A DNA stretch of 64,000 nt from a virus. Its lineage: Duplodnaviria; Heunggongvirae; Uroviricota; Caudoviricetes. The notes beneath the pieces were generated by a model, which did no database searches, was not told the origin of the DNA, and worked only from the letters and a program-made list of their open reading frames with translations. Shown here piece by piece: positions 1 through 64,000 of the stretch (position 1 is the stretch's first letter; each line of letters begins with the position of its first letter). Position numbers and translations under genes: made by a program. The stretch covers positions 267,001 to 331,000 of the IMG/VR virus record IMGVR_UViG_3300021387_000463, one strand, 5' to 3'.

Positions 1-184
1 TAACACCAATATCATATTTTTCTGCTTTTGCCTTATTCAGTTCATCTAGAGAAATATCCAATAAATCAGCACATAATTGCTTTAACGGCAAAGCAAAATA
101 GATTCGTTCATAACCAAATCTCTCACATATTTTTGCTAGTTCAGTCTTCCCTGACCTAGCTCTGCCAGCAATACCGATTATCAT
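1..184 (-). CDS. Deoxynucleoside monophosphate kinase (T4 gp1-like), 3' end beyond the window
   Basis: Manual translation from ATG at 184: MIIGIAGRARSGKTELAKICERFGYERIYFALPLKQLCADLL. P-loop GxxxSGKT plus the FAxPLK motif typical of phage dNMP kinases. Confidence 0.75.
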   Translation of the reverse strand, partial: MIIGIAGRARSGKTELAKICERFGYERIYFALPLKQLCADLLDISLDELNKAKAEKYDIGV

Positions 185-186
185 AT

Positions 187-489
187 TTACTTATCTTCTA
201 ATGTCTTATTAATAATGTCAGTTAAATCCTTCAATGGCACATTTCCCATAAGTTTATAAATGACATCACCATTTTCATCAGCAAGAATGGTGGTTGGCAC
301 TGACCTAATATTGTATTTCTCCACCAATATCTCCCCATCTTCATCATTCTCAATGTCGATGGTCTTAAACTCAATACCCTTGTATTCCTCCATTTCAGAT
401 GCCTTTTTAAAAGTGTCAGCATACACACGGCAAGGCCCACACCAAGTGGCTGAAAATTTTATAACCGTTTTTGTCTTGTTCTCATTCAT
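187..489 (-). CDS. trxA: Thioredoxin
   Basis: WCGPC active site, cis-Pro motif SVPT, 100 aa. Confidence 0.92.
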   Translation of the reverse strand: MNENKTKTVIKFSATWCGPCRVYADTFKKASEMEEYKGIEFKTIDIENDEDGEILVEKYNIRSVPTTILADENGDVIYKLMGNVPLKDLTDIINKTLEDK

Positions 490-2273
490 TTCTTTTTATT
501 TTTTAATAAACTTGAGAAAGCATTGACCTTTCTCTTATTATTAGTAGTTGTTTTAAAATCTATTGTTGAACTAGTAAATATTTTCTTATCTATTTTTTTG
601 GCATTCGCAACAATTGTTTTTGCTGTTTCCTCATTGATGATAACCTTCGTAGTCTTACCCAACACTCTGTTTACTTGATATTCGATTCTCCTTAAGGTTG
701 CAATACTATTAACATTGGATGTATCGAATTTTTCAAAATCTTTCTCATCGATGAAACCCAATATGTTCTTTGCCCTCGTATAAGCCACGTACATAAGGTT
801 GTATTCTTGGCGAATCTCCCAATCCTTCTTAGCAGATTTGCTTGGCATCAATGATTCGCAAGCGATAAACACATTGTTGGCTTCCAATCCCTTTGCCTTG
901 TGGATGGTTGACAGAGAAATACCATCTTTCTTGTCTCTCTTTGGGAAAATCTCATCAATCTTCTCGATTATTTCCTCAGATGTGTTAATTCCTTCAGCAA
1001 GTATCTCAAGAGCGTTTATCATATCGATTTTATTCTGCAACTGAGGGGAATTTATCGCTGTCTCAGCATCAATACCGAACTTTTCCATCAACTTATTCCT
1101 AGAGACAAACAAATCATCATAAAGTCTTACAAATACGCCATCTTCTTTACAATCTGCATTCAGCTTTTCTTGTTTTGTGCTCTTAACAATCGCTTTGAGG
1201 TTGTTACCAATGTCTTTTCCCCTTATATATGCCTTTTTACCGAGTTTCAAGAACTCATTGTATATCTGTACCAGTGGCGCGTTATTCCTACACAGAATCA
1301 TATCACCATCTTTAACCATATCCAATGAAACATTCTTTACAATTTGACCATCTACTGCATTATCAGCAGCCTCAATTGTAGGCACTAATTTCTTGGCAAA
1401 ATCAACAATATTCTTACCGCATCTGTACGAGATACTTAATGGAAGACACTTTGTGTTTGGAATTGATTTGAGGGCATTAAACGATTCTGGGTCACCCCCA
1501 CTGAATGCATAGAGCATTTGCTGGGAATCTCCAACCGATATCATTCTTGTGCCCATTTTGAAGCATTTAAGCACCAACTCCCTTTCTGCCTTATTCATAT
1601 CTTGACACTCGTCAACCATTATAAAGTCATATAAGAGTCCTAGAGGCTTTAAAAAGAGTACGTTAGGCAACCATACCATGTCGGTGTAATCAATCGTTTC
1701 TAGGGCATTTTTACCCCATTCCATGACTTGCAAGGCAACCTCCTTTTCATCTGCGATTGTGTCGATTCCATATCTATCCTCTATAAAGTCCAAATCCTTT
1801 ACTGTTTGACAAAGATAGTATCTTCCAAAGTCAACATACTTCTTGATATTGTCGAGGTATCTGAAATATTCCCTACCCCTTAACGTAAACAAGTTGATTG
1901 ATGTGTATTCTCTGATATTGTTCTTGATGTGAGAATCATATTTGAATGGTTCTGGAATTGCACTCACTTGTGGTATGTTTTTCTTTATGAACAGCAACCC
2001 AAGTCCATGAAGGGTTCTAACATCAACGTTTTCCTTGTCCTTTGTTTTCTTCTTTAGTTCATTTACAATATCTGTGTTGAAAGCAGTTAGTAACACCTTA
2101 CTATTCTCAGGAATGAAATCCAAGCACTTAACGAGTGTTGTAGATTTACCACTTCCAGCTGCTGCTTCAACTACTAGATGTCCTTGGTCGTGCTCAATCC
2201 AATCATAAATCGCCAATTGATATTTTGACCAAGGGTATTCTACTTTTTCAACTTCTTTCTTTTTTCTAGTCAT
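486..2273 (-). CDS. UvrD/Rep-like superfamily 1 DNA helicase
   Basis: Walker A AAAGSGKS, Walker B VDECQD, VGDSQQ, SYRC, STIHKAKGLE, YVAYTRAK. Confidence 0.92.
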   Translation of the reverse strand: MTRKKKEVEKVEYPWSKYQLAIYDWIEHDQGHLVVEAAAGSGKSTTLVKCLDFIPENSKVLLTAFNTDIVNELKKKTKDKENVDVRTLHGLGLLFIKKNIPQVSAIPEPFKYDSHIKNNIREYTSINLFTLRGREYFRYLDNIKKYVDFGRYYLCQTVKDLDFIEDRYGIDTIADEKEVALQVMEWGKNALETIDYTDMVWLPNVLFLKPLGLLYDFIMVDECQDMNKAERELVLKCFKMGTRMISVGDSQQMLYAFSGGDPESFNALKSIPNTKCLPLSISYRCGKNIVDFAKKLVPTIEAADNAVDGQIVKNVSLDMVKDGDMILCRNNAPLVQIYNEFLKLGKKAYIRGKDIGNNLKAIVKSTKQEKLNADCKEDGVFVRLYDDLFVSRNKLMEKFGIDAETAINSPQLQNKIDMINALEILAEGINTSEEIIEKIDEIFPKRDKKDGISLSTIHKAKGLEANNVFIACESLMPSKSAKKDWEIRQEYNLMYVAYTRAKNILGFIDEKDFEKFDTSNVNSIATLRRIEYQVNRVLGKTTKVIINEETAKTIVANAKKIDKKIFTSSTIDFKTTTNNKRKVNAFSSLLKNKKK

Positions 2274-2287
2274 TTAACATCTTTTTG

Positions 2288-2319
2288 CAAAGATATATAA
2301 AAAATGTTAGAAAAACAAA
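2288..2319 (-). promoter_or_regulatory. Bacteroidota sigma-A promoter (early)
   Basis: Minus strand TTTG (2319-2316), 20-nt spacer, TATCTTTG (2295-2288), just upstream of the helicase. Confidence 0.8.
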
Positions 2320-2355
2320 AAAGTGGGGAAGATTTTTTGTTCTACCCCACTTTTT
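2317..2355 (-). terminator. Rho-independent terminator
   Basis: aagtgggg...ccccactt hairpin flanked by A and T tracts, downstream of 2374..3240. Confidence 0.7.
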
Positions 2356-2373
2356 ATTTGGATTATTTACCTT

Positions 2374-3240
2374 TTAGCTCTCTTCTTCAAGACCACCGAG
2401 GAAGTTCTTCACGTATGAACGGAACTGAGGATTCTTCTTGTAGGTAGTCTTCATCTTGTTGATGAAGTTGGCAACCTTTGGGTCATTCTCAAGTTCCTCA
2501 ATCTGAGCTTCCATCTGCTTCTGCTCGTTCTCTCTGCGTTTCACTGCTTGCATGCGCTTGTCCTTTTCCTCAAGGAATCTAACAAGTGATGCCTTTTGAG
2601 CATTCACAGTGTCAATCTCGCTGTCCCACAAGTGCTTATTGATAATCTTAACAAGTTCTTCACGTCCCATCAATGCGAAAGGAGAAGTATGAGTCTCCTC
2701 TTGACGTGGGCGTTCAGCGTGCGGTACAGGACGCTGTGGACGTGGCTGTGGCTCTCTATTAAGACCTAAATCACGCTCAACTTTTTCACGCAAGAAAGGA
2801 GGTAAGTTTTCTGGGTTAAAACCACGTGGAGACTTTGGCATACCATAAGGGTTGCGAGGAGGTCTTGGCATTCCCATTGGGGGACGAGTAAACGGACTTG
2901 GCTGTGGCTCACGTCTTTCCTCGTCTTCAAACTCAGGTTCTAGCTCACGCATTACATGAGGATTAACGTTGTTGTAGTCCACAAGCGGAGTCTCTTCAAT
3001 TGGCTTAATTTCAATAGCGAAGCCTAACACCATGAATACCTTAATCAAGGTCTCGATGCTGATGTTCTCACCGTTTCCGTCCAAGATGTCGTAAATCTCG
3101 TCAACATCTACACCAATAACGTCAGCAAGCTCCTCTGGAGAAGAATCGTTTTCGTTTAACAGATTCTCTACCTTTTCCATAATGTCAGCACTATATTGTT
3201 CAATCCAATTTTTAGCTGCGATTTCAAAATTTTTATCCAT
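2374..3240 (-). CDS. XRE-type HTH protein with Pro/Arg-rich linker and coiled-coil C-terminus
   Basis: SPEELADVIGVDVDEIYDILDG..NISIETLIKVFMVLG resembles an (unusually acidic) HTH_XRE. Confidence 0.55.
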   Translation of the reverse strand: MDKNFEIAAKNWIEQYSADIMEKVENLLNENDSSPEELADVIGVDVDEIYDILDGNGENISIETLIKVFMVLGFAIEIKPIEETPLVDYNNVNPHVMRELEPEFEDEERREPQPSPFTRPPMGMPRPPRNPYGMPKSPRGFNPENLPPFLREKVERDLGLNREPQPRPQRPVPHAERPRQEETHTSPFALMGREELVKIINKHLWDSEIDTVNAQKASLVRFLEEKDKRMQAVKRRENEQKQMEAQIEELENDPKVANFINKMKTTYKKNPQFRSYVKNFLGGLEEES

Positions 3241-3268
3241 TTTTACTTGTTTAAATTATTATACGATG

Positions 3269-3300
3269 CAAAGATATTAAAAAAAAGTGAAATAACCAAA
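3269..3300 (-). promoter_or_regulatory. Bacteroidota sigma-A promoter
   Basis: TTTG-N20-TATCTTTG on the minus strand. Confidence 0.8.
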
Positions 3301-3322
3301 TTTTTTAGCATTTTTTAAACTA

Positions 3323-4387
3323 TTATTCATCATATTTATGTGCTTGTTTTTTTAATGTGTCAAGAATCTTCTCAAAAATTGGTATGAGTATATCATATGC
3401 AATTGATTGATGATGATAAGGAGACAAATTAAATGTGGTACACGTACTTTTAAATGCACTTAAGAAATACACGTAGTTACAAGCGAGTTCCTTCATAGGT
3501 TCTATACTAGCACCTATACCATTATATAAGCAATGGTCAAAATCATCAACATATACATTGTCATATAAGATGCAGTGACTACCAAATATCAGATACATAT
3601 TCTTCCTAGCATCCTTTCCGATGTCTGAAAAATCAACACCATTTAAATCCCCAACACCAAACTGTAACGGATTTACTGTACTATAATCATTGAGATTATC
3701 ATCACTCTTTATAAAGTTCAAGGTAAAATCAAATGCTTCCTCTGGTTTAACTGGTCTATACCAAGCCCAATCATCTGAATATGTATTTTTGCCTACCTCT
3801 ACCATCTTATCATATATGGATTTATGTTCCATAATACAAACAAGTGATGCGTTATTGAATTCATACAAATTATCTTGGTACATTCTCTCCAAAAGCACTT
3901 GAACTTCATTGTTTGTGTCGTGCATTGTCATTTTCTTTGGCTCAAAGCCAAAAACCGTTTTCAGCATATTGATTCCCTTCTCATAATCTTCTACGGTTTC
4001 GTGGTGATACTTGTTTTCGTCCTTATCACCTTTTTTTATATCTTCTATGGCTTTTGTCATAGATTCAATCGAAAGCCCACTTTGGTCTGCCATAATATCA
4101 CAGAACTCATCAATTCCCATACCGACTTTCTCTCTAAAATACTGATGGTTGGCATCATCAACAACGTTCTCAATACCACCATAGTCGTTATATTTTCCAA
4201 AGAATGGCATAGCAACTGGTACTAGTCCACTAGATGTTATACCGATTGGCGTGTCATCCTTTCTATATTTGCTAGTATATGTGTCAGCACATACGAACAA
4301 TACAATCTCATCACCACAAGTGATTGGCAAGTGGCTGAAAAAACTTGTTTTGTTAAAACATCCCATATGCTTTTTTTCTAATTTCAA
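3323..4387 (-). CDS. Hypothetical phage protein (probable start MGCFN)
   Basis: 354-aa ORF; MGCFN..S.LPI..GD and G.YNDYG.IE motifs typical of phage hypotheticals. Confidence 0.6.
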   Translation of the reverse strand: MKLEKKHMGCFNKTSFFSHLPITCGDEIVLFVCADTYTSKYRKDDTPIGITSSGLVPVAMPFFGKYNDYGGIENVVDDANHQYFREKVGMGIDEFCDIMADQSGLSIESMTKAIEDIKKGDKDENKYHHETVEDYEKGINMLKTVFGFEPKKMTMHDTNNEVQVLLERMYQDNLYEFNNASLVCIMEHKSIYDKMVEVGKNTYSDDWAWYRPVKPEEAFDFTLNFIKSDDNLNDYSTVNPLQFGVGDLNGVDFSDIGKDARKNMYLIFGSHCILYDNVYVDDFDHCLYNGIGASIEPMKELACNYVYFLSAFKSTCTTFNLSPYHHQSIAYDILIPIFEKILDTLKKQAHKYDE

Positions 4388-5630
4388 TTAATAATTCATT
4401 AACAAACTCAACATCAATAGTTTCTTTGATTGTTGACTCTGCGATTGCCTTATCAAGAGCCTCCTTATCAGCATCCACCCTTGCCATAAGCTCATCATAC
4501 TCGAACTTGTGATTACGAATATTCATCAAGAACTCTCTATCCTCAGTACGATTTAGGATGATTCCACGACCCTCTGCGATTTCCTTACCCATGTGCATGA
4601 GACGAACACAATGCATCATGTTCTTTGAGTCATAGTTCTTGTCAAGGTTTGACTCATAACGCTTTGGGTTTCTGAATTTCTCCCAATCCTTGTACTCCTT
4701 GTACTTCTTGCAATGGTCTTTGAAACCACTCTCGTTGTAAACCATCCAACAGAGGGGAGTCTCACCTTTTGAAACAGATGAACCACGCATATCAGTTGAG
4801 GTCTCAAGACACATACCACGATAATGGATAATCTCATTGTGATTCTCGTACCAAGTTCTAAGCTGCTGCTTATTCTTGATACCGTAGAACTCCTTAATGA
4901 AAGCTCCAAGTTTGCGCTCCATTTCAGTAGTCCTACCATAACCAAACCAACCGAAGAGTATCAATCCAACTGGATTTGCTCCAAATGCAGCAAGCTCAAG
5001 CTTATCGTAGTTCATTCCATAATGGCTGAAATGAGCACCCCAATCGTAGTACACACCATAGGTATCGTGCATATTTGGGATATGTACGAGTCCACAGAAA
5101 TCCTTATTAAGCCCACGATTTGCAAGCCAATTACCAATCTTGGTACTACCTTGTTTATAGAATGTATAAGCAAAGTCAAACGGAGTAAGCCTCTCTGTAA
5201 CTGGATTAACTATCTTTTTGTTCAAGCCACGTGCCTTATGAATCTGCTCAATAGCATAAGATACGAATGGCTTAAAGCACTCCTTTGTGATGAATTGGTC
5301 TCTATTCTCGAATAGTGGCATGATAATGTCTGAAGGAGGTGTAATAACCTTATCCTCTGGGACAAACAAAGCCTCCAATACTGTTGGATTTGACTTCAAC
5401 AGCATGTTGCAGAACTTACCAACCTCATACCATGTGGTATCGTTTCTCTCATCAGAAACTTGGTCTGCATAATCCAATCCAAGACCCATTACTGCCTCCT
5501 TCGGAGCAATGAACACTGCACTAGTGTCAACGTCTGAGTCCTCGTTATTCAGTCCATAGAGGTGTGAACCACGAATATACTCATAGAGCAGTCTTTTATC
5601 GTCTGTAATTGTCTGAAAAGTATCTTTCAT
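4353..5630 (-). CDS. Pol-beta superfamily nucleotidyltransferase, RlaP/YcgL-like
   Basis: RGSHLYGLNNEDSDVD (GS...DxD), NPTVLEAL, YDSKNMMHCVRL. Confidence 0.8.
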   Translation of the reverse strand: MKDTFQTITDDKRLLYEYIRGSHLYGLNNEDSDVDTSAVFIAPKEAVMGLGLDYADQVSDERNDTTWYEVGKFCNMLLKSNPTVLEALFVPEDKVITPPSDIIMPLFENRDQFITKECFKPFVSYAIEQIHKARGLNKKIVNPVTERLTPFDFAYTFYKQGSTKIGNWLANRGLNKDFCGLVHIPNMHDTYGVYYDWGAHFSHYGMNYDKLELAAFGANPVGLILFGWFGYGRTTEMERKLGAFIKEFYGIKNKQQLRTWYENHNEIIHYRGMCLETSTDMRGSSVSKGETPLCWMVYNESGFKDHCKKYKEYKDWEKFRNPKRYESNLDKNYDSKNMMHCVRLMHMGKEIAEGRGIILNRTEDREFLMNIRNHKFEYDELMARVDADKEALDKAIAESTIKETIDVEFVNELLIEIRKKAYGMF

Positions 5631-5653
5631 TTCACTAAATGTATTTTATGATG

Positions 5654-5685
5654 CAAATATATGAAAAAAAATTGGATTAGCCAAA
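5654..5685 (-). promoter_or_regulatory. Bacteroidota sigma-A promoter
   Basis: TTTG-N20-TATATTTG on the minus strand, overlapping a terminator hairpin (5668-5700). Confidence 0.75.
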
Positions 5686-5709
5686 AACCAATCCAATTTT
5701 TAACTTTAT

Positions 5710-5856
5710 TTAAGGAATACGATGCCTATATTCCTCTTCAGCTATTTCAGCTTCTTCCTCACATTTTTCCATGAATGGACAATATGAATGCGTCCATGTG
5801 CAGTCGCAAAATGACAGCATATCTCCAAAGCAACTAGGTTTACTGACCAACTTCAT
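5710..5856 (-). CDS. Small Cys-rich protein (48 aa), not in ORF track
   Basis: MKLVSKPSCFGDMLSFCDCTWTHSYCPFMEKCEEEAEIAEEEYRHRIP; fills an operon gap. Confidence 0.55.
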   Translation of the reverse strand: MKLVSKPSCFGDMLSFCDCTWTHSYCPFMEKCEEEAEIAEEEYRHRIP

Positions 5857-5977
5857 TATTTACATTTTCGTTAGTGCCATTATCATACCAACATTTTACA
5901 TACCAAGAACAGCCACCACATTTACACTTCATGATGGTTGATTTCTTAAAGCAATTAGGATAAGTTATGATTCTCAT
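5840..5977 (-). CDS. Small Cys-rich protein (45 aa), not in ORF track
   Basis: MRIITYPNCFKKSTIMKCKCGGCSWYVKCWYDNGTNENVNNEVGQ; start overlaps the upstream stop (ATGA coupling). Confidence 0.55.
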   Translation of the reverse strand: MRIITYPNCFKKSTIMKCKCGGCSWYVKCWYDNGTNENVNNEVGQ

Positions 5978-6180
5978 TGTGGTATTTTTTGAATAGCATC
6001 GTTAGTTAAAGGTATCTTGCAGTCAAGATACCCTTTCATTCTGTTGTATAGTCTTATACTCAGTTGACCGTCCTTAACTGATACGTTTTTCTCAGTCCAA
6101 TGTCTATCAACCTCATACCTTGCAACAACGGTATCACCATCCATGACATTGACAATTCCATTTACTTCCTTATACTTCAT
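5974..6180 (-). CDS. Hypothetical protein
   Basis: 68-aa ORF translationally coupled to thg1 (ATGA overlap). Confidence 0.6.
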   Translation of the reverse strand: MKYKEVNGIVNVMDGDTVVARYEVDRHWTEKNVSVKDGQLSIRLYNRMKGYLDCKIPLTNDAIQKIPQ

Positions 6181-7004
6181 TCTTTGTCATCAAAAATAAT
6201 TCTAGATTCAACGTATGTACGCCCTTCTCCAGTTAGTATTGGCATTTCCTCATCAATAGTCCATTTACCATTTTCATCTTTAACAACCGCAGTTCCACGT
6301 TTTTCAACTGTTGTTAGATTATTCCAATTAATGCCATATTTTTCAAATAGCATATCTTGAACTTGTCTTGTATTCTTATGTTGAAGTTCTTTATTGGAAA
6401 ACATTGATTGACCTAAACCGTTTATGCTATTTCTTTCAGCATCTTTTTCACGCCAAAGGATGCAGTTGCAAACTTCTGAAATTGGAATATTGAAACATCT
6501 TGAATCAAATAATGCACCTTGTTCAATAGCCCTATTATATGATTTTAATAATTTGTTCACAGAATCCATTAATTCTTCACCATATGTTTTTACGTCAGTT
6601 AATACGCCATGATGCTTATTGGCGAATTCATGAATTTTTCTACGAAATATTCTATTAAAATATAATGTAGCCATTGCAGCAGATACTGAGCACATTTTTT
6701 CAACTTGATAATCATACCAAGCATCTGTGTTAATCGTGTTATAATCAACTAGCACAAGTGTTATTTCATCAGATTGTGTATATCCAAAAACACAACCTTG
6801 AATACTTTCACATAATGCAAGTGTTGTTTCTTGCATTGTTTCTATTAGTCGTTTGTCAAATGGCTTCACAAAACCTCTTGTGAATGTATGAAAATGACAT
6901 CCATCTAATCTGATAATAATTGGCATCCTTCTTACGAGATAAGTCTTAGCCCTATTCTCGTAATACTCTTTCATTCTATCTCCTAAACTATCTCTTTTAG
7001 CCAT
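6177..7004 (-). CDS. thg1: tRNA(His) guanylyltransferase Thg1-like (3'-5' polymerase)
   Basis: RMKEYYE, IIRLDGCHFHTFT..F.KPFD, GYTQSDEI, FDSRCF, WREKDAERNSI. Confidence 0.92.
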   Translation of the reverse strand: MAKRDSLGDRMKEYYENRAKTYLVRRMPIIIRLDGCHFHTFTRGFVKPFDKRLIETMQETTLALCESIQGCVFGYTQSDEITLVLVDYNTINTDAWYDYQVEKMCSVSAAMATLYFNRIFRRKIHEFANKHHGVLTDVKTYGEELMDSVNKLLKSYNRAIEQGALFDSRCFNIPISEVCNCILWREKDAERNSINGLGQSMFSNKELQHKNTRQVQDMLFEKYGINWNNLTTVEKRGTAVVKDENGKWTIDEEMPILTGEGRTYVESRIIFDDKE

Positions 7005-7060
7005 AACTTTAAAAAATTAAAAAGGTGAGTACTATCTCAATACCCACCTTTTTTTAGTAA

Positions 7061-7585
7061 TTAATAATCCCAATCAAAATCTTCATCGTTCCACCAATCG
7101 GTCTCACCGATGAGGTCAACTCCCATAGGTGGTGCTTCGTTCAGTCTTTTACGGATGGCTTCACATCTATGAATAGGAGCATCTGATTTCTTTTCTAGAC
7201 CACGAGCAATACAATCCTCTGCTGCTGAAACGTATTCATCAAACAATTGATGGTCGTACTCGAAATCCTCACGGTCATCATAGTCTGACCTTCTTGGTTC
7301 ATCAATGCAAGGGCCTTGATAACCAAAACGAAGATTTTCATCTGCTGGTTTGCCACTGATACCCCACTGTGGGATAGGTGCTGGTGGCATAAAGCTGTGA
7401 TTCTTGAACCTTGGAGGTGTCAAGTCACGCTCGAATGACTGAGGCTTCTCTCTGAAGCGACACTCAGTTTTGTGTTCACACTTCTTAATCTTGGGCTTAT
7501 CGAAAGCCTCTTCAATAAGAGAGGTGATTTCCTCCATCAAGCCTTTCATTGATGGAAAACCGATAACAAAAATTTTTGCTTCCAT
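7061..7585 (-). CDS. Hypothetical protein
   Basis: 174-aa ORF with its own promoter and terminator. Confidence 0.65.
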   Translation of the reverse strand: MEAKIFVIGFPSMKGLMEEITSLIEEAFDKPKIKKCEHKTECRFREKPQSFERDLTPPRFKNHSFMPPAPIPQWGISGKPADENLRFGYQGPCIDEPRRSDYDDREDFEYDHQLFDEYVSAAEDCIARGLEKKSDAPIHRCEAIRKRLNEAPPMGVDLIGETDWWNDEDFDWDY

Positions 7586-7637
7586 AACTCTAATTTGTTT
7601 TGTTTATTGTTCTGTCAAATTGAAAAGTTTGACATTG

Positions 7638-7669
7638 CAAAGATATAGTCTTTTTTTGTAATTTCCAAA
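7638..7669 (-). promoter_or_regulatory. Bacteroidota sigma-A promoter
   Basis: TTTG-N20-TATCTTTG. Confidence 0.8.
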
Positions 7670-7704
7670 TTTTATCGTAACTTTTTTTTTATTTTGTTAA
7701 CATT

Positions 7705-8193
7705 TCACCTTCTGCCTCCGAAATGTCCACCTCTAGTAGAACTTCTTGGTGGGTTATGTGGTCTATTACTCATTCCACCGCCATGATGATTTGGCCTTGA
7801 AGGAGGTCTATGCATGTTACCACCATGATTATTGTGATGTGGTCTTGGTGGTGCTGCATGAGGCCTGTGATGTGGCGCATTATGATGTGGCCTTGGATGT
7901 ATTCGGTCTCTTGGAATAGGCTTGTACCAATCATAGAAATGAGGTGATGGTAACACTCTTCTATACCTATGGAAATAGTAGTTGTTATTAACACAATAAG
8001 GATAATAGTACCATCCTCTGTAGAAATAGTACTCTATCATACCATTATAGATATATGGAGTACCATACGAAATAACCACTGTTGCATCAACTTCACCATC
8101 ATACATATCATCTTGTGCGCTGACTGTGGCTACGCAAGAGCTAAGACTTATTGACATTGCTAAAGTTACCAAAAAACTAAAAATCTTTTTCAT
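7705..8193 (-). CDS. Putative lipoprotein with Tyr-rich core and His/Pro/Arg/Gly-rich tail
   Basis: MKK, hydrophobic stretch, LSSC lipobox; low-complexity tail ending GGHFGGRR. Confidence 0.7.
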   Translation of the reverse strand: MKKIFSFLVTLAMSISLSSCVATVSAQDDMYDGEVDATVVISYGTPYIYNGMIEYYFYRGWYYYPYCVNNNYYFHRYRRVLPSPHFYDWYKPIPRDRIHPRPHHNAPHHRPHAAPPRPHHNNHGGNMHRPPSRPNHHGGGMSNRPHNPPRSSTRGGHFGGRR

Positions 8194-8221
8194 AAGCTAT
8201 CAAATTTTACTATAACTAGTG

Positions 8222-8253
8222 CAAAGATATTGGTTTATTTTCTAATTTCCAAG
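8222..8253 (-). promoter_or_regulatory. Bacteroidota sigma-A promoter
   Basis: CTTG-N20-TATCTTTG. Confidence 0.7.
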
Positions 8254-8289
8254 CAGCAATAACACATTTAGGGAATTTCCGTGCAATAT

Positions 8290-8625
8290 TTAGGGATTTC
8301 TCCCCTTGAGTATAGTTTTCCCTAATTTCTTATTATATAGGTAAAGACCTTTTTCTCTTAGTAAACTAGCCAACATGAGATATTCGGTAACAGTTATTGC
8401 TTTTGCCCTCATATCATCATTTATTGGTGTTGATTCTGTGCTCTTCTCATCATATGTTTGCCCATCTATAGTATTAACAACCAATTGATAGTGTATTTTT
8501 CTAGTTGCATCAAAATTCCTTCTATCTAGGTTATCGATGAGAACCCAATGACTTGTTTTTCTAAAATAGGTCTTCGGTGGGTCAAAATCGTTTGCTGAGA
8601 ATAATTCCATTTGTTTTGCTTCCAT
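8290..8625 (-). CDS. Hypothetical protein (start revised to MEAKQ)
   Basis: ATG at 8625 lies downstream of the promoter at 8630-8660. Confidence 0.6.
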   Translation of the reverse strand: MEAKQMELFSANDFDPPKTYFRKTSHWVLIDNLDRRNFDATRKIHYQLVVNTIDGQTYDEKSTESTPINDDMRAKAITVTEYLMLASLLREKGLYLYNKKLGKTILKGRNP

Positions 8626-8629
8626 AAGG

Positions 8630-8660
8630 CAAAGATATACAAAATATATGTAAAAGCAAA
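8630..8660 (-). promoter_or_regulatory. Bacteroidota sigma-A promoter
   Basis: TTTG-N19-TATCTTTG. Confidence 0.7.
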
Positions 8661-8694
8661 ATAACAAATGTTAAAAAAATAAAAAAATGGAGGC

Positions 8695-9132
8695 TCAATC
8701 GCCTCCATTGTAATATTTCATAACTTTCTTCAAGTAACCGTTTGTTCCTTTTATTGTGTATCCTAGGCCTCCGTTCCAGATTCGGATTGCCTTTTCAACG
8801 TCATTGGTCTTGTTGTAATAGCTTTGTACCATCACGAACATTTCCTTTGACTTCTTAACGTTATATCTGTCCGCTAGGGTATAACGTTTCTTAGATTTTT
8901 TGGCTTTGAGCCAAATGTTGCACTGTTTCACTAATCCTGGCGTTATCTGAAGTAACCCTGCACAATTACCATTTTTATTAAACGCTTTAGGATTTCCCTT
9001 ACTTTCCACCATAGCGATTGCATCAATGAGTTTGCTCCAATCGTATGATTCAGTTTTACTTTGTGCGTTTACAGTCAATGAAACCATCAACATAGCGCAC
9101 ACTAAAATAGTTTTCTTAATTTTTCTCATCAC
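8695..9132 (-). CDS. Lytic transglycosylase (SLT/lysozyme-like) with Sec signal peptide; candidate endolysin
   Basis: Signal peptide ending VNA|Q; AIAMVES (catalytic Glu), GLLQIT, IRIWNGG, YLKKV. Confidence 0.85.
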   Translation of the reverse strand: MMRKIKKTILVCAMLMVSLTVNAQSKTESYDWSKLIDAIAMVESKGNPKAFNKNGNCAGLLQITPGLVKQCNIWLKAKKSKKRYTLADRYNVKKSKEMFVMVQSYYNKTNDVEKAIRIWNGGLGYTIKGTNGYLKKVMKYYNGGD

Positions 9133-9219
9133 TTAAAATTTATTGCGAGGCTCGAATCAATTCCAATTGACCGATGTTAACGATGATATGTGAGAGCGAG
9201 TTACACCGTTTTTCTCCTC

Positions 9220-9579
9220 TTAGTTAAAATTGTACTTTGACAGACTTCCATATTTACTAATTCCACCATTATACCAATCGTCTAGCAATTGGCTTATGAA
9301 GCCTTTTCTTTCTGTATCGTTTGTTATTCTATTATAAAATTCCTTATCTAGTGCATCAAGCACGTCTTGTTTCCAACATGTCATCTTGGTTGGTTGACCT
9401 TTGTCCAATTTCATGAACACACCAACAATCTTACCCTTACCATCGTCATAAGGTATTGCCTTATAGTTTGCGGTAAGGAACTGAGAACCATGATTCACAT
9501 GGTCTTCATAACATGCTTCCTTTATTAAGTTCTTCTTGAGTGTGTCTAAACCACTTTCAGATAATATGAATGTTTTCAT
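9220..9579 (-). CDS. Hypothetical late protein with capsid-targeting-like leader (start revised to MKTFILSES)
   Basis: Late motif ATATTTATA at 9605-9597; leader MKTFILSESGLDTLKKNLIKE. Confidence 0.6.
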   Translation of the reverse strand: MKTFILSESGLDTLKKNLIKEACYEDHVNHGSQFLTANYKAIPYDDGKGKIVGVFMKLDKGQPTKMTCWKQDVLDALDKEFYNRITNDTERKGFISQLLDDWYNGGISKYGSLSKYNFN

Positions 9580-9595
9580 AATAATTCTTTTATTA

Positions 9596-10168
9596 TTATA
9601 AATATTCATTAATCATCTTTTTGCTCAATGGTATGAGATAAAACACTGCTTCTGGTATCTCGAAAACGTCTACGAATCCAAGTCTTTTCCAATAACTATG
9701 CGTTTTTAAATTCCTTTCAACGCCTATCCAAATAAAGTCATAGTTGTCTCTTAAGAACTTAATGTTGAAGAACAACATTCTCTTATCGAGATTAGTTCCA
9801 CGAAGCCTTTCATCAATAATGAAAGAATGCCCATTGACTTGGGTATATCTATCCAAATATTCTGAAAGTTCTTTCTCAATAAATGAGATTGGAGAACCAA
9901 ACTTTATTGGGCACTCACAGAACATGAGTAAGCCATAAATCTCACCGCTTTCCTTGTCAACTAACTTAACTGAGTCTTCCAAAAGTGCCTTGGACTGACA
10001 AAGTTGTTGATATGCCTCTGCATCACTTGACAAATCAAATGCTTTAGCCAAAGTCTTGCAAATCTGGACTAAATCATCTATAGAGGTCTTCCTTATTTCA
10101 ACCCTTTCCAACAAGTCTTTTTTGGTTAAATTGTTATCAACCAACTTGTTGCATAAATCTATTTGCAT
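9596..10168 (-). CDS. GNAT-family acetyltransferase
   Basis: FIIDERLRGTNL (motif A), YWKRLGF (motif B). Confidence 0.7.
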   Translation of the reverse strand: MQIDLCNKLVDNNLTKKDLLERVEIRKTSIDDLVQICKTLAKAFDLSSDAEAYQQLCQSKALLEDSVKLVDKESGEIYGLLMFCECPIKFGSPISFIEKELSEYLDRYTQVNGHSFIIDERLRGTNLDKRMLFFNIKFLRDNYDFIWIGVERNLKTHSYWKRLGFVDVFEIPEAVFYLIPLSKKMINEYL

Positions 10169-10190
10169 AAACGCATACGATTTACAAGTG

Positions 10191-10222
10191 CAAAGATACT
10201 AAAAATATTTGAGAAAACCAAA
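10191..10222 (-). promoter_or_regulatory. Bacteroidota sigma-A promoter
   Basis: TTTG-N20-TATCTTTG. Confidence 0.8.
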
Positions 10223-10325
10223 TTTTTTAATATTTTTTTGCTTATTTTACAAAAAGGGGAGATTTATCAACATTTTTAACCTCCCCAATTACTTAACTAT
10301 AAAATATTTGAAAAAATTATGAGCG

Positions 10326-12839
10326 TTATCTTATTACAATGTCACCATTTTCGCAAGAAGCACTGAATGTATAGTTTGGTTTATACTCATGTTCGAGCAT
10401 CAATTCTGTGATTTTATCCTCAATATTGTTCTGGATAAGTCTTATGATTGGTCTTGCGCCAAATTCCTTTTTCTTTACAGCCTCTACATGTATATAATCT
10501 ACTACATCATCAGTATATACTATATTATATTCTATATTATTTAATCTAGTATTAAATTTATTTATCTCTAATTTAACTATATTCTTAAGATTATCATCGG
10601 ATAAACTATTAAAATATACTATTTGGTCTAATCTGTTAAGGAACTCTGGAGTAAACTTCTTCTTCAACTCCTTGTCAATGATTGACTTCTTATTTGATTC
10701 CTCACTGCTTACGAAACCAAGTCCATTACCAAGTTCAGCAGCCTTTCTAGCACCAATATTAGATGTCATAAGCACAATTACGTTCTTGAAGTTAACAACT
10801 TGTCCAGCACTATCTGTAAGTCTTCCTTCATCAAATAATTGCAAGAATATATTATAAACCTCTTGGTCTGCCTTTTCAATCTCATCAAGTAGAAGCACAC
10901 AATGTTGTTTATGCTTAATCTGCTCTGTAAGTTGTCCTCCATTCTCATAACCAATGTAACCTGGAGCAGCACCAGTCAACTTAGCAACTGAGTTCTTCTC
11001 TGAATACTCAGACATATCGATTCTGATAAGTGCCTTTTCATCACCAAAGATTTCCTCTGCAAGCTTCTTTGCAATAAGGGTCTTACCACTACCAGTTGGA
11101 CCGACCATTAGGATGTTAGCCATTGTCTTGTTTCTATCACCAAGTCCTACCTTGTTTCTCTTGATGACTCTACATACGCTGTCAACAGCCTCATCTTGTC
11201 CTACAATGCTCTGCTTCAATATCTCATCAATGTGGGCAATCTTAACCTTCTCATCTGATGATAATTTACTTACTGGAATCTTTGTTACCTCAGATACAAC
11301 ATCCGCAATATCTCCCTCTGTGATATCAATTCTAGCAAGATTGAGCTTATTAATGTCTCTCTTATAGTCTGCGAGGTCTGATGCAAGCACATTCTCTTCA
11401 ATGGTTAGTGAGTCAATCTTCTCGAAATCGCCATTGTTAAGTGCCTCGTTCTTTTCCTCTTCAATTTGTCTCATTCTCTTCTTGGTATTCTGAATCTCGA
11501 TAGGTTCTCTGTCAACAAGAGCTGTCTTTGCTCCAGCCAAGTCAATGAGGTCAAATGCAGAATCTGGCAAGCTTCTATCTGTAATGTATCTCTCAGCAAG
11601 CTTAACAGCTTTCTCAATAGCCTTGTCACTATAGTTTACATTATGATAATCCTCGTAGTATTTCTTATTCTCAGTTAAGACTTTAATTGATTCCTCAATT
11701 GATGTAGGTTCAATTACAATCTTCTGTAGTTTTCTAGAAATCTGGGCATTTGATTCAATTGTATTTCTGTATTCCTTGAAGGTTGTTGTAGCAATAACCT
11801 TAACAGTGCCCTCAGTCAATAGGTTTCCAATCATGCCACTGATGTCACCGTCCTTTTCCTTGCTAGTGCTTCTTAGAACTGTATGAATGTCATCAATGAA
11901 TAGGATATATTTCTCAGATGATTGCAAAGTGTCAATCAAGTTCTTCATACGCTCTTCAAACATTCCTCTGAAGTGTGTTCCGCTGACAAGTGCCATTGGA
12001 TTAAGCATTACAATCTCCTTGCCCTCAAGGACGGAAGGAACTTTGTTTTCCTCAATCATCTTTGCGATTCCATAGACGATGGCTGATTTACCACAACCAC
12101 CTTTACCAACTAGTACCGCATTATTCTTCTTGCGTCTTGAAAGAACTTGTATGATTTCCTCAATCTCGTCCCTTCTTCCAATAATATCGTCAATCTTACC
12201 ATTCTTGGCTAACTTATTGAGGCTAGTTGTAAACTGCTCGATTGCTGAATCAGACGAAGAATCTGTTGTAACAGTCTTTGTATTTACTTGACTCTTCAAT
12301 GGTATATCTTTCTTAGCCTTGTTTATTTTCTTAGGTCTTAGTTTAGTAGGTTTCACAACCTTTTCTTGAGTTGGTGCGCTAACGTCACACTTGTTGTATA
12401 TAAATTCATATTGGAGCATAAATCTACCAAAGATTGCTTCCTCCTTAAAGTCGTTCTCCTTATTTAATACTGCGAGTAAGACGTGCTCAGTACCAATCTG
12501 GCTGTTATTCAACTTTTCTGATTCAGTCTTAGCACAATCTAAGATTCTTACCAATTCATCATTAAATCTTACATTACCATCCTTCATTTGAGGATTGGTG
12601 TGTGAGTCTATCACCTCTACGTATACCTTCCTCAACTCATCTAGATTATTAGACATCAAACAATTATCCAAAATTAGGTTTGCATGACAGTCTCTCGTGT
12701 CTAGAATAGCAAGAATAAGGTATTCTGGTGTTAGTACATCTGTTGGAAACTCATTCAACAACACTGTTGACATGTAATCCAATACTCCATTTAATTCAAT
12801 TGTGTAATTAGTCTCGTTCTTTTTACTCATAATTTTCAA
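10326..12839 (-). CDS. clpC: ClpC-like Hsp100 AAA+ chaperone
   Basis: Clp N-domain (IGTEHVLLA), NBD1 GKGGCGKS/LFIDDIH, UVR-like coiled coil, NBD2 GPTGSGKT/LLLDEIEKA, LGF ClpP-binding loop, FGARP. Confidence 0.9.
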   Translation of the reverse strand: MKIMSKKNETNYTIELNGVLDYMSTVLLNEFPTDVLTPEYLILAILDTRDCHANLILDNCLMSNNLDELRKVYVEVIDSHTNPQMKDGNVRFNDELVRILDCAKTESEKLNNSQIGTEHVLLAVLNKENDFKEEAIFGRFMLQYEFIYNKCDVSAPTQEKVVKPTKLRPKKINKAKKDIPLKSQVNTKTVTTDSSSDSAIEQFTTSLNKLAKNGKIDDIIGRRDEIEEIIQVLSRRKKNNAVLVGKGGCGKSAIVYGIAKMIEENKVPSVLEGKEIVMLNPMALVSGTHFRGMFEERMKNLIDTLQSSEKYILFIDDIHTVLRSTSKEKDGDISGMIGNLLTEGTVKVIATTTFKEYRNTIESNAQISRKLQKIVIEPTSIEESIKVLTENKKYYEDYHNVNYSDKAIEKAVKLAERYITDRSLPDSAFDLIDLAGAKTALVDREPIEIQNTKKRMRQIEEEKNEALNNGDFEKIDSLTIEENVLASDLADYKRDINKLNLARIDITEGDIADVVSEVTKIPVSKLSSDEKVKIAHIDEILKQSIVGQDEAVDSVCRVIKRNKVGLGDRNKTMANILMVGPTGSGKTLIAKKLAEEIFGDEKALIRIDMSEYSEKNSVAKLTGAAPGYIGYENGGQLTEQIKHKQHCVLLLDEIEKADQEVYNIFLQLFDEGRLTDSAGQVVNFKNVIVLMTSNIGARKAAELGNGLGFVSSEESNKKSIIDKELKKKFTPEFLNRLDQIVYFNSLSDDNLKNIVKLEINKFNTRLNNIEYNIVYTDDVVDYIHVEAVKKKEFGARPIIRLIQNNIEDKITELMLEHEYKPNYTFSASCENGDIVIR

Positions 12840-12888
12840 TTTTATATTTAAAAAATAACAATTTATCTGGGAAATTCAAGAGCAATAA

Positions 12889-12920
12889 TTTGGAATTTTA
12901 ACATTTTTTATATATCTTTG
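12889..12920 (+). promoter_or_regulatory. Bacteroidota sigma-A promoter for the rightward early operon
   Basis: TTTG (12889-92), 20-nt spacer, TATCTTTG (12913-20); marks the divergence point. Confidence 0.8.
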
Positions 12921-12936
12921 CAAAAAATAGTTAAAT

Positions 12937-13086
12937 ATGGTAATTGAATATGCAAAGGCTTGTTTAGGGTTTAAGCCCAAGAAAAAAGACCCAATTGATA
13001 TTGCAAATGAATTTTGTGAGTGGGCTAAGAAAAATAGCCACGAACATTTAATAATAGATTTAACAAACGAAATAGGTTTTCATTAA
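12937..13086 (+). CDS. Small hypothetical protein (49 aa)
   Basis: MVIEYAKACLGFKPKKKDPIDIANEFCEWAKK...; sits between the promoter and the KTSC gene. Confidence 0.55.
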   Translation: MVIEYAKACLGFKPKKKDPIDIANEFCEWAKKNSHEHLIIDLTNEIGFH

Positions 13087-13088
13087 TT

Positions 13089-13589
13089 ATGAGTAAAATA
13101 TTTAATTTGTACACTAAAGATAGTAATGGAAACGACATTGACCGTACTTGGTATCAATCTAGTAATATTAAGTATAGCGAATGCGTTGACCACAACAATG
13201 ATTTGAAAACATTGAGGGTTGTTTTTAGTAATGGTACGCAGTATGAGTACAAAAATGTTGAAGTCGCTCATTACTTGCTTTTTAGGGATGCTGCTTCACA
13301 AGGTAAGGCTCTCAATGAGTATATCAAGCCAAAGGGTTATGAATATGAGAAACTTGAGAATGCCGACCTTGCGACTCTAGATGGTGAACTCACATTCAGA
13401 ATGGAAGATGGTATCTTTGTATTCTATGAGGGTGGTAAGCTAACAATGAAGGATAATAAGGATAATGTCATATGTGAAAGGGAAGTGAAATTGACACCAG
13501 AAGCATTTGACACGGTTTGCGCTGCTCTTGAGGCAGTTGGTAAACAACTTTACACTGAAGGAAAGGATTTTGCAGATGGAGAAGAATGA
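13089..13589 (+). CDS. KTSC domain protein
   Basis: SSNI.......L.VVF.NG.QYEY.NV....Y..F..A.SQGK.LN..IK matches KTSC. Confidence 0.8.
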   Translation: MSKIFNLYTKDSNGNDIDRTWYQSSNIKYSECVDHNNDLKTLRVVFSNGTQYEYKNVEVAHYLLFRDAASQGKALNEYIKPKGYEYEKLENADLATLDGELTFRMEDGIFVFYEGGKLTMKDNKDNVICEREVKLTPEAFDTVCAALEAVGKQLYTEGKDFADGEE

Positions 13590-13851
13590 TAGACTAACCC
13601 TATATAATGCAGCTATAGCCAAATGGGGTGTTGGGGCACAGAAGAACATGGCGTATGAGGAAATAGGAGAGTTGCTTACAGCCCTAGCGAGGGATGATAG
13701 AGGCAGGACTACTACTGAGGAACTATTAACTGAATTGGCTGATGTTACCATTATGTGTGAGCAAATAGCATATATTCTTGGTTTTGAGGATTATGAGAAA
13801 GAAATTAATAGGAAACTAATAAGACTAAGGGACGATAAACTTAAATTGTAA
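13576..13851 (+). CDS. MazG-like NTP pyrophosphohydrolase (start revised to MEKND)
   Basis: EEIGELL...ELADV dimetal motif. Confidence 0.75.
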   Translation: MEKNDRLTLYNAAIAKWGVGAQKNMAYEEIGELLTALARDDRGRTTTEELLTELADVTIMCEQIAYILGFEDYEKEINRKLIRLRDDKLKL

Positions 13852-14342
13852 TGGGTATAATAATCAGTAGTTTTATAGGCTGTGGAAGAGAATACCTTAA
13901 GAATACGCATGGTGATAAAATTAAGATATTCGATGCAGTCGAAGAAATACCATTGACTGATGTTGATGGGAAAACCAATCAAGATTTATTGGAAGAGTGC
14001 TATAATAAGGTAATGTCAATCGTTGATGAGTATGATGTTGTATTCATACCTTCAAACAAAGCCGTTAGAGACATATTCAATGACAACGGTGTTGACTATG
14101 ACATATTCTATCCGTCTGCTGATAGGAGAAAGGAATTCATTGAGAATCAAGTTAGGAAGAGAACAAAGCCGAATATCATTAGGGCACTAGATAAGAACTT
14201 TGAGAAATGGGTCGATGAAATCGATGATGATGAATCACCAAATTGCTATAAGCACAAACTTAGCAACCAAGGTGAATTCATAGGCAATGAGCCAGCAATA
14301 ATGCAATATATAAGCAGTATTAATCAAAATGAACATAACTAA
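13851..14342 (+). CDS. P-loop-like phage protein with degenerate Walker A
   Basis: IISSFIGCGRE versus the usual ISAFPGCGKS; YP...K.EF..R motif. Confidence 0.5.
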   Translation: MGIIISSFIGCGREYLKNTHGDKIKIFDAVEEIPLTDVDGKTNQDLLEECYNKVMSIVDEYDVVFIPSNKAVRDIFNDNGVDYDIFYPSADRRKEFIENQVRKRTKPNIIRALDKNFEKWVDEIDDDESPNCYKHKLSNQGEFIGNEPAIMQYISSINQNEHN

Positions 14343-14463
14343 AGAGTGGAAAAATCTTCATGAGGCTAGAACTATTATGAAGAGAATGAGAAGGGAAATG
14401 AAGGAACTAAATAAACTAATGGTAATTGCACAACAAGAGATTTGCCAACCTAAATATACTTAA
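14329..14463 (+). CDS. Small hypothetical protein (44 aa)
   Basis: MNITKEWKNLHEARTIMKRMRREMKEL...; fills the gap before thyA. Confidence 0.45.
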   Translation: MNITKEWKNLHEARTIMKRMRREMKELNKLMVIAQQEICQPKYT

Positions 14464-14465
14464 TT

Positions 14466-15710
14466 ATGACAAATTGTGATAAAGTTTACCTCGATTTATT
14501 ACGAGATATAATGGAAAATGGTGTTGAAAAGGACACTAGAGCTGGACGTGTTAAGTCCGTATTCGGAAGACAGATGAGGTTTGACCTTAAGCAAGCATTT
14601 CCTCTTCTCACAACCAAGAAGGTGTTTACTAAGGGAGTCATTCATGAGTTGCTTTGGTTCTTACAGAGACCATACAATTCTCATGGTAGTATGAACATTG
14701 AGTATCTTGTTAGAAATGGTGTTCATATTTGGGATGACGATGCTTATCGCTGGTTCAAGACAAATATTGCACCAACCTTCAATAGTAAAATGGATGGTAA
14801 TTACCAAGTAAAGGGTATATTTCCAAAAGAATATCTTGTATGTACAAGTGATGATGAGAGGGATAAACAACCAGTGTTTGAATATTGGATTGAGAATGAA
14901 CTTAGACAACACGATAACAAATGGCTTAATAACATTACAAAGGAAGAGTTCTTGGACTTAACCTTGCAGAAGGTTGAAATAAAGGGGCTATTCATGTCGA
15001 GATATAGATTTGGTGACTTGGGACCAGTTTATGGCAAACAATGGAGAGCATTCGGAAGAAACCAAAAAGACCAAATTAAGAATATTATTGATACACTGAA
15101 AAATAATCCAAATGACAGAAGGATGCTGTGTGTTGCATATAATCCAGATGAACTTGAGAATATGGCATTGCCTCCTTGTCACGTCATGTTCCAGTTCTAC
15201 ACAAGGGAATTGTCAAATAATGAGAGAATGAAAATCTTCAACAGAAGATACATGAAGGGTCAAATCCCTAAGAAATGGCATGATTGGTTCGAGGAATATT
15301 CCAAGAATACTGAGGAAGGAGCAGATGTCTCAATGCCTAGTGATGGAAGTGATTATGACTTGGCAGACATTCCTAAGTATGGTTTATCATGTATGTATAC
15401 AATGAGGTCAAATGACTGGTTTTTGGGGAGTCCTTTCAATATAGCTTCTTATGCTCTTCTTACGCATATTATTGCAAAATTAGTAAACATGGTTCCAGAT
15501 GAATTAATTGCATCAATTGGGGACTGTCATTTGTATATTGAACATTTAGAGGCAGCAAAAGAACAATTATCTAGAAAGGGTAATGACAAATTACCAAAAT
15601 TATTAATTCACGGTAATCAAAAATCAATTGAAGATTTTAATTTTGAAGATTTTGAAATAATGGGTTATGAACCAGACCCACCGATTAAAGCACCACTGTT
15701 GGTAGGATAA
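14466..15710 (+). CDS. thyA: Thymidylate synthase ThyA with in-frame insertions
   Basis: FPLLTTKKV, ELLWFL, IWD, LGPVYGKQWR, MALPPCH, RSND..LG.PFNIASY, GDCHLY. Confidence 0.95.
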   Translation: MTNCDKVYLDLLRDIMENGVEKDTRAGRVKSVFGRQMRFDLKQAFPLLTTKKVFTKGVIHELLWFLQRPYNSHGSMNIEYLVRNGVHIWDDDAYRWFKTNIAPTFNSKMDGNYQVKGIFPKEYLVCTSDDERDKQPVFEYWIENELRQHDNKWLNNITKEEFLDLTLQKVEIKGLFMSRYRFGDLGPVYGKQWRAFGRNQKDQIKNIIDTLKNNPNDRRMLCVAYNPDELENMALPPCHVMFQFYTRELSNNERMKIFNRRYMKGQIPKKWHDWFEEYSKNTEEGADVSMPSDGSDYDLADIPKYGLSCMYTMRSNDWFLGSPFNIASYALLTHIIAKLVNMVPDELIASIGDCHLYIEHLEAAKEQLSRKGNDKLPKLLIHGNQKSIEDFNFEDFEIMGYEPDPPIKAPLLVG

Positions 15711-16261
15711 TGGCTGTATCAAGATTTGTTCAGAAAAGACAAGAGGAATATAGAAAGCTATATGGAAAAGTCGAACTTAAGGTGATGCAGATAACAAAGG
15801 ACACTTTCGGAGGTGAGGTATATAAATCCACAGTGGATGAAGACAAGAAAGACCATGTTGATTTTTGGTGGGATTCACCCAAGAAAGGTAAAATAGGAAT
15901 AGATGTAAAGGGTATTAGAAAGAATGATGATGGTGAACTTGATGATACAATATTTTGGATTGAGTTTAGAAACAACCCAGGACTTCCTGGTTGGATATAT
16001 GGAAAGGAAGAATATATTGCCATAGAGAGGTTTACAGATATTGTTTACATCAAGAGGGATGTTCTTAGGAAATACGCTGAAGATAAGCTACCTAAGATGG
16101 AACCAGTTACAAAGAGACCAAGGGAATTCTTTGTGCCTTATACAAGAAGCTTTTGGGGTCACAGAGACCTTACAATGAAAGTTCCGATGTCTGACATAAT
16201 ACAATTGGTAAACGAGAAGGGAGAAGATGGAACTTCAAACGGATTTTTTGCTGTATTCTAA
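15710..16261 (+). CDS. PD-(D/E)XK-family nuclease-like protein
   Basis: HVDF...IDVKG...WIEF.N..G.PGW.YG pattern. Confidence 0.6.
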   Translation: MAVSRFVQKRQEEYRKLYGKVELKVMQITKDTFGGEVYKSTVDEDKKDHVDFWWDSPKKGKIGIDVKGIRKNDDGELDDTIFWIEFRNNPGLPGWIYGKEEYIAIERFTDIVYIKRDVLRKYAEDKLPKMEPVTKRPREFFVPYTRSFWGHRDLTMKVPMSDIIQLVNEKGEDGTSNGFFAVF

Positions 16262-16266
16262 TATTA

Positions 16267-16297
16267 AAAGGTGTTGCGAAAGTGACACCTTTTTTTA
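16267..16297 (+). terminator. Rho-independent terminator ending the early operon
   Basis: aaaaggtgt-tgcgaaagtg-acacctttt followed by a T tract. Confidence 0.8.
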
Positions 16298-16304
16298 TTG
16301 TGTA

Positions 16305-16313
16305 ATATTTATA
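16305..16313 (+). promoter_or_regulatory. Putative phage late promoter ATATTTATA (first + strand copy of about 22)
   Basis: The same motif precedes almost every structural gene: 18117, 20361, 23453, 25403, 27540, 30634, 32195, 32287, 33844, 36029, 40198, 41397, 43413, 48422, 52892, 54848, 59005, 59282, 59904; minus strand at 9605 and 32180. Confidence 0.7.
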
Positions 16314-16349
16314 GAGAAAATAACTTATAAAAAAAAAATAAAGAATAAT

Positions 16350-16697
16350 ATGAAAGCAAATATGTTAGACTACATGTACGAGGGTTATGGCTATGATATG
16401 GATAACCAACTCCTTTACACTGATGTTGAAAAGTATAACGAGGCACTTACAAGCGGTAGCAGCATGTCTACTTATGGTATGGAGACACTTGCTCATCAAG
16501 GTATCATTACACATGACCCAGCAATTCCAACCGATAAGGACAACAAGTATATTGAGGTCGCTTCATTTATCTCAGAGAGTGGTGCTAAATATACTGACCT
16601 TAGAAAGCCTCTTTGCGGATGCTGCACTAGCGGTTCAACACAGTCAAGCCCAGTTACCAATCTTGGTGAGGGTGAGGTCATAGACAACGGTGACTAA
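16350..16697 (+). CDS. Hypothetical late/virion protein (start revised to MKANML)
   Basis: ATG after the late motif; N-terminal MYEGYGY resembles the N-termini of 38440 and 36086. Confidence 0.6.
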   Translation: MKANMLDYMYEGYGYDMDNQLLYTDVEKYNEALTSGSSMSTYGMETLAHQGIITHDPAIPTDKDNKYIEVASFISESGAKYTDLRKPLCGCCTSGSTQSSPVTNLGEGEVIDNGD

Positions 16698-16716
16698 TTC
16701 TTAAATTAATGTTTCG

Positions 16717-18093
16717 ATGGGAAAGACTATTACATTCGGAGAGAATAGACTATTAACTTTAAAGGATAGAATAAATGAAATTATGGTTGGCACAACTAGT
16801 GTCAGCCATAATCTTGTTTCCCATAACATTAATGAAGCATCAGCAGAGGTTGATGAATTTGAACTTGGACAAGAAACGAATAATCCTCCAGTTGGAGGAA
16901 ACTATTGCCATGTTGAAGAGAATGTTGACCTTGAGGTAAATTCATCTGATATTGACCTTTCTTCATTTAAGAAGAGAAGCGAATTAGCTCCAATATGGTT
17001 GGATGGTGATACATTGGATTCTAGGGTTAGATTAAGACTATTGGATATTGCAGATGATTTTTGGGAGTTTGTTAATCTAACTTGGGTTGAACCAAGTGGA
17101 ATTATTTTAACAGGTTCAATCTGTAATTTCAATTGGTCTAAGTATTCTGACATTGACCTTCATTTGATTGTAGATTTCGATGAGATTGATGAGAAGACAG
17201 AGTTTGTGCGTGATTATCTCGATGCCAAGAAGAACGAATGGAATAATGAGCATAGTGAATTGACGATATTGGGATTCCCAGTTGAATTGTATGTTCAGAA
17301 TCTAGGAGAAATGCCTCAGAGTGGCGGTATATACGACCTTGAGGAAAATGATTGGGTTAAGAAACCAGATATGGGCAGCATAAAGCCAATTGGTCTTGAT
17401 AAGTTCTCAATCAAGGATAAGGCAGCAGAAATCATGACAATCATTGATGACATGTATAATGCTCTTAATGCTACAGATGATTCACATAAGATTGAGACAA
17501 TCGGTGATGATGCTCAGTACCTTTGGAAAAAGGTTAAGGCAATGCGCAAGGCAAGTCTTGAAAGCAATGGCGAGAGTGGAGCTGGAAATATCGTGTATAA
17601 GATTCTACGTAGAACACAATATCTTGATAAGTTGTTCAAGTTGTTCTCAACTGTTTATGATAGAAACAATTCAATATTTGAAGGAATTGGGAAATACAAG
17701 AATGCCATTACATTATTAAAAGAGGAATGGGTTGGTGATGGAAACAGTGAGCATAATCCTTATAAGAAACGCTGGGATGCTGAAAGAAAGGCATTGAAAG
17801 ACTTTGTTTCTAATTATGGTAAACTAATGCAGTCAAAGGAGAATGGTAAACTTTACAAGTGCTATTATGATAAGGTATTATCCCAATTAATTGGATATAA
17901 TTATTGTATATGCATACAATGGGATAATATTGAGATGAAACCTAAAAGTGTACTATATATAAGAGCATTGGATAAGTTCACACCGAATATTAAACAAGTC
18001 AATTTTGATACAAGGGGAAGAGATAATTTGGCCAACACAAGAGATGATTTTATTGTTACAGCACCACAACAATCTCAGTATCAATACCAATAA
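16717..18093 (+). CDS. Pol-beta nucleotidyltransferase, candidate internal head protein
   Basis: IILTGSICNFNWSKYSDIDLH (GS..DxD), VELYVQ; leader with INE/VEE sites. Confidence 0.75.
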   Translation: MGKTITFGENRLLTLKDRINEIMVGTTSVSHNLVSHNINEASAEVDEFELGQETNNPPVGGNYCHVEENVDLEVNSSDIDLSSFKKRSELAPIWLDGDTLDSRVRLRLLDIADDFWEFVNLTWVEPSGIILTGSICNFNWSKYSDIDLHLIVDFDEIDEKTEFVRDYLDAKKNEWNNEHSELTILGFPVELYVQNLGEMPQSGGIYDLEENDWVKKPDMGSIKPIGLDKFSIKDKAAEIMTIIDDMYNALNATDDSHKIETIGDDAQYLWKKVKAMRKASLESNGESGAGNIVYKILRRTQYLDKLFKLFSTVYDRNNSIFEGIGKYKNAITLLKEEWVGDGNSEHNPYKKRWDAERKALKDFVSNYGKLMQSKENGKLYKCYYDKVLSQLIGYNYCICIQWDNIEMKPKSVLYIRALDKFTPNIKQVNFDTRGRDNLANTRDDFIVTAPQQSQYQYQ

Positions 18094-18162
18094 TTAATAT
18101 TTTTTAATTATATGAAATATTTATATTAAAAATAAGTTTGAAAAAAATTAATATATATTAAT

Positions 18163-19803
18163 ATGGATAACAAAATGAATACAAATGAGCAGATTGCTAG
18201 AATGAAGGCTTTGATGGGATACGGTCTTCAAACTGAGAGTAAGAAAGCTCCATACAGCTCAGTAGAGAACCAGAAGACTGGTGCTGACGGTAATGTATAT
18301 GGTATTGTACGTGAGGGTACAAAGTACTACATCAAGTCTGCTCCTAACAAAAAGAATCTTGTAAAGGAAGATTTCAACTACATTGGTGGTTTCAGAAATA
18401 GAAAGGATTATCAGTATGATTCTTTCGCTGATGCACAGAAGAATTTTGACCTCAAGATGATGTCTCTTAGAGAGGCAGCTAACAGACAAGACTACAACAT
18501 TAGTTCTTGGGACTTGGAAAAAAAAGAAAATGTTGTAATCGAGGCAACTGATAAGATGAGAAGTGAAATTAATCGTTCACGTCAAATCATGGAGAATGCA
18601 ATGAAGATTGCAGAGGGCAAGAAGAAGGAATGCGCAAATGGTGTTTGTGACAATATCTCTAGCGAGGTTGAGGAGTGCGGTGACGCAACTGCTGCAAACG
18701 CTGGTTATACCGATGCATCACTTCCAAAGGAGTCTGGCATGATTGAGTCAGTTGTTAAGGAAGAGGAAGTTCTTGGTTGGAATCGTGGTAACGATGACTA
18801 TATGGATAAGTCTCATGGCACTGAGATTGGTGATAGCGCACCTTTTGACGGTCCAGAGGCTCGTAACATTGACGATGGTGACAAGAAGGTAACTAACACT
18901 GGTGAAATGAAGAATGGTACTGTTGAAGAGGGTGCTTCAATGCACGATTCAGACAATCAGAATACTCCAACTCCAGGTGTTGGTGAAGGTCCATCTGATG
19001 ATAACAACAAACCTTTCGATGGTGAAAAGGGTAAGAAGATTGACGAGGCTTTTGATGATTTCGGTGGTGAGGATGTTGACGGTGCTCCAGCTCCTGAAGA
19101 TGGTGAGGGAGAACTTGGTGATGACCTTGGTGCTGAAGGTGAAGGTGAGCCAATTGGTGACGAACTTAGCGATGAAGGTGAACCAATGGGTGATGACCTC
19201 GGTGGTGAAGGCGAAGAAGACTTTGCAAGCGATGGAGAAGGTGAAGACGTATACGAGGATGATGTTGAGTCACGTCTTAGCGCAATGGAAGAGCTTCTTT
19301 CACAAATTGCTGACAAGTTGGGTATTAGCGAGCCAAGCGTAGACGCTAGTGAGTATTCAGACGATGATATCTTCGGTGATGAAGGTGAAGATGATGATTT
19401 CGGTGATGAAGAGCCAATCGATGACGAAATGCCAATGGAAAGCAGACGTAGAAATGGTGTTCAGATTTACGAGACCAAGGCATTCAAGGCTGCAATGCGC
19501 AAGCAGAGAATGAACGAGGATGGTATGAAGCCATTTAAGGATGCAGGACGTGTTCCAAGTGGTAACATGAACAAGTTGGATGACTTCGGTAAGCACCCAG
19601 CATATCAGAAGAAGGTTATGGAACTTCCTCCAAAGGATATGAAGGAATTCCCAGATTACTATGATATGAATGACGATTCAGTTAAGAACGATACACCTTA
19701 CGGTGAGAAGATTGGTGACGGTGCTCCATTCGACATCGACCCACAAGCAATTGACAATGCAATTTCAGAGGCTTTCAATCGTTTAAAAAAAAACAGAAAG
19801 TAA
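18163..19803 (+). CDS. Acidic prohead core/internal head protein
   Basis: D/E/G-rich linkers, repeated IGD.APFD, many hydrophobic-x-E sites, late motif upstream. Confidence 0.6.
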   Translation: MDNKMNTNEQIARMKALMGYGLQTESKKAPYSSVENQKTGADGNVYGIVREGTKYYIKSAPNKKNLVKEDFNYIGGFRNRKDYQYDSFADAQKNFDLKMMSLREAANRQDYNISSWDLEKKENVVIEATDKMRSEINRSRQIMENAMKIAEGKKKECANGVCDNISSEVEECGDATAANAGYTDASLPKESGMIESVVKEEEVLGWNRGNDDYMDKSHGTEIGDSAPFDGPEARNIDDGDKKVTNTGEMKNGTVEEGASMHDSDNQNTPTPGVGEGPSDDNNKPFDGEKGKKIDEAFDDFGGEDVDGAPAPEDGEGELGDDLGAEGEGEPIGDELSDEGEPMGDDLGGEGEEDFASDGEGEDVYEDDVESRLSAMEELLSQIADKLGISEPSVDASEYSDDDIFGDEGEDDDFGDEEPIDDEMPMESRRRNGVQIYETKAFKAAMRKQRMNEDGMKPFKDAGRVPSGNMNKLDDFGKHPAYQKKVMELPPKDMKEFPDYYDMNDDSVKNDTPYGEKIGDGAPFDIDPQAIDNAISEAFNRLKKNRK

Positions 19804-20315
19804 ACGAAATAGCTTTTGAGGAGAGACCAACAAAATTGGAAATACCAAACAGCAACCCTCTAGGTGGTAGTGTTGATGGCATGGGTGATTTAGATAATGC
19901 TCAAATACCACCAATGGGTGCTGACAATATGGGGATGGAAAACCTAGCAGATGGTGCTCAAGGCGATATGCCTCTAGGCGAAGCTCCAATGGATACACAA
20001 CAAGCTCCAATTGGTGATGGTATGGAAGGTGAAGATTCAGAGAATGCTGAAATTAATAATGTGATTAATGGCATGAATTTGAACAATAAATTAAAGGTTC
20101 TTAACTATGCTAAGAGCATTGAAGATGATTCAAACGATATGCCTCAAGATGGTGGAATACCAATGGAATCAACCTTCAACTACAAGGGTATAATTGATGA
20201 GGTTATAAATGATGTTTTGGATGATTATGAAGGTACAAAGAGGCCTGAAGATACAATGCCAAAAGAGTATAGAAGTCAACCAATAACACCATTCCAATCT
20301 CCAAATTTTAAATAA
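19782..20315 (+). CDS. -1 frame extension of 18163..19803 (track ORF 19836..20315)
   Basis: -1 frame is open from the slippery TTT-A9-C; no ATG until 19881; same G/M/D-rich and PMES composition. Confidence 0.55.
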   Translation, partial: FKKKQKVNEIAFEERPTKLEIPNSNPLGGSVDGMGDLDNAQIPPMGADNMGMENLADGAQGDMPLGEAPMDTQQAPIGDGMEGEDSENAEINNVINGMNLNNKLKVLNYAKSIEDDSNDMPQDGGIPMESTFNYKGIIDEVINDVLDDYEGTKRPEDTMPKEYRSQPITPFQSPNFK

Positions 20316-20385
20316 GACAAAAAGGGATACTTTTGAGTGTCCCTTTTTTGTTTTGTGCAGATATTTATAAAGAAAATATGTACAT

Positions 20386-20847
20386 ATGAAAATATTCGTT
20401 AAAAAAGACAATAAACTAAAGCCACTTGGCGAAGGTAAAATCTATTCAAAGAGTCAGTTGAGGCTCAATGAAGATAAATTTTTAACTACTGGCAATGCAG
20501 ATAATTTGCGCCAAGCAATGAACCAAGCTAAAAAAGTTGGTTCAGAAAATCCTAATAGTGGTGGTTATCAAGTTCAGTTTGACCAATTAAATGGGCAAAC
20601 TGACTCTGGAGAGCATATTAACATAGATGCTTCAACAGAAATGACTGGAGACCAGCAAAGTGCATTAGAGAGGGTGTTTGATGACCCTAATATAGAGGAT
20701 GCTAAGTTAACACTTAAGACTCCACAACAGATGAAATCTGATAGCAATAATATTAATGGAATGAGTGAATCTAGAATAACTGAAATGAGGAAGAATTCAA
20801 TTCCATTTACTAAGAAAGAATTAAGCAACTTCTTAAGCTCTCTATAA
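20386..20847 (+). CDS. Hypothetical late protein, candidate head protein
   Basis: Late motif at 20361; LGE, LNE, MSES and ITE sites. Confidence 0.6.
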   Translation: MKIFVKKDNKLKPLGEGKIYSKSQLRLNEDKFLTTGNADNLRQAMNQAKKVGSENPNSGGYQVQFDQLNGQTDSGEHINIDASTEMTGDQQSALERVFDDPNIEDAKLTLKTPQQMKSDSNNINGMSESRITEMRKNSIPFTKKELSNFLSSL

Positions 20848-22520
20848 TGAAGAAGATATATCTTAAAGAGGATACAATTACCAATGTTTTGAATAAGAGA
20901 CTTTTACCTCAATTCTTATTCAAAAGAGTTAAGGCGCATGAGACATCATTGGGGGACAATAGCATGTTCCCTAGTGGTGGTGACTACCCTTTTGACTATG
21001 CCGTACTAAAGGTTAGATTCGGTGAGGTGTGCGATGCAATTGAAGAATTGGGTTTGGAAAGCCTTGATGAAGATTATCTTATGAGTGAGTTAAGCAAATC
21101 TCTTAAGATTTGTAAGGAAATGGAAGCCCCTATTAGAGAAACACTTGAGAAGGTTTGTGAGAATGCTGTCAATAGATTGTTTGCAATTCCAGAGGAAATG
21201 TTGAATCTTAAATGCAAGCTCGTTGATAAGATAAAGTTCAAGAATGCAATAAGGTTGAAGCCAGAATCAGATGATAAGATTACATACACATTTAATGATG
21301 TTTCAGATATTGAATTGTTTGACAAGGCTGTAGAAAAAAGACGTTTCATTGACTCATTGATTCAAGGCGCAGCATATACCTATTCAAAGGTATTGGGATT
21401 ATATATAGAGGATATTGATAAGATTAACAGAGACCTCATACCTTTGTATATGAAGATTATTACAATTAATGACTATCTTCTTTTCACCAAGAAAGAGGAA
21501 ATGAGTGACGTTAAACCAATGCAAGGTTCATACGTTGAGGTGCATCTTGGAGGTGTTGGCGAGAGAACAACCATAAAGGCTCAAGGCATTATATTTCCAT
21601 TGTTGCTTCAAGAGACCATTAAGGGCTTGTTTGAGCTATTCTCAGCGCATGGATTGCCAGAGGATAGGGAGAAAGCCATGTTCGTGGTTAAAAAGGCTGA
21701 TTTCGTCCTTGCAGAGCCTTGGGACTTGAGATTTGGCGTTACGTTATGGAATAAGATATTTGGTAGGGTGGAAGACACCAATATGATACCATATATGTTT
21801 ACAAGCCTTATTAAACAGCCAAATGAAGAGTTCAGTGCAAGCGTGAGGGAAATCCTTTCAAATACCAATAGGGGACGTAAAATAGTTGACAAGTTGATGA
21901 AGGATGCTGAATATGATAATGGCTATCAACAGTTCACCAATAGAATAAACGCAAAGAACATTGATAAATCATTAATCAAAGATTCTTATTTCACTGGAGC
22001 TGAGACAAATGGATATGAGATTGATTCAGATGAATCAGAGGGTGATGTGATTGAAGAGGGTGAAGATGCAGACGTAATGGGACAATATGAGGCAACACCT
22101 CAGAAGCCTATTGAATATTATCAACAGTTGGTACAATCTGCAACCGTAGAGAACATTGATTTCCTTGAGGGTAATGTTAATGGTGTTACTGAGGACTTAA
22201 TTGTAACCATTAATGGCGAGATTATACCAAGACAGATGATTCTCCTTATGGCACAGAGCGTTAAGATTAGAATCAGTCCAGAGGAAAGAGTGCCAATGCT
22301 TCAGATACACATTATATTGAATGAAGGAATCCAACGTTTAGGTTTAGCACCAAAGATATATACAAAGCTTATCTATGAGTTCGGTGCAATCTATAGCGGA
22401 GAGGGAAGAAGAATAAATAAGGAACATATAGCAAAGGTTTATGCAAAACTAGCTCAAAACCCAAATATTTATGTATATCATGATGATATGTGCTATATGG
22501 CAATGCTAAGACAACAATAA
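20847..22520 (+). CDS. Phage protein with C-terminal GNAT-like domain
   Basis: Leader MKKIYLKED; C-terminal HIILNEGIQRLGLAPKIY...IAKVYAKL resembles the acetyl-CoA-binding motif A. Confidence 0.55.
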   Translation: MKKIYLKEDTITNVLNKRLLPQFLFKRVKAHETSLGDNSMFPSGGDYPFDYAVLKVRFGEVCDAIEELGLESLDEDYLMSELSKSLKICKEMEAPIRETLEKVCENAVNRLFAIPEEMLNLKCKLVDKIKFKNAIRLKPESDDKITYTFNDVSDIELFDKAVEKRRFIDSLIQGAAYTYSKVLGLYIEDIDKINRDLIPLYMKIITINDYLLFTKKEEMSDVKPMQGSYVEVHLGGVGERTTIKAQGIIFPLLLQETIKGLFELFSAHGLPEDREKAMFVVKKADFVLAEPWDLRFGVTLWNKIFGRVEDTNMIPYMFTSLIKQPNEEFSASVREILSNTNRGRKIVDKLMKDAEYDNGYQQFTNRINAKNIDKSLIKDSYFTGAETNGYEIDSDESEGDVIEEGEDADVMGQYEATPQKPIEYYQQLVQSATVENIDFLEGNVNGVTEDLIVTINGEIIPRQMILLMAQSVKIRISPEERVPMLQIHIILNEGIQRLGLAPKIYTKLIYEFGAIYSGEGRRINKEHIAKVYAKLAQNPNIYVYHDDMCYMAMLRQQ

Positions 22521-22573
22521 ATGAATCTTAAGAGACATTTATATAGAAATAAGCAAATAAATACGTATTTAAA

Positions 22574-23329
22574 ATGGATAAGAAAATCATAAGACTAACT
22601 GAATCAGACCTTCATAATATTGTGAAGGAATCAGTGAATAAAATTTTGAAAGAATATACAGGAGATTTTGGCTACAGTGATGACCCAAACTATAACAAAT
22701 TTGCACAGCAAAATAGACCTCAGCAAAAACAGACTCCACCACTTGCTAACTATCAGCCAAAGAGACTTGGTGGTAATTTGGTGTCTAATGATGGTGGGGA
22801 ATCATATATGTGGGATGATTCTCAACAAAGGCAATTTGGAAACAATGGAACTGTAGAAGAATCTGCTGTAAACGAGGTAAAGTATGATGGCGTTTCATAT
22901 CACGGAACAAACCCTTATGATTGGGTAGATGTTGCTAAAGAGAGACAATATAAGGCAAGAGGGGAAGAAGATAAAGTTTCCCAATATAATAGAGAACGTT
23001 TTAAAGCAAAAGACAATGGTGACTTTATGGGTGCAGAAAATGCATCCAATAATGCAGATACACATAGGCAACAGTGGAGGCTTCAAAATAAAAAAATGAA
23101 TAGAAACTATGATAATGCGAAACAACTTGGATGGAAAGGTGTTGATTGGGAAGGAAATGGAGATACAAGATTAGGTAAAGCACAAGAATATTACAATATG
23201 GGTCAGAACGCTCAAACGCCACAAGACAGACAACGTTATAATAAAATGGCTCAAGATACATTGGGTGACGTAGAAGGTAGAGCACAAAAGAGTCTAAATA
23301 TGCTAAGAGCCGCAAGAGGGCAAGCATAA
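22574..23329 (+). CDS. Candidate internal head protein with IRLTESDL leader
   Basis: MDKKIIRLTESDLHNIVKESVNKILKE followed by a Q/N-rich polar region. Confidence 0.65.
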   Translation: MDKKIIRLTESDLHNIVKESVNKILKEYTGDFGYSDDPNYNKFAQQNRPQQKQTPPLANYQPKRLGGNLVSNDGGESYMWDDSQQRQFGNNGTVEESAVNEVKYDGVSYHGTNPYDWVDVAKERQYKARGEEDKVSQYNRERFKAKDNGDFMGAENASNNADTHRQQWRLQNKKMNRNYDNAKQLGWKGVDWEGNGDTRLGKAQEYYNMGQNAQTPQDRQRYNKMAQDTLGDVEGRAQKSLNMLRAARGQA

Positions 23330-23517
23330 CAATAACGAGCAACCTAACCAACTTGGTTGCTCGTTATATTTTATCAAAAATTGGGGTCTAATTGTATATA
23401 GTTGCCAAATATAAAGAGCAATCAGCAATGGTTGCTCTTTTTTTGTTTGTAAATATTTATAAATGAATAACTTTTCGAAACACTGTTATATTTATTTAAA
23501 TTTAGAATGTTACAATT

Positions 23518-25395
23518 ATGATTTACGATAGGCAAGAAATGAGTCGAGACTATGCCATGTGCTATGCCGACAAATCAAGAATTACATTTATAGAAAAGTA
23601 TTTCTCTACCTTTAATGCAACTAAGGGTAAGAAAACACAATTCCACTGTTTTCCACGTCAGAGAGCATTCCTCAAGGCTCTTGCGGAGAATAGAAACGTT
23701 GTTGCGATTAAACCAAGACAGTGTGGTATCACAACATTATCAAGTGCTTGGGCTGCTGCCCAGTGTGCATTTGCATCAGCAGAGGCACCTGAGACTGTGT
23801 TGTGTATTGCCAATAAGCTTGAGCAAGCGCAAGAAATTATCATCAAGGTAAGAGATTTCCTTGAGCAAGTTCCTAGATGGTATTGGGGTAACGATTATTT
23901 CTCAGTTGACCCTAATTCAGAAAAAAACACAAAATCAATTTTTTTAAAGGATGCAAAAGGTGAGTTGAAATTGTTCAATGGCTGTAGAATCATTGCACGT
24001 GCATCTGGTCCTAATGCTTCTCGTGGTATCTCTGCTGTATCCGTATTGATTCTTGACGAGGCAGCATTCATTGAGGAAGGTGTGGCTGCATTTACCACTG
24101 CTGCTGCAACTATGGCATCTAACCCTAATTCTAAGACTGTTATGGTATCTACCCCTAACGGTAGAGACGAGCTTTACTATAACACATATAGACAAGCATT
24201 AAGCCATGAGAATAACTTCGTGGCAGTACAGTTCCGTTGGTATCAAGACCCAAGATTCAACAAGTATCTTGTTTGGAAGAAGAAGAACGAGAATACTGGA
24301 GAATGGGAGTTTGACCAAGACCCAATAATCGATAGCGAGGGAAGTGTGAAGTATGATGAGGAAAGATGGGCTAGACTTGAACATAACGGTTGGAAGCCTA
24401 CAGCACCTTGGTATGATGAAATGTGCAAGCAGTTCAACAATGACTCAATGAAGATTGCCCAAGAGCTTGATGTATCGTTCATGGGTTCTGCCGACAACGT
24501 TGTTGCCCCAGAGTTCATTGAAATGCAAGAGAAACTTAACACAAGAGAGCCACTTGATGATTTCCATGACCCATTAGTTGAGGAGACTTGGTTCTGGAAG
24601 CGTCCTCTTGAGGGACACCGTTACATTCTTGCGTGTGACCCATCAAGAGGTGTGTCTGCCGATAGAACAGCCATTGAGATTATTGATATGGATGGAAGGG
24701 ACGAGAATGGTATACCTATCATTGAACAAGTTGCGGAATATGTCGGTAAAAAATTAGGTGATGACATCGGAGCATTGTGTTATCAATATGCCACAATGTA
24801 TAATGATGCTTTCATTGTTGTGGACTGTACTGGTGGTCAAGGTGATGCTGCTATATTGGCACTTATTAATATGGGTTATAAGAACATGTACTATGAGGAC
24901 TCTAACCAGAAGACATATACGGTTCAGAGGTCAACGAAGAACTATGATGGATACACGGATAAACTTCCAGGTTTCCACTTCCAAGGAAACCGTTATCCAG
25001 TACTTGCAAACTTCGCAGGACTTGTTCGTAACAATGAGTTCAAGATTCGTTCAGCTAGGGTAATCAATGAGCTTGAGACTTGGATATTCAAGGGTGAGGC
25101 AGCTAGAATTGACCACCAAGACGGTGCTCATGACGATACTCTTACAGCATTGGCTATGGGATTATTCGTTATGCAGTACACTGTCAATAGGATACAGAAT
25201 ACTGCCAATAAGGATAAGGCCATCCTTAATGCGTATATGATGAATCGTGCAATTAGTATGAATAAGCCTAAGATGAAGAGTGGAGAAACCATTGCTCCTA
25301 AGACTGGTTTACCTTTCTATAGTTCAAAGAAACGTATTGAGAAATATGATAAAATTGGTGGAAGTTGTATGTGGCTATTTGGGGGTATTCGTTAA
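23518..25395 (+). CDS. terL: Terminase large subunit (T4 gp17-like)
   Basis: KPRQCGITT Walker A, LILDEAAF Walker B, VSTPNG coupling motif, ACDPSRG..D and HDD nuclease motifs. Confidence 0.95.
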   Translation: MIYDRQEMSRDYAMCYADKSRITFIEKYFSTFNATKGKKTQFHCFPRQRAFLKALAENRNVVAIKPRQCGITTLSSAWAAAQCAFASAEAPETVLCIANKLEQAQEIIIKVRDFLEQVPRWYWGNDYFSVDPNSEKNTKSIFLKDAKGELKLFNGCRIIARASGPNASRGISAVSVLILDEAAFIEEGVAAFTTAAATMASNPNSKTVMVSTPNGRDELYYNTYRQALSHENNFVAVQFRWYQDPRFNKYLVWKKKNENTGEWEFDQDPIIDSEGSVKYDEERWARLEHNGWKPTAPWYDEMCKQFNNDSMKIAQELDVSFMGSADNVVAPEFIEMQEKLNTREPLDDFHDPLVEETWFWKRPLEGHRYILACDPSRGVSADRTAIEIIDMDGRDENGIPIIEQVAEYVGKKLGDDIGALCYQYATMYNDAFIVVDCTGGQGDAAILALINMGYKNMYYEDSNQKTYTVQRSTKNYDGYTDKLPGFHFQGNRYPVLANFAGLVRNNEFKIRSARVINELETWIFKGEAARIDHQDGAHDDTLTALAMGLFVMQYTVNRIQNTANKDKAILNAYMMNRAISMNKPKMKSGETIAPKTGLPFYSSKKRIEKYDKIGGSCMWLFGGIR

Positions 25396-25453
25396 GTAAC
25401 AAATATTTATATTTATACTTAAAACAATTATATTTTATAATAAATGATTTAAA

Positions 25454-27493
25454 ATGGCTAAAAATACAGTTTTCCAAGCCCTAGATAAAGCTATAAGCGG
25501 TAATTGGTCTTCTCCATCAACATCAATAGCAGAACCACATATAAATTCATATGATTTGAGTTCTAATGGTGGTAAAAATATACTCTACAAAACAACGGAT
25601 AGAGAGGATTACTTACAGAAGAAACTAGAGCTTCAGCAAGATAAGTACTTGAAGGACAGATGGGTTAAAACAAATGTTAACCTAGCTGTAACTGCATATG
25701 CTGGACTTAACAACGTCAAGTTGATGTATCGTGATGGCGATTTGATGGATGCATTTCCAGAGATTAGTGCAGCACTTGATATTGTTTCTGAGGAAAGTAC
25801 AATTGTTAATGACAAGGGAATGGTTGTTAATGTTTATTCAAAGTCAGATAGAATCAAGAGCATTCTTGAGGATTTGTTCGTGAATAGGCTTAACATCCAG
25901 TTAACTGGTCAAATGATTATTCGTGCAATGTGTAAGTATGGTAATCAGTTCATGTTATTGGATATTGACCATAAGAATGGTGTGAAGGGTTGGAAACAAC
26001 TTCCAGTGTTTAACATGGAAAGAATTGAGAACGGAATTCAGAATCCTTATGGTGCTGGTGCATCAATCGCTGTTAACGGTATCACAAAGGATGACGCAGA
26101 CCTTTCAACTCAGTTCATTTGGTTGGATGACAATAACTCTCAAGTACCATTTAGAGATTGGCAGATTGCACACTTCAGATTGCTCACCAACTCATTATAT
26201 TTGCCTTACGGTGTAAGTTATCTTAATGGCGCACGTAGACATTGGAGAATGCTTTCACTTATGGAGGACATGATGCTTATTTATCGTCTTGAGCGTTCTG
26301 TTGAAAGACGTGTATATAAGATTTTCGTAGGAGCAATTGACGATGCTGATGTTGAGGCATATGTTGAGAGAATTGCTAATGAGTTCAAAAGAACACCAAT
26401 TATTGACCCAGTAACAGGTCAAGTTGACCTTCGTAAGAATATTCTTGGAATTGATAATGATATATTCATTCCAGTTCGTGATGAGAATGCTCCAACTCCA
26501 ATTGATACTCTTCAAGCAGGTCAGAACATGACAGCTCTTGATGACATCAAGTTCGTACAGAATAAGGTGTTGACCTCACTTAGAATACCTAAGTCATTCT
26601 TGAATTTCGAGGAAGGTGTTGGTGACGGTAAGAATCTTGCACTTATGGATATTCGTTTCACTAGAACAGTAAACAGAATACAGCAAGCATTCTTGATGGA
26701 ACTTACAAAAGTGGCTTCAATCCACTTGTTCTTGTTGGGATTCAATGATGAATTAACTAATTTCTCATTGACAATGAATAATCCATCAACACAAGCTGAA
26801 GGATTGGAGATTGAGAATATGCAAAAGAAGATTGATGCTGTTAGAGACGCAGTATCAGACCCAGGAAATGGTCTTCCAGTTATGTCACAGACTCGTGCTC
26901 TTAAGCAGATTATGAAATGGTCTGAGAAGGAGATTAAAGAGAACCTTGAAGAGATACGTCTTGAGAAGGGTATTGCTGCTGAACTTGAGAAAACCACACA
27001 GATTATCAAGAAGACTGGTATTTTCGATACCGTTGATAGAATCTATGGTGAACCAGGAGCAGAATACATGGATGATATGCAAGGCGGTCAAGGCGGCATG
27101 GACGCTGGAGGAGGCGGTATGGGCGGTGGAATGGGAGCACCACCACCTCCAATGGGAGACGCACCTGATATGGGTGGAGATATGGGCACACAAGGTGATG
27201 ATGGTAGTGGAATGACACCAGCCCAAGAGGGTTCAATGCCAACTGCCGATATGGGAACTGACCCAAATGCACCAATGGAGTCTAGATATTCAAGCAAGCC
27301 ACTAATAAAGGAGCAGAACAACAAGCTTGATGAAATGTTTAATAAGTATCTCTCAACCTTGAATGGGCGTAATGAGAAACATAGGGAAACTGAATACAAG
27401 CGTGCAAATGTCTATGACGAGGACTCATTATTGATTAATGAGGAATTTGATAAGATGATTGACGAACTTGGTAAGTTTGTTGACAATGAATAA
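25454..27493 (+). CDS. gp20: Portal protein (T4 gp20-like)
   Basis: PEISAALD, SYL..ARRHWRML.LMED.MLIYRL.RS.ERRV..I.VG, IDTL.AGQN, L.IPKSFL. Confidence 0.92.
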   Translation: MAKNTVFQALDKAISGNWSSPSTSIAEPHINSYDLSSNGGKNILYKTTDREDYLQKKLELQQDKYLKDRWVKTNVNLAVTAYAGLNNVKLMYRDGDLMDAFPEISAALDIVSEESTIVNDKGMVVNVYSKSDRIKSILEDLFVNRLNIQLTGQMIIRAMCKYGNQFMLLDIDHKNGVKGWKQLPVFNMERIENGIQNPYGAGASIAVNGITKDDADLSTQFIWLDDNNSQVPFRDWQIAHFRLLTNSLYLPYGVSYLNGARRHWRMLSLMEDMMLIYRLERSVERRVYKIFVGAIDDADVEAYVERIANEFKRTPIIDPVTGQVDLRKNILGIDNDIFIPVRDENAPTPIDTLQAGQNMTALDDIKFVQNKVLTSLRIPKSFLNFEEGVGDGKNLALMDIRFTRTVNRIQQAFLMELTKVASIHLFLLGFNDELTNFSLTMNNPSTQAEGLEIENMQKKIDAVRDAVSDPGNGLPVMSQTRALKQIMKWSEKEIKENLEEIRLEKGIAAELEKTTQIIKKTGIFDTVDRIYGEPGAEYMDDMQGGQGGMDAGGGGMGGGMGAPPPPMGDAPDMGGDMGTQGDDGSGMTPAQEGSMPTADMGTDPNAPMESRYSSKPLIKEQNNKLDEMFNKYLSTLNGRNEKHRETEYKRANVYDEDSLLINEEFDKMIDELGKFVDNE

Positions 27494-27563
27494 GATAAAA
27501 GGCGTGGCAATAACTGTCACGCTTTTTCTGTTAAACATGATATTTATAAGAAATAATGTTTGA

Positions 27564-29858
27564 ATGAAAAGTAAAAGATTATTAGAATATTTTGAAGGTA
27601 CTCCAGATACTGTATACGATACGACTAATCAAGTAACTTGGGAATGGGATAATGAAATGGCAATATCTTTTGGATACTTCCCTATTTCATTAGATAATGA
27701 GTACCTTTTTATGACTGGTACAACAACTCATCTTATGATTGGAGCACAAGCAGCAAAGAAATTGATGGGAAAGGCAATCAGTCATATAAAGGACACCTAT
27801 ATTCCTTGGATTGAAAGACAGTGTTATGGAAAGTCATATTGTCGTGGAAGGATATGGACATTTGATACTGATAAGTATCCTAGTATCATGGCATTTTGGT
27901 ATCTTCCAAGTTCTAGAATGGTTAGAAAGATTGTAAATGAACTTAATATAGACCCATACAAATATATATTGGTAGTGGAAGACTCTAAGAATGCATTTGA
28001 GGAAAATCCAACAATAGCCGAATATATAGAGTCAAATTGTAATGGTGATGATGGATATGATGAAATTAGCGAACCATTTGCTATTGATAAGAGGGTTGTT
28101 GAAATTATAAGAAGATATAATGATACCCAGAAGACTTGGCAAACTAGCAAGGAAAAGGAAGGTTGGAAGTCGCTTGCCCAGAGAAATGCTGTGTTGTATC
28201 AAGAGAATAGACAGAGGATTGATGAATACTTTGCTGGAGACCCAGATACGATTGATGAGTTCGATGATGTTAGTGGTGAATGCATAAGAAGCATAAACTA
28301 TAGGGATAAGAACGTAATATCATTCGGTTTCTTCCAGACAACACTTGATGGAGGTAAGGAATTCATATATAAGACTGACATCTGTCATCATGACATCTGT
28401 AGGGGAATTGCAGAGAAGATAGTTGGTAAAGCCATAGCTTCAGAGGACGTAGAAGAGGGTGAGATAAGAGAGATTGCCTCTTCAATATATTCTGCTACAG
28501 CATACAAGGGACGTATATTCTTGGATGCCAACATGATAACAACATGGAACAGGGTATCTTCAAGTACATTAGAGAATTTGCTTAATCTAATGGGTGGTGT
28601 TGAAAAGTGGAAGCACTTGAGTTACATTGTTCCAAGATGGTATGACCAGAATTGGGAAACTGATGATTTGTCACAGAAGAATATTAATGTTGTTGAATAC
28701 ATTGCAGATGGCATTACTGCTGATGAAACAAGAGATAAGTACTTGATGGAAAGGGATTTCAAACCATTGGTTGATGAGTGGCTTATCAACACCATAAGAG
28801 ACTACAATAAACCTAACTCAACATTAGCAACTAAGACAGCAAAATTGGGTAATATGACAATTGCACAATACAATTCGTTGATACATCAAGAAGAGAAAGA
28901 ACCTAAACAAACTATAAAAGAAAATAATATAAATATGAAAGATAATAAGTATCAAGACTATATTAACATAATGTCTGAGGCATTACAGAAGGATGACTTC
29001 AAGGCATACGAATATGTTAAAGAAATGCTAGATGAGACTATTGAAGAGAGCAAGCATGAGAAAGAACTTATGAACGAAATGAATACAACCAATTTCGGTG
29101 TGTTGAACCATATCTTCGAGAATGAACTTCCAACTCTCATCAAGACAAACAAAAAGGCTGTAAGGAATGTCATCAAGACCATTAAGGAGGATAAGAACCT
29201 TATCAACCAGTTCAACTTCTACAATGTCATCAAGGAGCAGTACAATGGAAGTCATGCTGACATGATTTCATCTAAGGAAGCTCTTGAGAACCTTGCAAAG
29301 ATTGTTGGTGAAAACATTGACCTCAAGACCGTAAAGGCTTCAAACAAGAAGTTAAGAAACGTGATGATTGAGAGTGGTGTTAAGCCAAGTAACTTTGTTG
29401 ATGAGGAATCAAGAAAGCTTTATGAAAATGGTGATGTAATCCTCACATCAAAGAGAAATACAAACAACATGATTTCTCTTGTCGAGAGTTATAACGCTGT
29501 TAGCAACTGGATGGATGCTCATAAGTCAGATAAGATTAATGAAGGTAAGACTCCAGATGAAATGATTAAGGAGTTTGAGGACAAACTTAAGGACAACCTT
29601 AATGAGTCTGAGATTTCATTCGTTCAGCAAATCACTGATTGGAGAAGTCCAATTGCAGAGCAGAGAAAAGAGAAACTTTTCAACAAGTTCAAGAATGAAT
29701 GCATCAATAAGATTAACGAAATGTTGAAGGAAGATGCAGAGAATGTTGAGCTTAAGGGTTTGAGCGACCAGATTAATGAAATGAATTTTAATAAAGAGAC
29801 AATTGTAAAGGATATTGCAAAGTTACTTGAAATAAGAGATATTTTAATGGATGATTAA
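27564..29858 (+). CDS. Head-module protein: two tandem N-terminal repeat domains fused to a helical C-terminal domain
   Basis: Repeats EYFEGTPDT..ISFGYF..RGRIW and EYFAGDPDT..ISFGFF..KGRIF; possible internal start at 28935 (MKDNK). Confidence 0.65.
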   Translation: MKSKRLLEYFEGTPDTVYDTTNQVTWEWDNEMAISFGYFPISLDNEYLFMTGTTTHLMIGAQAAKKLMGKAISHIKDTYIPWIERQCYGKSYCRGRIWTFDTDKYPSIMAFWYLPSSRMVRKIVNELNIDPYKYILVVEDSKNAFEENPTIAEYIESNCNGDDGYDEISEPFAIDKRVVEIIRRYNDTQKTWQTSKEKEGWKSLAQRNAVLYQENRQRIDEYFAGDPDTIDEFDDVSGECIRSINYRDKNVISFGFFQTTLDGGKEFIYKTDICHHDICRGIAEKIVGKAIASEDVEEGEIREIASSIYSATAYKGRIFLDANMITTWNRVSSSTLENLLNLMGGVEKWKHLSYIVPRWYDQNWETDDLSQKNINVVEYIADGITADETRDKYLMERDFKPLVDEWLINTIRDYNKPNSTLATKTAKLGNMTIAQYNSLIHQEEKEPKQTIKENNINMKDNKYQDYINIMSEALQKDDFKAYEYVKEMLDETIEESKHEKELMNEMNTTNFGVLNHIFENELPTLIKTNKKAVRNVIKTIKEDKNLINQFNFYNVIKEQYNGSHADMISSKEALENLAKIVGENIDLKTVKASNKKLRNVMIESGVKPSNFVDEESRKLYENGDVILTSKRNTNNMISLVESYNAVSNWMDAHKSDKINEGKTPDEMIKEFEDKLKDNLNESEISFVQQITDWRSPIAEQRKEKLFNKFKNECINKINEMLKEDAENVELKGLSDQINEMNFNKETIVKDIAKLLEIRDILMDD

Positions 29859-30084
29859 TGTTATAAAAGACGTTATAAGTGAGGTTATAAATAATTATCT
29901 AAATAGTAAGTGTATGATTAAAGAAAATTCTTATTGGGGGGACGATTTGCAGACATTACATGCTTGCGAAGAGTCCCTAAAGGGTGTATACGGAAGATTG
30001 ATAGATAAAGGTCTAACAAAAAACGTTTACATCGTTCAACAGCTTGGGGAAATAATTGGTAAGCTAGAGAAATTAACAAAGTAA
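29851..30084 (+). CDS. Hypothetical protein with leader-like N-terminus
   Basis: VIKDVISEVINNYL...MIKE. Confidence 0.55.
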   Translation: MINVIKDVISEVINNYLNSKCMIKENSYWGDDLQTLHACEESLKGVYGRLIDKGLTKNVYIVQQLGEIIGKLEKLTK

Positions 30085-30188
30085 GTAAAGATGGGTAATC
30101 TACGCACGATTGCCCATTTTTTTTTGTGTTTGGGGCTTGATTTTTACTAAAATTTTTGTTATTTTTTAAAAGTAAAAGATATAACAAA

Positions 30189-30623
30189 ATGAAACGACTT
30201 AATAAAGAATATAAATTAGACGTGTGTAATCATATTTCGTTAAAGTATGGTACGGTAAATAGAAACAACCCTCAAGTTGTTTATATCAGTGGGAAATGTT
30301 GGGTATCTCCACAAAGAGAAATGAATTATTCTGATGTTATTGATAACATTGAAAAAGGTATGAAGAGGAATATAAAATCATTTTTGATTGATGGTATAAA
30401 CTTCGATAATCGCTTTATATTAGACTTTGACATCAACACTGAAGGGCTTATACCGAAGGAGAAGAAATTCCTCTCATTCGACTTCTATTTGCGTCAGAAC
30501 GAGAAGAACAAAAAGCAGTTACAAGATTTGAATGATTTGTTTAAGAGAAAGATTAGTACTATTGCCAACAACCTAGTATATTCTTTTAAGGAAAATGATT
30601 TCACGATAAACAAAAAAAAATAA
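30189..30623 (+). CDS. Hypothetical phage protein (start revised to MKRLNK)
   Basis: KYGTVNRNNPQVVYI motif; AT-rich leader. Confidence 0.6.
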   Translation: MKRLNKEYKLDVCNHISLKYGTVNRNNPQVVYISGKCWVSPQREMNYSDVIDNIEKGMKRNIKSFLIDGINFDNRFILDFDINTEGLIPKEKKFLSFDFYLRQNEKNKKQLQDLNDLFKRKISTIANNLVYSFKENDFTINKKK

Positions 30624-30658
30624 ACTCTCAAGAATATTTATTATAAAAATTAAGTATC

Positions 30659-30991
30659 ATGAAGAAGGTAATAAGACTAACAGAATCAGAATTGAAAAAT
30701 ATCATAAAGAATTCCGTTAATAGAATATTAAGGGAAGATGTATTGGGAAATGATTGGCGTGAGAACGACAATGTATTGAATAACTATGAACCATTTGAGG
30801 GTGAGGAACATTCTACCCCATTTGACGGTATGACAAATGACCATGACTTTGGAATAACTGGAGAACCTCTTGACCAAACTCATGATGACATTAATCAAGA
30901 TGATATTGTAAATGGTGGAGACCCAGAGGAATGGGCACAAGATAGAATTGACCTTGAGGCCAATTACGATGATTTTCCACCAATGAGATAA
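30659..30991 (+). CDS. Candidate internal head protein with IRLTES leader
   Basis: MKKVIRLTESELKNIIKNSVNRILRE followed by an acidic tail. Confidence 0.65.
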   Translation: MKKVIRLTESELKNIIKNSVNRILREDVLGNDWRENDNVLNNYEPFEGEEHSTPFDGMTNDHDFGITGEPLDQTHDDINQDDIVNGGDPEEWAQDRIDLEANYDDFPPMR

Positions 30992-31019
30992 TTTTTTTGG
31001 ATGGTGTTTTGGCAAAAAG

Positions 31020-31050
31020 AAAGCGAGACTAGATTTAGCCTCGCTTTTTT
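31020..31050. terminator. Bidirectional terminator between convergent genes
   Basis: aaagcgag...ctcgcttt hairpin with A and T tracts. Confidence 0.7.
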
Positions 31051-31054
31051 ATTT

Positions 31055-31453
31055 TTAAATATTCTTTATTTTTACTGTGAAACTTTTAATGTATGAATTC
31101 CTTACACATACAAATTCTATGTTGTCTTTTATTGGAGCATATGCCTTGATTCTCTCCATGAATGTTTGTCTGTCCTTAGATGTGTAGTCACTCATTGGAT
31201 AGCATATATATTCTGTATAACGTCCCATATCCTTTGAATTCATATGCCTCCATCCACATTCTCTTTCAGCTCTCAAGAGGGCTTCAATTGCTCTACCGTT
31301 TGCAGATGAACGATATTCGTCAACTTGGCCTTGGTCGAAGAATAGGTCAGTTTGTCCATTTGGATAAACACCAATCTCATTTATAATTCTAGTGACCGAT
31401 TCGTTTATCAGACCATGCAAGTCACCTTCAGTTAATCTTATCACTTTTTTCAT
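31055..31453 (-). CDS. Candidate internal head protein with IRLTEG leader
   Basis: MKKVIRLTEGDLHGLINESVTRIINE; directly downstream of the prohead protease gene. Confidence 0.65.
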   Translation of the reverse strand: MKKVIRLTEGDLHGLINESVTRIINEIGVYPNGQTDLFFDQGQVDEYRSSANGRAIEALLRAERECGWRHMNSKDMGRYTEYICYPMSDYTSKDRQTFMERIKAYAPIKDNIEFVCVRNSYIKSFTVKIKNI

Positions 31454-31457
31454 AACA

Positions 31458-32156
31458 TTATGATTTTAGAATACTCTTAATTTTACTAATCTTTTCGTTA
31501 AGGCTTGGCTTCTCATTCTTTGTTGTATCTGTTTCAACATACTGCTGCAAGTCTTCTGCTGCGCCAACAAATGCACCTGGAGTTGAAGGGTCGCTAACTA
31601 CGTCCCAGCAGATAAGCTCGAAGTCATCACCTACGATATATTGTCCAAGCTTCTGTTCAACTGAGCCGACACCTCTTGAAGATACACCAATCTTAATTCC
31701 GTTCATAAGTAGGTTAGCCATGTCATCACCACGTGTACTTACAATACCATATTTTCTAAAACCGTATGAGGTATTAATCTCAAGCTTTCCTACAAGTGTT
31801 CTTCCTTCCCAATGAAGTTCAACGATATTGATTGCAATTCTACCCAAATCAATTGTTGACTCTGCTGGGTGATTCAACTCACCAATTGCTCTTCTATCAT
31901 TAATCTTCTCTTGGTATAGTTCAACTTGCTTCTTCAATACAGCCTCTGGATATATTCTACCATTTGCGTTCTTAACGCCAAACTTTTGAAATACAGCATC
32001 TACAACAAATGGATATGGAACATTCCACTCACCATTCTCAAGACCTTCTCTAATTGGTTTAGGATTCTTGATGTACATGTATCCATCGTTTTCGATAAGG
32101 ATACCATGTCCAGTCTTACCTTCCTTTATTATCTCTAATTCAGCTTTTTTCATCAC
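31458..32156 (-). CDS. gp21: Prohead core protease (T4 gp21-like)
   Basis: KNANGRIYP, AIGELNHP (His), IGVSSRGVGS (Ser), WDVVSDPSTPGA (Asp). Confidence 0.92.
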   Translation of the reverse strand: MMKKAELEIIKEGKTGHGILIENDGYMYIKNPKPIREGLENGEWNVPYPFVVDAVFQKFGVKNANGRIYPEAVLKKQVELYQEKINDRRAIGELNHPAESTIDLGRIAINIVELHWEGRTLVGKLEINTSYGFRKYGIVSTRGDDMANLLMNGIKIGVSSRGVGSVEQKLGQYIVGDDFELICWDVVSDPSTPGAFVGAAEDLQQYVETDTTKNEKPSLNEKISKIKSILKS

Positions 32157-32327
32157 TAATATTTTTTTATTAATAAATATTTGTCCTTTTCTAAATATTT
32201 ATATATTAGTCGATAAAACCAAATAGTAAAATGCCTATATTTCTACTAATTTTAAGGGTATATAGAATTTTTTTGGTATTTTTGGTATATTTATATAAAA
32301 AAATAATGTATTAAATCTATTTTCTAA

Positions 32328-33821
32328 ATGAGCAAAAATATTAGAAGCAAAGTAGTTAGAGAATCTTTATTGGATTACAACACACTCGCAAATTCTTTGA
32401 AGGAAAATACGGAGAGTGCAGTTAAAGCTCTTTTGGGTGAGGCTGTACGTGATACATATGCCAAGTTATTGTCTGAGGACGATGACAAGGACTACGAAGA
32501 GGGTGAAGTGGAAGATACTAGTTCTGATATTACAAACGATGCAGAATCTAGCGATGTTGTTGACGATAGTCAAGCAGACGCAGACGCTGGTATGGAAGCT
32601 GAAGGTGGCGAAGCAGAAGGTGGAGAAATCGAAGGTGGCGAACCATCTGTTGATGGTGCTGCTGAAGGTGAACCTACTGAAGACGGTGCTGCTGAAGGCG
32701 AAGGAGGCGATGAATGGGCAGAGTTTGATAAATATAAGGTATCAGACGATGAGTATGACTTTACAAATGCGGAAGACGAAGAAATCGTAAAGGTTTACAA
32801 ATTAATGAAGAATGATGACCAAATCCTTGTACATAAAGATGACAATGGAAACGTCAACATTCAAGACAATGAGACTGGAGCTGAGTACCTAATTAATCTT
32901 AGTGACAGTGGAGAGGCAACTGGTGTTGCAGCATCTGAACCAAGTGATGATGAAGTTATCACTGATGATGAAGGTGCTGATGATTTCGGTGCAGAAGATG
33001 ATTTTCAAAATAACGAAGACGATATGAATGAATCAACAGAGAGAATGTTTGAGTTGGTACTAGAGTATGACTCAAATGTAGGCTACACTGACAATTATCA
33101 GAAGAAGGATGTAATGACAAATCCAGGTATGTCAGAGCCAGGTAAAAATGTAAACGATTGGGATGCAGGTGTACCAAAGGGCACAGAGAAACCTTGGTCT
33201 GGATACCCAGGAAAGAAAAATAAAGCAGATAAGCCATTCAACGCTGAGAAGGGCAAGCAACTTGAAGAGGAAGAGAACCTTGAGGAGTCTGCTGCTGAGT
33301 GCGGAGGTAGAATGGGTGCTCATGGAAGAATGATGGGAACAAAATCCCATAACCCTATTAAGGCAAAGAAGAATTCTCCAATGAATCAGCATCATGTTTC
33401 AACCGCAGGAGAGTATGACCAAGGTATCGCAAACGAGAGCTTTATGAAGAGAGCAAATGCAGCTCTTGAGGAGAATAAGGAACTTAAGTCAACATTGACA
33501 GACCTTATGGAGCAGTTGAAGAAGGTATCTGTAACTAACCACAATCTTGCACAGATTATTAAGTTGGTTTCTGAGAACACAACCTCTAAGGATGAGAAGA
33601 AGGAGATTATCAACAGATTCAAGAACGAGGGTAAGACCATTGAAGCTTCTCAAGCACTTTATGAGTCAATCAGCCGTGAGCTTCAGAAGACCAACAAGAT
33701 GAACATCACTGAGGAGAAGAGTCTTACAGTTGAGGGTTCACAGAAAATCAACGAGACACCTATCTATAAGTCACAAGACTTGCTAGATTCTCTTGATTTG
33801 ATGCACAGAATGATGAAATAA
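32328..33821 (+). CDS. Prohead core scaffolding protein (T4 gp22 position)
   Basis: Acidic, coiled-coil C-terminus, many hydrophobic-x-E sites, immediately upstream of the major capsid gene. Confidence 0.7.
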   Translation: MSKNIRSKVVRESLLDYNTLANSLKENTESAVKALLGEAVRDTYAKLLSEDDDKDYEEGEVEDTSSDITNDAESSDVVDDSQADADAGMEAEGGEAEGGEIEGGEPSVDGAAEGEPTEDGAAEGEGGDEWAEFDKYKVSDDEYDFTNAEDEEIVKVYKLMKNDDQILVHKDDNGNVNIQDNETGAEYLINLSDSGEATGVAASEPSDDEVITDDEGADDFGAEDDFQNNEDDMNESTERMFELVLEYDSNVGYTDNYQKKDVMTNPGMSEPGKNVNDWDAGVPKGTEKPWSGYPGKKNKADKPFNAEKGKQLEEEENLEESAAECGGRMGAHGRMMGTKSHNPIKAKKNSPMNQHHVSTAGEYDQGIANESFMKRANAALEENKELKSTLTDLMEQLKKVSVTNHNLAQIIKLVSENTTSKDEKKEIINRFKNEGKTIEASQALYESISRELQKTNKMNITEEKSLTVEGSQKINETPIYKSQDLLDSLDLMHRMMK

Positions 33822-33891
33822 AGTGATTTTTCAGAATTCGTGTATATTTATTAAAAAAATAACTAAGTAAAATAAAACTTCATTTATCTAT

Positions 33892-35931
33892 ATGAAAGAA
33901 TTTTTATCAAGTGGTGTAGTTGGAAATATTGAGTACAACGCACAGAAACAGATACGTGAGAGCATTCAGAACCGTTGGGACCAGCTTGGTTTCACTGATG
34001 GTTTGCCAGACGGTATTAAGGAGAATGTTGCTACATTGTATGAGAATGAGGCAAAGCACTTGATTTACGAGGCTACTGCTTCTGACAACAGTGGTTCATT
34101 TGAGACTGTTGTATTCCCTATCATTAGACGTGTATTCAGCAAGCTTCTTGCTAATGACATCGTATCAGTTCAGGCTATGAACCTTCCTGTTGGTAAGTTG
34201 TTCTTCATCCTTCCTGTTACTTCAGAGAGAGAATGGGAGCTTCCAGCAGATATGACAGGTGCTACCGAGCCTGGTGATATTTATGATGGTACAACTGGTC
34301 GCCATAAGGGTCTTATGGGTTATGACCGTGTAAACCGTAACAAGGAAGGACGTGTTGAACCACGTTATTATCTTCCAGACGAGACAATCAATGACCTTCA
34401 GAATGCATGGTACATCCCAGTTCTTAACGAGGAGAAAACCTATGACACATTCGAGGCAGCAAAGGCAGCAGCAGAGGCAGCAGGCCTTAATCCAACTGCT
34501 ATCCGCAGAGTAGGTCCAGAAGTTACTCAGTACTTCCAGAAGAGTTTGTATGACTTGTTCTACAACGACTTCTTGTATGACAACTCAAAGGGTAAGGTAA
34601 CTATCAAGGTTGGTAATGCAATTCCTGTATTCTTGACTCCTGGTGGTGTTCGCCCATTCGGTGCTGACAATTTGAATCAGTACTTCAAGAGTGGATTCGA
34701 TGGTACTGTACGTAACGTCATCCTTGAGATTGATGGTTTCTCTTCATTTAACGCTTCTAAGTTGACTGGTCCTGACGGAAACGAAATGGACACTGAAGGA
34801 TTCCTTGCTTCTCTTAAGGTTATCACTCAGAAGGAACTTCCAGCAGATAACGTTCCTGGTTCAGAGAGCGTTCAGACCGCAGCTTTCCGCAAGTTCGAGT
34901 CTGTTCCATTCAGAGTTGTTACTCAGAAGTATGGTAAGGGTATCGTAGAATACGGTGCAGCTTGCGATGCAGAGGGTAAGATGTATATCGAGTTGGATTT
35001 GGCTAAACCAGTAGTTCAGCAAGCAGGTACAATCGATGGTTATGTTGGTGTTGACGCAAAAGCTCTTGATGCAGCTATTGTTAAGACAACTGGTGGTACT
35101 ATCGATTTCGATGCTACAAAGGAAAATATGGCTAAGTTGTTCAAGATTGCTTGGGCACAGTACGATTCACTTGAGCTTGAGACCGAGATTGGTGAGGTTA
35201 GCTTCAAGCTTGATTCAGTAACTGTATCAGTTGAGGAGAGAAAGCTTCGTGCAACATGGTCTCCAGAGCTTGCACAAGACGTTTCTGCATTCCACAACAT
35301 TGACGCAGAGGCTGAGTTGACAGCTATCTTGTCAGAGCAGATTGCAGCAGAAATTGACCGTGAGATTCTTCGTGACTTGCGTAAGGGTGCTCCTTGGCAG
35401 GCTCGTTGGGATGTTAATGGTTGGAGACGTATGGCTGCATTCTCAACCAACTACACTCAGAAGGACTGGAATCAAGAGCTTATGACTAAGATTAACCAGA
35501 TTTCTGCACAGATTCACAAGTCTACACTTCGTGGTGGCGCTAACTTCATTGTAGTATCTTCAGAGATTAGTGCATTGTTCGATAACCTTGAGTACTTCCA
35601 CGTTTCTGACGCTAGCGCAGAGAGCGACCAGTACAACATGGGTATTGAGAAGATTGGTGCTCTTGGTGGACGTTACACCGTTTACCGTGACCCATATTCT
35701 CCACACTGGTCAATGATTATTGGTCATAAGGGTAAGTCACTTCTTGACACAGGTTACATCTATGCACCATACGTGCCAATGCAGTTGACTCCTACTATGT
35801 ACAACCCATTCAACTTCGCACCAGTAAAGGGTATCATGACTCGTTACGCTAAGAAGATGGTGAATAATAGGTACTACGGCCATGTTCGCGTGGATGGACT
35901 TGTTCATTGGAGCATTAACGAATTCAGATAA
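33892..35931 (+). CDS. gp23: Major capsid protein (T4 gp23-like) with large insertions
   Basis: FPIIRRVF..LLANDIVSVQAM, RKLRATWSPELAQD..AFH.IDAEAEL..ILSEQI..EIDREIL, YAPYVP, F.PVKGIMTRY. Confidence 0.95.
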   Translation: MKEFLSSGVVGNIEYNAQKQIRESIQNRWDQLGFTDGLPDGIKENVATLYENEAKHLIYEATASDNSGSFETVVFPIIRRVFSKLLANDIVSVQAMNLPVGKLFFILPVTSEREWELPADMTGATEPGDIYDGTTGRHKGLMGYDRVNRNKEGRVEPRYYLPDETINDLQNAWYIPVLNEEKTYDTFEAAKAAAEAAGLNPTAIRRVGPEVTQYFQKSLYDLFYNDFLYDNSKGKVTIKVGNAIPVFLTPGGVRPFGADNLNQYFKSGFDGTVRNVILEIDGFSSFNASKLTGPDGNEMDTEGFLASLKVITQKELPADNVPGSESVQTAAFRKFESVPFRVVTQKYGKGIVEYGAACDAEGKMYIELDLAKPVVQQAGTIDGYVGVDAKALDAAIVKTTGGTIDFDATKENMAKLFKIAWAQYDSLELETEIGEVSFKLDSVTVSVEERKLRATWSPELAQDVSAFHNIDAEAELTAILSEQIAAEIDREILRDLRKGAPWQARWDVNGWRRMAAFSTNYTQKDWNQELMTKINQISAQIHKSTLRGGANFIVVSSEISALFDNLEYFHVSDASAESDQYNMGIEKIGALGGRYTVYRDPYSPHWSMIIGHKGKSLLDTGYIYAPYVPMQLTPTMYNPFNFAPVKGIMTRYAKKMVNNRYYGHVRVDGLVHWSINEFR

Positions 35932-35960
35932 ATCGCTGAAAAAGAATAATAATCTAAATA

Positions 35961-35997
35961 AAAAAACCTTGGGTAGAGACTACTCAAGGTTTTTTTT
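35961..35997 (+). terminator. Terminator after the capsid gene
   Basis: aaaaaaccttgggt-agagact-actcaaggttttttt. Confidence 0.8.
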
Positions 35998-36085
35998 ATG
36001 TCCCAAATAAATTAATTAGATTAACTAAATATTTATAGTTAACATAAATGCAATAAGTTTTAAAGTTAAAATAATTAAAAAAATC

Positions 36086-38401
36086 ATGGCAAAAAAGCGA
36101 TATATTAGACATTTGGAGTATTATGGTTTTCCAGACCAAAATGGATACTCTAGTGAGATAAACGGTGTTGACTTGTCAGACATCCGTGAGAAAAACAAGG
36201 AGCAAGACGAAGAAATCCAAGACCTTGAGGGTGAAAAGGCTGACAAGAAAGACCTTCTTTCACTTAGTGGAACTGTTGAAAACTTTATCACACGTCAATC
36301 AGAAATCAACCAAGAATTCGCTGATGCCATTAGTGGAATGTCTGGTGACATTGAGGAGCTAAAGAAAATTGACACTGAGTTTGCTGAACAACTTAGTGCA
36401 ATAACTAGTGGCGTAGATGAAGCGATGGATGCCATCGAGATTCTTGATGAGAGAGTTGATAATGTTGAGGACAATCTTAGCGGCTTAAGCGAGACTGTAA
36501 ACGAGATAATCGAGGATTACGCTAAAAAAGATGATGTTTATTCCAAGGAAGAAATAGACGATATGATTTCTAGCGGTTTCAGTGGATATGCAACACAGGA
36601 ATGGGTAGAGGAACAAGGTTATCTAACTGAGGAAAGCGGTGATACAAGATATGCTAAGATTGAAGACCTTCAAGATTTGGCTAATCAAGTTGAAAGTGCT
36701 GCAACAAATATTGACGAAATTAATGATAAGATTGATACACTGAATAATGACCTTAGTGCATTCAGTGATGATGTTTCTGATGCATTGTCTGACATTAACG
36801 ATGCAGTTAGTGGTATTAACAATTCTATCAATGATATCAATGATAAGGTGGATGGCATCACCAGTGACATTGGAGAGCTTGCTGAAATTGTAAGTGGTAA
36901 CACAAATGCAATTGGAGAGCTTAATGGACTTGTGGCTGAAAATGCTGAAGCCATAAATAATCTTGATGATAGAGTTGATGAACTTGAAGAAGCTGTAAGC
37001 GCATTGACTGCTGATGTAGAGGAACTTGATACTAAGAAAGCTGACAAATCTACAGTCTATGATTTGAGGGAAGAAATGTTACATGGTTTGAGTGAGCTTG
37101 AAAACAAGAAGGCTAACAAGACAGACCTTGAAGCTGTAAGTGGAGCTGTTGATGCCCTCGATGCTAAGATTGATGCTGAGATTGCAAGGTCAACAAGTGC
37201 TGATACTGCAATGCAGAACAAAATTGACGAACTTGATGCCGATGTACAGGAGGCTGTTGAGACAGTTGAATCTTATGGCGATAGGATAGATGAAGTTGAG
37301 AGGGGTCTCGCACAAGAGATAATCGACAGGAAGAACGGTGATATTGCACTCATTGGAACAAGTAGTGATGATACTGATGAGGATACAATTTGGGCAGCTA
37401 AGAACCTTGCTGAACAATACAAAGATGAGGCAATAGCAAGTGCTAAGACATATACCGATAACAAGATTTCAGTGGTTAATGGTGAAATTCAGAATATAGA
37501 AAATAGAATTGACCAGAAACTCACACATTATGCAACTGAGGCTTTCGTAATATCTGCTTGCAACGACACTGAGACTGAGGTAAGAAATGAATTTACAACA
37601 GCCATTAACAATGAGACCCAGAGAGCTGAACGTGCTGAATCAAATATTGAGGTTGAGATACAGTCATTGCTAGTACAGATTTTATCAAATAAGGACCATA
37701 TCTCGAACAATTCATCAAGGCTTAACGCTATAACAAGATGGCAAGGAACTAATCCAGAAGAATATGATGACAGTGGAAATGGCATACTTGATGTCCTTCA
37801 TAGAGAATTCCATGAATATGAGAAAACTCACGGTGCTATAAAAAATATAGAATTTGTTGATGGTAATCTTATAATTACATATGAAACTCCAGAAGGGGAG
37901 AAACAAGAAATTATTCCAATCAGTGAGTTAATAATTCTTGATGATTATTATAAAAAAGAAGAAACCGATGCACTTCTTGCTGAGAAACTTGATGCATCAG
38001 CATACACTGACATCAGTGAACAAGTAAGTGCAAATACTGACAACATAGAGGCATTAAGCGGTGATGTTGTCAACCTTGATTCAGCACTTGCAACACTAAT
38101 AGAGAAACTTGGGTATAAGAATAATGATACACTTATAACCAATAATGAGCATGAAGTTGCATTTGGAGAATATAATGTAAGTCACGAAAGTGAAGAATCT
38201 TCTGGACAAACCATATTCAGTATAGGTAATGGAACAGATGGCGAGAACAGAAGCAACGCTGTTGAGGTAAGGAAAAATGGCGATGTGTATCTTTGGATTG
38301 AAGGAGAATTCATGAACATTAATAAGCTTCTAGGACAGATAGCGCATGAAGTTTATGATAATGATTCGACACATAACAGTCATTTCTTTGATGGCGACTA
38401 A
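36086..38401 (+). CDS. Long coiled-coil fibre protein
   Basis: Heptad-rich acidic body; C-terminal FSIGNGT...RSNA.EVRKNGDVY module shared with 48538. Confidence 0.65.
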   Translation: MAKKRYIRHLEYYGFPDQNGYSSEINGVDLSDIREKNKEQDEEIQDLEGEKADKKDLLSLSGTVENFITRQSEINQEFADAISGMSGDIEELKKIDTEFAEQLSAITSGVDEAMDAIEILDERVDNVEDNLSGLSETVNEIIEDYAKKDDVYSKEEIDDMISSGFSGYATQEWVEEQGYLTEESGDTRYAKIEDLQDLANQVESAATNIDEINDKIDTLNNDLSAFSDDVSDALSDINDAVSGINNSINDINDKVDGITSDIGELAEIVSGNTNAIGELNGLVAENAEAINNLDDRVDELEEAVSALTADVEELDTKKADKSTVYDLREEMLHGLSELENKKANKTDLEAVSGAVDALDAKIDAEIARSTSADTAMQNKIDELDADVQEAVETVESYGDRIDEVERGLAQEIIDRKNGDIALIGTSSDDTDEDTIWAAKNLAEQYKDEAIASAKTYTDNKISVVNGEIQNIENRIDQKLTHYATEAFVISACNDTETEVRNEFTTAINNETQRAERAESNIEVEIQSLLVQILSNKDHISNNSSRLNAITRWQGTNPEEYDDSGNGILDVLHREFHEYEKTHGAIKNIEFVDGNLIITYETPEGEKQEIIPISELIILDDYYKKEETDALLAEKLDASAYTDISEQVSANTDNIEALSGDVVNLDSALATLIEKLGYKNNDTLITNNEHEVAFGEYNVSHESEESSGQTIFSIGNGTDGENRSNAVEVRKNGDVYLWIEGEFMNINKLLGQIAHEVYDNDSTHNSHFFDGD

Positions 38402-38439
38402 TATGAATAATAATTTTCTTACAAAAAAAACATTATAAG

Positions 38440-40131
38440 ATGAAAAGAAAAACTAGAATGTATGAGCCTTGGGGCTATCAAGACGAGAATAATTACCAAG
38501 GAGCAGGAACTATCCTTGAAAATGATTTGGAATCATTCTTCGCTGATGCTAAGTATAATAAGGATGATAATAAAATCCATTTCCAGAACAAGGACGGTGA
38601 AGAAGTAGGCTCACTTGATGTGAACGAATTCGTCAAGTCTGATAGCATTGTCGAAGAGGCAAAATATGAAGATGGTAAAATCATAATCAAGTTTACCAAT
38701 GGTGATGTTATTACAATTAACGTTGAGGAACTTATTGATGAAAATGAATTTGTTGATGGTCTTCAAGTTATAGAAGGACAAGTTTCTGTAAAAAGAAATG
38801 CTGAGTCTGATAATTATTTCACAGTTGATACTGACGGCATTAAGATTGCTGGTATAAAGGCTGATATTGATGCTGAAGAAGCAAGGGCAACGTCTGCTGA
38901 AACAGCACTTGACGAGAAGATTGATGCTGAAATCGCAAGGGCAAGTGGCGAGGAACAGAGAATTGACGAGAAGATTGATGACGAAGTTGCACGTGCTGAA
39001 GCAGCAGAACAAGCACTTGATGAGAAGGTTAGTGTTGAAAAGGGACGTGCTGAAACTGCTGAAGCGAATCTTAGCAGAAGGGCTGATACGCTTAATGATG
39101 AACTTGATGCCGAAAAAACTGTAAGGGAATCAGAAGATGTAAAACTCGACAGAAAGATTAACACTGAAATTGATGATAGAAAAGCAGATGTTGATGAGGA
39201 AGAGGCTCGTGCAAAAGCAGCAGAACAAGCATTGCAAGGCGCAATTAATGATGAGAAAACACGTGCAGAGGCAAAAGAAACGGCTCTACAAGATTCAATC
39301 GATGCTGAGAAAGCAAGGGCACTTTCTGCTGAGACTGATTTGCAAGATGCAATTGACTTGAAGGCAGACAAGGAGACAACCTACACCAAGGAAGAGGTTG
39401 ATGCATTAATTGCTGAGAAAGAGGCTGAGATTGTTCAGATTAAGAAGGATTACACTGATTTGAAGGAAATTGTGGCTGAAATTGGTGGAAACGTAGAGTG
39501 GGGGGTTCCTGCTGACGGCACGTTCAACAATATGATGAAGAAGAGTGGTACTGTTAAATTAGGAGAGAACACAACAACATCAACATACGCTGGTGGAATT
39601 ACGTCTAAGAATGATACAACATTGAATTTAAACGGAAAGAACCTTACATTTAGTGGACAAACTACAACTAACCCTGGTATTATGACAAGAGGAAAGCAAA
39701 AACTTACCATTATGGGCAAGGGTACTATTGATGCTGCTGGACGTATTGCTGTTGAGGCAAATGGTGCTGATACAGTAATCAACTTAAGTGGTACAACTGG
39801 ATTCTTTGCTGCTGAACCTACTTATGTAACTGACAGAAGTGGTGGTGAACTTATCTATTGCTATCTTGGTACAATCAACATATATGCTGGTGTATTCAAG
39901 AACAACGGTGATGACAAGAAATTCTTATTGAACTGCTATGATGCTAATCGTGCAGATGGAACGGCTAAGATTGTTGTATATGGTGGCAAGTTCTATGACT
40001 TTGACCCAGGAAATAATACTGCTGAGGGACCTGGCACATCATTCCTTGCTGAAGGCTATCACACTGAGGCAAGCACTGTTATTGAAGAGGATGTTGAGCA
40101 CACTGTATATACGGTTAAGAAGGATGCTTAA
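38440..40131 (+). CDS. Fibre protein: E..RA..AE coiled-coil repeats plus C-terminal beta-helix-like domain
   Basis: ~18-aa IDAExARAxxAExAL repeats; LNLNGKNL, LNCYD, VYGGKFYDFDP. Confidence 0.65.
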   Translation: MKRKTRMYEPWGYQDENNYQGAGTILENDLESFFADAKYNKDDNKIHFQNKDGEEVGSLDVNEFVKSDSIVEEAKYEDGKIIIKFTNGDVITINVEELIDENEFVDGLQVIEGQVSVKRNAESDNYFTVDTDGIKIAGIKADIDAEEARATSAETALDEKIDAEIARASGEEQRIDEKIDDEVARAEAAEQALDEKVSVEKGRAETAEANLSRRADTLNDELDAEKTVRESEDVKLDRKINTEIDDRKADVDEEEARAKAAEQALQGAINDEKTRAEAKETALQDSIDAEKARALSAETDLQDAIDLKADKETTYTKEEVDALIAEKEAEIVQIKKDYTDLKEIVAEIGGNVEWGVPADGTFNNMMKKSGTVKLGENTTTSTYAGGITSKNDTTLNLNGKNLTFSGQTTTNPGIMTRGKQKLTIMGKGTIDAAGRIAVEANGADTVINLSGTTGFFAAEPTYVTDRSGGELIYCYLGTINIYAGVFKNNGDDKKFLLNCYDANRADGTAKIVVYGGKFYDFDPGNNTAEGPGTSFLAEGYHTEASTVIEEDVEHTVYTVKKDA

Positions 40132-40248
40132 TGAATGCATAATCTATAATAAATGGGATAATCTTTATTGGCTATCCCATTTTTGTTTATGTGTGAAATA
40201 TTTATCTATAATGAAAATAACTTATTAAAAAATATTAAATAAAGAATT

Positions 40249-41373
40249 ATGGCAGTTTATTTAAAAGAATTCAGTACCCACTCTGAGTACGAACAGTACA
40301 TCAACGGTAGTGATGCAATACTACCTAATGTATCATTATGCGCAACAGAAGGTGATGTGTATTATAATCCTTATGTTGAACCACCTTTTTTCTGTAAACT
40401 TACATTAAATGATGGCAGTACAGTTGAACTTGAAGGTAGTGGAGTATTAACCTCTGATATGACAAGTGGCTATAAATCAACACTTATAAGTGCTGAAATT
40501 GGAGAATTATGTACAAGTATTGAGGGTTCTACTCTTATAAGAGATGCCACTTTCTCAAATTGTAGTGGTCTTACAAGTGTAACAATAGGTAATAGCGTTA
40601 CAAGTATCGGTAATGGTACTTTTCGGAATTGTAGTGGCCTTACAAGTGTAACAATAGGTAATGGTGTTACAAGTATTGGTAATAATGATTTCAATGGATG
40701 TAGTAGTCTTAGAAGTTGTACTATAGGTACTAGTGTTACAAGTATTGGTGAAGGTGCTTTCAGTGGCTGTAGTAGTCTTACAAGTATAGATATACCAAAC
40801 AGTGTTACAACTATTGGTCAGAATGCTTTCGAGAGATGTACTAGCCTTACAAGTGTGGTAATACCAGATAGTGTTACAAGTATTGGTAATGATGCTTTCT
40901 CATATTGTAGTAGTCTTACAAGTTGTACAATAGGTAGTGGCGTTACAAGTATTGGTACTTATGCTTTCTATGGTTGTAGCAGTCTTACAAGTATATCTAT
41001 ACCAAGTGGTGTTAAAACTATTAGTGGTAATACTTTCTATAATTGTAATGGTCTAACAAGTGTAACAATAGGTAATAGTGTTACAGAAATTGGACCTTTT
41101 GCTTTCAATGGATGTAGTAGTCTAACAAGTATAGACATACCAAATAGTGTTACAAGTATTGATAATGGTGCTTTCTATGATTGTAATGGTCTAACAAGTA
41201 TAACCGTAAGAGCAACAACGCCACCAAAATTAAATGTTTTTTATCATGGTGCTCCTAGAGCATTCGATAACACTAATGACTGTTCAATCTATGTTCCAAG
41301 TGGAAGTGTAGAAACATATAAGTCAGCAAGTGATTGGAGTACCTATGTGGATAGAATCCAAGCAATACAATAA
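40249..41373 (+). CDS. BspA-type leucine-rich repeat (LRR_5) protein
   Basis: ~10 copies of C.SLTS..I(P/G).SVTSIG..AF; cap TPP.L...IYVP..SV..YK.A..W. Confidence 0.9.
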   Translation: MAVYLKEFSTHSEYEQYINGSDAILPNVSLCATEGDVYYNPYVEPPFFCKLTLNDGSTVELEGSGVLTSDMTSGYKSTLISAEIGELCTSIEGSTLIRDATFSNCSGLTSVTIGNSVTSIGNGTFRNCSGLTSVTIGNGVTSIGNNDFNGCSSLRSCTIGTSVTSIGEGAFSGCSSLTSIDIPNSVTTIGQNAFERCTSLTSVVIPDSVTSIGNDAFSYCSSLTSCTIGSGVTSIGTYAFYGCSSLTSISIPSGVKTISGNTFYNCNGLTSVTIGNSVTEIGPFAFNGCSSLTSIDIPNSVTSIDNGAFYDCNGLTSITVRATTPPKLNVFYHGAPRAFDNTNDCSIYVPSGSVETYKSASDWSTYVDRIQAIQ

Positions 41374-41455
41374 TTTATACATTATAAACTATTCAGATAT
41401 TTATTATTAACGTAAAATTAGAAAAATTAATAAATCAATAAACATTTAAAAAATT

Positions 41456-43336
41456 ATGGCTATAACTCAAAACAATGTAGAGAACGTTAAGTTCTTAAGA
41501 AACCAAAATCCTTTTGAGTCACGTGAAGCTGCACGTACCGCTTTGGAGAACAATAAGGGTGTAGCAGCCGATGGTACTGCGTTGCTTGCTCGTTATACGA
41601 CAAGTGGCGAGGTTAAGACAATCGTTGGTTTTGTTTATGTGACAGGCGAAACGCATAACATAACAATCTTCGATACTGAGGGCGCTAGTGGTGATGTTGA
41701 GGCATTAAGAAGAGAGATTAATGCTAAACTTGGCGATGGTGTTACATCAGCAAATACCGCAACAGCACAGCTCGCTGCATTAAGTGGTAATAACAGTTCA
41801 ACAAGTGCTGAGACATCCGTTGAAGGTGCTAAGAGGTACGCTGATGAATTAAAGAATCAGATGGATTACACTGGTGTTACAACTGGTGATGGCGTTTATG
41901 TAACAAATGTAACGCAGTCTGATGGTATTGTATCTGCAACAACAGCAACCCTTCCAACCGTAACTGGCGAGGTTGAGTCTAAGAAGGTTGTAATGAGCGT
42001 ATCTGAGGACAAGGGTGAAATTGCTGTCACTAAGGGCACTATTGAGTCTTCTGATAAGACTGTTGTAATAGGCGATTTAACTGAAGGTAATGGTATTGAT
42101 TTCAAAGTTAATATTGATAATGATACTCTTGTTGCTGATGAGAGTACTGGTGTAATAAGTGTTGCTTCTACTGCACTTACACAGTATGTTGGCGATGAGG
42201 ACACAATCCATATTTCTGCTGCTGATGCGCAGAACAACAAGACAGTTAGTTCACTATTGACAATTAAAGAAGTATCAACAGGTGTTCCAGATACCGTAGC
42301 ACATAGATATATGCTAGCTGGTACTGGTACAACTAAAATTGGTGAATACATCGACATTCCAAAAGATAGTGCTCTTGTAAATTTCTATCTTGGTCATGTT
42401 GATGACCTTTTGGAAGGCACAACAGCCCAGACTGAAGAATCAACAACTTCAACTGTAGTTCCAGGTAGTGGTGACACTGCACTTGTATGGATTATGCAAC
42501 TTGCTAATGGTAAGTACAAGCTTACAGCAGTAGACGTTCATTCATTTATTGATGAGGCTGAATTTGCAAGTGGTGTTACTTGGGATTCTACAGACAAGAA
42601 GGTTAAGGGCGTTGTTGACTCAACTTCAGAAAAGGATTCACAAAGCACTCCAGTTGATTTCTTGACAGTTGGAGAGAATGGCTTCAAGATTAGTGGAATT
42701 AAGGATGAAATTGATAGAAAGATTAATGTTCTTGATGCAACAGGTGGAACACAGACAATAGCAACTGACAAACATATTGCTGTTGAGGTTATTGAGGCTA
42801 ATGGCTTGATTACAACCGTTACCGTAACTGAGGACAACATTGCTGATGCTGATGACCTTGCAGAACTTAGTGGTAAAACAATTACAGCTATAACATCTAC
42901 AAATGGTAGTATTACAGCATCAATCAGTAATGAAGATGGTAACAAGACTGCTGATATTCAGACTGACGCTGACAAGATTCAGATGAGTGGCTTCTCTGCT
43001 GGTAACACTACTGCATTGAGTGGTATTGCTGAGTCTGATTCAATTGCAACCGCATTTGAGAAGACAAATACTGTTATCACAGAGAACGAGAGAGTTACTG
43101 CTGCTGCATTAACAGGACTTGATGGAAGACTTGATGTAGTTGAGGCTGAGTACATCAGTGGTGTATCTGTAAATGGTCATGATGTAACTGTTGCTAACAA
43201 GGTTGCTCCTATTTCAATCACTGCTGCGACTTCTGCTGCAACTGCTACAAGCACTGAGGCAATCGTTGTTGATACCGATGCAAATGGCAATATTACCCTT
43301 GGAATTGCAAATATTGATTGTGGCTACTATGCATAA
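41456..43336 (+). CDS. Thr/Ser-rich fibre/virion protein (paralog of 52937)
   Basis: Shares LRN..., LARY, IDIPKD and DCG[YF] motifs with 52937. Confidence 0.65.
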   Translation: MAITQNNVENVKFLRNQNPFESREAARTALENNKGVAADGTALLARYTTSGEVKTIVGFVYVTGETHNITIFDTEGASGDVEALRREINAKLGDGVTSANTATAQLAALSGNNSSTSAETSVEGAKRYADELKNQMDYTGVTTGDGVYVTNVTQSDGIVSATTATLPTVTGEVESKKVVMSVSEDKGEIAVTKGTIESSDKTVVIGDLTEGNGIDFKVNIDNDTLVADESTGVISVASTALTQYVGDEDTIHISAADAQNNKTVSSLLTIKEVSTGVPDTVAHRYMLAGTGTTKIGEYIDIPKDSALVNFYLGHVDDLLEGTTAQTEESTTSTVVPGSGDTALVWIMQLANGKYKLTAVDVHSFIDEAEFASGVTWDSTDKKVKGVVDSTSEKDSQSTPVDFLTVGENGFKISGIKDEIDRKINVLDATGGTQTIATDKHIAVEVIEANGLITTVTVTEDNIADADDLAELSGKTITAITSTNGSITASISNEDGNKTADIQTDADKIQMSGFSAGNTTALSGIAESDSIATAFEKTNTVITENERVTAAALTGLDGRLDVVEAEYISGVSVNGHDVTVANKVAPISITAATSAATATSTEAIVVDTDANGNITLGIANIDCGYYA

Positions 43337-43439
43337 TCTAAGTTTCTTTAAATAACTCTTTATATTAAAATGGATAATCTGTATGGGTTATCCATTTTTT
43401 ATTCTTGGGAAAATATTTATAGAGAAATGAATTTTATAT

Positions 43440-46400
43440 ATGAAATATTTTAGGATATTTAATTACACAAATGATTACATTGAATATATGGCACAAGAAG
43501 GTGCTGTAGTTCCAAATATATCATATTGTTCTGGAGATAGTAAGACGTATATAACAGCTGGTAAACCATCTCCAACATGCACTTTGGTTATAGAAGGAGC
43601 GTCAGAAATAATTGCTGAAACCTGTAAATATAACGCAATGTGCGGTGGTAATGATGTCACATCATCTGCCGTATGGAGCATTATAAGTGGTTCTGATTAT
43701 GCAACGATAGATGCAACAAACGGTAAGATTACAATTTCATCTACAGCAAGTGAATCTCCTGTTACAATACAAGCGGCATATAATGGTCAAACTGCAACGA
43801 AGGAAATAACATTGACATATCAAAGTGGTTCTTCTGCTGAAACAACAACTGAGGTTGTAACTGATGAAAGCGGAAACACCACAACAGTTGTCACAACAGT
43901 GACAGAGAATGAAGACGGTTCTTCAACTGAGGTTGTAGAGTCAGTTGTGACAGACAGTGAAGGAAATGTCATTGGTAGCACAGAGAAAAGCAAGGAAACA
44001 AATTCAGATGGCTCATATACAAGTAATGAGACAAACTATGATGCCAATGGTAATGCAACTGATGGTACTAACATAACTGGAGATACTGATGGCAACGTAA
44101 GCACACAAGATGTTAAATATGATGAAAGTGGCAATACAATTGTCACTGGATATGATATTGACACAAGCGGAAATCCACATGGAGTGAAGGAGTTTAGAGC
44201 AGATGGTGTTAATACAGAATACTATGCTCTTGATGTTACACAAGGCTTTGTGATGGATATTCACTTTACAATAGATTTTACAAATCAGCCACCAAATCAA
44301 AGTGACAATCATCATAACATAATCAATTCAAAGAGGGCAACGCCAGCGCCTTGGTATGGTTTTCAAGTAAGGCAAACTCAAACAAACAAGTATATACAAC
44401 TTGGTACACAGTTCTCAACTGGCAGTAATGCGAACACAACAATAACAACAACAAATGCAAACAAATATAATGGTTCATCAAACATATATGAATATAATTT
44501 GCATATAGTGTATAACCCAACTGCTAGTACAAATAAGTTTACTTGTGATGAACTAATCGGTAATGCATTCAACTATACATCAAACAATACATTCCCAGAC
44601 ATTGAGGATTTGAAATATATTAAGACAACAGTTGGCTGTGCATTGGATGAAAACGGAGACCCATTCAGATTCTCAAACATTGATGTGTTCAGTTTTTCAA
44701 TTAAGAAACTTACCAACGTTAGTGAGCCAGTAATAGATTGTGACGGTCAGTATATTACAATAACTTGTGAAACTGTAGGTGCTGACATTCATTATAGGCT
44801 TAATGAGGTTGGCGTATATGCTAAGTATACAGAGCCAATAGCGATTACTGCTGACACACTTGTTCAAGCATATGCTGAACTTGAAGGTGACAAGAGTAAT
44901 ACTGTAAGCAAGAACTGCTTATATGATAATGGTATCGCAACACCAGTTATCACTTGTGATGGAGAATATGTGTCAATCGCTTGTGCAACAACTGATGCTG
45001 AACTTTATTACAGAATGAACGAAACTGGAACGTATAGTGTATATACTGATTCATTTGAGATAACTGCAACAACAGTTGTTGAGGCATATGCTCAAGTTGG
45101 AACTGAGGTTGGACATACTGCAAAGGAAACATGTACTTATAGCCCTGTTGTATTGGTAGCCCCAACTGTTATCTTCAACGGAGAGGAAATATCTTTGGCT
45201 TGTGAGACAGCAAGTGCAACCATAAACTATAGATTAAACCAAGAAGGAACTTATCAAGTTTATACTACTCCAATAGTAATTACTGCTGATACTCTTGTTG
45301 AAACATATTCATCATATAGAGGACGTGTAAGTTCTGTTGTAACGCAAAACTGTGAATATAGTCCAGTACACCATTATGAAAATGACTATTTGACATTTAG
45401 AATAACAAGTGCAGGAACAATTTGTTGGAAATCTGTTGGAAGCGGATATGCGAAAACAATTGAGTATAGCCTTAACGGTGGAGAATGGACTTCCATAACA
45501 GCAGCATCAACACCACCATCGATAAATGTGGCGGCTGGTGATGTTATAAGATTCAAGGGAACAAATACATCATACGCTGGAAGTAAATCAAATTATGCTT
45601 CATTCGGAAAAGATACTAGTGGGTCTACAGACATAGGTTCAACTGCTCATTTTGTGGCTGAAGGTAATGTAATGTCACTCATTTATGGAGATAATTTCAT
45701 TGGAAATACAGCAATGACAGGAACATACAATTTCTGTTCATTATTTAAGCGTACAAATATAGAGTCTGCTGAGAATTTAGTATTACCGTCAACAACGTTG
45801 ACAGAATATTGCTATCGTGCAATGTTCAGTTGGTGTACCGAATTAGCAGTTGCTCCTCAATTACCAGCCACAACATTGGCAAAAGGTGTTTATTGGTATA
45901 TGTTTGAGAAGTGTGCAATAACTGAAGCACCAGAACTTCTTGCTGAACATTTAGTAGCAGAATGTTATGGGGATATGTTTATTAATTGCGCAAGCCTTAA
46001 CTTTATTAAATGTATGGCAATTGATGGATTTAACACAACCAACTGTAAGCAGAATTGGGTTAGTGGTGTTACATCAAGCGGTACATTCGTAAAGGATAGT
46101 GGAGTTTCTGTAGATACTTGGAGTAGAGGAGCAAACGGTATTCCAACCAATTGGTTAGTGTATGATAACGTTCCAGTTGTTCCACCTACAATTACATATG
46201 ATGGATTCAGTGTAATAACATTAACTTGTGATACACAAGGTGCTGACATATATTATAGATTGAATAATAGTGGGGAATATAGTGCATATACAACCGCTAT
46301 AACGATAACAGCAGATACCATTATACAGACATATTCAGAATTAAACGGACAAGAGAGTAGAACTGTGTCTCAGACTTGTCAATATGTAAGTGATGTACCT

Positions 46401-48365
46401 ATTGAATATTCAAACAGAGATTTGAAGAAGTGGAACTATGGTAATCAAGAAATTACCACGCCATATTCAGTCAATGCAATTGATGGCCATTCATCAAATT
46501 ATGCAAAGGGAACATTTAACTTTGAGACAAGTTTTGCGCTGAGTGGGGCACAGCCAACGTATTTGTGGTTCCAGCATGCTGACCATTCGGCATCAATATA
46601 TGTTGATGATACACTAGTTGAAAAACATTGGGGAGGATATGCGGCATTCTTCACTGATATAAGTGAATATGTACATAGTGGCTCAAATACTGTAAAGGTT
46701 GCAATCAAGAACAATGAAGGAAACTATGTTGCACCAGCAGCAGGTGACTTCAACTTCAATGCAACACTCGGTAATGTAAGACTGTTGACAAGTCCATATC
46801 TTCCAGCTATGAACTACGGATATGATGGTTTCCATATCACTTCAACAGTGTCTGACGCAGAGGCAACTATCAATATAAAGACAAGTGTTCCAACTGGTGC
46901 TACGTTGGTTTGTAAGATTGATGATGGTAATACCAATATTTATTCTGCAACAAGTGCAAGTACTGGTGAGGAAATGACATTTACAAAGGTTATTGCAAAC
47001 CCTCATCTATGGAATGGTAAATCAGACCCATATCTATACACAGTAACACTTGAGATATATGGTGGAAACGATTTGTATCATAGGTTTGTAAGACCTTATG
47101 GATTGAGATACTATGAGTATGTAATCAATGATACTGAAAAGGTTGGTACTGATGAAAATCCGTATACTGGATTCTTGCTCAATGGTTCTCCATATCTTCT
47201 TAGAGGATGCTGTATGCATGATGATATAGAAGGAAGGGCAAATGCATTGACTGAAACCGATTATAACAATACATTTGCAACAATTCAAGAACTTGGACTT
47301 AACTTCTTACGTTTAGCTCATTATCCTCATCCGAAGGAGGTATATGACAGATGTGATGCATTAGGTATAGTTGTGCAGACTGAAGGCCCTTGTGTTAACA
47401 AGTTACAGTCAACAATGCCAGAAGACTATTATACACACTTAACTGGTCAGTATACAGATATGGTCAATCAGCATTATAATCATCCTTGTATCTTCTTCTG
47501 GGGTCTTAGCAATGAGACAACGACTGATGACAAGGCATTTGGTAAGCAGAAGGTAGAGGAATACACAGCATTAATCAAGAGACTTGATTCTGAGAGAATG
47601 GTAGGATATGTGCTTGCACAAAGTCCTGGAACAAGTCCAAGTGCATACTATAATGACCCATCCAATGTTGACTGGTTCGGATGTAACATATATGTTGGTT
47701 GGTACGACAGTCCAAATTCTAATACTCCTGTGTCACAGATTAACACACGTCTTAACAACACAATTAACAGGGTTGGAAAACCAATGGCATACTCAGAGTA
47801 TGGTTGCGGTGGTACACAACGTTGTCACTCAGATGACTTTATGAATACAACCACAAGGGGTAATCACGAAAGACACGATATTGAATATATGATGTGGCTA
47901 CATGAAGGACATATTGCGGCAATCAAGCAATATCCGCAGTTGATGTTCACATCTCAATGGCAGTTGTTCGACATTGCTGTGGCAAACAGAAATGAGGGAT
48001 ATACAGTATGCCTTGATGGTGAGAACACATCTATTGACGATGAATTGAGAAGACTCAATAACAAGGGTCTTGTTGAGAGAGACCACGTTACCAAGAAGGA
48101 TACCTTCTATCTGTACAAGGCTTGGTGGAATCAGACAGACAAATTCGTGCATATATGCCAGAAGAACTATACAAAGATGGTTGATAGGGCTATCAAGTGT
48201 TATACAAACCAAACAACTGAGTTTGCATTAAAGGTAAACGGAACAACTGTTGAAACAAAAGCTGCAACTGATAATATTCTTACGTTTACAGCACATACAT
48301 TCAGTAGTGGTGATGTAGTAACCGTTGAGAGTGGTAATATTAGTGATACATTTACTTTTGAATAA
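43440..48365 (+). CDS. Multidomain protein with C-terminal glycoside hydrolase family 2 module
   Basis: Ig-like, Thr-rich, four Fn3_assoc/CHB_HEX_C-like repeats, LP.TTL repeats, then FLLNG..Y.LRG, RLAHYPH, CDALGI, NHPCIFFWGLSNE (acid/base) and SEYG (nucleophile). Confidence 0.85.
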   Translation: MKYFRIFNYTNDYIEYMAQEGAVVPNISYCSGDSKTYITAGKPSPTCTLVIEGASEIIAETCKYNAMCGGNDVTSSAVWSIISGSDYATIDATNGKITISSTASESPVTIQAAYNGQTATKEITLTYQSGSSAETTTEVVTDESGNTTTVVTTVTENEDGSSTEVVESVVTDSEGNVIGSTEKSKETNSDGSYTSNETNYDANGNATDGTNITGDTDGNVSTQDVKYDESGNTIVTGYDIDTSGNPHGVKEFRADGVNTEYYALDVTQGFVMDIHFTIDFTNQPPNQSDNHHNIINSKRATPAPWYGFQVRQTQTNKYIQLGTQFSTGSNANTTITTTNANKYNGSSNIYEYNLHIVYNPTASTNKFTCDELIGNAFNYTSNNTFPDIEDLKYIKTTVGCALDENGDPFRFSNIDVFSFSIKKLTNVSEPVIDCDGQYITITCETVGADIHYRLNEVGVYAKYTEPIAITADTLVQAYAELEGDKSNTVSKNCLYDNGIATPVITCDGEYVSIACATTDAELYYRMNETGTYSVYTDSFEITATTVVEAYAQVGTEVGHTAKETCTYSPVVLVAPTVIFNGEEISLACETASATINYRLNQEGTYQVYTTPIVITADTLVETYSSYRGRVSSVVTQNCEYSPVHHYENDYLTFRITSAGTICWKSVGSGYAKTIEYSLNGGEWTSITAASTPPSINVAAGDVIRFKGTNTSYAGSKSNYASFGKDTSGSTDIGSTAHFVAEGNVMSLIYGDNFIGNTAMTGTYNFCSLFKRTNIESAENLVLPSTTLTEYCYRAMFSWCTELAVAPQLPATTLAKGVYWYMFEKCAITEAPELLAEHLVAECYGDMFINCASLNFIKCMAIDGFNTTNCKQNWVSGVTSSGTFVKDSGVSVDTWSRGANGIPTNWLVYDNVPVVPPTITYDGFSVITLTCDTQGADIYYRLNNSGEYSAYTTAITITADTIIQTYSELNGQESRTVSQTCQYVSDVPIEYSNRDLKKWNYGNQEITTPYSVNAIDGHSSNYAKGTFNFETSFALSGAQPTYLWFQHADHSASIYVDDTLVEKHWGGYAAFFTDISEYVHSGSNTVKVAIKNNEGNYVAPAAGDFNFNATLGNVRLLTSPYLPAMNYGYDGFHITSTVSDAEATINIKTSVPTGATLVCKIDDGNTNIYSATSASTGEEMTFTKVIANPHLWNGKSDPYLYTVTLEIYGGNDLYHRFVRPYGLRYYEYVINDTEKVGTDENPYTGFLLNGSPYLLRGCCMHDDIEGRANALTETDYNNTFATIQELGLNFLRLAHYPHPKEVYDRCDALGIVVQTEGPCVNKLQSTMPEDYYTHLTGQYTDMVNQHYNHPCIFFWGLSNETTTDDKAFGKQKVEEYTALIKRLDSERMVGYVLAQSPGTSPSAYYNDPSNVDWFGCNIYVGWYDSPNSNTPVSQINTRLNNTINRVGKPMAYSEYGCGGTQRCHSDDFMNTTTRGNHERHDIEYMMWLHEGHIAAIKQYPQLMFTSQWQLFDIAVANRNEGYTVCLDGENTSIDDELRRLNNKGLVERDHVTKKDTFYLYKAWWNQTDKFVHICQKNYTKMVDRAIKCYTNQTTEFALKVNGTTVETKAATDNILTFTAHTFSSGDVVTVESGNISDTFTFE

Positions 48366-48375
48366 AAAAATATTA

Positions 48376-48430
48376 ATGAGGGGTTGTTTAAATACAGTTC
48401 CTCATTTTTATTTCTCATCAGATATTTATA
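48376..48430 (+). repeat. Duplicated terminator plus late-promoter cassette (copy 1; copy 2 at 54802-54856)
   Basis: atgaggg(g/a)ttgtttaaatacagttcctcatttttattt..cat.agatatttat, nearly identical at both sites. Confidence 0.85.
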
Positions 48431-48537
48431 TAGTAAATGTATATATTTTAATAGATTTTTAAACAAGCTGGTATTCTTACCCTTTTATGAAATCTATATT
48501 TCTAATAATAAAAACTATTAAAAAAGAAATTAAATTT

Positions 48538-51500
48538 ATGGGCAAAAATGCTGATTTTGTCTCTCATAAGAAGAGCAAGCAAAAAAATCAAGATGGTAGT
48601 CCTAAACTACCAGTAGCATCTGCATTGGTGGAAGGTGAGATAGCCATCAACTTCGCTGAAAACGTTGAAACATTATCAATCAAGAATGAAAGCGGTGATG
48701 TCGTTACATTCTCAAGTGACAACTATTACACTGAGAAGAAACTTGGAAGCGGATTCACTGGTGAGAATAGTGGTGTAACCGTTACTGACACAATATTATG
48801 GGTTAGTGGAACAGGCGAAAATGCCATTGTGCAGAAAGGCGGTGGAAACACAGCAAGTGGAAAACTATCAGTAGCTATGGGTAGCGGCACTACAGCAAGT
48901 GGAGATTATTCTGTTACTGAAGGACGTATTACAACAGCAAGTGGCGATTACTCTCATGCTGAAGGGTATAATACAAAAGCAAATGGTATTTCTTCTCACG
49001 CTGAAGGTGCTAGTACAACAGCAAGTGGTCCTCAATCTCACGCTGAAGGAGGTAATACAAAAGCAAATGGTCAATATTCTCACGCTGAAGGAAATAGCAC
49101 AAGTGCAACTAGTCAGTCATCTCACGCTGAAGGAAATTATACAAAAGCGAATGGGCAATATTCACACGCTGAAGGAAGTGGCACAGTAGCAAGTGGTCAG
49201 TCTTCTCACGCTGAAGGAGGTAATACAAAAGCAAATGGTCAATATTCTCACGCTGAAGGACAAAGTACTAGTGCAACTAGTCAATCATCCCACGCTGAAG
49301 GTAGTGGTACAACTGCAAATGGCACTTGTTCTCACTCAGAAGGATATAATACAACTGCAAATGGTGTCTTTTCTCATGCTGAAGGTGATAATACAACAGC
49401 AAATAATCAGTCAGAGCACGCAAGTGGACAATATAACGTAAGTAACAGTGCTTCAACTACGTTTGGTGATAGTGGCAATACACTATTCAGTGTCGGTAAT
49501 GGTACTGCTAATAATGCAAGGCACAACGCTTTTGAGATTAGGCAGAATGGTGATATCTACATAACCAGTGGTAGTTCTGATATTAAGTTACAAGATTATA
49601 TTGGAAGTCCAATAGATGTTGACCAAGTATTGGATGATACGACATCCGCAAGCACAAATCCTGTATCAAGCAAGGCTGTATATAAGGCAGCGACTGATAA
49701 TGAACTTGTATGGACGAATGCATTTGTTGCAATGAGTGGTACTGTAAGTGCGCATACTGCAAATACTGAGATACACGTAACTGCTGCCGACAAGACGGCT
49801 TGGGTCAATAAGATTGGCTATGCTGAATACGATTCAAACGATAAGAAGATTAATTTCTATAAGAATGATACAGATACCGCAACATCGATTTGTTATATTG
49901 ATGCAACCGATTTCATCAAGGATGGCATGGTACAGAATGTTGAAATAAAGGATGTAACAAGTGGTGGAAGTCAAGTTACTTGCCTTGTAATATCATTCAA
50001 TACAGATGCTGGAAAGCAAGATATAAACGTGCCTATAAGTGACATATTTGATGCTTCAAATTATTATACAAAATCTCAGACAAGCGGTGCAACAGAAATA
50101 TCAAATGCATTGAATGGCCTCGATGCAAGGAAACTTGATGCAAGTGCATATACACCAAGCGTTGAACTTTGGGTAAGAGGAACAGGATTGAACTCTGTTG
50201 TTCTTAAGGGTTCAAGTAGCACAGCAAGTGGTAACTTCTCTGTGGCAGAAGGCAGTCAAACACAAGCGATTGGTAACTATTCACATGCTGAAGGCTATTT
50301 TACAACTGCACGTGGTAGCGATTCTCATGCTGAAGGATGTAATACAAAAGCAAATGGCTATGCATCTCACGCTGAAGGTAGTGGTACAACAGCAAGTGGT
50401 GAACGTTCTCACGCTGAAGGATATAATACAAAGGCAAGTGGTTATTATTCTCACGCAGAAGGATATGATACAACTGCAAGTAATTATTCTCACGCAGAAG
50501 GATATAATACAAAGGCAAGTGGTGATTATTCTCATGCTGAAGGATATGGTACAACAGCAAGTGGTGAACGTTCTCACGCTGAAGGAAGAAGTACAAGTGC
50601 AACATCATATCAAGCACACGCAGAAGGATATTATACAAAAGCAAATGGCTATGCATCTCACGCTGAAGGTAGTGGTACAACAGCAAGTGGCATTTATTCT
50701 CACGCTGAAGGAAATAATACAACAGCAAATAATCAGTCAGAGCACGCAAGTGGACAATATAACGTAAGTAACAGTGCTTCAACTACGTTTGGTGATAGCG
50801 GTAACACATTATTCTCAGTTGGTAACGGTACATCAAGCTCAGCACGTCACAATGCGTTTGAGATTAGGCAGAATGGAGATATTTATATAACTAGTGGTAG
50901 TTCTGATATTAAGTTGCAGGATTACATTGGAGGAAGTGTAGAGACGGTAACAGCAATCACTCCTTCAAATAGTGGTTCAACAAGCCCAATTGCAACGAAG
51001 GTTGTTGCTGAGAATGAATTGGCAGTATCTGCTGCATTGAATGACCTCGATGCAAGGAAGCTTGATGCAAGTGCATATACGCCAACAGATTTAAGCAATT
51101 ATTATACAAAATCTCAGACAAGCGGTGCAACAGAAATATCAAATGCATTGAATGGCCTCGATACAAGGAAACTTGATGTATCGGCATATACACCAAGCGT
51201 TGAACTTTGGGTAAGCGGAACAGGTTTAAACTCTGTTGTGGTTAAGGGTTCAAGTGGTACTGCAAGTGGAAACTACTCTGTGGCAGAAGGATTTAAAACA
51301 ATAGCAAGTGGTGAATCTTCTCACGCTGAAGGATATGGTACAAAAGCAAGTTTTTATTACAGCCACGCTGAAGGTAGTGGTACAACAGCAAGTAACAATT
51401 CTAGCCACGCTGAAGGAAGTAATACAAAAGCAATGGGTGAGTCTTCTCACGCAGAAGGACATTATACAGAAGCACATAACAGTTCTAGCCACGCTGAAGG

Positions 51501-51903
51501 AGACCATACAACAGCAAATGGTCCTTATTCTCACGCAGAAGGTTCTTATACAAAAGCAAATGGTTCATATTCACACGCAGAAGGTGGTAATACAATAACA
51601 AATAATCAGTCAGAGCACGCAAGTGGTAGATATAATGTAAGTTCTAAGGCTAGCAATACTTTTGGCAACAGTGGAAATACTTTATTTAGTGTTGGCAATG
51701 GTACTGATAATAATGCAAGGCACAACGCTTTTGAAATACGTCAGAATGGTGATATCTACATAACAAGTGGTGGTACGACATCAAGTGAAAGTATTAAGTT
51801 ACAAGACAGCATTGGAAGTAAGGCTGATAAGTCAACCACATATACAAAGTCTGAAATCGATGATATGATTGGTGACATTGAAACATTATTGGCTGCAATA
51901 TAA
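48538..51903 (+). CDS. YadA-head (Hep/Hag)-like repeat fibre with Mtd-like N-terminus (start revised to MGKNAD)
   Basis: LP...L.EGEIAIN....L.IKN N-terminus; three blocks of 14-aa SHAEG..T.A.G repeats, each closed by LFSVGNGT...RHNAFEIRQNGDIYI. Confidence 0.85.
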   Translation: MGKNADFVSHKKSKQKNQDGSPKLPVASALVEGEIAINFAENVETLSIKNESGDVVTFSSDNYYTEKKLGSGFTGENSGVTVTDTILWVSGTGENAIVQKGGGNTASGKLSVAMGSGTTASGDYSVTEGRITTASGDYSHAEGYNTKANGISSHAEGASTTASGPQSHAEGGNTKANGQYSHAEGNSTSATSQSSHAEGNYTKANGQYSHAEGSGTVASGQSSHAEGGNTKANGQYSHAEGQSTSATSQSSHAEGSGTTANGTCSHSEGYNTTANGVFSHAEGDNTTANNQSEHASGQYNVSNSASTTFGDSGNTLFSVGNGTANNARHNAFEIRQNGDIYITSGSSDIKLQDYIGSPIDVDQVLDDTTSASTNPVSSKAVYKAATDNELVWTNAFVAMSGTVSAHTANTEIHVTAADKTAWVNKIGYAEYDSNDKKINFYKNDTDTATSICYIDATDFIKDGMVQNVEIKDVTSGGSQVTCLVISFNTDAGKQDINVPISDIFDASNYYTKSQTSGATEISNALNGLDARKLDASAYTPSVELWVRGTGLNSVVLKGSSSTASGNFSVAEGSQTQAIGNYSHAEGYFTTARGSDSHAEGCNTKANGYASHAEGSGTTASGERSHAEGYNTKASGYYSHAEGYDTTASNYSHAEGYNTKASGDYSHAEGYGTTASGERSHAEGRSTSATSYQAHAEGYYTKANGYASHAEGSGTTASGIYSHAEGNNTTANNQSEHASGQYNVSNSASTTFGDSGNTLFSVGNGTSSSARHNAFEIRQNGDIYITSGSSDIKLQDYIGGSVETVTAITPSNSGSTSPIATKVVAENELAVSAALNDLDARKLDASAYTPTDLSNYYTKSQTSGATEISNALNGLDTRKLDVSAYTPSVELWVSGTGLNSVVVKGSSGTASGNYSVAEGFKTIASGESSHAEGYGTKASFYYSHAEGSGTTASNNSSHAEGSNTKAMGESSHAEGHYTEAHNSSSHAEGDHTTANGPYSHAEGSYTKANGSYSHAEGGNTITNNQSEHASGRYNVSSKASNTFGNSGNTLFSVGNGTDNNARHNAFEIRQNGDIYITSGGTTSSESIKLQDSIGSKADKSTTYTKSEIDDMIGDIETLLAAI
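48900..51600 (+). repeat. Coding 42-bp tandem repeats (tctcacgctgaagg core) in three blocks, plus longer block duplications
   Basis: Recurrent tctca(c/t)gc(t/a)gaagg; about 49393-49600 resembles 50719-50930, and about 50060-50200 resembles 51098-51240. Confidence 0.85.
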
Positions 51904-51911
51904 TAAGTAAT

Positions 51912-52061
51912 ATGTGTATAATAAAGTATATTAAGAAATTATTGAAATGTGATTGTGTATCCGTTTCAGAATTCGAATCAAATAAAGATAAGATTTCGGC
52001 AGCATTGAAAGACTTAAATGATAGAATCGGTGCTGCTGAAATAAAACTAAAAGGCTTATAA
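51912..52061 (+). CDS. Small coiled-coil protein (49 aa), not in ORF track
   Basis: MCIIKYIKKLLKCDCVSVSEFESNKDKISAALKDLNDRIGAAEIKLKGL; SAAL.DL motif as in neighbouring fibres. Confidence 0.55.
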   Translation: MCIIKYIKKLLKCDCVSVSEFESNKDKISAALKDLNDRIGAAEIKLKGL

Positions 52062-52081
52062 ATTCTAAAATATAATATATT

Positions 52082-52756
52082 ATGAGTATAGCAAGTGAAA
52101 TATCAAGATTACAAACAGCAAAGGCTGATATAAAAACTGCACTTGAAAATAAAGGAATAACTGTACCAAGTAGTACCAAGATAGATGGATATGCACAATT
52201 GATTAACGGTATACCCACAGCAGACCCTATGATTGATAACCACTATTATCGTGACCTTGGACTTCCAAGTGGCACAAAGTGGGCTACAATGAACGTTGGT
52301 GCTTCATCAGAAACGGATTATGGTAACTTCTATCAATATGGTAAGGGTGCTGACCAATATGCTGCAACAAGTGGACAATCTGATTATAGTGGTACTGAAA
52401 ACCCATTGGCGACAAGTGCTGATACAGCAGCTCAAGTATGGGGTGGTAATTGGCATATGCCAACAAAGGCTCAGTTTGAGGAATTGACCGCAAATACCAC
52501 TTACACTTGGACTACCGTTAATGGAACTAATGGCGGTTTGTTTACCTCTAACATCAACGGCAACTCTATCTATTTTCCTGCCGCTGGTATCTGGTTCGGT
52601 GGTAGTCACTACGATGAGGGTTCGTACGGCTATGTTTGGAGTTCATCGCCTGATGCTAGTCGCCTCGCCTTCAGCTTGCACTTCCGCAGTGGAGACAAGG
52701 GCGTGTACAACGACAGCCGTGAGTGCGGCTTCTCGGTGCGCCCTGTGCTTGGTTGA
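52082..52756 (+). CDS. Virion protein with Bacteroidales DLGLPSG/CLec-type C-terminal domain; putative DGR target
   Basis: MSIASEISRLQTAKADIK.A.E.KG.TVP N-terminus; DLGLPSGTKWA.MNVGA, WGGNWHMPT, YFPAAG, WSSS...GFSVRPV. Confidence 0.8.
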   Translation: MSIASEISRLQTAKADIKTALENKGITVPSSTKIDGYAQLINGIPTADPMIDNHYYRDLGLPSGTKWATMNVGASSETDYGNFYQYGKGADQYAATSGQSDYSGTENPLATSADTAAQVWGGNWHMPTKAQFEELTANTTYTWTTVNGTNGGLFTSNINGNSIYFPAAGIWFGGSHYDEGSYGYVWSSSPDASRLAFSLHFRSGDKGVYNDSRECGFSVRPVLG

Positions 52757-52796
52757 CGAGCCAAACTGACGTTTGCTTCAACACAGCTAACGCTGT
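52589..52796 (+). other. Putative DGR variable region with downstream hairpins
   Basis: ~57% GC by hand count; 24 of 55 sense codons end in C; hairpins at 52762-52775 and 52783-52796. Confidence 0.6.
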
Positions 52797-52936
52797 ATGG
52801 TAATTCATCTTAATAAAGCCAAAACAGGATTAAATTATAAAAAAAGTTTGCCCTAGGCTTGTGCTTGGGGCAAATTTTTATGTTATATAAAATATTTATA
52901 TATTAGATAATAAGACAAATTAAATATTTAAAAAAT

Positions 52937-54757
52937 ATGGCAGTAAAAAATCTTTATTCATTGGGACTATTACGTAACGGTAAGGTGTACCCAAGCAAGC
53001 AACTTGCTTATCAAGCTTTTGAGCAAGGTACAAATGACGGTGTTGCAAAGTTGGCACGTTATCTTGACGCAAGTCTTGGTGGAGACCCAATCATCAGAAC
53101 GTTGGTTGGCTTCTACGCAAATGCTGAAGAAATGGCAGATAATGGTGGTGGGCAGTCACATTATACCATTCTTGATATCGAAGGCAGTGCAGGAGAGATA
53201 GAGGAACTTAAGAAAGCGGTTGCTAAAATTAATGAGACAATCGGTGATGGTATTAGCGGCACTACTCTTACAGACGCAATCAACGACATCAATGACAGAA
53301 TCGGTAGCGGTTTCTCTGAGCATTTTACAGTAGCAGACGCATTGGTTGCACTTGCTGAAGAGTTATCTGATGCATTAACAGTTTCTCTTGATGTTGCAGG
53401 AGAGCCTACAAGCGGTTTTCTTAAGACTTATATCCTTTCACAAGGTACAGGTACAGGAAAGACTGAAATAGGAAGAATCGACATTCCAAAGGACTTGGTG
53501 GTAACAGAAGGTAAGTTAGTACATGGTTATTGGAGTGGCGATACATTTGCAGAGGATGAGGAAGGACCTGACACGGCTATCAAACTTGTGATTGCAAACC
53601 AAGAAGAGCCTGTATATATCAATACTAAAGACCTTGTTGATTACTATACAGCAGGTAATGGTATTGATATTGATAACACCCACAATACAATTTCAATCAA
53701 GTACAATACTCACAGTGAGGAATTCCTTGTTGTAGATGAGGATGGTATCAGAGTTGAGGGCATACAGGCAGCAATCGACAAGAAGGCTGACGAAGAGAGA
53801 CTTGAGGCAAGTGATGGCATTTCAATCGCTTCAAACAAGGTTAAGGCTGTTGCAGCAGGATATTCAGCTCCAGCAATCAAGAACCCAATTACCGTTGACA
53901 AGGACGGCATTAAGTTCGCAAATGTGTTGGATTGTGGATTCTTCGATGACGAGACAAAGGTTGCAGCAACAGCAGAGGAAATCAATGCAATCACAGACCC
54001 ACAGAATACTGACGTGTTCATCAGTGGAAATGAGGCATTGAACGCACTTGCAGCAAAGAAGACATTCAAGAACCTTGAAATTGCAAACGTTGAGGCAGCA
54101 CAGCAAGTTAACCTTGCAGCGGTTGAGTCAATAGCACTTGATGGTGTTGAGGTAACTGGTGACAAGGGTTCTTCAAACGGATATTTCTTGGTAGATGCTC
54201 CAAAGGTTGATGTTTCAAACATCACTATTGCAGATGGTGCAAAGCCATATAACGTATTTGAGGAAGTTGGTGCTGGTACTGATTCATTTAACGCTTCAAA
54301 CGTGAAGGTTAATGACGTTGCACTTAAGCACAATGTATTTAACATCTACAGGCCAAATAACGATGCTGTAATCAACATTTCAGACGTTAATCTTAACTTG
54401 AATGTTAACAACTCAAACGCATTGAGACTTGCAAACTACAAGAACGCTACTGGTGTTACAGTTAACTTCGAGAATGTTTCTTGGACATATGAGAACACAC
54501 CAAATATCGAGTCAGCAGACTTCGGATGGGCAGGTTTGATTATCTATCAGCCAGCCACTACTGACGTTGCACTTGGTGGTGACTTGTCAAAGGTTCAGAC
54601 TTGGACATTCAACTTCAAGAACTGTAAGTACAATGGCGTTAAGGTAACTGAGAACAACTTCGGTAAGAAGAACCAAGTATTCTACCTTTATAACATTAAC
54701 AAAACTGGTGCAATCACAGACCCTGTTGAAAATGGTTTGGTATTGAACTTTGCATAA
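52937..54757 (+). CDS. Fibre/virion protein (paralog of 41456) with C-terminal beta-helix-like domain
   Basis: LLRNG, LARY, RIDIPKD, YTAGNGIDI, LDCGFF, followed by Asn/Val-rich beta repeats. Confidence 0.65.
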   Translation: MAVKNLYSLGLLRNGKVYPSKQLAYQAFEQGTNDGVAKLARYLDASLGGDPIIRTLVGFYANAEEMADNGGGQSHYTILDIEGSAGEIEELKKAVAKINETIGDGISGTTLTDAINDINDRIGSGFSEHFTVADALVALAEELSDALTVSLDVAGEPTSGFLKTYILSQGTGTGKTEIGRIDIPKDLVVTEGKLVHGYWSGDTFAEDEEGPDTAIKLVIANQEEPVYINTKDLVDYYTAGNGIDIDNTHNTISIKYNTHSEEFLVVDEDGIRVEGIQAAIDKKADEERLEASDGISIASNKVKAVAAGYSAPAIKNPITVDKDGIKFANVLDCGFFDDETKVAATAEEINAITDPQNTDVFISGNEALNALAAKKTFKNLEIANVEAAQQVNLAAVESIALDGVEVTGDKGSSNGYFLVDAPKVDVSNITIADGAKPYNVFEEVGAGTDSFNASNVKVNDVALKHNVFNIYRPNNDAVINISDVNLNLNVNNSNALRLANYKNATGVTVNFENVSWTYENTPNIESADFGWAGLIIYQPATTDVALGGDLSKVQTWTFNFKNCKYNGVKVTENNFGKKNQVFYLYNINKTGAITDPVENGLVLNFA

Positions 54758-54896
54758 GTTTTGTTGATACAAAATAACGTTCTTACATAATCATACAAAA
54801 GATGAGGGATTGTTTAAATACAGTTCCTCATTTTTATTTTACATAAGATATTTATTACTATATAAGAATAATAAGTTTAATAACAATATAACAATT

Positions 54897-56030
54897 ATGA
54901 GTCTATTTCTAAAACTTTTTAATACAACAGCAGAATATAACGCTTATACAGCAGATACAAGCACTTTTATTAAACCAAATGTATCTGTATGCAAAGATGA
55001 TTTATCTCTTGTGTATTATAATCCACTCAGATGCGATGAAACAAGTGTATATGAGATTATAGGAGAACCTTCATATCCTTCTACTGTAGATGGTGCTGAT
55101 TCATCATTTGACATCGCTGTCAACTATAGAATAACCGATATTAATACAGCGTGTACAGAGACCGTTACAGAAGGAACTGATATAGTAACTGTAGAAATTG
55201 GTGTTAATCCAAGTGGAAGTGCAAGTAGGACTGTAAGCGGTACTGTTGATTATCACGGCACTGAGATTGAGTATAGTATTACTCAGAGCAAGTTTGAGGC
55301 AAAGATAACTGCTAAGTTCGATGTAACTGATACAAGTAATCCAACGCAAATTGGATATAATCAATATACAAGTGGTTTCAGTAAAATTGAGATTGACGGT
55401 GTTGCACAACCATCAGTCGTAAGTGCGTATACGTTTAGTACAACAGGTGAACATACAGTTAAGTATACATTAGCAGACCCAACAAGTATTGGTGCTTATG
55501 CTTTCACTAGTTGTAGTGGTCTTACAAGTATAGTTATACCAGATAGTGTTACAAGTATTAAAGGTAGTGCTTTCATGTATTGTAGTGGTCTTACAAGTAT
55601 AGTTATACCAGATAGTGTTACAAGTATTGGTAATAGTGTTTTCCAAGGTTGTAAAAGTCTTACAAGTTGTACAATAGGTAGTGGAGTTACAACTATTGGT
55701 TCTCAAGCTTTCAATAATTGTACTAGTCTTACAAGTATAGTTATACCAGATAGTGTTACAAGTATTAATGGTAGTGCTTTCATGTATTGTAGGGGTCTTG
55801 AAAGTTGTACAATAGGTAGTGGTATTACAAGCATTGGTACTCAAGCTTTCAGAGACTGTAGAGTTCTTACGAGTATAACAATAGAAGCAACAACGCCACC
55901 AACTTTAGGAAGTGATGTATTTTTTGATGCCAATAAGTGTACAATCTATGTACCAAGTGGTAGCGTAGATGCATATAAGGCAGCAAGTGGTTGGAGTACT
56001 TATGCAAGTAGAATACAAGCGATACCTTAA
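54897..56030 (+). CDS. BspA-type LRR protein (start revised to MSLFLK)
   Basis: C.GLTSIVIPDSVTSI...AF repeats; same cap as 40249; late motif at 54848. Confidence 0.9.
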   Translation: MSLFLKLFNTTAEYNAYTADTSTFIKPNVSVCKDDLSLVYYNPLRCDETSVYEIIGEPSYPSTVDGADSSFDIAVNYRITDINTACTETVTEGTDIVTVEIGVNPSGSASRTVSGTVDYHGTEIEYSITQSKFEAKITAKFDVTDTSNPTQIGYNQYTSGFSKIEIDGVAQPSVVSAYTFSTTGEHTVKYTLADPTSIGAYAFTSCSGLTSIVIPDSVTSIKGSAFMYCSGLTSIVIPDSVTSIGNSVFQGCKSLTSCTIGSGVTTIGSQAFNNCTSLTSIVIPDSVTSINGSAFMYCRGLESCTIGSGITSIGTQAFRDCRVLTSITIEATTPPTLGSDVFFDANKCTIYVPSGSVDAYKAASGWSTYASRIQAIP

Positions 56031-56035
56031 ATATA

Positions 56036-56066
56036 AGAAGGATAGTTCAAACGGACTATCCTTTTC
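56036..56066. terminator. Bidirectional terminator
   Basis: aaggatagt-tcaaacgg-actatcctt. Confidence 0.75.
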
Positions 56067-57089
56067 TTATGCTACACTGTTTCTTGTGTACCACTCATAG
56101 TACACCTTGCTATGGAACTTCCTATACTCAATATCCACCACCGTAGATAATGACAGTACATCGTTGTAGTCAAAGTGCTTTACAGCCTTCTTAAACATAT
56201 CGTGGAAACGATATGAACTCTTCTCTTCCCTTGTGTTCCAACGATACATCTGCTCGTCAATATAACGAGATAAGTAATCCTTACTTACCATATGGTAGGT
56301 AGAGAATACAACACGCTTAAAGTGTGCCCAAAAGCCCTCAATACCATTGGTGTGAATGTCATTGGACCTAACGAACTCACGCTTTCCGTGATTAACAAAC
56401 AAGTGGTCATAACCCTTCTTGGTAAGGTTATTGTAGATTGATGCCTCATCGGTGTAGGTAACAGTACCTTCCTTCACAAACTGCTCCACAATGGGCATAA
56501 GTGTTGCACCCTTGGTATCTTCCACCTTCATTGCTACAACCTTACCGTCACGCTGCAACATACCGAAGATAGGAGTCTTCGTCTTGGTTGAACGACCTTG
56601 TGTACCTTCAGTACGCTTGTCGTTATGCTTGTTGGTCTCACGACCACCAAGGTACATCTCGTCCATCTCAACCTCGCCATCAAGTTCGATTTCGTCAGTG
56701 ATACCATAGAGTCCACGAACCTTATGCAGAATGAACCAAGCAGTCTTCTGAGTAACTGCAAGGTCTCTTGCAAGCTGATGTGAAGATACGCCCTTCTTCG
56801 TAGAAGAAACAAGGTACATTGCCATAAACCACTTTCTAAGAGACAACTTGGTGTTCTCAAAGATAGTGCCAACGGTGACGTTGAACTTTCTCTTGCAGTT
56901 TGGACAGCTATAACGTCCATCCTTGCAAGAGTAGGTATGTGTGCAACCACAGTAGGGGCATACAGCCTCGCCATCACCCCAACGTTTCTGGGCGATAGCA
57001 GCCTTGCACTTGTCCTCAGTGTTGAAGTAGTCAACAAGTGCGATGAGTGAGTTGAACTGTGCGAAGTTGATGTGAAGTGTCTGTTCCAT
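56067..57089 (-). mobile_element. IS1595-family (ISXO2-like) DDE transposase
   Basis: Zn ribbon CPYCG..CPNC, GTIFENTKL.L.KWF, SS.QLAR.L.VTQKTAWF, VEMDEMY.GG, YTDE..IY, VNH, HTNGIEGFW, YIDE..YRWN. Confidence 0.92.
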
Positions 57090-57303
57090 ATGCCTTTTTT
57101 GCTTAAAATCTAATACAAATATAGGATTTTTCAACTATCGGAACAGTCTTCTCATACATATAAATGGACAAAATTTGCATTTTCATTTTACGTTGTAAAA
57201 TGAGAGTTTTAGTTAATACACCAAAAACTAATACAAAAAAATCTGCAAGATTTGTGACAGTCTTGCAGATTAATGTATATTTATTCAAAAGGAGCGACTT
57301 GTG

Positions 57304-57474
57304 TCAACAAGTATATCGTTCCCTTTTATTTTTAATAAGCCTTATTAATTCTCCATATCTACCTTCAAACACAAGTTCATCATCGGCATATAGTTTAAGG
57401 TGTGATATATTATCCTCTGTTGGCTCTGATTCAATTCTCCATTTTTTATCGCCAAACGTCCAAGTTGTTATCAT
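57304..57474 (-). CDS. Small hypothetical protein (56 aa), not in ORF track
   Basis: MITTWTFGDKKWRIESEP...RERYTC; ATGA-coupled to the glycosyltransferase stop. Confidence 0.5.
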   Translation of the reverse strand: MITTWTFGDKKWRIESEPTEDNISHLKLYADDELVFEGRYGELIRLIKNKRERYTC

Positions 57475-58991
57475 ATTGTGCTATTTTTTTGATTATACTT
57501 ATCTTCAGTTACAATAACAGGATATGTCTTTATCTTCTTGAATTTATACATCATGAATAGATTGGTACATCTTTCTCCGATATATCCACCAATTCTGTAT
57601 TGGTATTCCACAGTATCGTTTGGATAGAAGTCTTTGATATACTTTTCATAGTTATCATATATTCTCTTATTAATATCCATTCCAACTATTTTAAGGTATT
57701 CGTCAAGAATTGAGAATATGAAATCTATGTATTCCTTGAAATCTTCCCTTTTCATAATGAACATATTATACGGAATCAATATATTGCCGTTTATGAAGTT
57801 CTTCCACATATTTGCTTGTTCTGGATATTTCTCAGCAATGATTCCACCGATGATGTACAAGTCCTCAATGTTATGGCAAGATAAATATTGTGATTTCACA
57901 TTTGTCTTCAATATCTTTGGTTTTGCTACTATTGCATCATAATTAGAAAATATTTCATCCATATTTGGTACATCATCAAGGAATGAGAAATATCTTCTAT
58001 AATGGCAGAAACCTACATATTTTGGAAGTTCCAAATTATCAGCAACGTATCTGAATGGGTACAGTTCTGAATAGAAATCATCCTTTAATGGTAGTTTCGG
58101 TTCTATTTCTCTTGCGTTAATTATTTTATACGTTTCATTGTGTACTATTGGTTCAAATTCCTTATGGGTGCATATGAAGATTTTAAGATTTATATTGAGT
58201 AGTTTATCAATATATTCTTCTTTTTCTTTAGTTTTTTCATTAATTTTAAAGAAATAACCAATTCTGTCAACATTTTTTTTATAACTTTCAATAGTTCTGT
58301 CACCAAGCCCTTTTTTATATTTACCGTTAATAAATTCATCAATTGTTTTGGTGGGAAAATGCTTAATATATGCTAATTCAAAATTATAGGGTTCAAATGG
58401 GCTATTGCTGCAATTATCACCAATAGAGTTGCAATATTTTATGTTTGAAACAGTATGTGGCGTTTGATTCCATTTTACATTTTCAATACCACACCTAATT
58501 ATACTTTTGGTATGATTATTTTCTGGAAAGTTATATGTTACAGCCTTATCATATTCCATAGGTGTTGTAAAACGCTCCAAAACACCCCTTCCATCACTTT
58601 TTATGAGGTTATTGTCAGTGTATACCATCCAATTGATTTTAACACCCTGGAAGTCATCAAAACGGCTCAGATACGACTTGATATCCTTGTCCTTTACGAG
58701 TGTAAGGAACTCATCGAAGTCAAAGAACGCAATCCAATCATATTCCTTTCCATACCTTGAATAACAGTCGTTATAGGTAGATAGTTGCGCTACTTCTTTA
58801 TTCCTATAGTCAATGACAGTTACAAAACCGTCATTAATATATGTTTGAAGTACATCCTCAAAATGTTCTTCCACATCGTGGTTGTTGTCGTATATGAATA
58901 TCTTGTCGAAACCAATTGACTTGTAGTAATCAACATACTCAATGGCATATTGGTTCTCAAGCCTTCCAATACAGCATAATGCTACTTTCAT
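57471..58991 (-). CDS. Two-domain glycosyltransferase (GT2/GT92-like plus DUF4422-like)
   Basis: E.QY..EY..YY..IGFD.IFIYDNN, WIAFFDFDEF; second domain IFICTHK, YSEL, YVGFCHYRRYF, YNMFIMK, GYIGER. Confidence 0.85.
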   Translation of the reverse strand: MKVALCCIGRLENQYAIEYVDYYKSIGFDKIFIYDNNHDVEEHFEDVLQTYINDGFVTVIDYRNKEVAQLSTYNDCYSRYGKEYDWIAFFDFDEFLTLVKDKDIKSYLSRFDDFQGVKINWMVYTDNNLIKSDGRGVLERFTTPMEYDKAVTYNFPENNHTKSIIRCGIENVKWNQTPHTVSNIKYCNSIGDNCSNSPFEPYNFELAYIKHFPTKTIDEFINGKYKKGLGDRTIESYKKNVDRIGYFFKINEKTKEKEEYIDKLLNINLKIFICTHKEFEPIVHNETYKIINAREIEPKLPLKDDFYSELYPFRYVADNLELPKYVGFCHYRRYFSFLDDVPNMDEIFSNYDAIVAKPKILKTNVKSQYLSCHNIEDLYIIGGIIAEKYPEQANMWKNFINGNILIPYNMFIMKREDFKEYIDFIFSILDEYLKIVGMDINKRIYDNYEKYIKDFYPNDTVEYQYRIGGYIGERCTNLFMMYKFKKIKTYPVIVTEDKYNQKNSTI

Positions 58992-59033
58992 AATTTTCTA
59001 ATTAATATTTATATACAAATAATAATCTTTTAT

Positions 59034-59216
59034 ATGGATAATTCAACAGTTAATTGGGAAGAGGTGAGGATAAATGCATCCATCAATATTATGAATGCGA
59101 TATTGTCAAGTAGCATAATGGTATTCATATTTCAGTTCATCTTCAAGAGACAAGTGGCAGACATTGCTGTGGAATATGCTGATAGACTGGTTGAGGAGTT
59201 AAAGAAAAAGGGGTAG
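59034..59216 (+). CDS. Small hypothetical protein
   Basis: NWEEVRINASI..M.AIL...AVEYAD.LVEELKK; late motif at 59005. Confidence 0.6.
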   Translation: MDNSTVNWEEVRINASINIMNAILSSSIMVFIFQFIFKRQVADIAVEYADRLVEELKKKG

Positions 59217-59310
59217 GATATTTTGTGGGTGGATAAAGCCATCTTTTTTATTTTCATGAGGAATATTGGAAAACTATATAATATTTATTATTAATTAAAA
59301 ATATATTATT

Positions 59311-59874
59311 ATGAAAACTTTATCTACTAAATTAACCAATAAATATTATTATTTGAAAAATGGTGTAGTTTACGACATTTTATCAACAAAAAACGATGAT
59401 TGCGGTAAGTTAGGAATCTCTGGAAATTCTCCTACTGCTGATGAGGTTAAGATACCTTATATAACAGTTAAGAAGGGCAATGAAACGCCATACAATTTAT
59501 TCTTAGACACTTACATCGAGATAGGTGACACCTATGGAACTGAGTTTAAGAAGACTAGTTGTGGAGAAAGTGATAAGTCTTTATCTGCATATTACTATGA
59601 TGAGTGTGTAAAGGAAATTAAAAGACAAATCAGAATAAATCCAACTGCTGAATTTAAGTTGTTCAATGATGTAAAGACTTTATTGGGTATTCCTCCATTT
59701 ATGATAAAAAATAATGGTTATACTATCACTGGAACGACACAAATTGATTTTACTGAGGCTAATTTCAATACATATAAGAAGGCTGTTGTTGAAGAAGAGG
59801 CTTTAACTGCTGCTAATAATAAGGCTAATGAGTATAATTACAAAGCTACTGATGTTACAGTAGTTAAAAAATAG
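59311..59874 (+). CDS. Hypothetical late protein
   Basis: 187-aa ORF; late motif at 59282. Confidence 0.6.
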   Translation: MKTLSTKLTNKYYYLKNGVVYDILSTKNDDCGKLGISGNSPTADEVKIPYITVKKGNETPYNLFLDTYIEIGDTYGTEFKKTSCGESDKSLSAYYYDECVKEIKRQIRINPTAEFKLFNDVKTLLGIPPFMIKNNGYTITGTTQIDFTEANFNTYKKAVVEEEALTAANNKANEYNYKATDVTVVKK

Positions 59875-59954
59875 TGATTTGATGAATTAATCAAAGGCAC
59901 TAAATATTTATATATAGGAAAAATAACTAATAAAATTAAAATATTTCAAGAATT

Positions 59955-62900
59955 ATGGCAGATAATGCAAGAGGAATACATGTTTCACCAGGTATTTATA
60001 CTCGTGAGATAGACATCAACTACGCTGTTCGTAGCCTTGGAATCACCACACTTGGTGTTGTTGGTGAGACCTTGAAAGGTCCAGCTTTTCAGCCAATGGA
60101 CATTGCTAACTGGCGTGAGTTCCAAGAGGTGTTTGGTGGAACAAGTACAGAAAAATTCAAAGGAAGTCAATATCCTAAATACGAGTTGCCTTATATCGCT
60201 AAGTCTTATTTGAGCGAATCAGAGCAACTTAAGGTTGTTCGTGTTCTTGGTCTTAGTGGTTATAATGCAGGTCCTGCTTGGCTTGTTACAGCTTCATTAA
60301 ATGGTACAAATCCAGTTGCTGTTGCTGTAATCCGTTCAAGAGGTACATATAACCCATATGCAACAGGTGATACAAGTGGTTGCACTTGTGAGGAGTCAAA
60401 GTATGACGTTCTTAAATATTATGTTGGTGAGAAACCAAATAGTGGTCAAGTTGGAAACATTTGCGATAAGAATGGTTATAATATGAATGCTCTTCAGATT
60501 AAGGCTTATGTCCCAATGGACAGTAGCGGTAATGAGTGTGACGGTTATGGAATGAGTAGCGGTACAACTGATTTCTATATCTCTCAGAACAATCATGGTA
60601 GATTCAAGTTTGTTGGTGTAAAGGGTGTATATAACGAGAGTGAAGTTAACAACATCATTGCTAGTGGAACAAGTGAAAACATTGACCAGAGGCAAGAGGC
60701 TATTAAGATGGGTTACTTTGAGTACCCAGTAACTCTTAACCCATACGATAAGGAGTACATTCTTAACGTTCTTGGTTCAAAACCTTACGATGGTGATGCT
60801 CCAATCTTCGTTGAGTCTTTATATGACGTTGCTCTTGACCAAGCAATTGTTGAGGACAGAGTTAATAAGATTGATGACAGCTTGAAGCAGTTTAACGTAT
60901 ATTACACTGCTGATTATTGTCACCATGAGCCAGTTGGCGGACTTTTGACAATACCTGAAACGACACTTAGAAGAAAGCACGTTGGTTTGAGATTCTTGGC
61001 TGATACCAATTCAGTTGAGCTTGGTATTAAGGCTGTTCCTTATGACTACAAGAAGAATAAACCAGTTGATACAACTGACAAAGACCTTGGTGCAGTTGCA
61101 GTTATTCCTGGTCAGATTTACACCGTAAGACAATATACAAAGGCTGATGGTAAGAGAGATTATCACTACGGATATTATACTCAAGGATTTGAGGAAGCAA
61201 TCGCTAGTGGTATCGAAATGACCAACATCTACGGAAACCTTCAAAATGGTGGTACAAAGAAAAGCAATGGTAAGGAATCTAAGTTGGTTCTTAACACATA
61301 TGATGGTCTTTACTACAGAATGAATGAGGCAAAGGATGACGTTGCATTTGTTGAGCTTGATATGAATGATTACAAGTCAGCATACAGATATGCTTCAACT
61401 CCTTGGATTGTGTCTAACTTGAAGGGTGACTTCAACCATGTTGAGGTTAACAAGTTGTTCAGATTCCATACCATTACAGACGGTAACAACGCTAACTACG
61501 AGGTTAAGGTATCAATTGAGAATATTAGACCAGATGAAGGTGTATTCGATGTTGTAGTTCGTAGAGTTGATGATGCTGATGAGCAGATTGTTCCACTTGA
61601 GAGATTTGGAAGATGTTCAATGATTCCTGGAAATAGCAACTACATTGCATTTAAGATTGGTTCATTCGATGGTGTATACGAGTCAAAGTCTAAGTACATT
61701 ACAGTTGAGGTGAATGAGTCAACAGCAGCTAAGATGTCAGTACCAGCAGGTTTCTTGGGTTATCCAATACCTCAGTACAATGGTCTTCCAATTGACGGTA
61801 GCAGAAATAGTGTTGCATTCCCAACATTGAAATACAACAGATTCTTCGACCCAGACATCAAGAACAGAAAACAGTACTTCGGTCTTTCTTCATGGGTTGG
61901 AGTTGACATCGATAACTTCACCTTCAAGGGTAACAAGACATACATTGAGTTGCCTCAGTTCATGACAAGAGGTTTCCACCTTGATTCAAGACTTGACAGT
62001 CAAACTGGTGGTGCATACGTAAGTGGTATTACTGTTGATGGTGAAGCAGGATATGAGTTCGATGCAGTTTCTACAAACTCTAGAACATCTACATTGTCTG
62101 AACCACCAATCATCGGTACTGAAGACGATATGTATGGTTCAATCTATGAGTATGTAAATCTTCGTAAGTTCACCGTATTCTTCTATGGAGGTTTCGATGG
62201 ATGGGATGATTACAGAGACCAGAGAACCAATACTGATGGTTACAAGATGTCTCAATATAGAGGCTTCATCAACCAAGGCAGTGGTGAGGGTTACTCATTC
62301 AACAGAATCAAGAACCCAGACCTTCTACAGTTGAATCAGAATGGTATTACCTCTGACTGGTATGCTTACCTAAGTGGTATCAGACAGTTCTCTAACCCAG
62401 AGGCGACAGATATTAACGTATTCGCAACCCCAGGTATCGACTACGTAAATCAGAAGCTTCTTGTGGAGGAGGCAATCGAAATGATTGAGGAAGAAAGAGC
62501 AGATAGCATCTACGTTGTAACAACCCCTGATAAACCAAGTGGCGCAGGTGACTACGTTGATGAAATGTTCACTCCAGATGAGGCAGTTGGTAATCTTGAG
62601 GATTCTGAGATTGATTCTAACTATACTTGTACATATTATCCTTGGGTTAAGTATCTTGACCAAGATAACAATCAGTACATCTATCTTCCAGCAACTAAGG
62701 ATGCAGTTAGAAACTTCGCACAGACTGATAACACAGCTTACCCTTGGTTCGCACCAGCAGGTGTTGGACGTGGTAACGTTGACTGTGTAAGAGCACACTT
62801 CATCACTAAGCTTGGAGACGAGGATGTTCTTTACGAGGGCAGAATCAACCCAATTAAGACCTTCGCTCAAGACGGTCCAAAGATTTGGGGTCAGAAGAAC

Positions 62901-63236
62901 TTGCAGATTAACGAGTCTCAGCTCAACAGAATCGCAGTTCGTAGATTGCTTCTTAGAATGAGAAAGTTGATTGCAATCTCTTGTATCGGTCTTATCTTCG
63001 AGCCAAACGATGCTACTGTTAAGCAGTCATTCTTGTCAACAGTTACTCCAATCATGGATAGCATCAGAAGCAACAGAGGTATCTCTGACTACAGAATAGA
63101 GATTAATGATACAATCGAGTCAAGGGAAAGAAGAGAGCTTCCAGTGAAGATTTACTTCAAGCCTTACAATGCACTTGAATATATAACAATCGACTTCATC
63201 ATCACTCCAGAGGGAGTCTCGTTTGATGATATTTAA
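59955..63236 (+). CDS. gp18: Contractile tail sheath protein (T4 gp18-like)
   Basis: HVSPGIYTREID, GET.KGPAF.P, YYPWV, PWFAPAG..RG, LY..RINPI, IWGQK.LQ...S.L.RI.VRRLL, LEYI.IDF. Confidence 0.93.
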   Translation: MADNARGIHVSPGIYTREIDINYAVRSLGITTLGVVGETLKGPAFQPMDIANWREFQEVFGGTSTEKFKGSQYPKYELPYIAKSYLSESEQLKVVRVLGLSGYNAGPAWLVTASLNGTNPVAVAVIRSRGTYNPYATGDTSGCTCEESKYDVLKYYVGEKPNSGQVGNICDKNGYNMNALQIKAYVPMDSSGNECDGYGMSSGTTDFYISQNNHGRFKFVGVKGVYNESEVNNIIASGTSENIDQRQEAIKMGYFEYPVTLNPYDKEYILNVLGSKPYDGDAPIFVESLYDVALDQAIVEDRVNKIDDSLKQFNVYYTADYCHHEPVGGLLTIPETTLRRKHVGLRFLADTNSVELGIKAVPYDYKKNKPVDTTDKDLGAVAVIPGQIYTVRQYTKADGKRDYHYGYYTQGFEEAIASGIEMTNIYGNLQNGGTKKSNGKESKLVLNTYDGLYYRMNEAKDDVAFVELDMNDYKSAYRYASTPWIVSNLKGDFNHVEVNKLFRFHTITDGNNANYEVKVSIENIRPDEGVFDVVVRRVDDADEQIVPLERFGRCSMIPGNSNYIAFKIGSFDGVYESKSKYITVEVNESTAAKMSVPAGFLGYPIPQYNGLPIDGSRNSVAFPTLKYNRFFDPDIKNRKQYFGLSSWVGVDIDNFTFKGNKTYIELPQFMTRGFHLDSRLDSQTGGAYVSGITVDGEAGYEFDAVSTNSRTSTLSEPPIIGTEDDMYGSIYEYVNLRKFTVFFYGGFDGWDDYRDQRTNTDGYKMSQYRGFINQGSGEGYSFNRIKNPDLLQLNQNGITSDWYAYLSGIRQFSNPEATDINVFATPGIDYVNQKLLVEEAIEMIEEERADSIYVVTTPDKPSGAGDYVDEMFTPDEAVGNLEDSEIDSNYTCTYYPWVKYLDQDNNQYIYLPATKDAVRNFAQTDNTAYPWFAPAGVGRGNVDCVRAHFITKLGDEDVLYEGRINPIKTFAQDGPKIWGQKNLQINESQLNRIAVRRLLLRMRKLIAISCIGLIFEPNDATVKQSFLSTVTPIMDSIRSNRGISDYRIEINDTIESRERRELPVKIYFKPYNALEYITIDFIITPEGVSFDDI

Positions 63237-63257
63237 TTAATAAACAGATGGTTACAT

Positions 63258-63294
63258 AAAAATAGCAGTAATTCAGTTTACTGCTATTTTTTTT
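63258..63294. terminator. Bidirectional terminator
   Basis: aaaaatagcagtaa-ttcagt-ttactgctattttt. Confidence 0.85.
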
Positions 63295-63295
63295 A

Positions 63296-63808
63296 TTATA
63301 AATCAATCTTCATATTATATATTTCTCTATCGCCACTTTTAAAATACTCAAATCCGTGTCTTTTGTAAAAATATTCAAGTTCTTCTTGACAAAGGCAATT
63401 ATCGTGTTTGGCTATTTCTTCGATATTATCTGTAAATATATTACCAACTGTATATTGTTTTGCCAATATTTTGAACTTGAATCCGCTAAAGTTTGTCTTG
63501 GCAAAAGAGACAGCATTTGAAACTAATACCGAGCCGCATCCCAAACCCCTGTATTCCTTGTATACTTTTATATCTTCTCCGATAACACACTTATCATATC
63601 TATCTACACAGTGATGTGTTACTCCAATTAATTTATTTGTGCCTATGTGTCTCAAGGAAATGCCAAAACTATTCCAGCAGCACCATATACGTAATACCAT
63701 TGGGATTATTTCACCGTCTTTCTTGGTAAAATCAATATCTTCGGTGAATAAATATTCTTTTCCGTCATCACGAAGTTTCCAATTAATCTTGAAGTCTTCC
63801 TTATTCAT
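63296..63808 (-). CDS. GNAT-family acetyltransferase
   Basis: [13 protein letters not shown] (motif A), FYKRHGF (motif B). Confidence 0.85.
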
Positions 63809-64000
63809 ATTTTTTTAAATATTTAGTATCTACATAATCTGTAAGCCAAACTCCATTGCTTGAAAGATAGAATTTTATACCATCCTTATACATTTGTTCA
63901 GAATCAATAACGAGGACATATGGCGTACCATGTCTAGAACCCACTTTTAAGGCTGTCTCTTCGTCTTTTGACAAGTGGACATATAATCTCTCACCCTTAA
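63801..64000 (-). CDS. kptA: RNA 2'-phosphotransferase KptA/Tpt1, C-terminal part (5' end beyond the window)
   Basis: Manual translation: [52 protein letters not shown]. Confidence 0.85.

Follow-up and report, generated by a model that had tools for sequence, protein, structure and literature searches.

Why should small and otherwise unrelated phage proteins begin with nearly the same peptide? The question is raised by a stretch of 64,000 nucleotides (hereafter the window) from the 412,753 bp (413-kb) genome of a rumen phage with a T4-type head. Huge phages of Bacteroidota from gut and rumen have remained uncultivated, with no known function for the majority of their genes. A sequence-only reading of the window had taken the shared leader for a portable signal that targets varied cargo to the capsid for injection and is removed by the prohead protease.

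A leader peptide on unrelated proteins

The leader stands at the start of each of three ORFs (Table 1) and has a consensus of roughly MKK-(I/V)-IRLTESDLHNIVKESVxRILxE, 26-27 aa in length. An HMM built from the three copies matched exactly these three in a six-frame translation of the window (60-64 bits, the next match reaching 7 bits), and a loose M-anchored regular expression found 10 matches in the genome where shuffled proteins gave 0.12, so that the recurrence is far beyond chance. The bodies of the three window proteins and of the other leader bearers in the genome have no mutual BLASTP similarity, which bears out the claim of one leader on otherwise unrelated proteins. At the conserved leader residues the fraction of identical codons was 0.43, compared with 0.39 expected from codon usage. 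Because codon choice is thus at the random expectation, we rejected a DNA-level repeat or an RNA element as the source of the likeness; selection acts on the peptide and not on the DNA, the synonymous sites being randomised.

Table 1. Positions of the leader genes, head genes and promoter-like octamers in the window
Feature	Position	Strand	Remarks
Short leader-like N-terminus (21 aa) MKTFILSESGLDTLKKNLIKE on 119-aa protein	9220..9579	-	Regular expression and orthologues
Late-type promoter-like octamer ACATTTAT	22535..22542	+	39 nt upstream of the 22574 ATG
Leader-bearing protein, 251 aa	22574..23329	+	Leader aa 1-27 (nt 22574-22654), end ILKE
T4-type portal	25454..27493	+	Portal_T4, 1e-87; other edge of the stretch of small leader genes
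Late-type promoter-like octamer ATATTTAT	30634..30641	+	25 nt upstream of the 30659 ATG
Leader-bearing protein, 110 aa	30659..30991	+	Leader aa 1-26 (nt 30659-30736), end ILRE
Leader-bearing protein, 132 aa	31055..31453	-	Leader aa 1-26 (nt 31376-31453), end IINE
Prohead protease, Peptidase_S77 (T4 gp21) family, 231 aa	31458..32153	-	PF03420, E 4e-24
Late-type octamer ATATTTAT	32173..32180	-	27 nt upstream of the protease ATG; heads the protease-leader pair
Putative scaffold, 497 aa	32328..33821	+	gp22-like by position and composition
Major capsid protein (MCP), Gp23 family, 679 aa	33892..35931	+	Gp23 at 5e-73

The leader is predicted to start with a short strand of basic character (M-K-K-I-I-R-L), followed by a T-E-S-D cap, and to continue as a single amphipathic helix. 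Each position through the final Glu carries 2-4 bits of information and those beyond it about 0.5 bits, and about 94% of leaders end in [ILV][LI]xE. This end, two hydrophobic residues followed by x-Glu, is at the sequence level of the (L/I)-x-E type recognised as the consensus of prohead proteases. Invariance alone is no marker of a cleavage site, since the Glu at core position 5 varies no more than the terminal one.

Behind the leader of 22574 lies a mosaic body with a second V-N-E junction ahead of a conserved C-terminal module, and in its family modules are joined also between x-N-E and a following V. The 84-aa body of 30659 is very acidic (net -22) and of low complexity, and its gene sits between those for the portal and the protease, the position of gp67/gp68 in T4. 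For the 132-aa protein 31453(-), AlphaFold confidently folded the body as a small alpha/beta domain (pLDDT 80-92), with residues 1-39, the leader included, below 50 and no docking of the leader onto the folded body. A Foldseek search of this model against PDB and BFVD gave no match at E up to 1e-3, and VIA-align ranked de novo designed alpha/beta proteins first (Z 7-8), which points to a generic fold. Orthologues of 31453(-) carry either the 26-aa leader or a short one of 16 aa, and with either leader the conserved body starts right behind the Glu.

Four further proteins had been proposed to carry looser versions of the leader. One of them, 9579(-), is credible, being matched by the regular expression and keeping the leader pattern in its orthologues; its membership of the leader family is uncertain because the gene lies outside any late-type unit, in a non-late block just downstream of a gene for a ClpB/ClpC-like AAA+ unfoldase (10326-12830). 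The other three, 20847, 16717 and 29851, were set aside, as neither the HMM, hhalign nor two regular expressions with shuffled controls supported them, and the N-terminus of 20847 is not conserved among its orthologues.

Copies in phage genomes, metagenomes and bacterial chromosomes

The whole genome has nine strong N-terminal copies, one weaker copy and three internal ones, the bearers being about a dozen unrelated small late proteins, and each related genome has 9-19 copies. Tandem arrays of leader genes occur. Within each genome most copies are distant from the head module. Among 78 IMG/VR loci, 154 of the 165 ORFs with the motif have it at the N-terminus, 143 with the invariant Ile at residue 5-6, and 153 leader ORFs from IMG/VR fall into 79 body families, almost all of them without a Pfam domain. 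The leader profile matches 6,170 metagenome protein clusters, all of them unnamed and without a Pfam family. One profile match, a serine-rich protein of a fish, is a low-complexity false positive.

Annotation resources had little to say about the bearers. Pfam and PHROGs gave no family for the three window proteins; for the copies of the whole genome they returned only DUF3008, on one N-terminal extension, and for 90 IMG/VR representatives only five incidental families. Searches of the ESM Atlas with the leader bodies met only unnamed viral clusters. No match to the leader was found by tblastn at E up to 1 in 50,697 phage records, more than 2,500 of them with a gp23-like MCP, and none of the cultured phages in that collection has the leader motif. 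The motif strings did not turn up in a search of 8.4 million papers, and the Jug-phage paper makes no mention of a comparable leader.

Between 7 and 13% of leader copies are internal or C-terminal, a few of them at the very C-terminus, which is unexpected for a purely N-terminal removable tag. One copy in the genome is located after the DUF3008 domain, and two internal ones lie within a 649-aa ORF. Of the internal copies 27% retain the Met and even an upstream 'NESKN' stretch resembling a translated 5' leader, which suggests that neighbouring genes have fused. Such copies, together with the tandem arrays, would fit a peptide that has no common function and is simply an inherited, exon-like N-terminal cassette spread by recombination or gene fusion among fast-evolving small phage genes. 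Yet across the clade the leader peptide has stayed 58-96% identical with its synonymous sites saturated, while the scaffold protein has drifted down to 33% identity. Saturation alongside a kept peptide requires long-term purifying selection on the peptide itself, and we regard a cassette of this sort as very improbable.

A degenerate DNA pattern run on genome contigs also located lone leader copies in the chromosomes of Segatella bryantii DSM 11371 and Prevotella sp. MA2016. Both lie in low-GC islets with no phage head genes nearby, their neighbours being an IS element or small ORFs of no known kind. These chromosomal copies count against a capsid tag; single as they are, and set in such islets beside such neighbours, they look acquired.

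Late-type units, the head module and the terminal Glu

We defined late-type transcription units as those headed by [AC][ATC]ATTTAT, a motif with a putative promoter role. All 11 leader genes lie in such units, compared with 198 of 581 genes overall (34%; Fisher p = 6e-6), and so do the genes for the MCP, scaffold, protease, portal and TerL. That most leaders follow the late motif was rightly observed: the octamer directly precedes 22574 and 30659, and 31453(-) comes after the protease gene, itself headed by a copy (Table 1). Nor is the leader equally common in early genes, a pattern that had been named in advance as speaking against packaging.

These units bear on whether the leader has to do with capsids at all. 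It might instead be a general module for interaction or regulation, such as an oligomerisation helix, a tag for the phage's own ClpB/ClpC-like AAA+ unfoldase or a binder of host targets. This would accommodate the lone chromosomal copies without head genes, the distance of most copies from the head module, bodies with no function tying them to virions, and the short variant 9579(-) beside its Clp-like gene in a non-late block. We nevertheless consider it unlikely, given that every leader gene shares the late-type units of the structural genes, that leader genes are enriched beside the protease in several genomes, and that the chromosomal copies look acquired.

The protease encoded in the window matches the structure of T4 gp21 (5JBL) at E 8e-16 and has both the His (GELNHP) and the Ser (SSRG) catalytic residues. 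Since the leader gene 31453(-) begins 4 nt downstream of this Peptidase_S77 gene, both being on the minus strand, the earlier remark that one leader gene is directly downstream of gp21 was correct. Of four related genomes, three have a leader gene next to the protease (G000, G001 and G005 show the adjacency), several relatives have leader genes inside the head module, and the protease lies within 10 kb in 21 of the 78 leader loci. Two genomes, G003 and G004, lack portal, MCP and protease genes altogether and are thus fragments without the head module, uninformative on this co-occurrence. The relatives with a visible head module form one clade (MCP at least 62% identical), so the co-occurrence of leader and protease is partly phylogenetic.

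A predicted maturation site of the MCP and the last residues of the scaffold N-domain are of the same type as the end of the leader. The former lies at residue 60, reads L-[IL]-x-E ahead of A-T and is kept by 12 orthologues. The scaffold has a conserved N-domain of 50 aa ending in K-L-L-S-E (pattern K-[LI]-L-[ST]-E), followed by a long acidic tract, and its first [LI]xE is at residue 26. We also considered whether the leader is a copy of the scaffold N-terminus. Aligning the two alignments with hhalign placed only the final r-I-L-x-E together (probability 14%), and single sequences were 40% identical over 20 columns (E 0.07); with no significant similarity beyond the last six residues, such an origin is not established.

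A peptide of this kind might also act without being cut, as a helix docking its bearer onto a structure of the virion or prohead (scaffold core, inner shell or portal region), the terminal Glu being kept for binding. Late units and linkage to the head module fit this docking helix as well as they fit cleavage, internal and C-terminal copies would still function, and the equal invariance of the core-position-5 Glu is readily accommodated. Conservation stops, however, exactly at a motif of the type of the predicted MCP site, leader variants of unequal length are swapped exactly at the terminal Glu, and T4-type proteases cleave core-associated proteins at exposed (L/I)xE (PMC9026906). We therefore think a permanently retained helix improbable.

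The explanation we favour, to which we would give about an even chance, is capsid targeting: the leader would be a longer propeptide of the kind known from T4. Late in infection it would attach the protein that bears it to the assembling prohead, at the scaffold core or the inner shell; the S77 (gp21-like) protease would then cut after the terminal Glu, as is predicted for the capsid and scaffold proteins, and the mature body would be freed within the head, either as a component of the core or as cargo leaving with the DNA. The predictions of this propeptide interpretation that we examined at the level of sequence all came out as expected, and it may be called partly supported. The density of [LI]xE per 100 aa is 0.22 for the bodies of this genome, 0.63 for those of IMG/VR and about 1.5 for other small genes, the low values of the bodies being mostly accounted for by composition; 42% of the bodies are acidic, against 18% of small genes.

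Likeness to known packaging signals

In T4, capsid-targeting sequences (CTS) of 10-19 aa on unrelated internal proteins are removed by gp21 (PMC9026906; PMC5694885). Like the CTS of IPI, IPII, IPIII and Alt (Mullaney and Black; reviewed in PMC9026906), the leader is a short N-terminal peptide common to unrelated mature parts, and the genome also encodes a gp21/S77 prohead protease, whose (L/I)-x-E motif closes the peptide. As in T4, it is carried by small late accessory genes with a fast turnover, some of them between portal and protease in the manner of gp67/gp68. The leader differs in its predicted structure of a strand and a long amphipathic helix, in having some internal or C-terminal copies, and in the number of bearers per genome (9-19, compared with 3-5 in T4). 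It was also correctly described as longer than and unrelated to the T4 tag, having 26 aa and no sequence similarity to MKTYQEFIAE. Given the differing length and pattern and the lack of any tblastn match, the leader does not appear to be a sequence member of the T4 CTS, and would be CTS-like in function at best. When the terminal Glu of a T4 CTS is changed to Asp, processing stops and targeting persists. The suggestion that cargo is loaded for injection found no support, because no function can be recognised in the bodies, which tend towards acidity, unlike the basic IPI-III of T4.

In a more specific form, which we hold with rather less than even confidence, the leader would be the address label of a clade of huge phages infecting Prevotella: its bearers would be loaded into the prohead and freed at the terminal Glu, and ORFs with several leaders would be polyproteins cut at each hydrophobic-x-Glu junction. 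A capsid tag would extend the T4 targeting principle to a structurally different and far more widely used peptide, and would mark particle-borne proteins from sequence alone, 9-19 of them in each genome and, in metagenomes, thousands of families. One could then read from sequence which proteins uncultivated phages package and co-inject, thousands of dark-matter families among them, and the 26-aa tag might be used for loading foreign proteins into these capsids. Should the leader prove not to be a capsid tag, few undescribed peptide modules of rumen viromes would rival it in abundance, and it has no Pfam family.

Giant phages offer a second comparison. In the phiKZ-like phages SPN3US and 201phi2-1, head proteins carry propeptides of 80-160 aa that are cut at A/S-x-E (PMC5694885). 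As here, a giant-phage genome encodes a gp21-related protease, by which the propeptides of those phages are removed; the N-termini of paralogues are conserved and a targeting role has been proposed (PMC5694885). Those propeptides occur only among paralogues, whereas the leader is found on at least 79 unrelated body families, and unlike the phiKZ-like phages this one has a classical T4-type head, whose scaffold is gp22-like.

In encapsulins, a short portable peptide directs unrelated cargo into a shell of the HK97 fold; it may stand at either terminus, although these cargo-loading peptides are usually C-terminal and uncleaved. The leader may resemble them as a portable tag, by analogy, the sequences being unrelated.

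A leader peptide shared by unrelated proteins

The sequence-only reading held that three otherwise unrelated proteins, starting at 22574(+), 30659(+) and 31453(-), open with nearly the same leader of about 26 residues, ending I-[LI]-x-E. We confirmed these starts, and a leader HMM scanned against the six-frame window matched only these three ORFs (60-64 bits, the next match scoring 7 bits). Among the looser versions also proposed, those at 20847, 16717 and 29851 were unsupported, while 9579(-) stood: it matches two M-anchored regular expressions for which shuffled controls give 0.1-0.4 hits, and its orthologues retain a 21-aa version of the pattern. Two genes upstream of this short-leader gene, and on its strand, is one encoding an 834-aa ClpB/ClpC-like double AAA+ protein (AAA_2, ClpB_D2-small; 10326-12830, minus strand).

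The window comes from a single phage contig of 412,753 bp and 36% G+C (bases 267,001-331,000), and in this whole genome an HMM of the three leaders found nine strong N-terminal copies; eight positions, a weaker copy and two proteins with internal copies are listed below. In the alignment of leader copies, Ile5, Glu9, Leu12 and Glu26 are invariant and similarity stops at Glu26, the bodies behind it having no mutual BLASTP similarity. Twelve genome copies are 58% identical in residues, and at identical residues the codon also agrees in 43% of cases, codon usage predicting 39%, with Ser codons alternating between TCN and AGY. This near-expected codon identity and the Ser switching exclude a repeat at the DNA level, a tract of recent conversion and an RNA element; the leader peptide itself is under long-term purifying selection. 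A recombining cassette without function is an unlikely alternative, since the peptide stays strongly conserved in a clade where identity of the scaffold protein has dropped to 33%.

Features of the head module, leader copies and octamer (bare coordinates are window positions unless marked as genome positions)
Feature	Position	Strand	Remark
Large terminase	23518-25395		
Portal	25454-27493		Portal_T4
764-aa protein	27564-29858	+	No assigned function; between portal gene and small leader genes
Several small genes			Followed by protease
Protease	31458-32153	minus	Peptidase_S77 (gp21-like)
Scaffold-like protein	32328-33821		Acidic, 497 aa
Capsid protein	33892-35931		Gp23 family
Strong N-terminal leader copies	Genome 7651, 10917, 21413, 250538(-), 289574, 297659, 298055(-), 357579		Three are the window copies
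Weaker leader copy	Genome 6722		
Internal leader copy	G000:C1:394875-395354 (L008)		This genome; residues 62-83, behind DUF3008 domain
Two internal leader copies	G000:C1:248539-250488 (L005)		This genome; 649-aa ORF
Leader ORF, Segatella bryantii DSM 11371	L147:9933-10193		
Leader ORF, Prevotella sp. MA2016	L148:9799-10824		
Octamer examples	30634-30641, 22535-22542, 32173-32180(-)		

Occurrence in viruses and bacteria

Against 1.84 billion representative proteins, a profile of the leader alignment matched 6,170 clusters at E <=1e-3, 474 of them at E <=1e-10, with no Pfam domain or name among the matching proteins examined. The motif occurred in no deposited phage and is printed in no paper of the literature searched. 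IMG/VR yielded 284 confirmed leader stretches, mostly on contigs up to 412 kb. The 78 IMG/VR loci that we fetched hold 165 motif-bearing ORFs (N-terminal in 154, two copies in 11), and 143 of the 154 have the invariant Ile as residue 5 or 6; 153 N-terminal bearers from these loci sort into 79 body families that are unrelated to one another (median body 99 aa), almost none with a Pfam match. In each of five large relatives the leader is present in 9-19 copies, and tandem arrays are frequent.

A search of bacterial genomes with a degenerate DNA pattern found the motif on contigs that had been binned into MAGs of rumen Prevotella and Bacteroidaceae, and as a single copy in each of two isolates (Segatella bryantii DSM 11371; Prevotella sp. 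MA2016). Each isolate copy sits in a low-G+C islet, one adjoining an rRNA operon as well as a GH2 gene and the other an IS1595 transposase. These occurrences point to Prevotella-type hosts and show that the motif can exist apart from a phage head module; the chromosomal copies also hint at the identity of the host and at transfer of genes from phage to host.

Head-gene neighbourhood and late-type transcription units

The head module in the window is T4-type. Its protease aligns with the T4 gp21 structure 5JBL (E 8e-16), keeping the His of GELNHP and the Ser of SSRG, and the nearest major capsid proteins (MCPs) in deposited phages reach only about 39% identity. One leader gene had been placed directly downstream of gp21, and 31453(-) indeed trails the protease gene by 4 nt; 30659 converges on the same gene. 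Where these small leader genes lie, T4 has gp67 and gp68, both of them core proteins (PMC9026906). Among related genomes, G005 (MCP 91% identical) has four leader genes between its protease and portal genes, and G001 (MCP 76%) has one immediately after the protease gene and another beside the 20847 orthologue, the arrangement of 22574 in the window; the corresponding genes of G002 have short leader-like N-termini. The protease lies within 10 kb in 21 of the 78 IMG/VR loci, against about 6% expected by random placement in a 350-kb genome, the loci being phylogenetically related.

The MCP, scaffold, protease, portal, terminase and fibre genes are preceded, at a distance of 15-40 nt, by the octamer [AC][ATC]ATTTAT, a candidate late promoter element that is absent from the replication block (1-12830). 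Operon walking, which counts as late any gene that has its own octamer or belongs to a closely spaced same-strand series starting with one, places all 11 leader genes in octamer-headed units, the genome-wide figure being 198 of 581 genes (Fisher p = 6e-6), in keeping with the earlier remark that leaders mostly follow the late motif.

Several neighbouring genes show features of their own. Within the head module, [LI]xE sites are densest in the 764-aa protein (24 sites, 3.1 per 100 aa), which would fit a core protein cut into pieces; in relatives this protein is conserved yet highly variable (30-90% identity). The protease orthologue of G001, a 349-kb relative, is a 607-aa open frame (L105:9810-11630, plus strand; G001:C1:265809-267629) in which parts matching window protease residues 4-96 and 93-231 are split by ~360 aa inserted in frame, which may be an intein or some other inserted domain. 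The record of G004 (317 kb) lacks full genes for MCP, portal and protease; a 93-aa ORF there (G004:C1:284092-284244; L101, L103) matches only capsid protein residues 450-496, at 60% identity.

Comparison with the T4 capsid-targeting sequence

In T4, an N-terminal capsid-targeting sequence (CTS) of 10-19 residues directs unrelated internal proteins into the scaffold core and is removed by gp21 at (L/I)xE, and T4 relatives encode varied proteins with CTS-like starts (PMC9026906, PMC5694885). Since the anatomy of the leader matches that of the T4 CTS, a CTS-like propeptide is the best explanation, and we give it about an even chance of being correct. The leader would work like the T4 CTS but is not a member of its sequence family, because it differs in length, has no similarity to it and was not matched in any T4-like phage. 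The concept itself is already known from T4; the literature and databases searched do not describe this leader, its length, the strand-helix form predicted for it, how many copies a genome carries or how abundant it is in rumen metagenomes.

Among IMG/VR leaders, information content is 2-4 bits per position up to the terminal Glu and ~0.5 bits from the following residue, and ~94% end in [ILV][LI]xE. Orthologues of 31453(-), whose bodies are 65-95% identical, have either a 26-aa leader or a 16-aa one of type MKRIVITESAYHRLLE, both meeting the conserved body exactly after Glu; in short members of the 22574 family, the leader's L-N-E is joined straight to the C-terminal module that V-N-E precedes in 22574. 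Alignment with the T4 gp23 layout puts the predicted MCP cut behind residue 60, at a site L-[IL]-x-E|A-T kept in 12 orthologues with x variable. Leader bodies are poor in [LI]xE, both in this genome (3 sites in 1,342 aa vs 8.6 expected from composition) and in IMG/VR (0.63 per 100 aa vs 1.5 in other small genes), a scarcity for which composition accounts in most part.

AlphaFold models the 132-aa 31453(-) protein with a confident alpha/beta body (pLDDT 80-92; generic fold matches only) and a helical, undocked leader, residues 1-39 falling below pLDDT 50. Against a simple removable N-terminal tag stand the 7-13% of leader copies that are internal or C-terminal, the lone chromosomal copies in host genomes, and the acidic lean of the leader bodies, unlike T4 IPI-III; the proposed injection of the cargo gained no support at all. 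Alternatively, the leader may be a docking helix that is not cleaved, or an interaction module unrelated to the capsid, such as a tag for the phage's Clp-like unfoldase.

The DUF3008-leader protein and the 649-aa ORF, in which E-S-[KR]-x-P precedes each internal leader, could be polyproteins or gene fusions. Metagenomic two-copy proteins (P0002-P0008 and others) often keep 'NESKNMNKK', Met included, upstream of the internal leader, a stretch that reads as a translated A-rich 5' leader. Because many internal copies retain these features, they suggest fusion of neighbouring leader genes, as if by stop-codon loss.

In the scaffold, a conserved N-domain of 50 aa (32328-32477) closes with K-[LI]-L-[ST]-E, and an acidic tract follows. 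There is a loose likeness between the second half of this domain (TESAVKALLGEAV...KLLSE) and the core of the leader, hhalign aligning only the K-[LI]-L-[ST]-E end at a non-significant probability of 14%. The first [LI]xE within these 50 residues falls at residue 26, the length of the leader.
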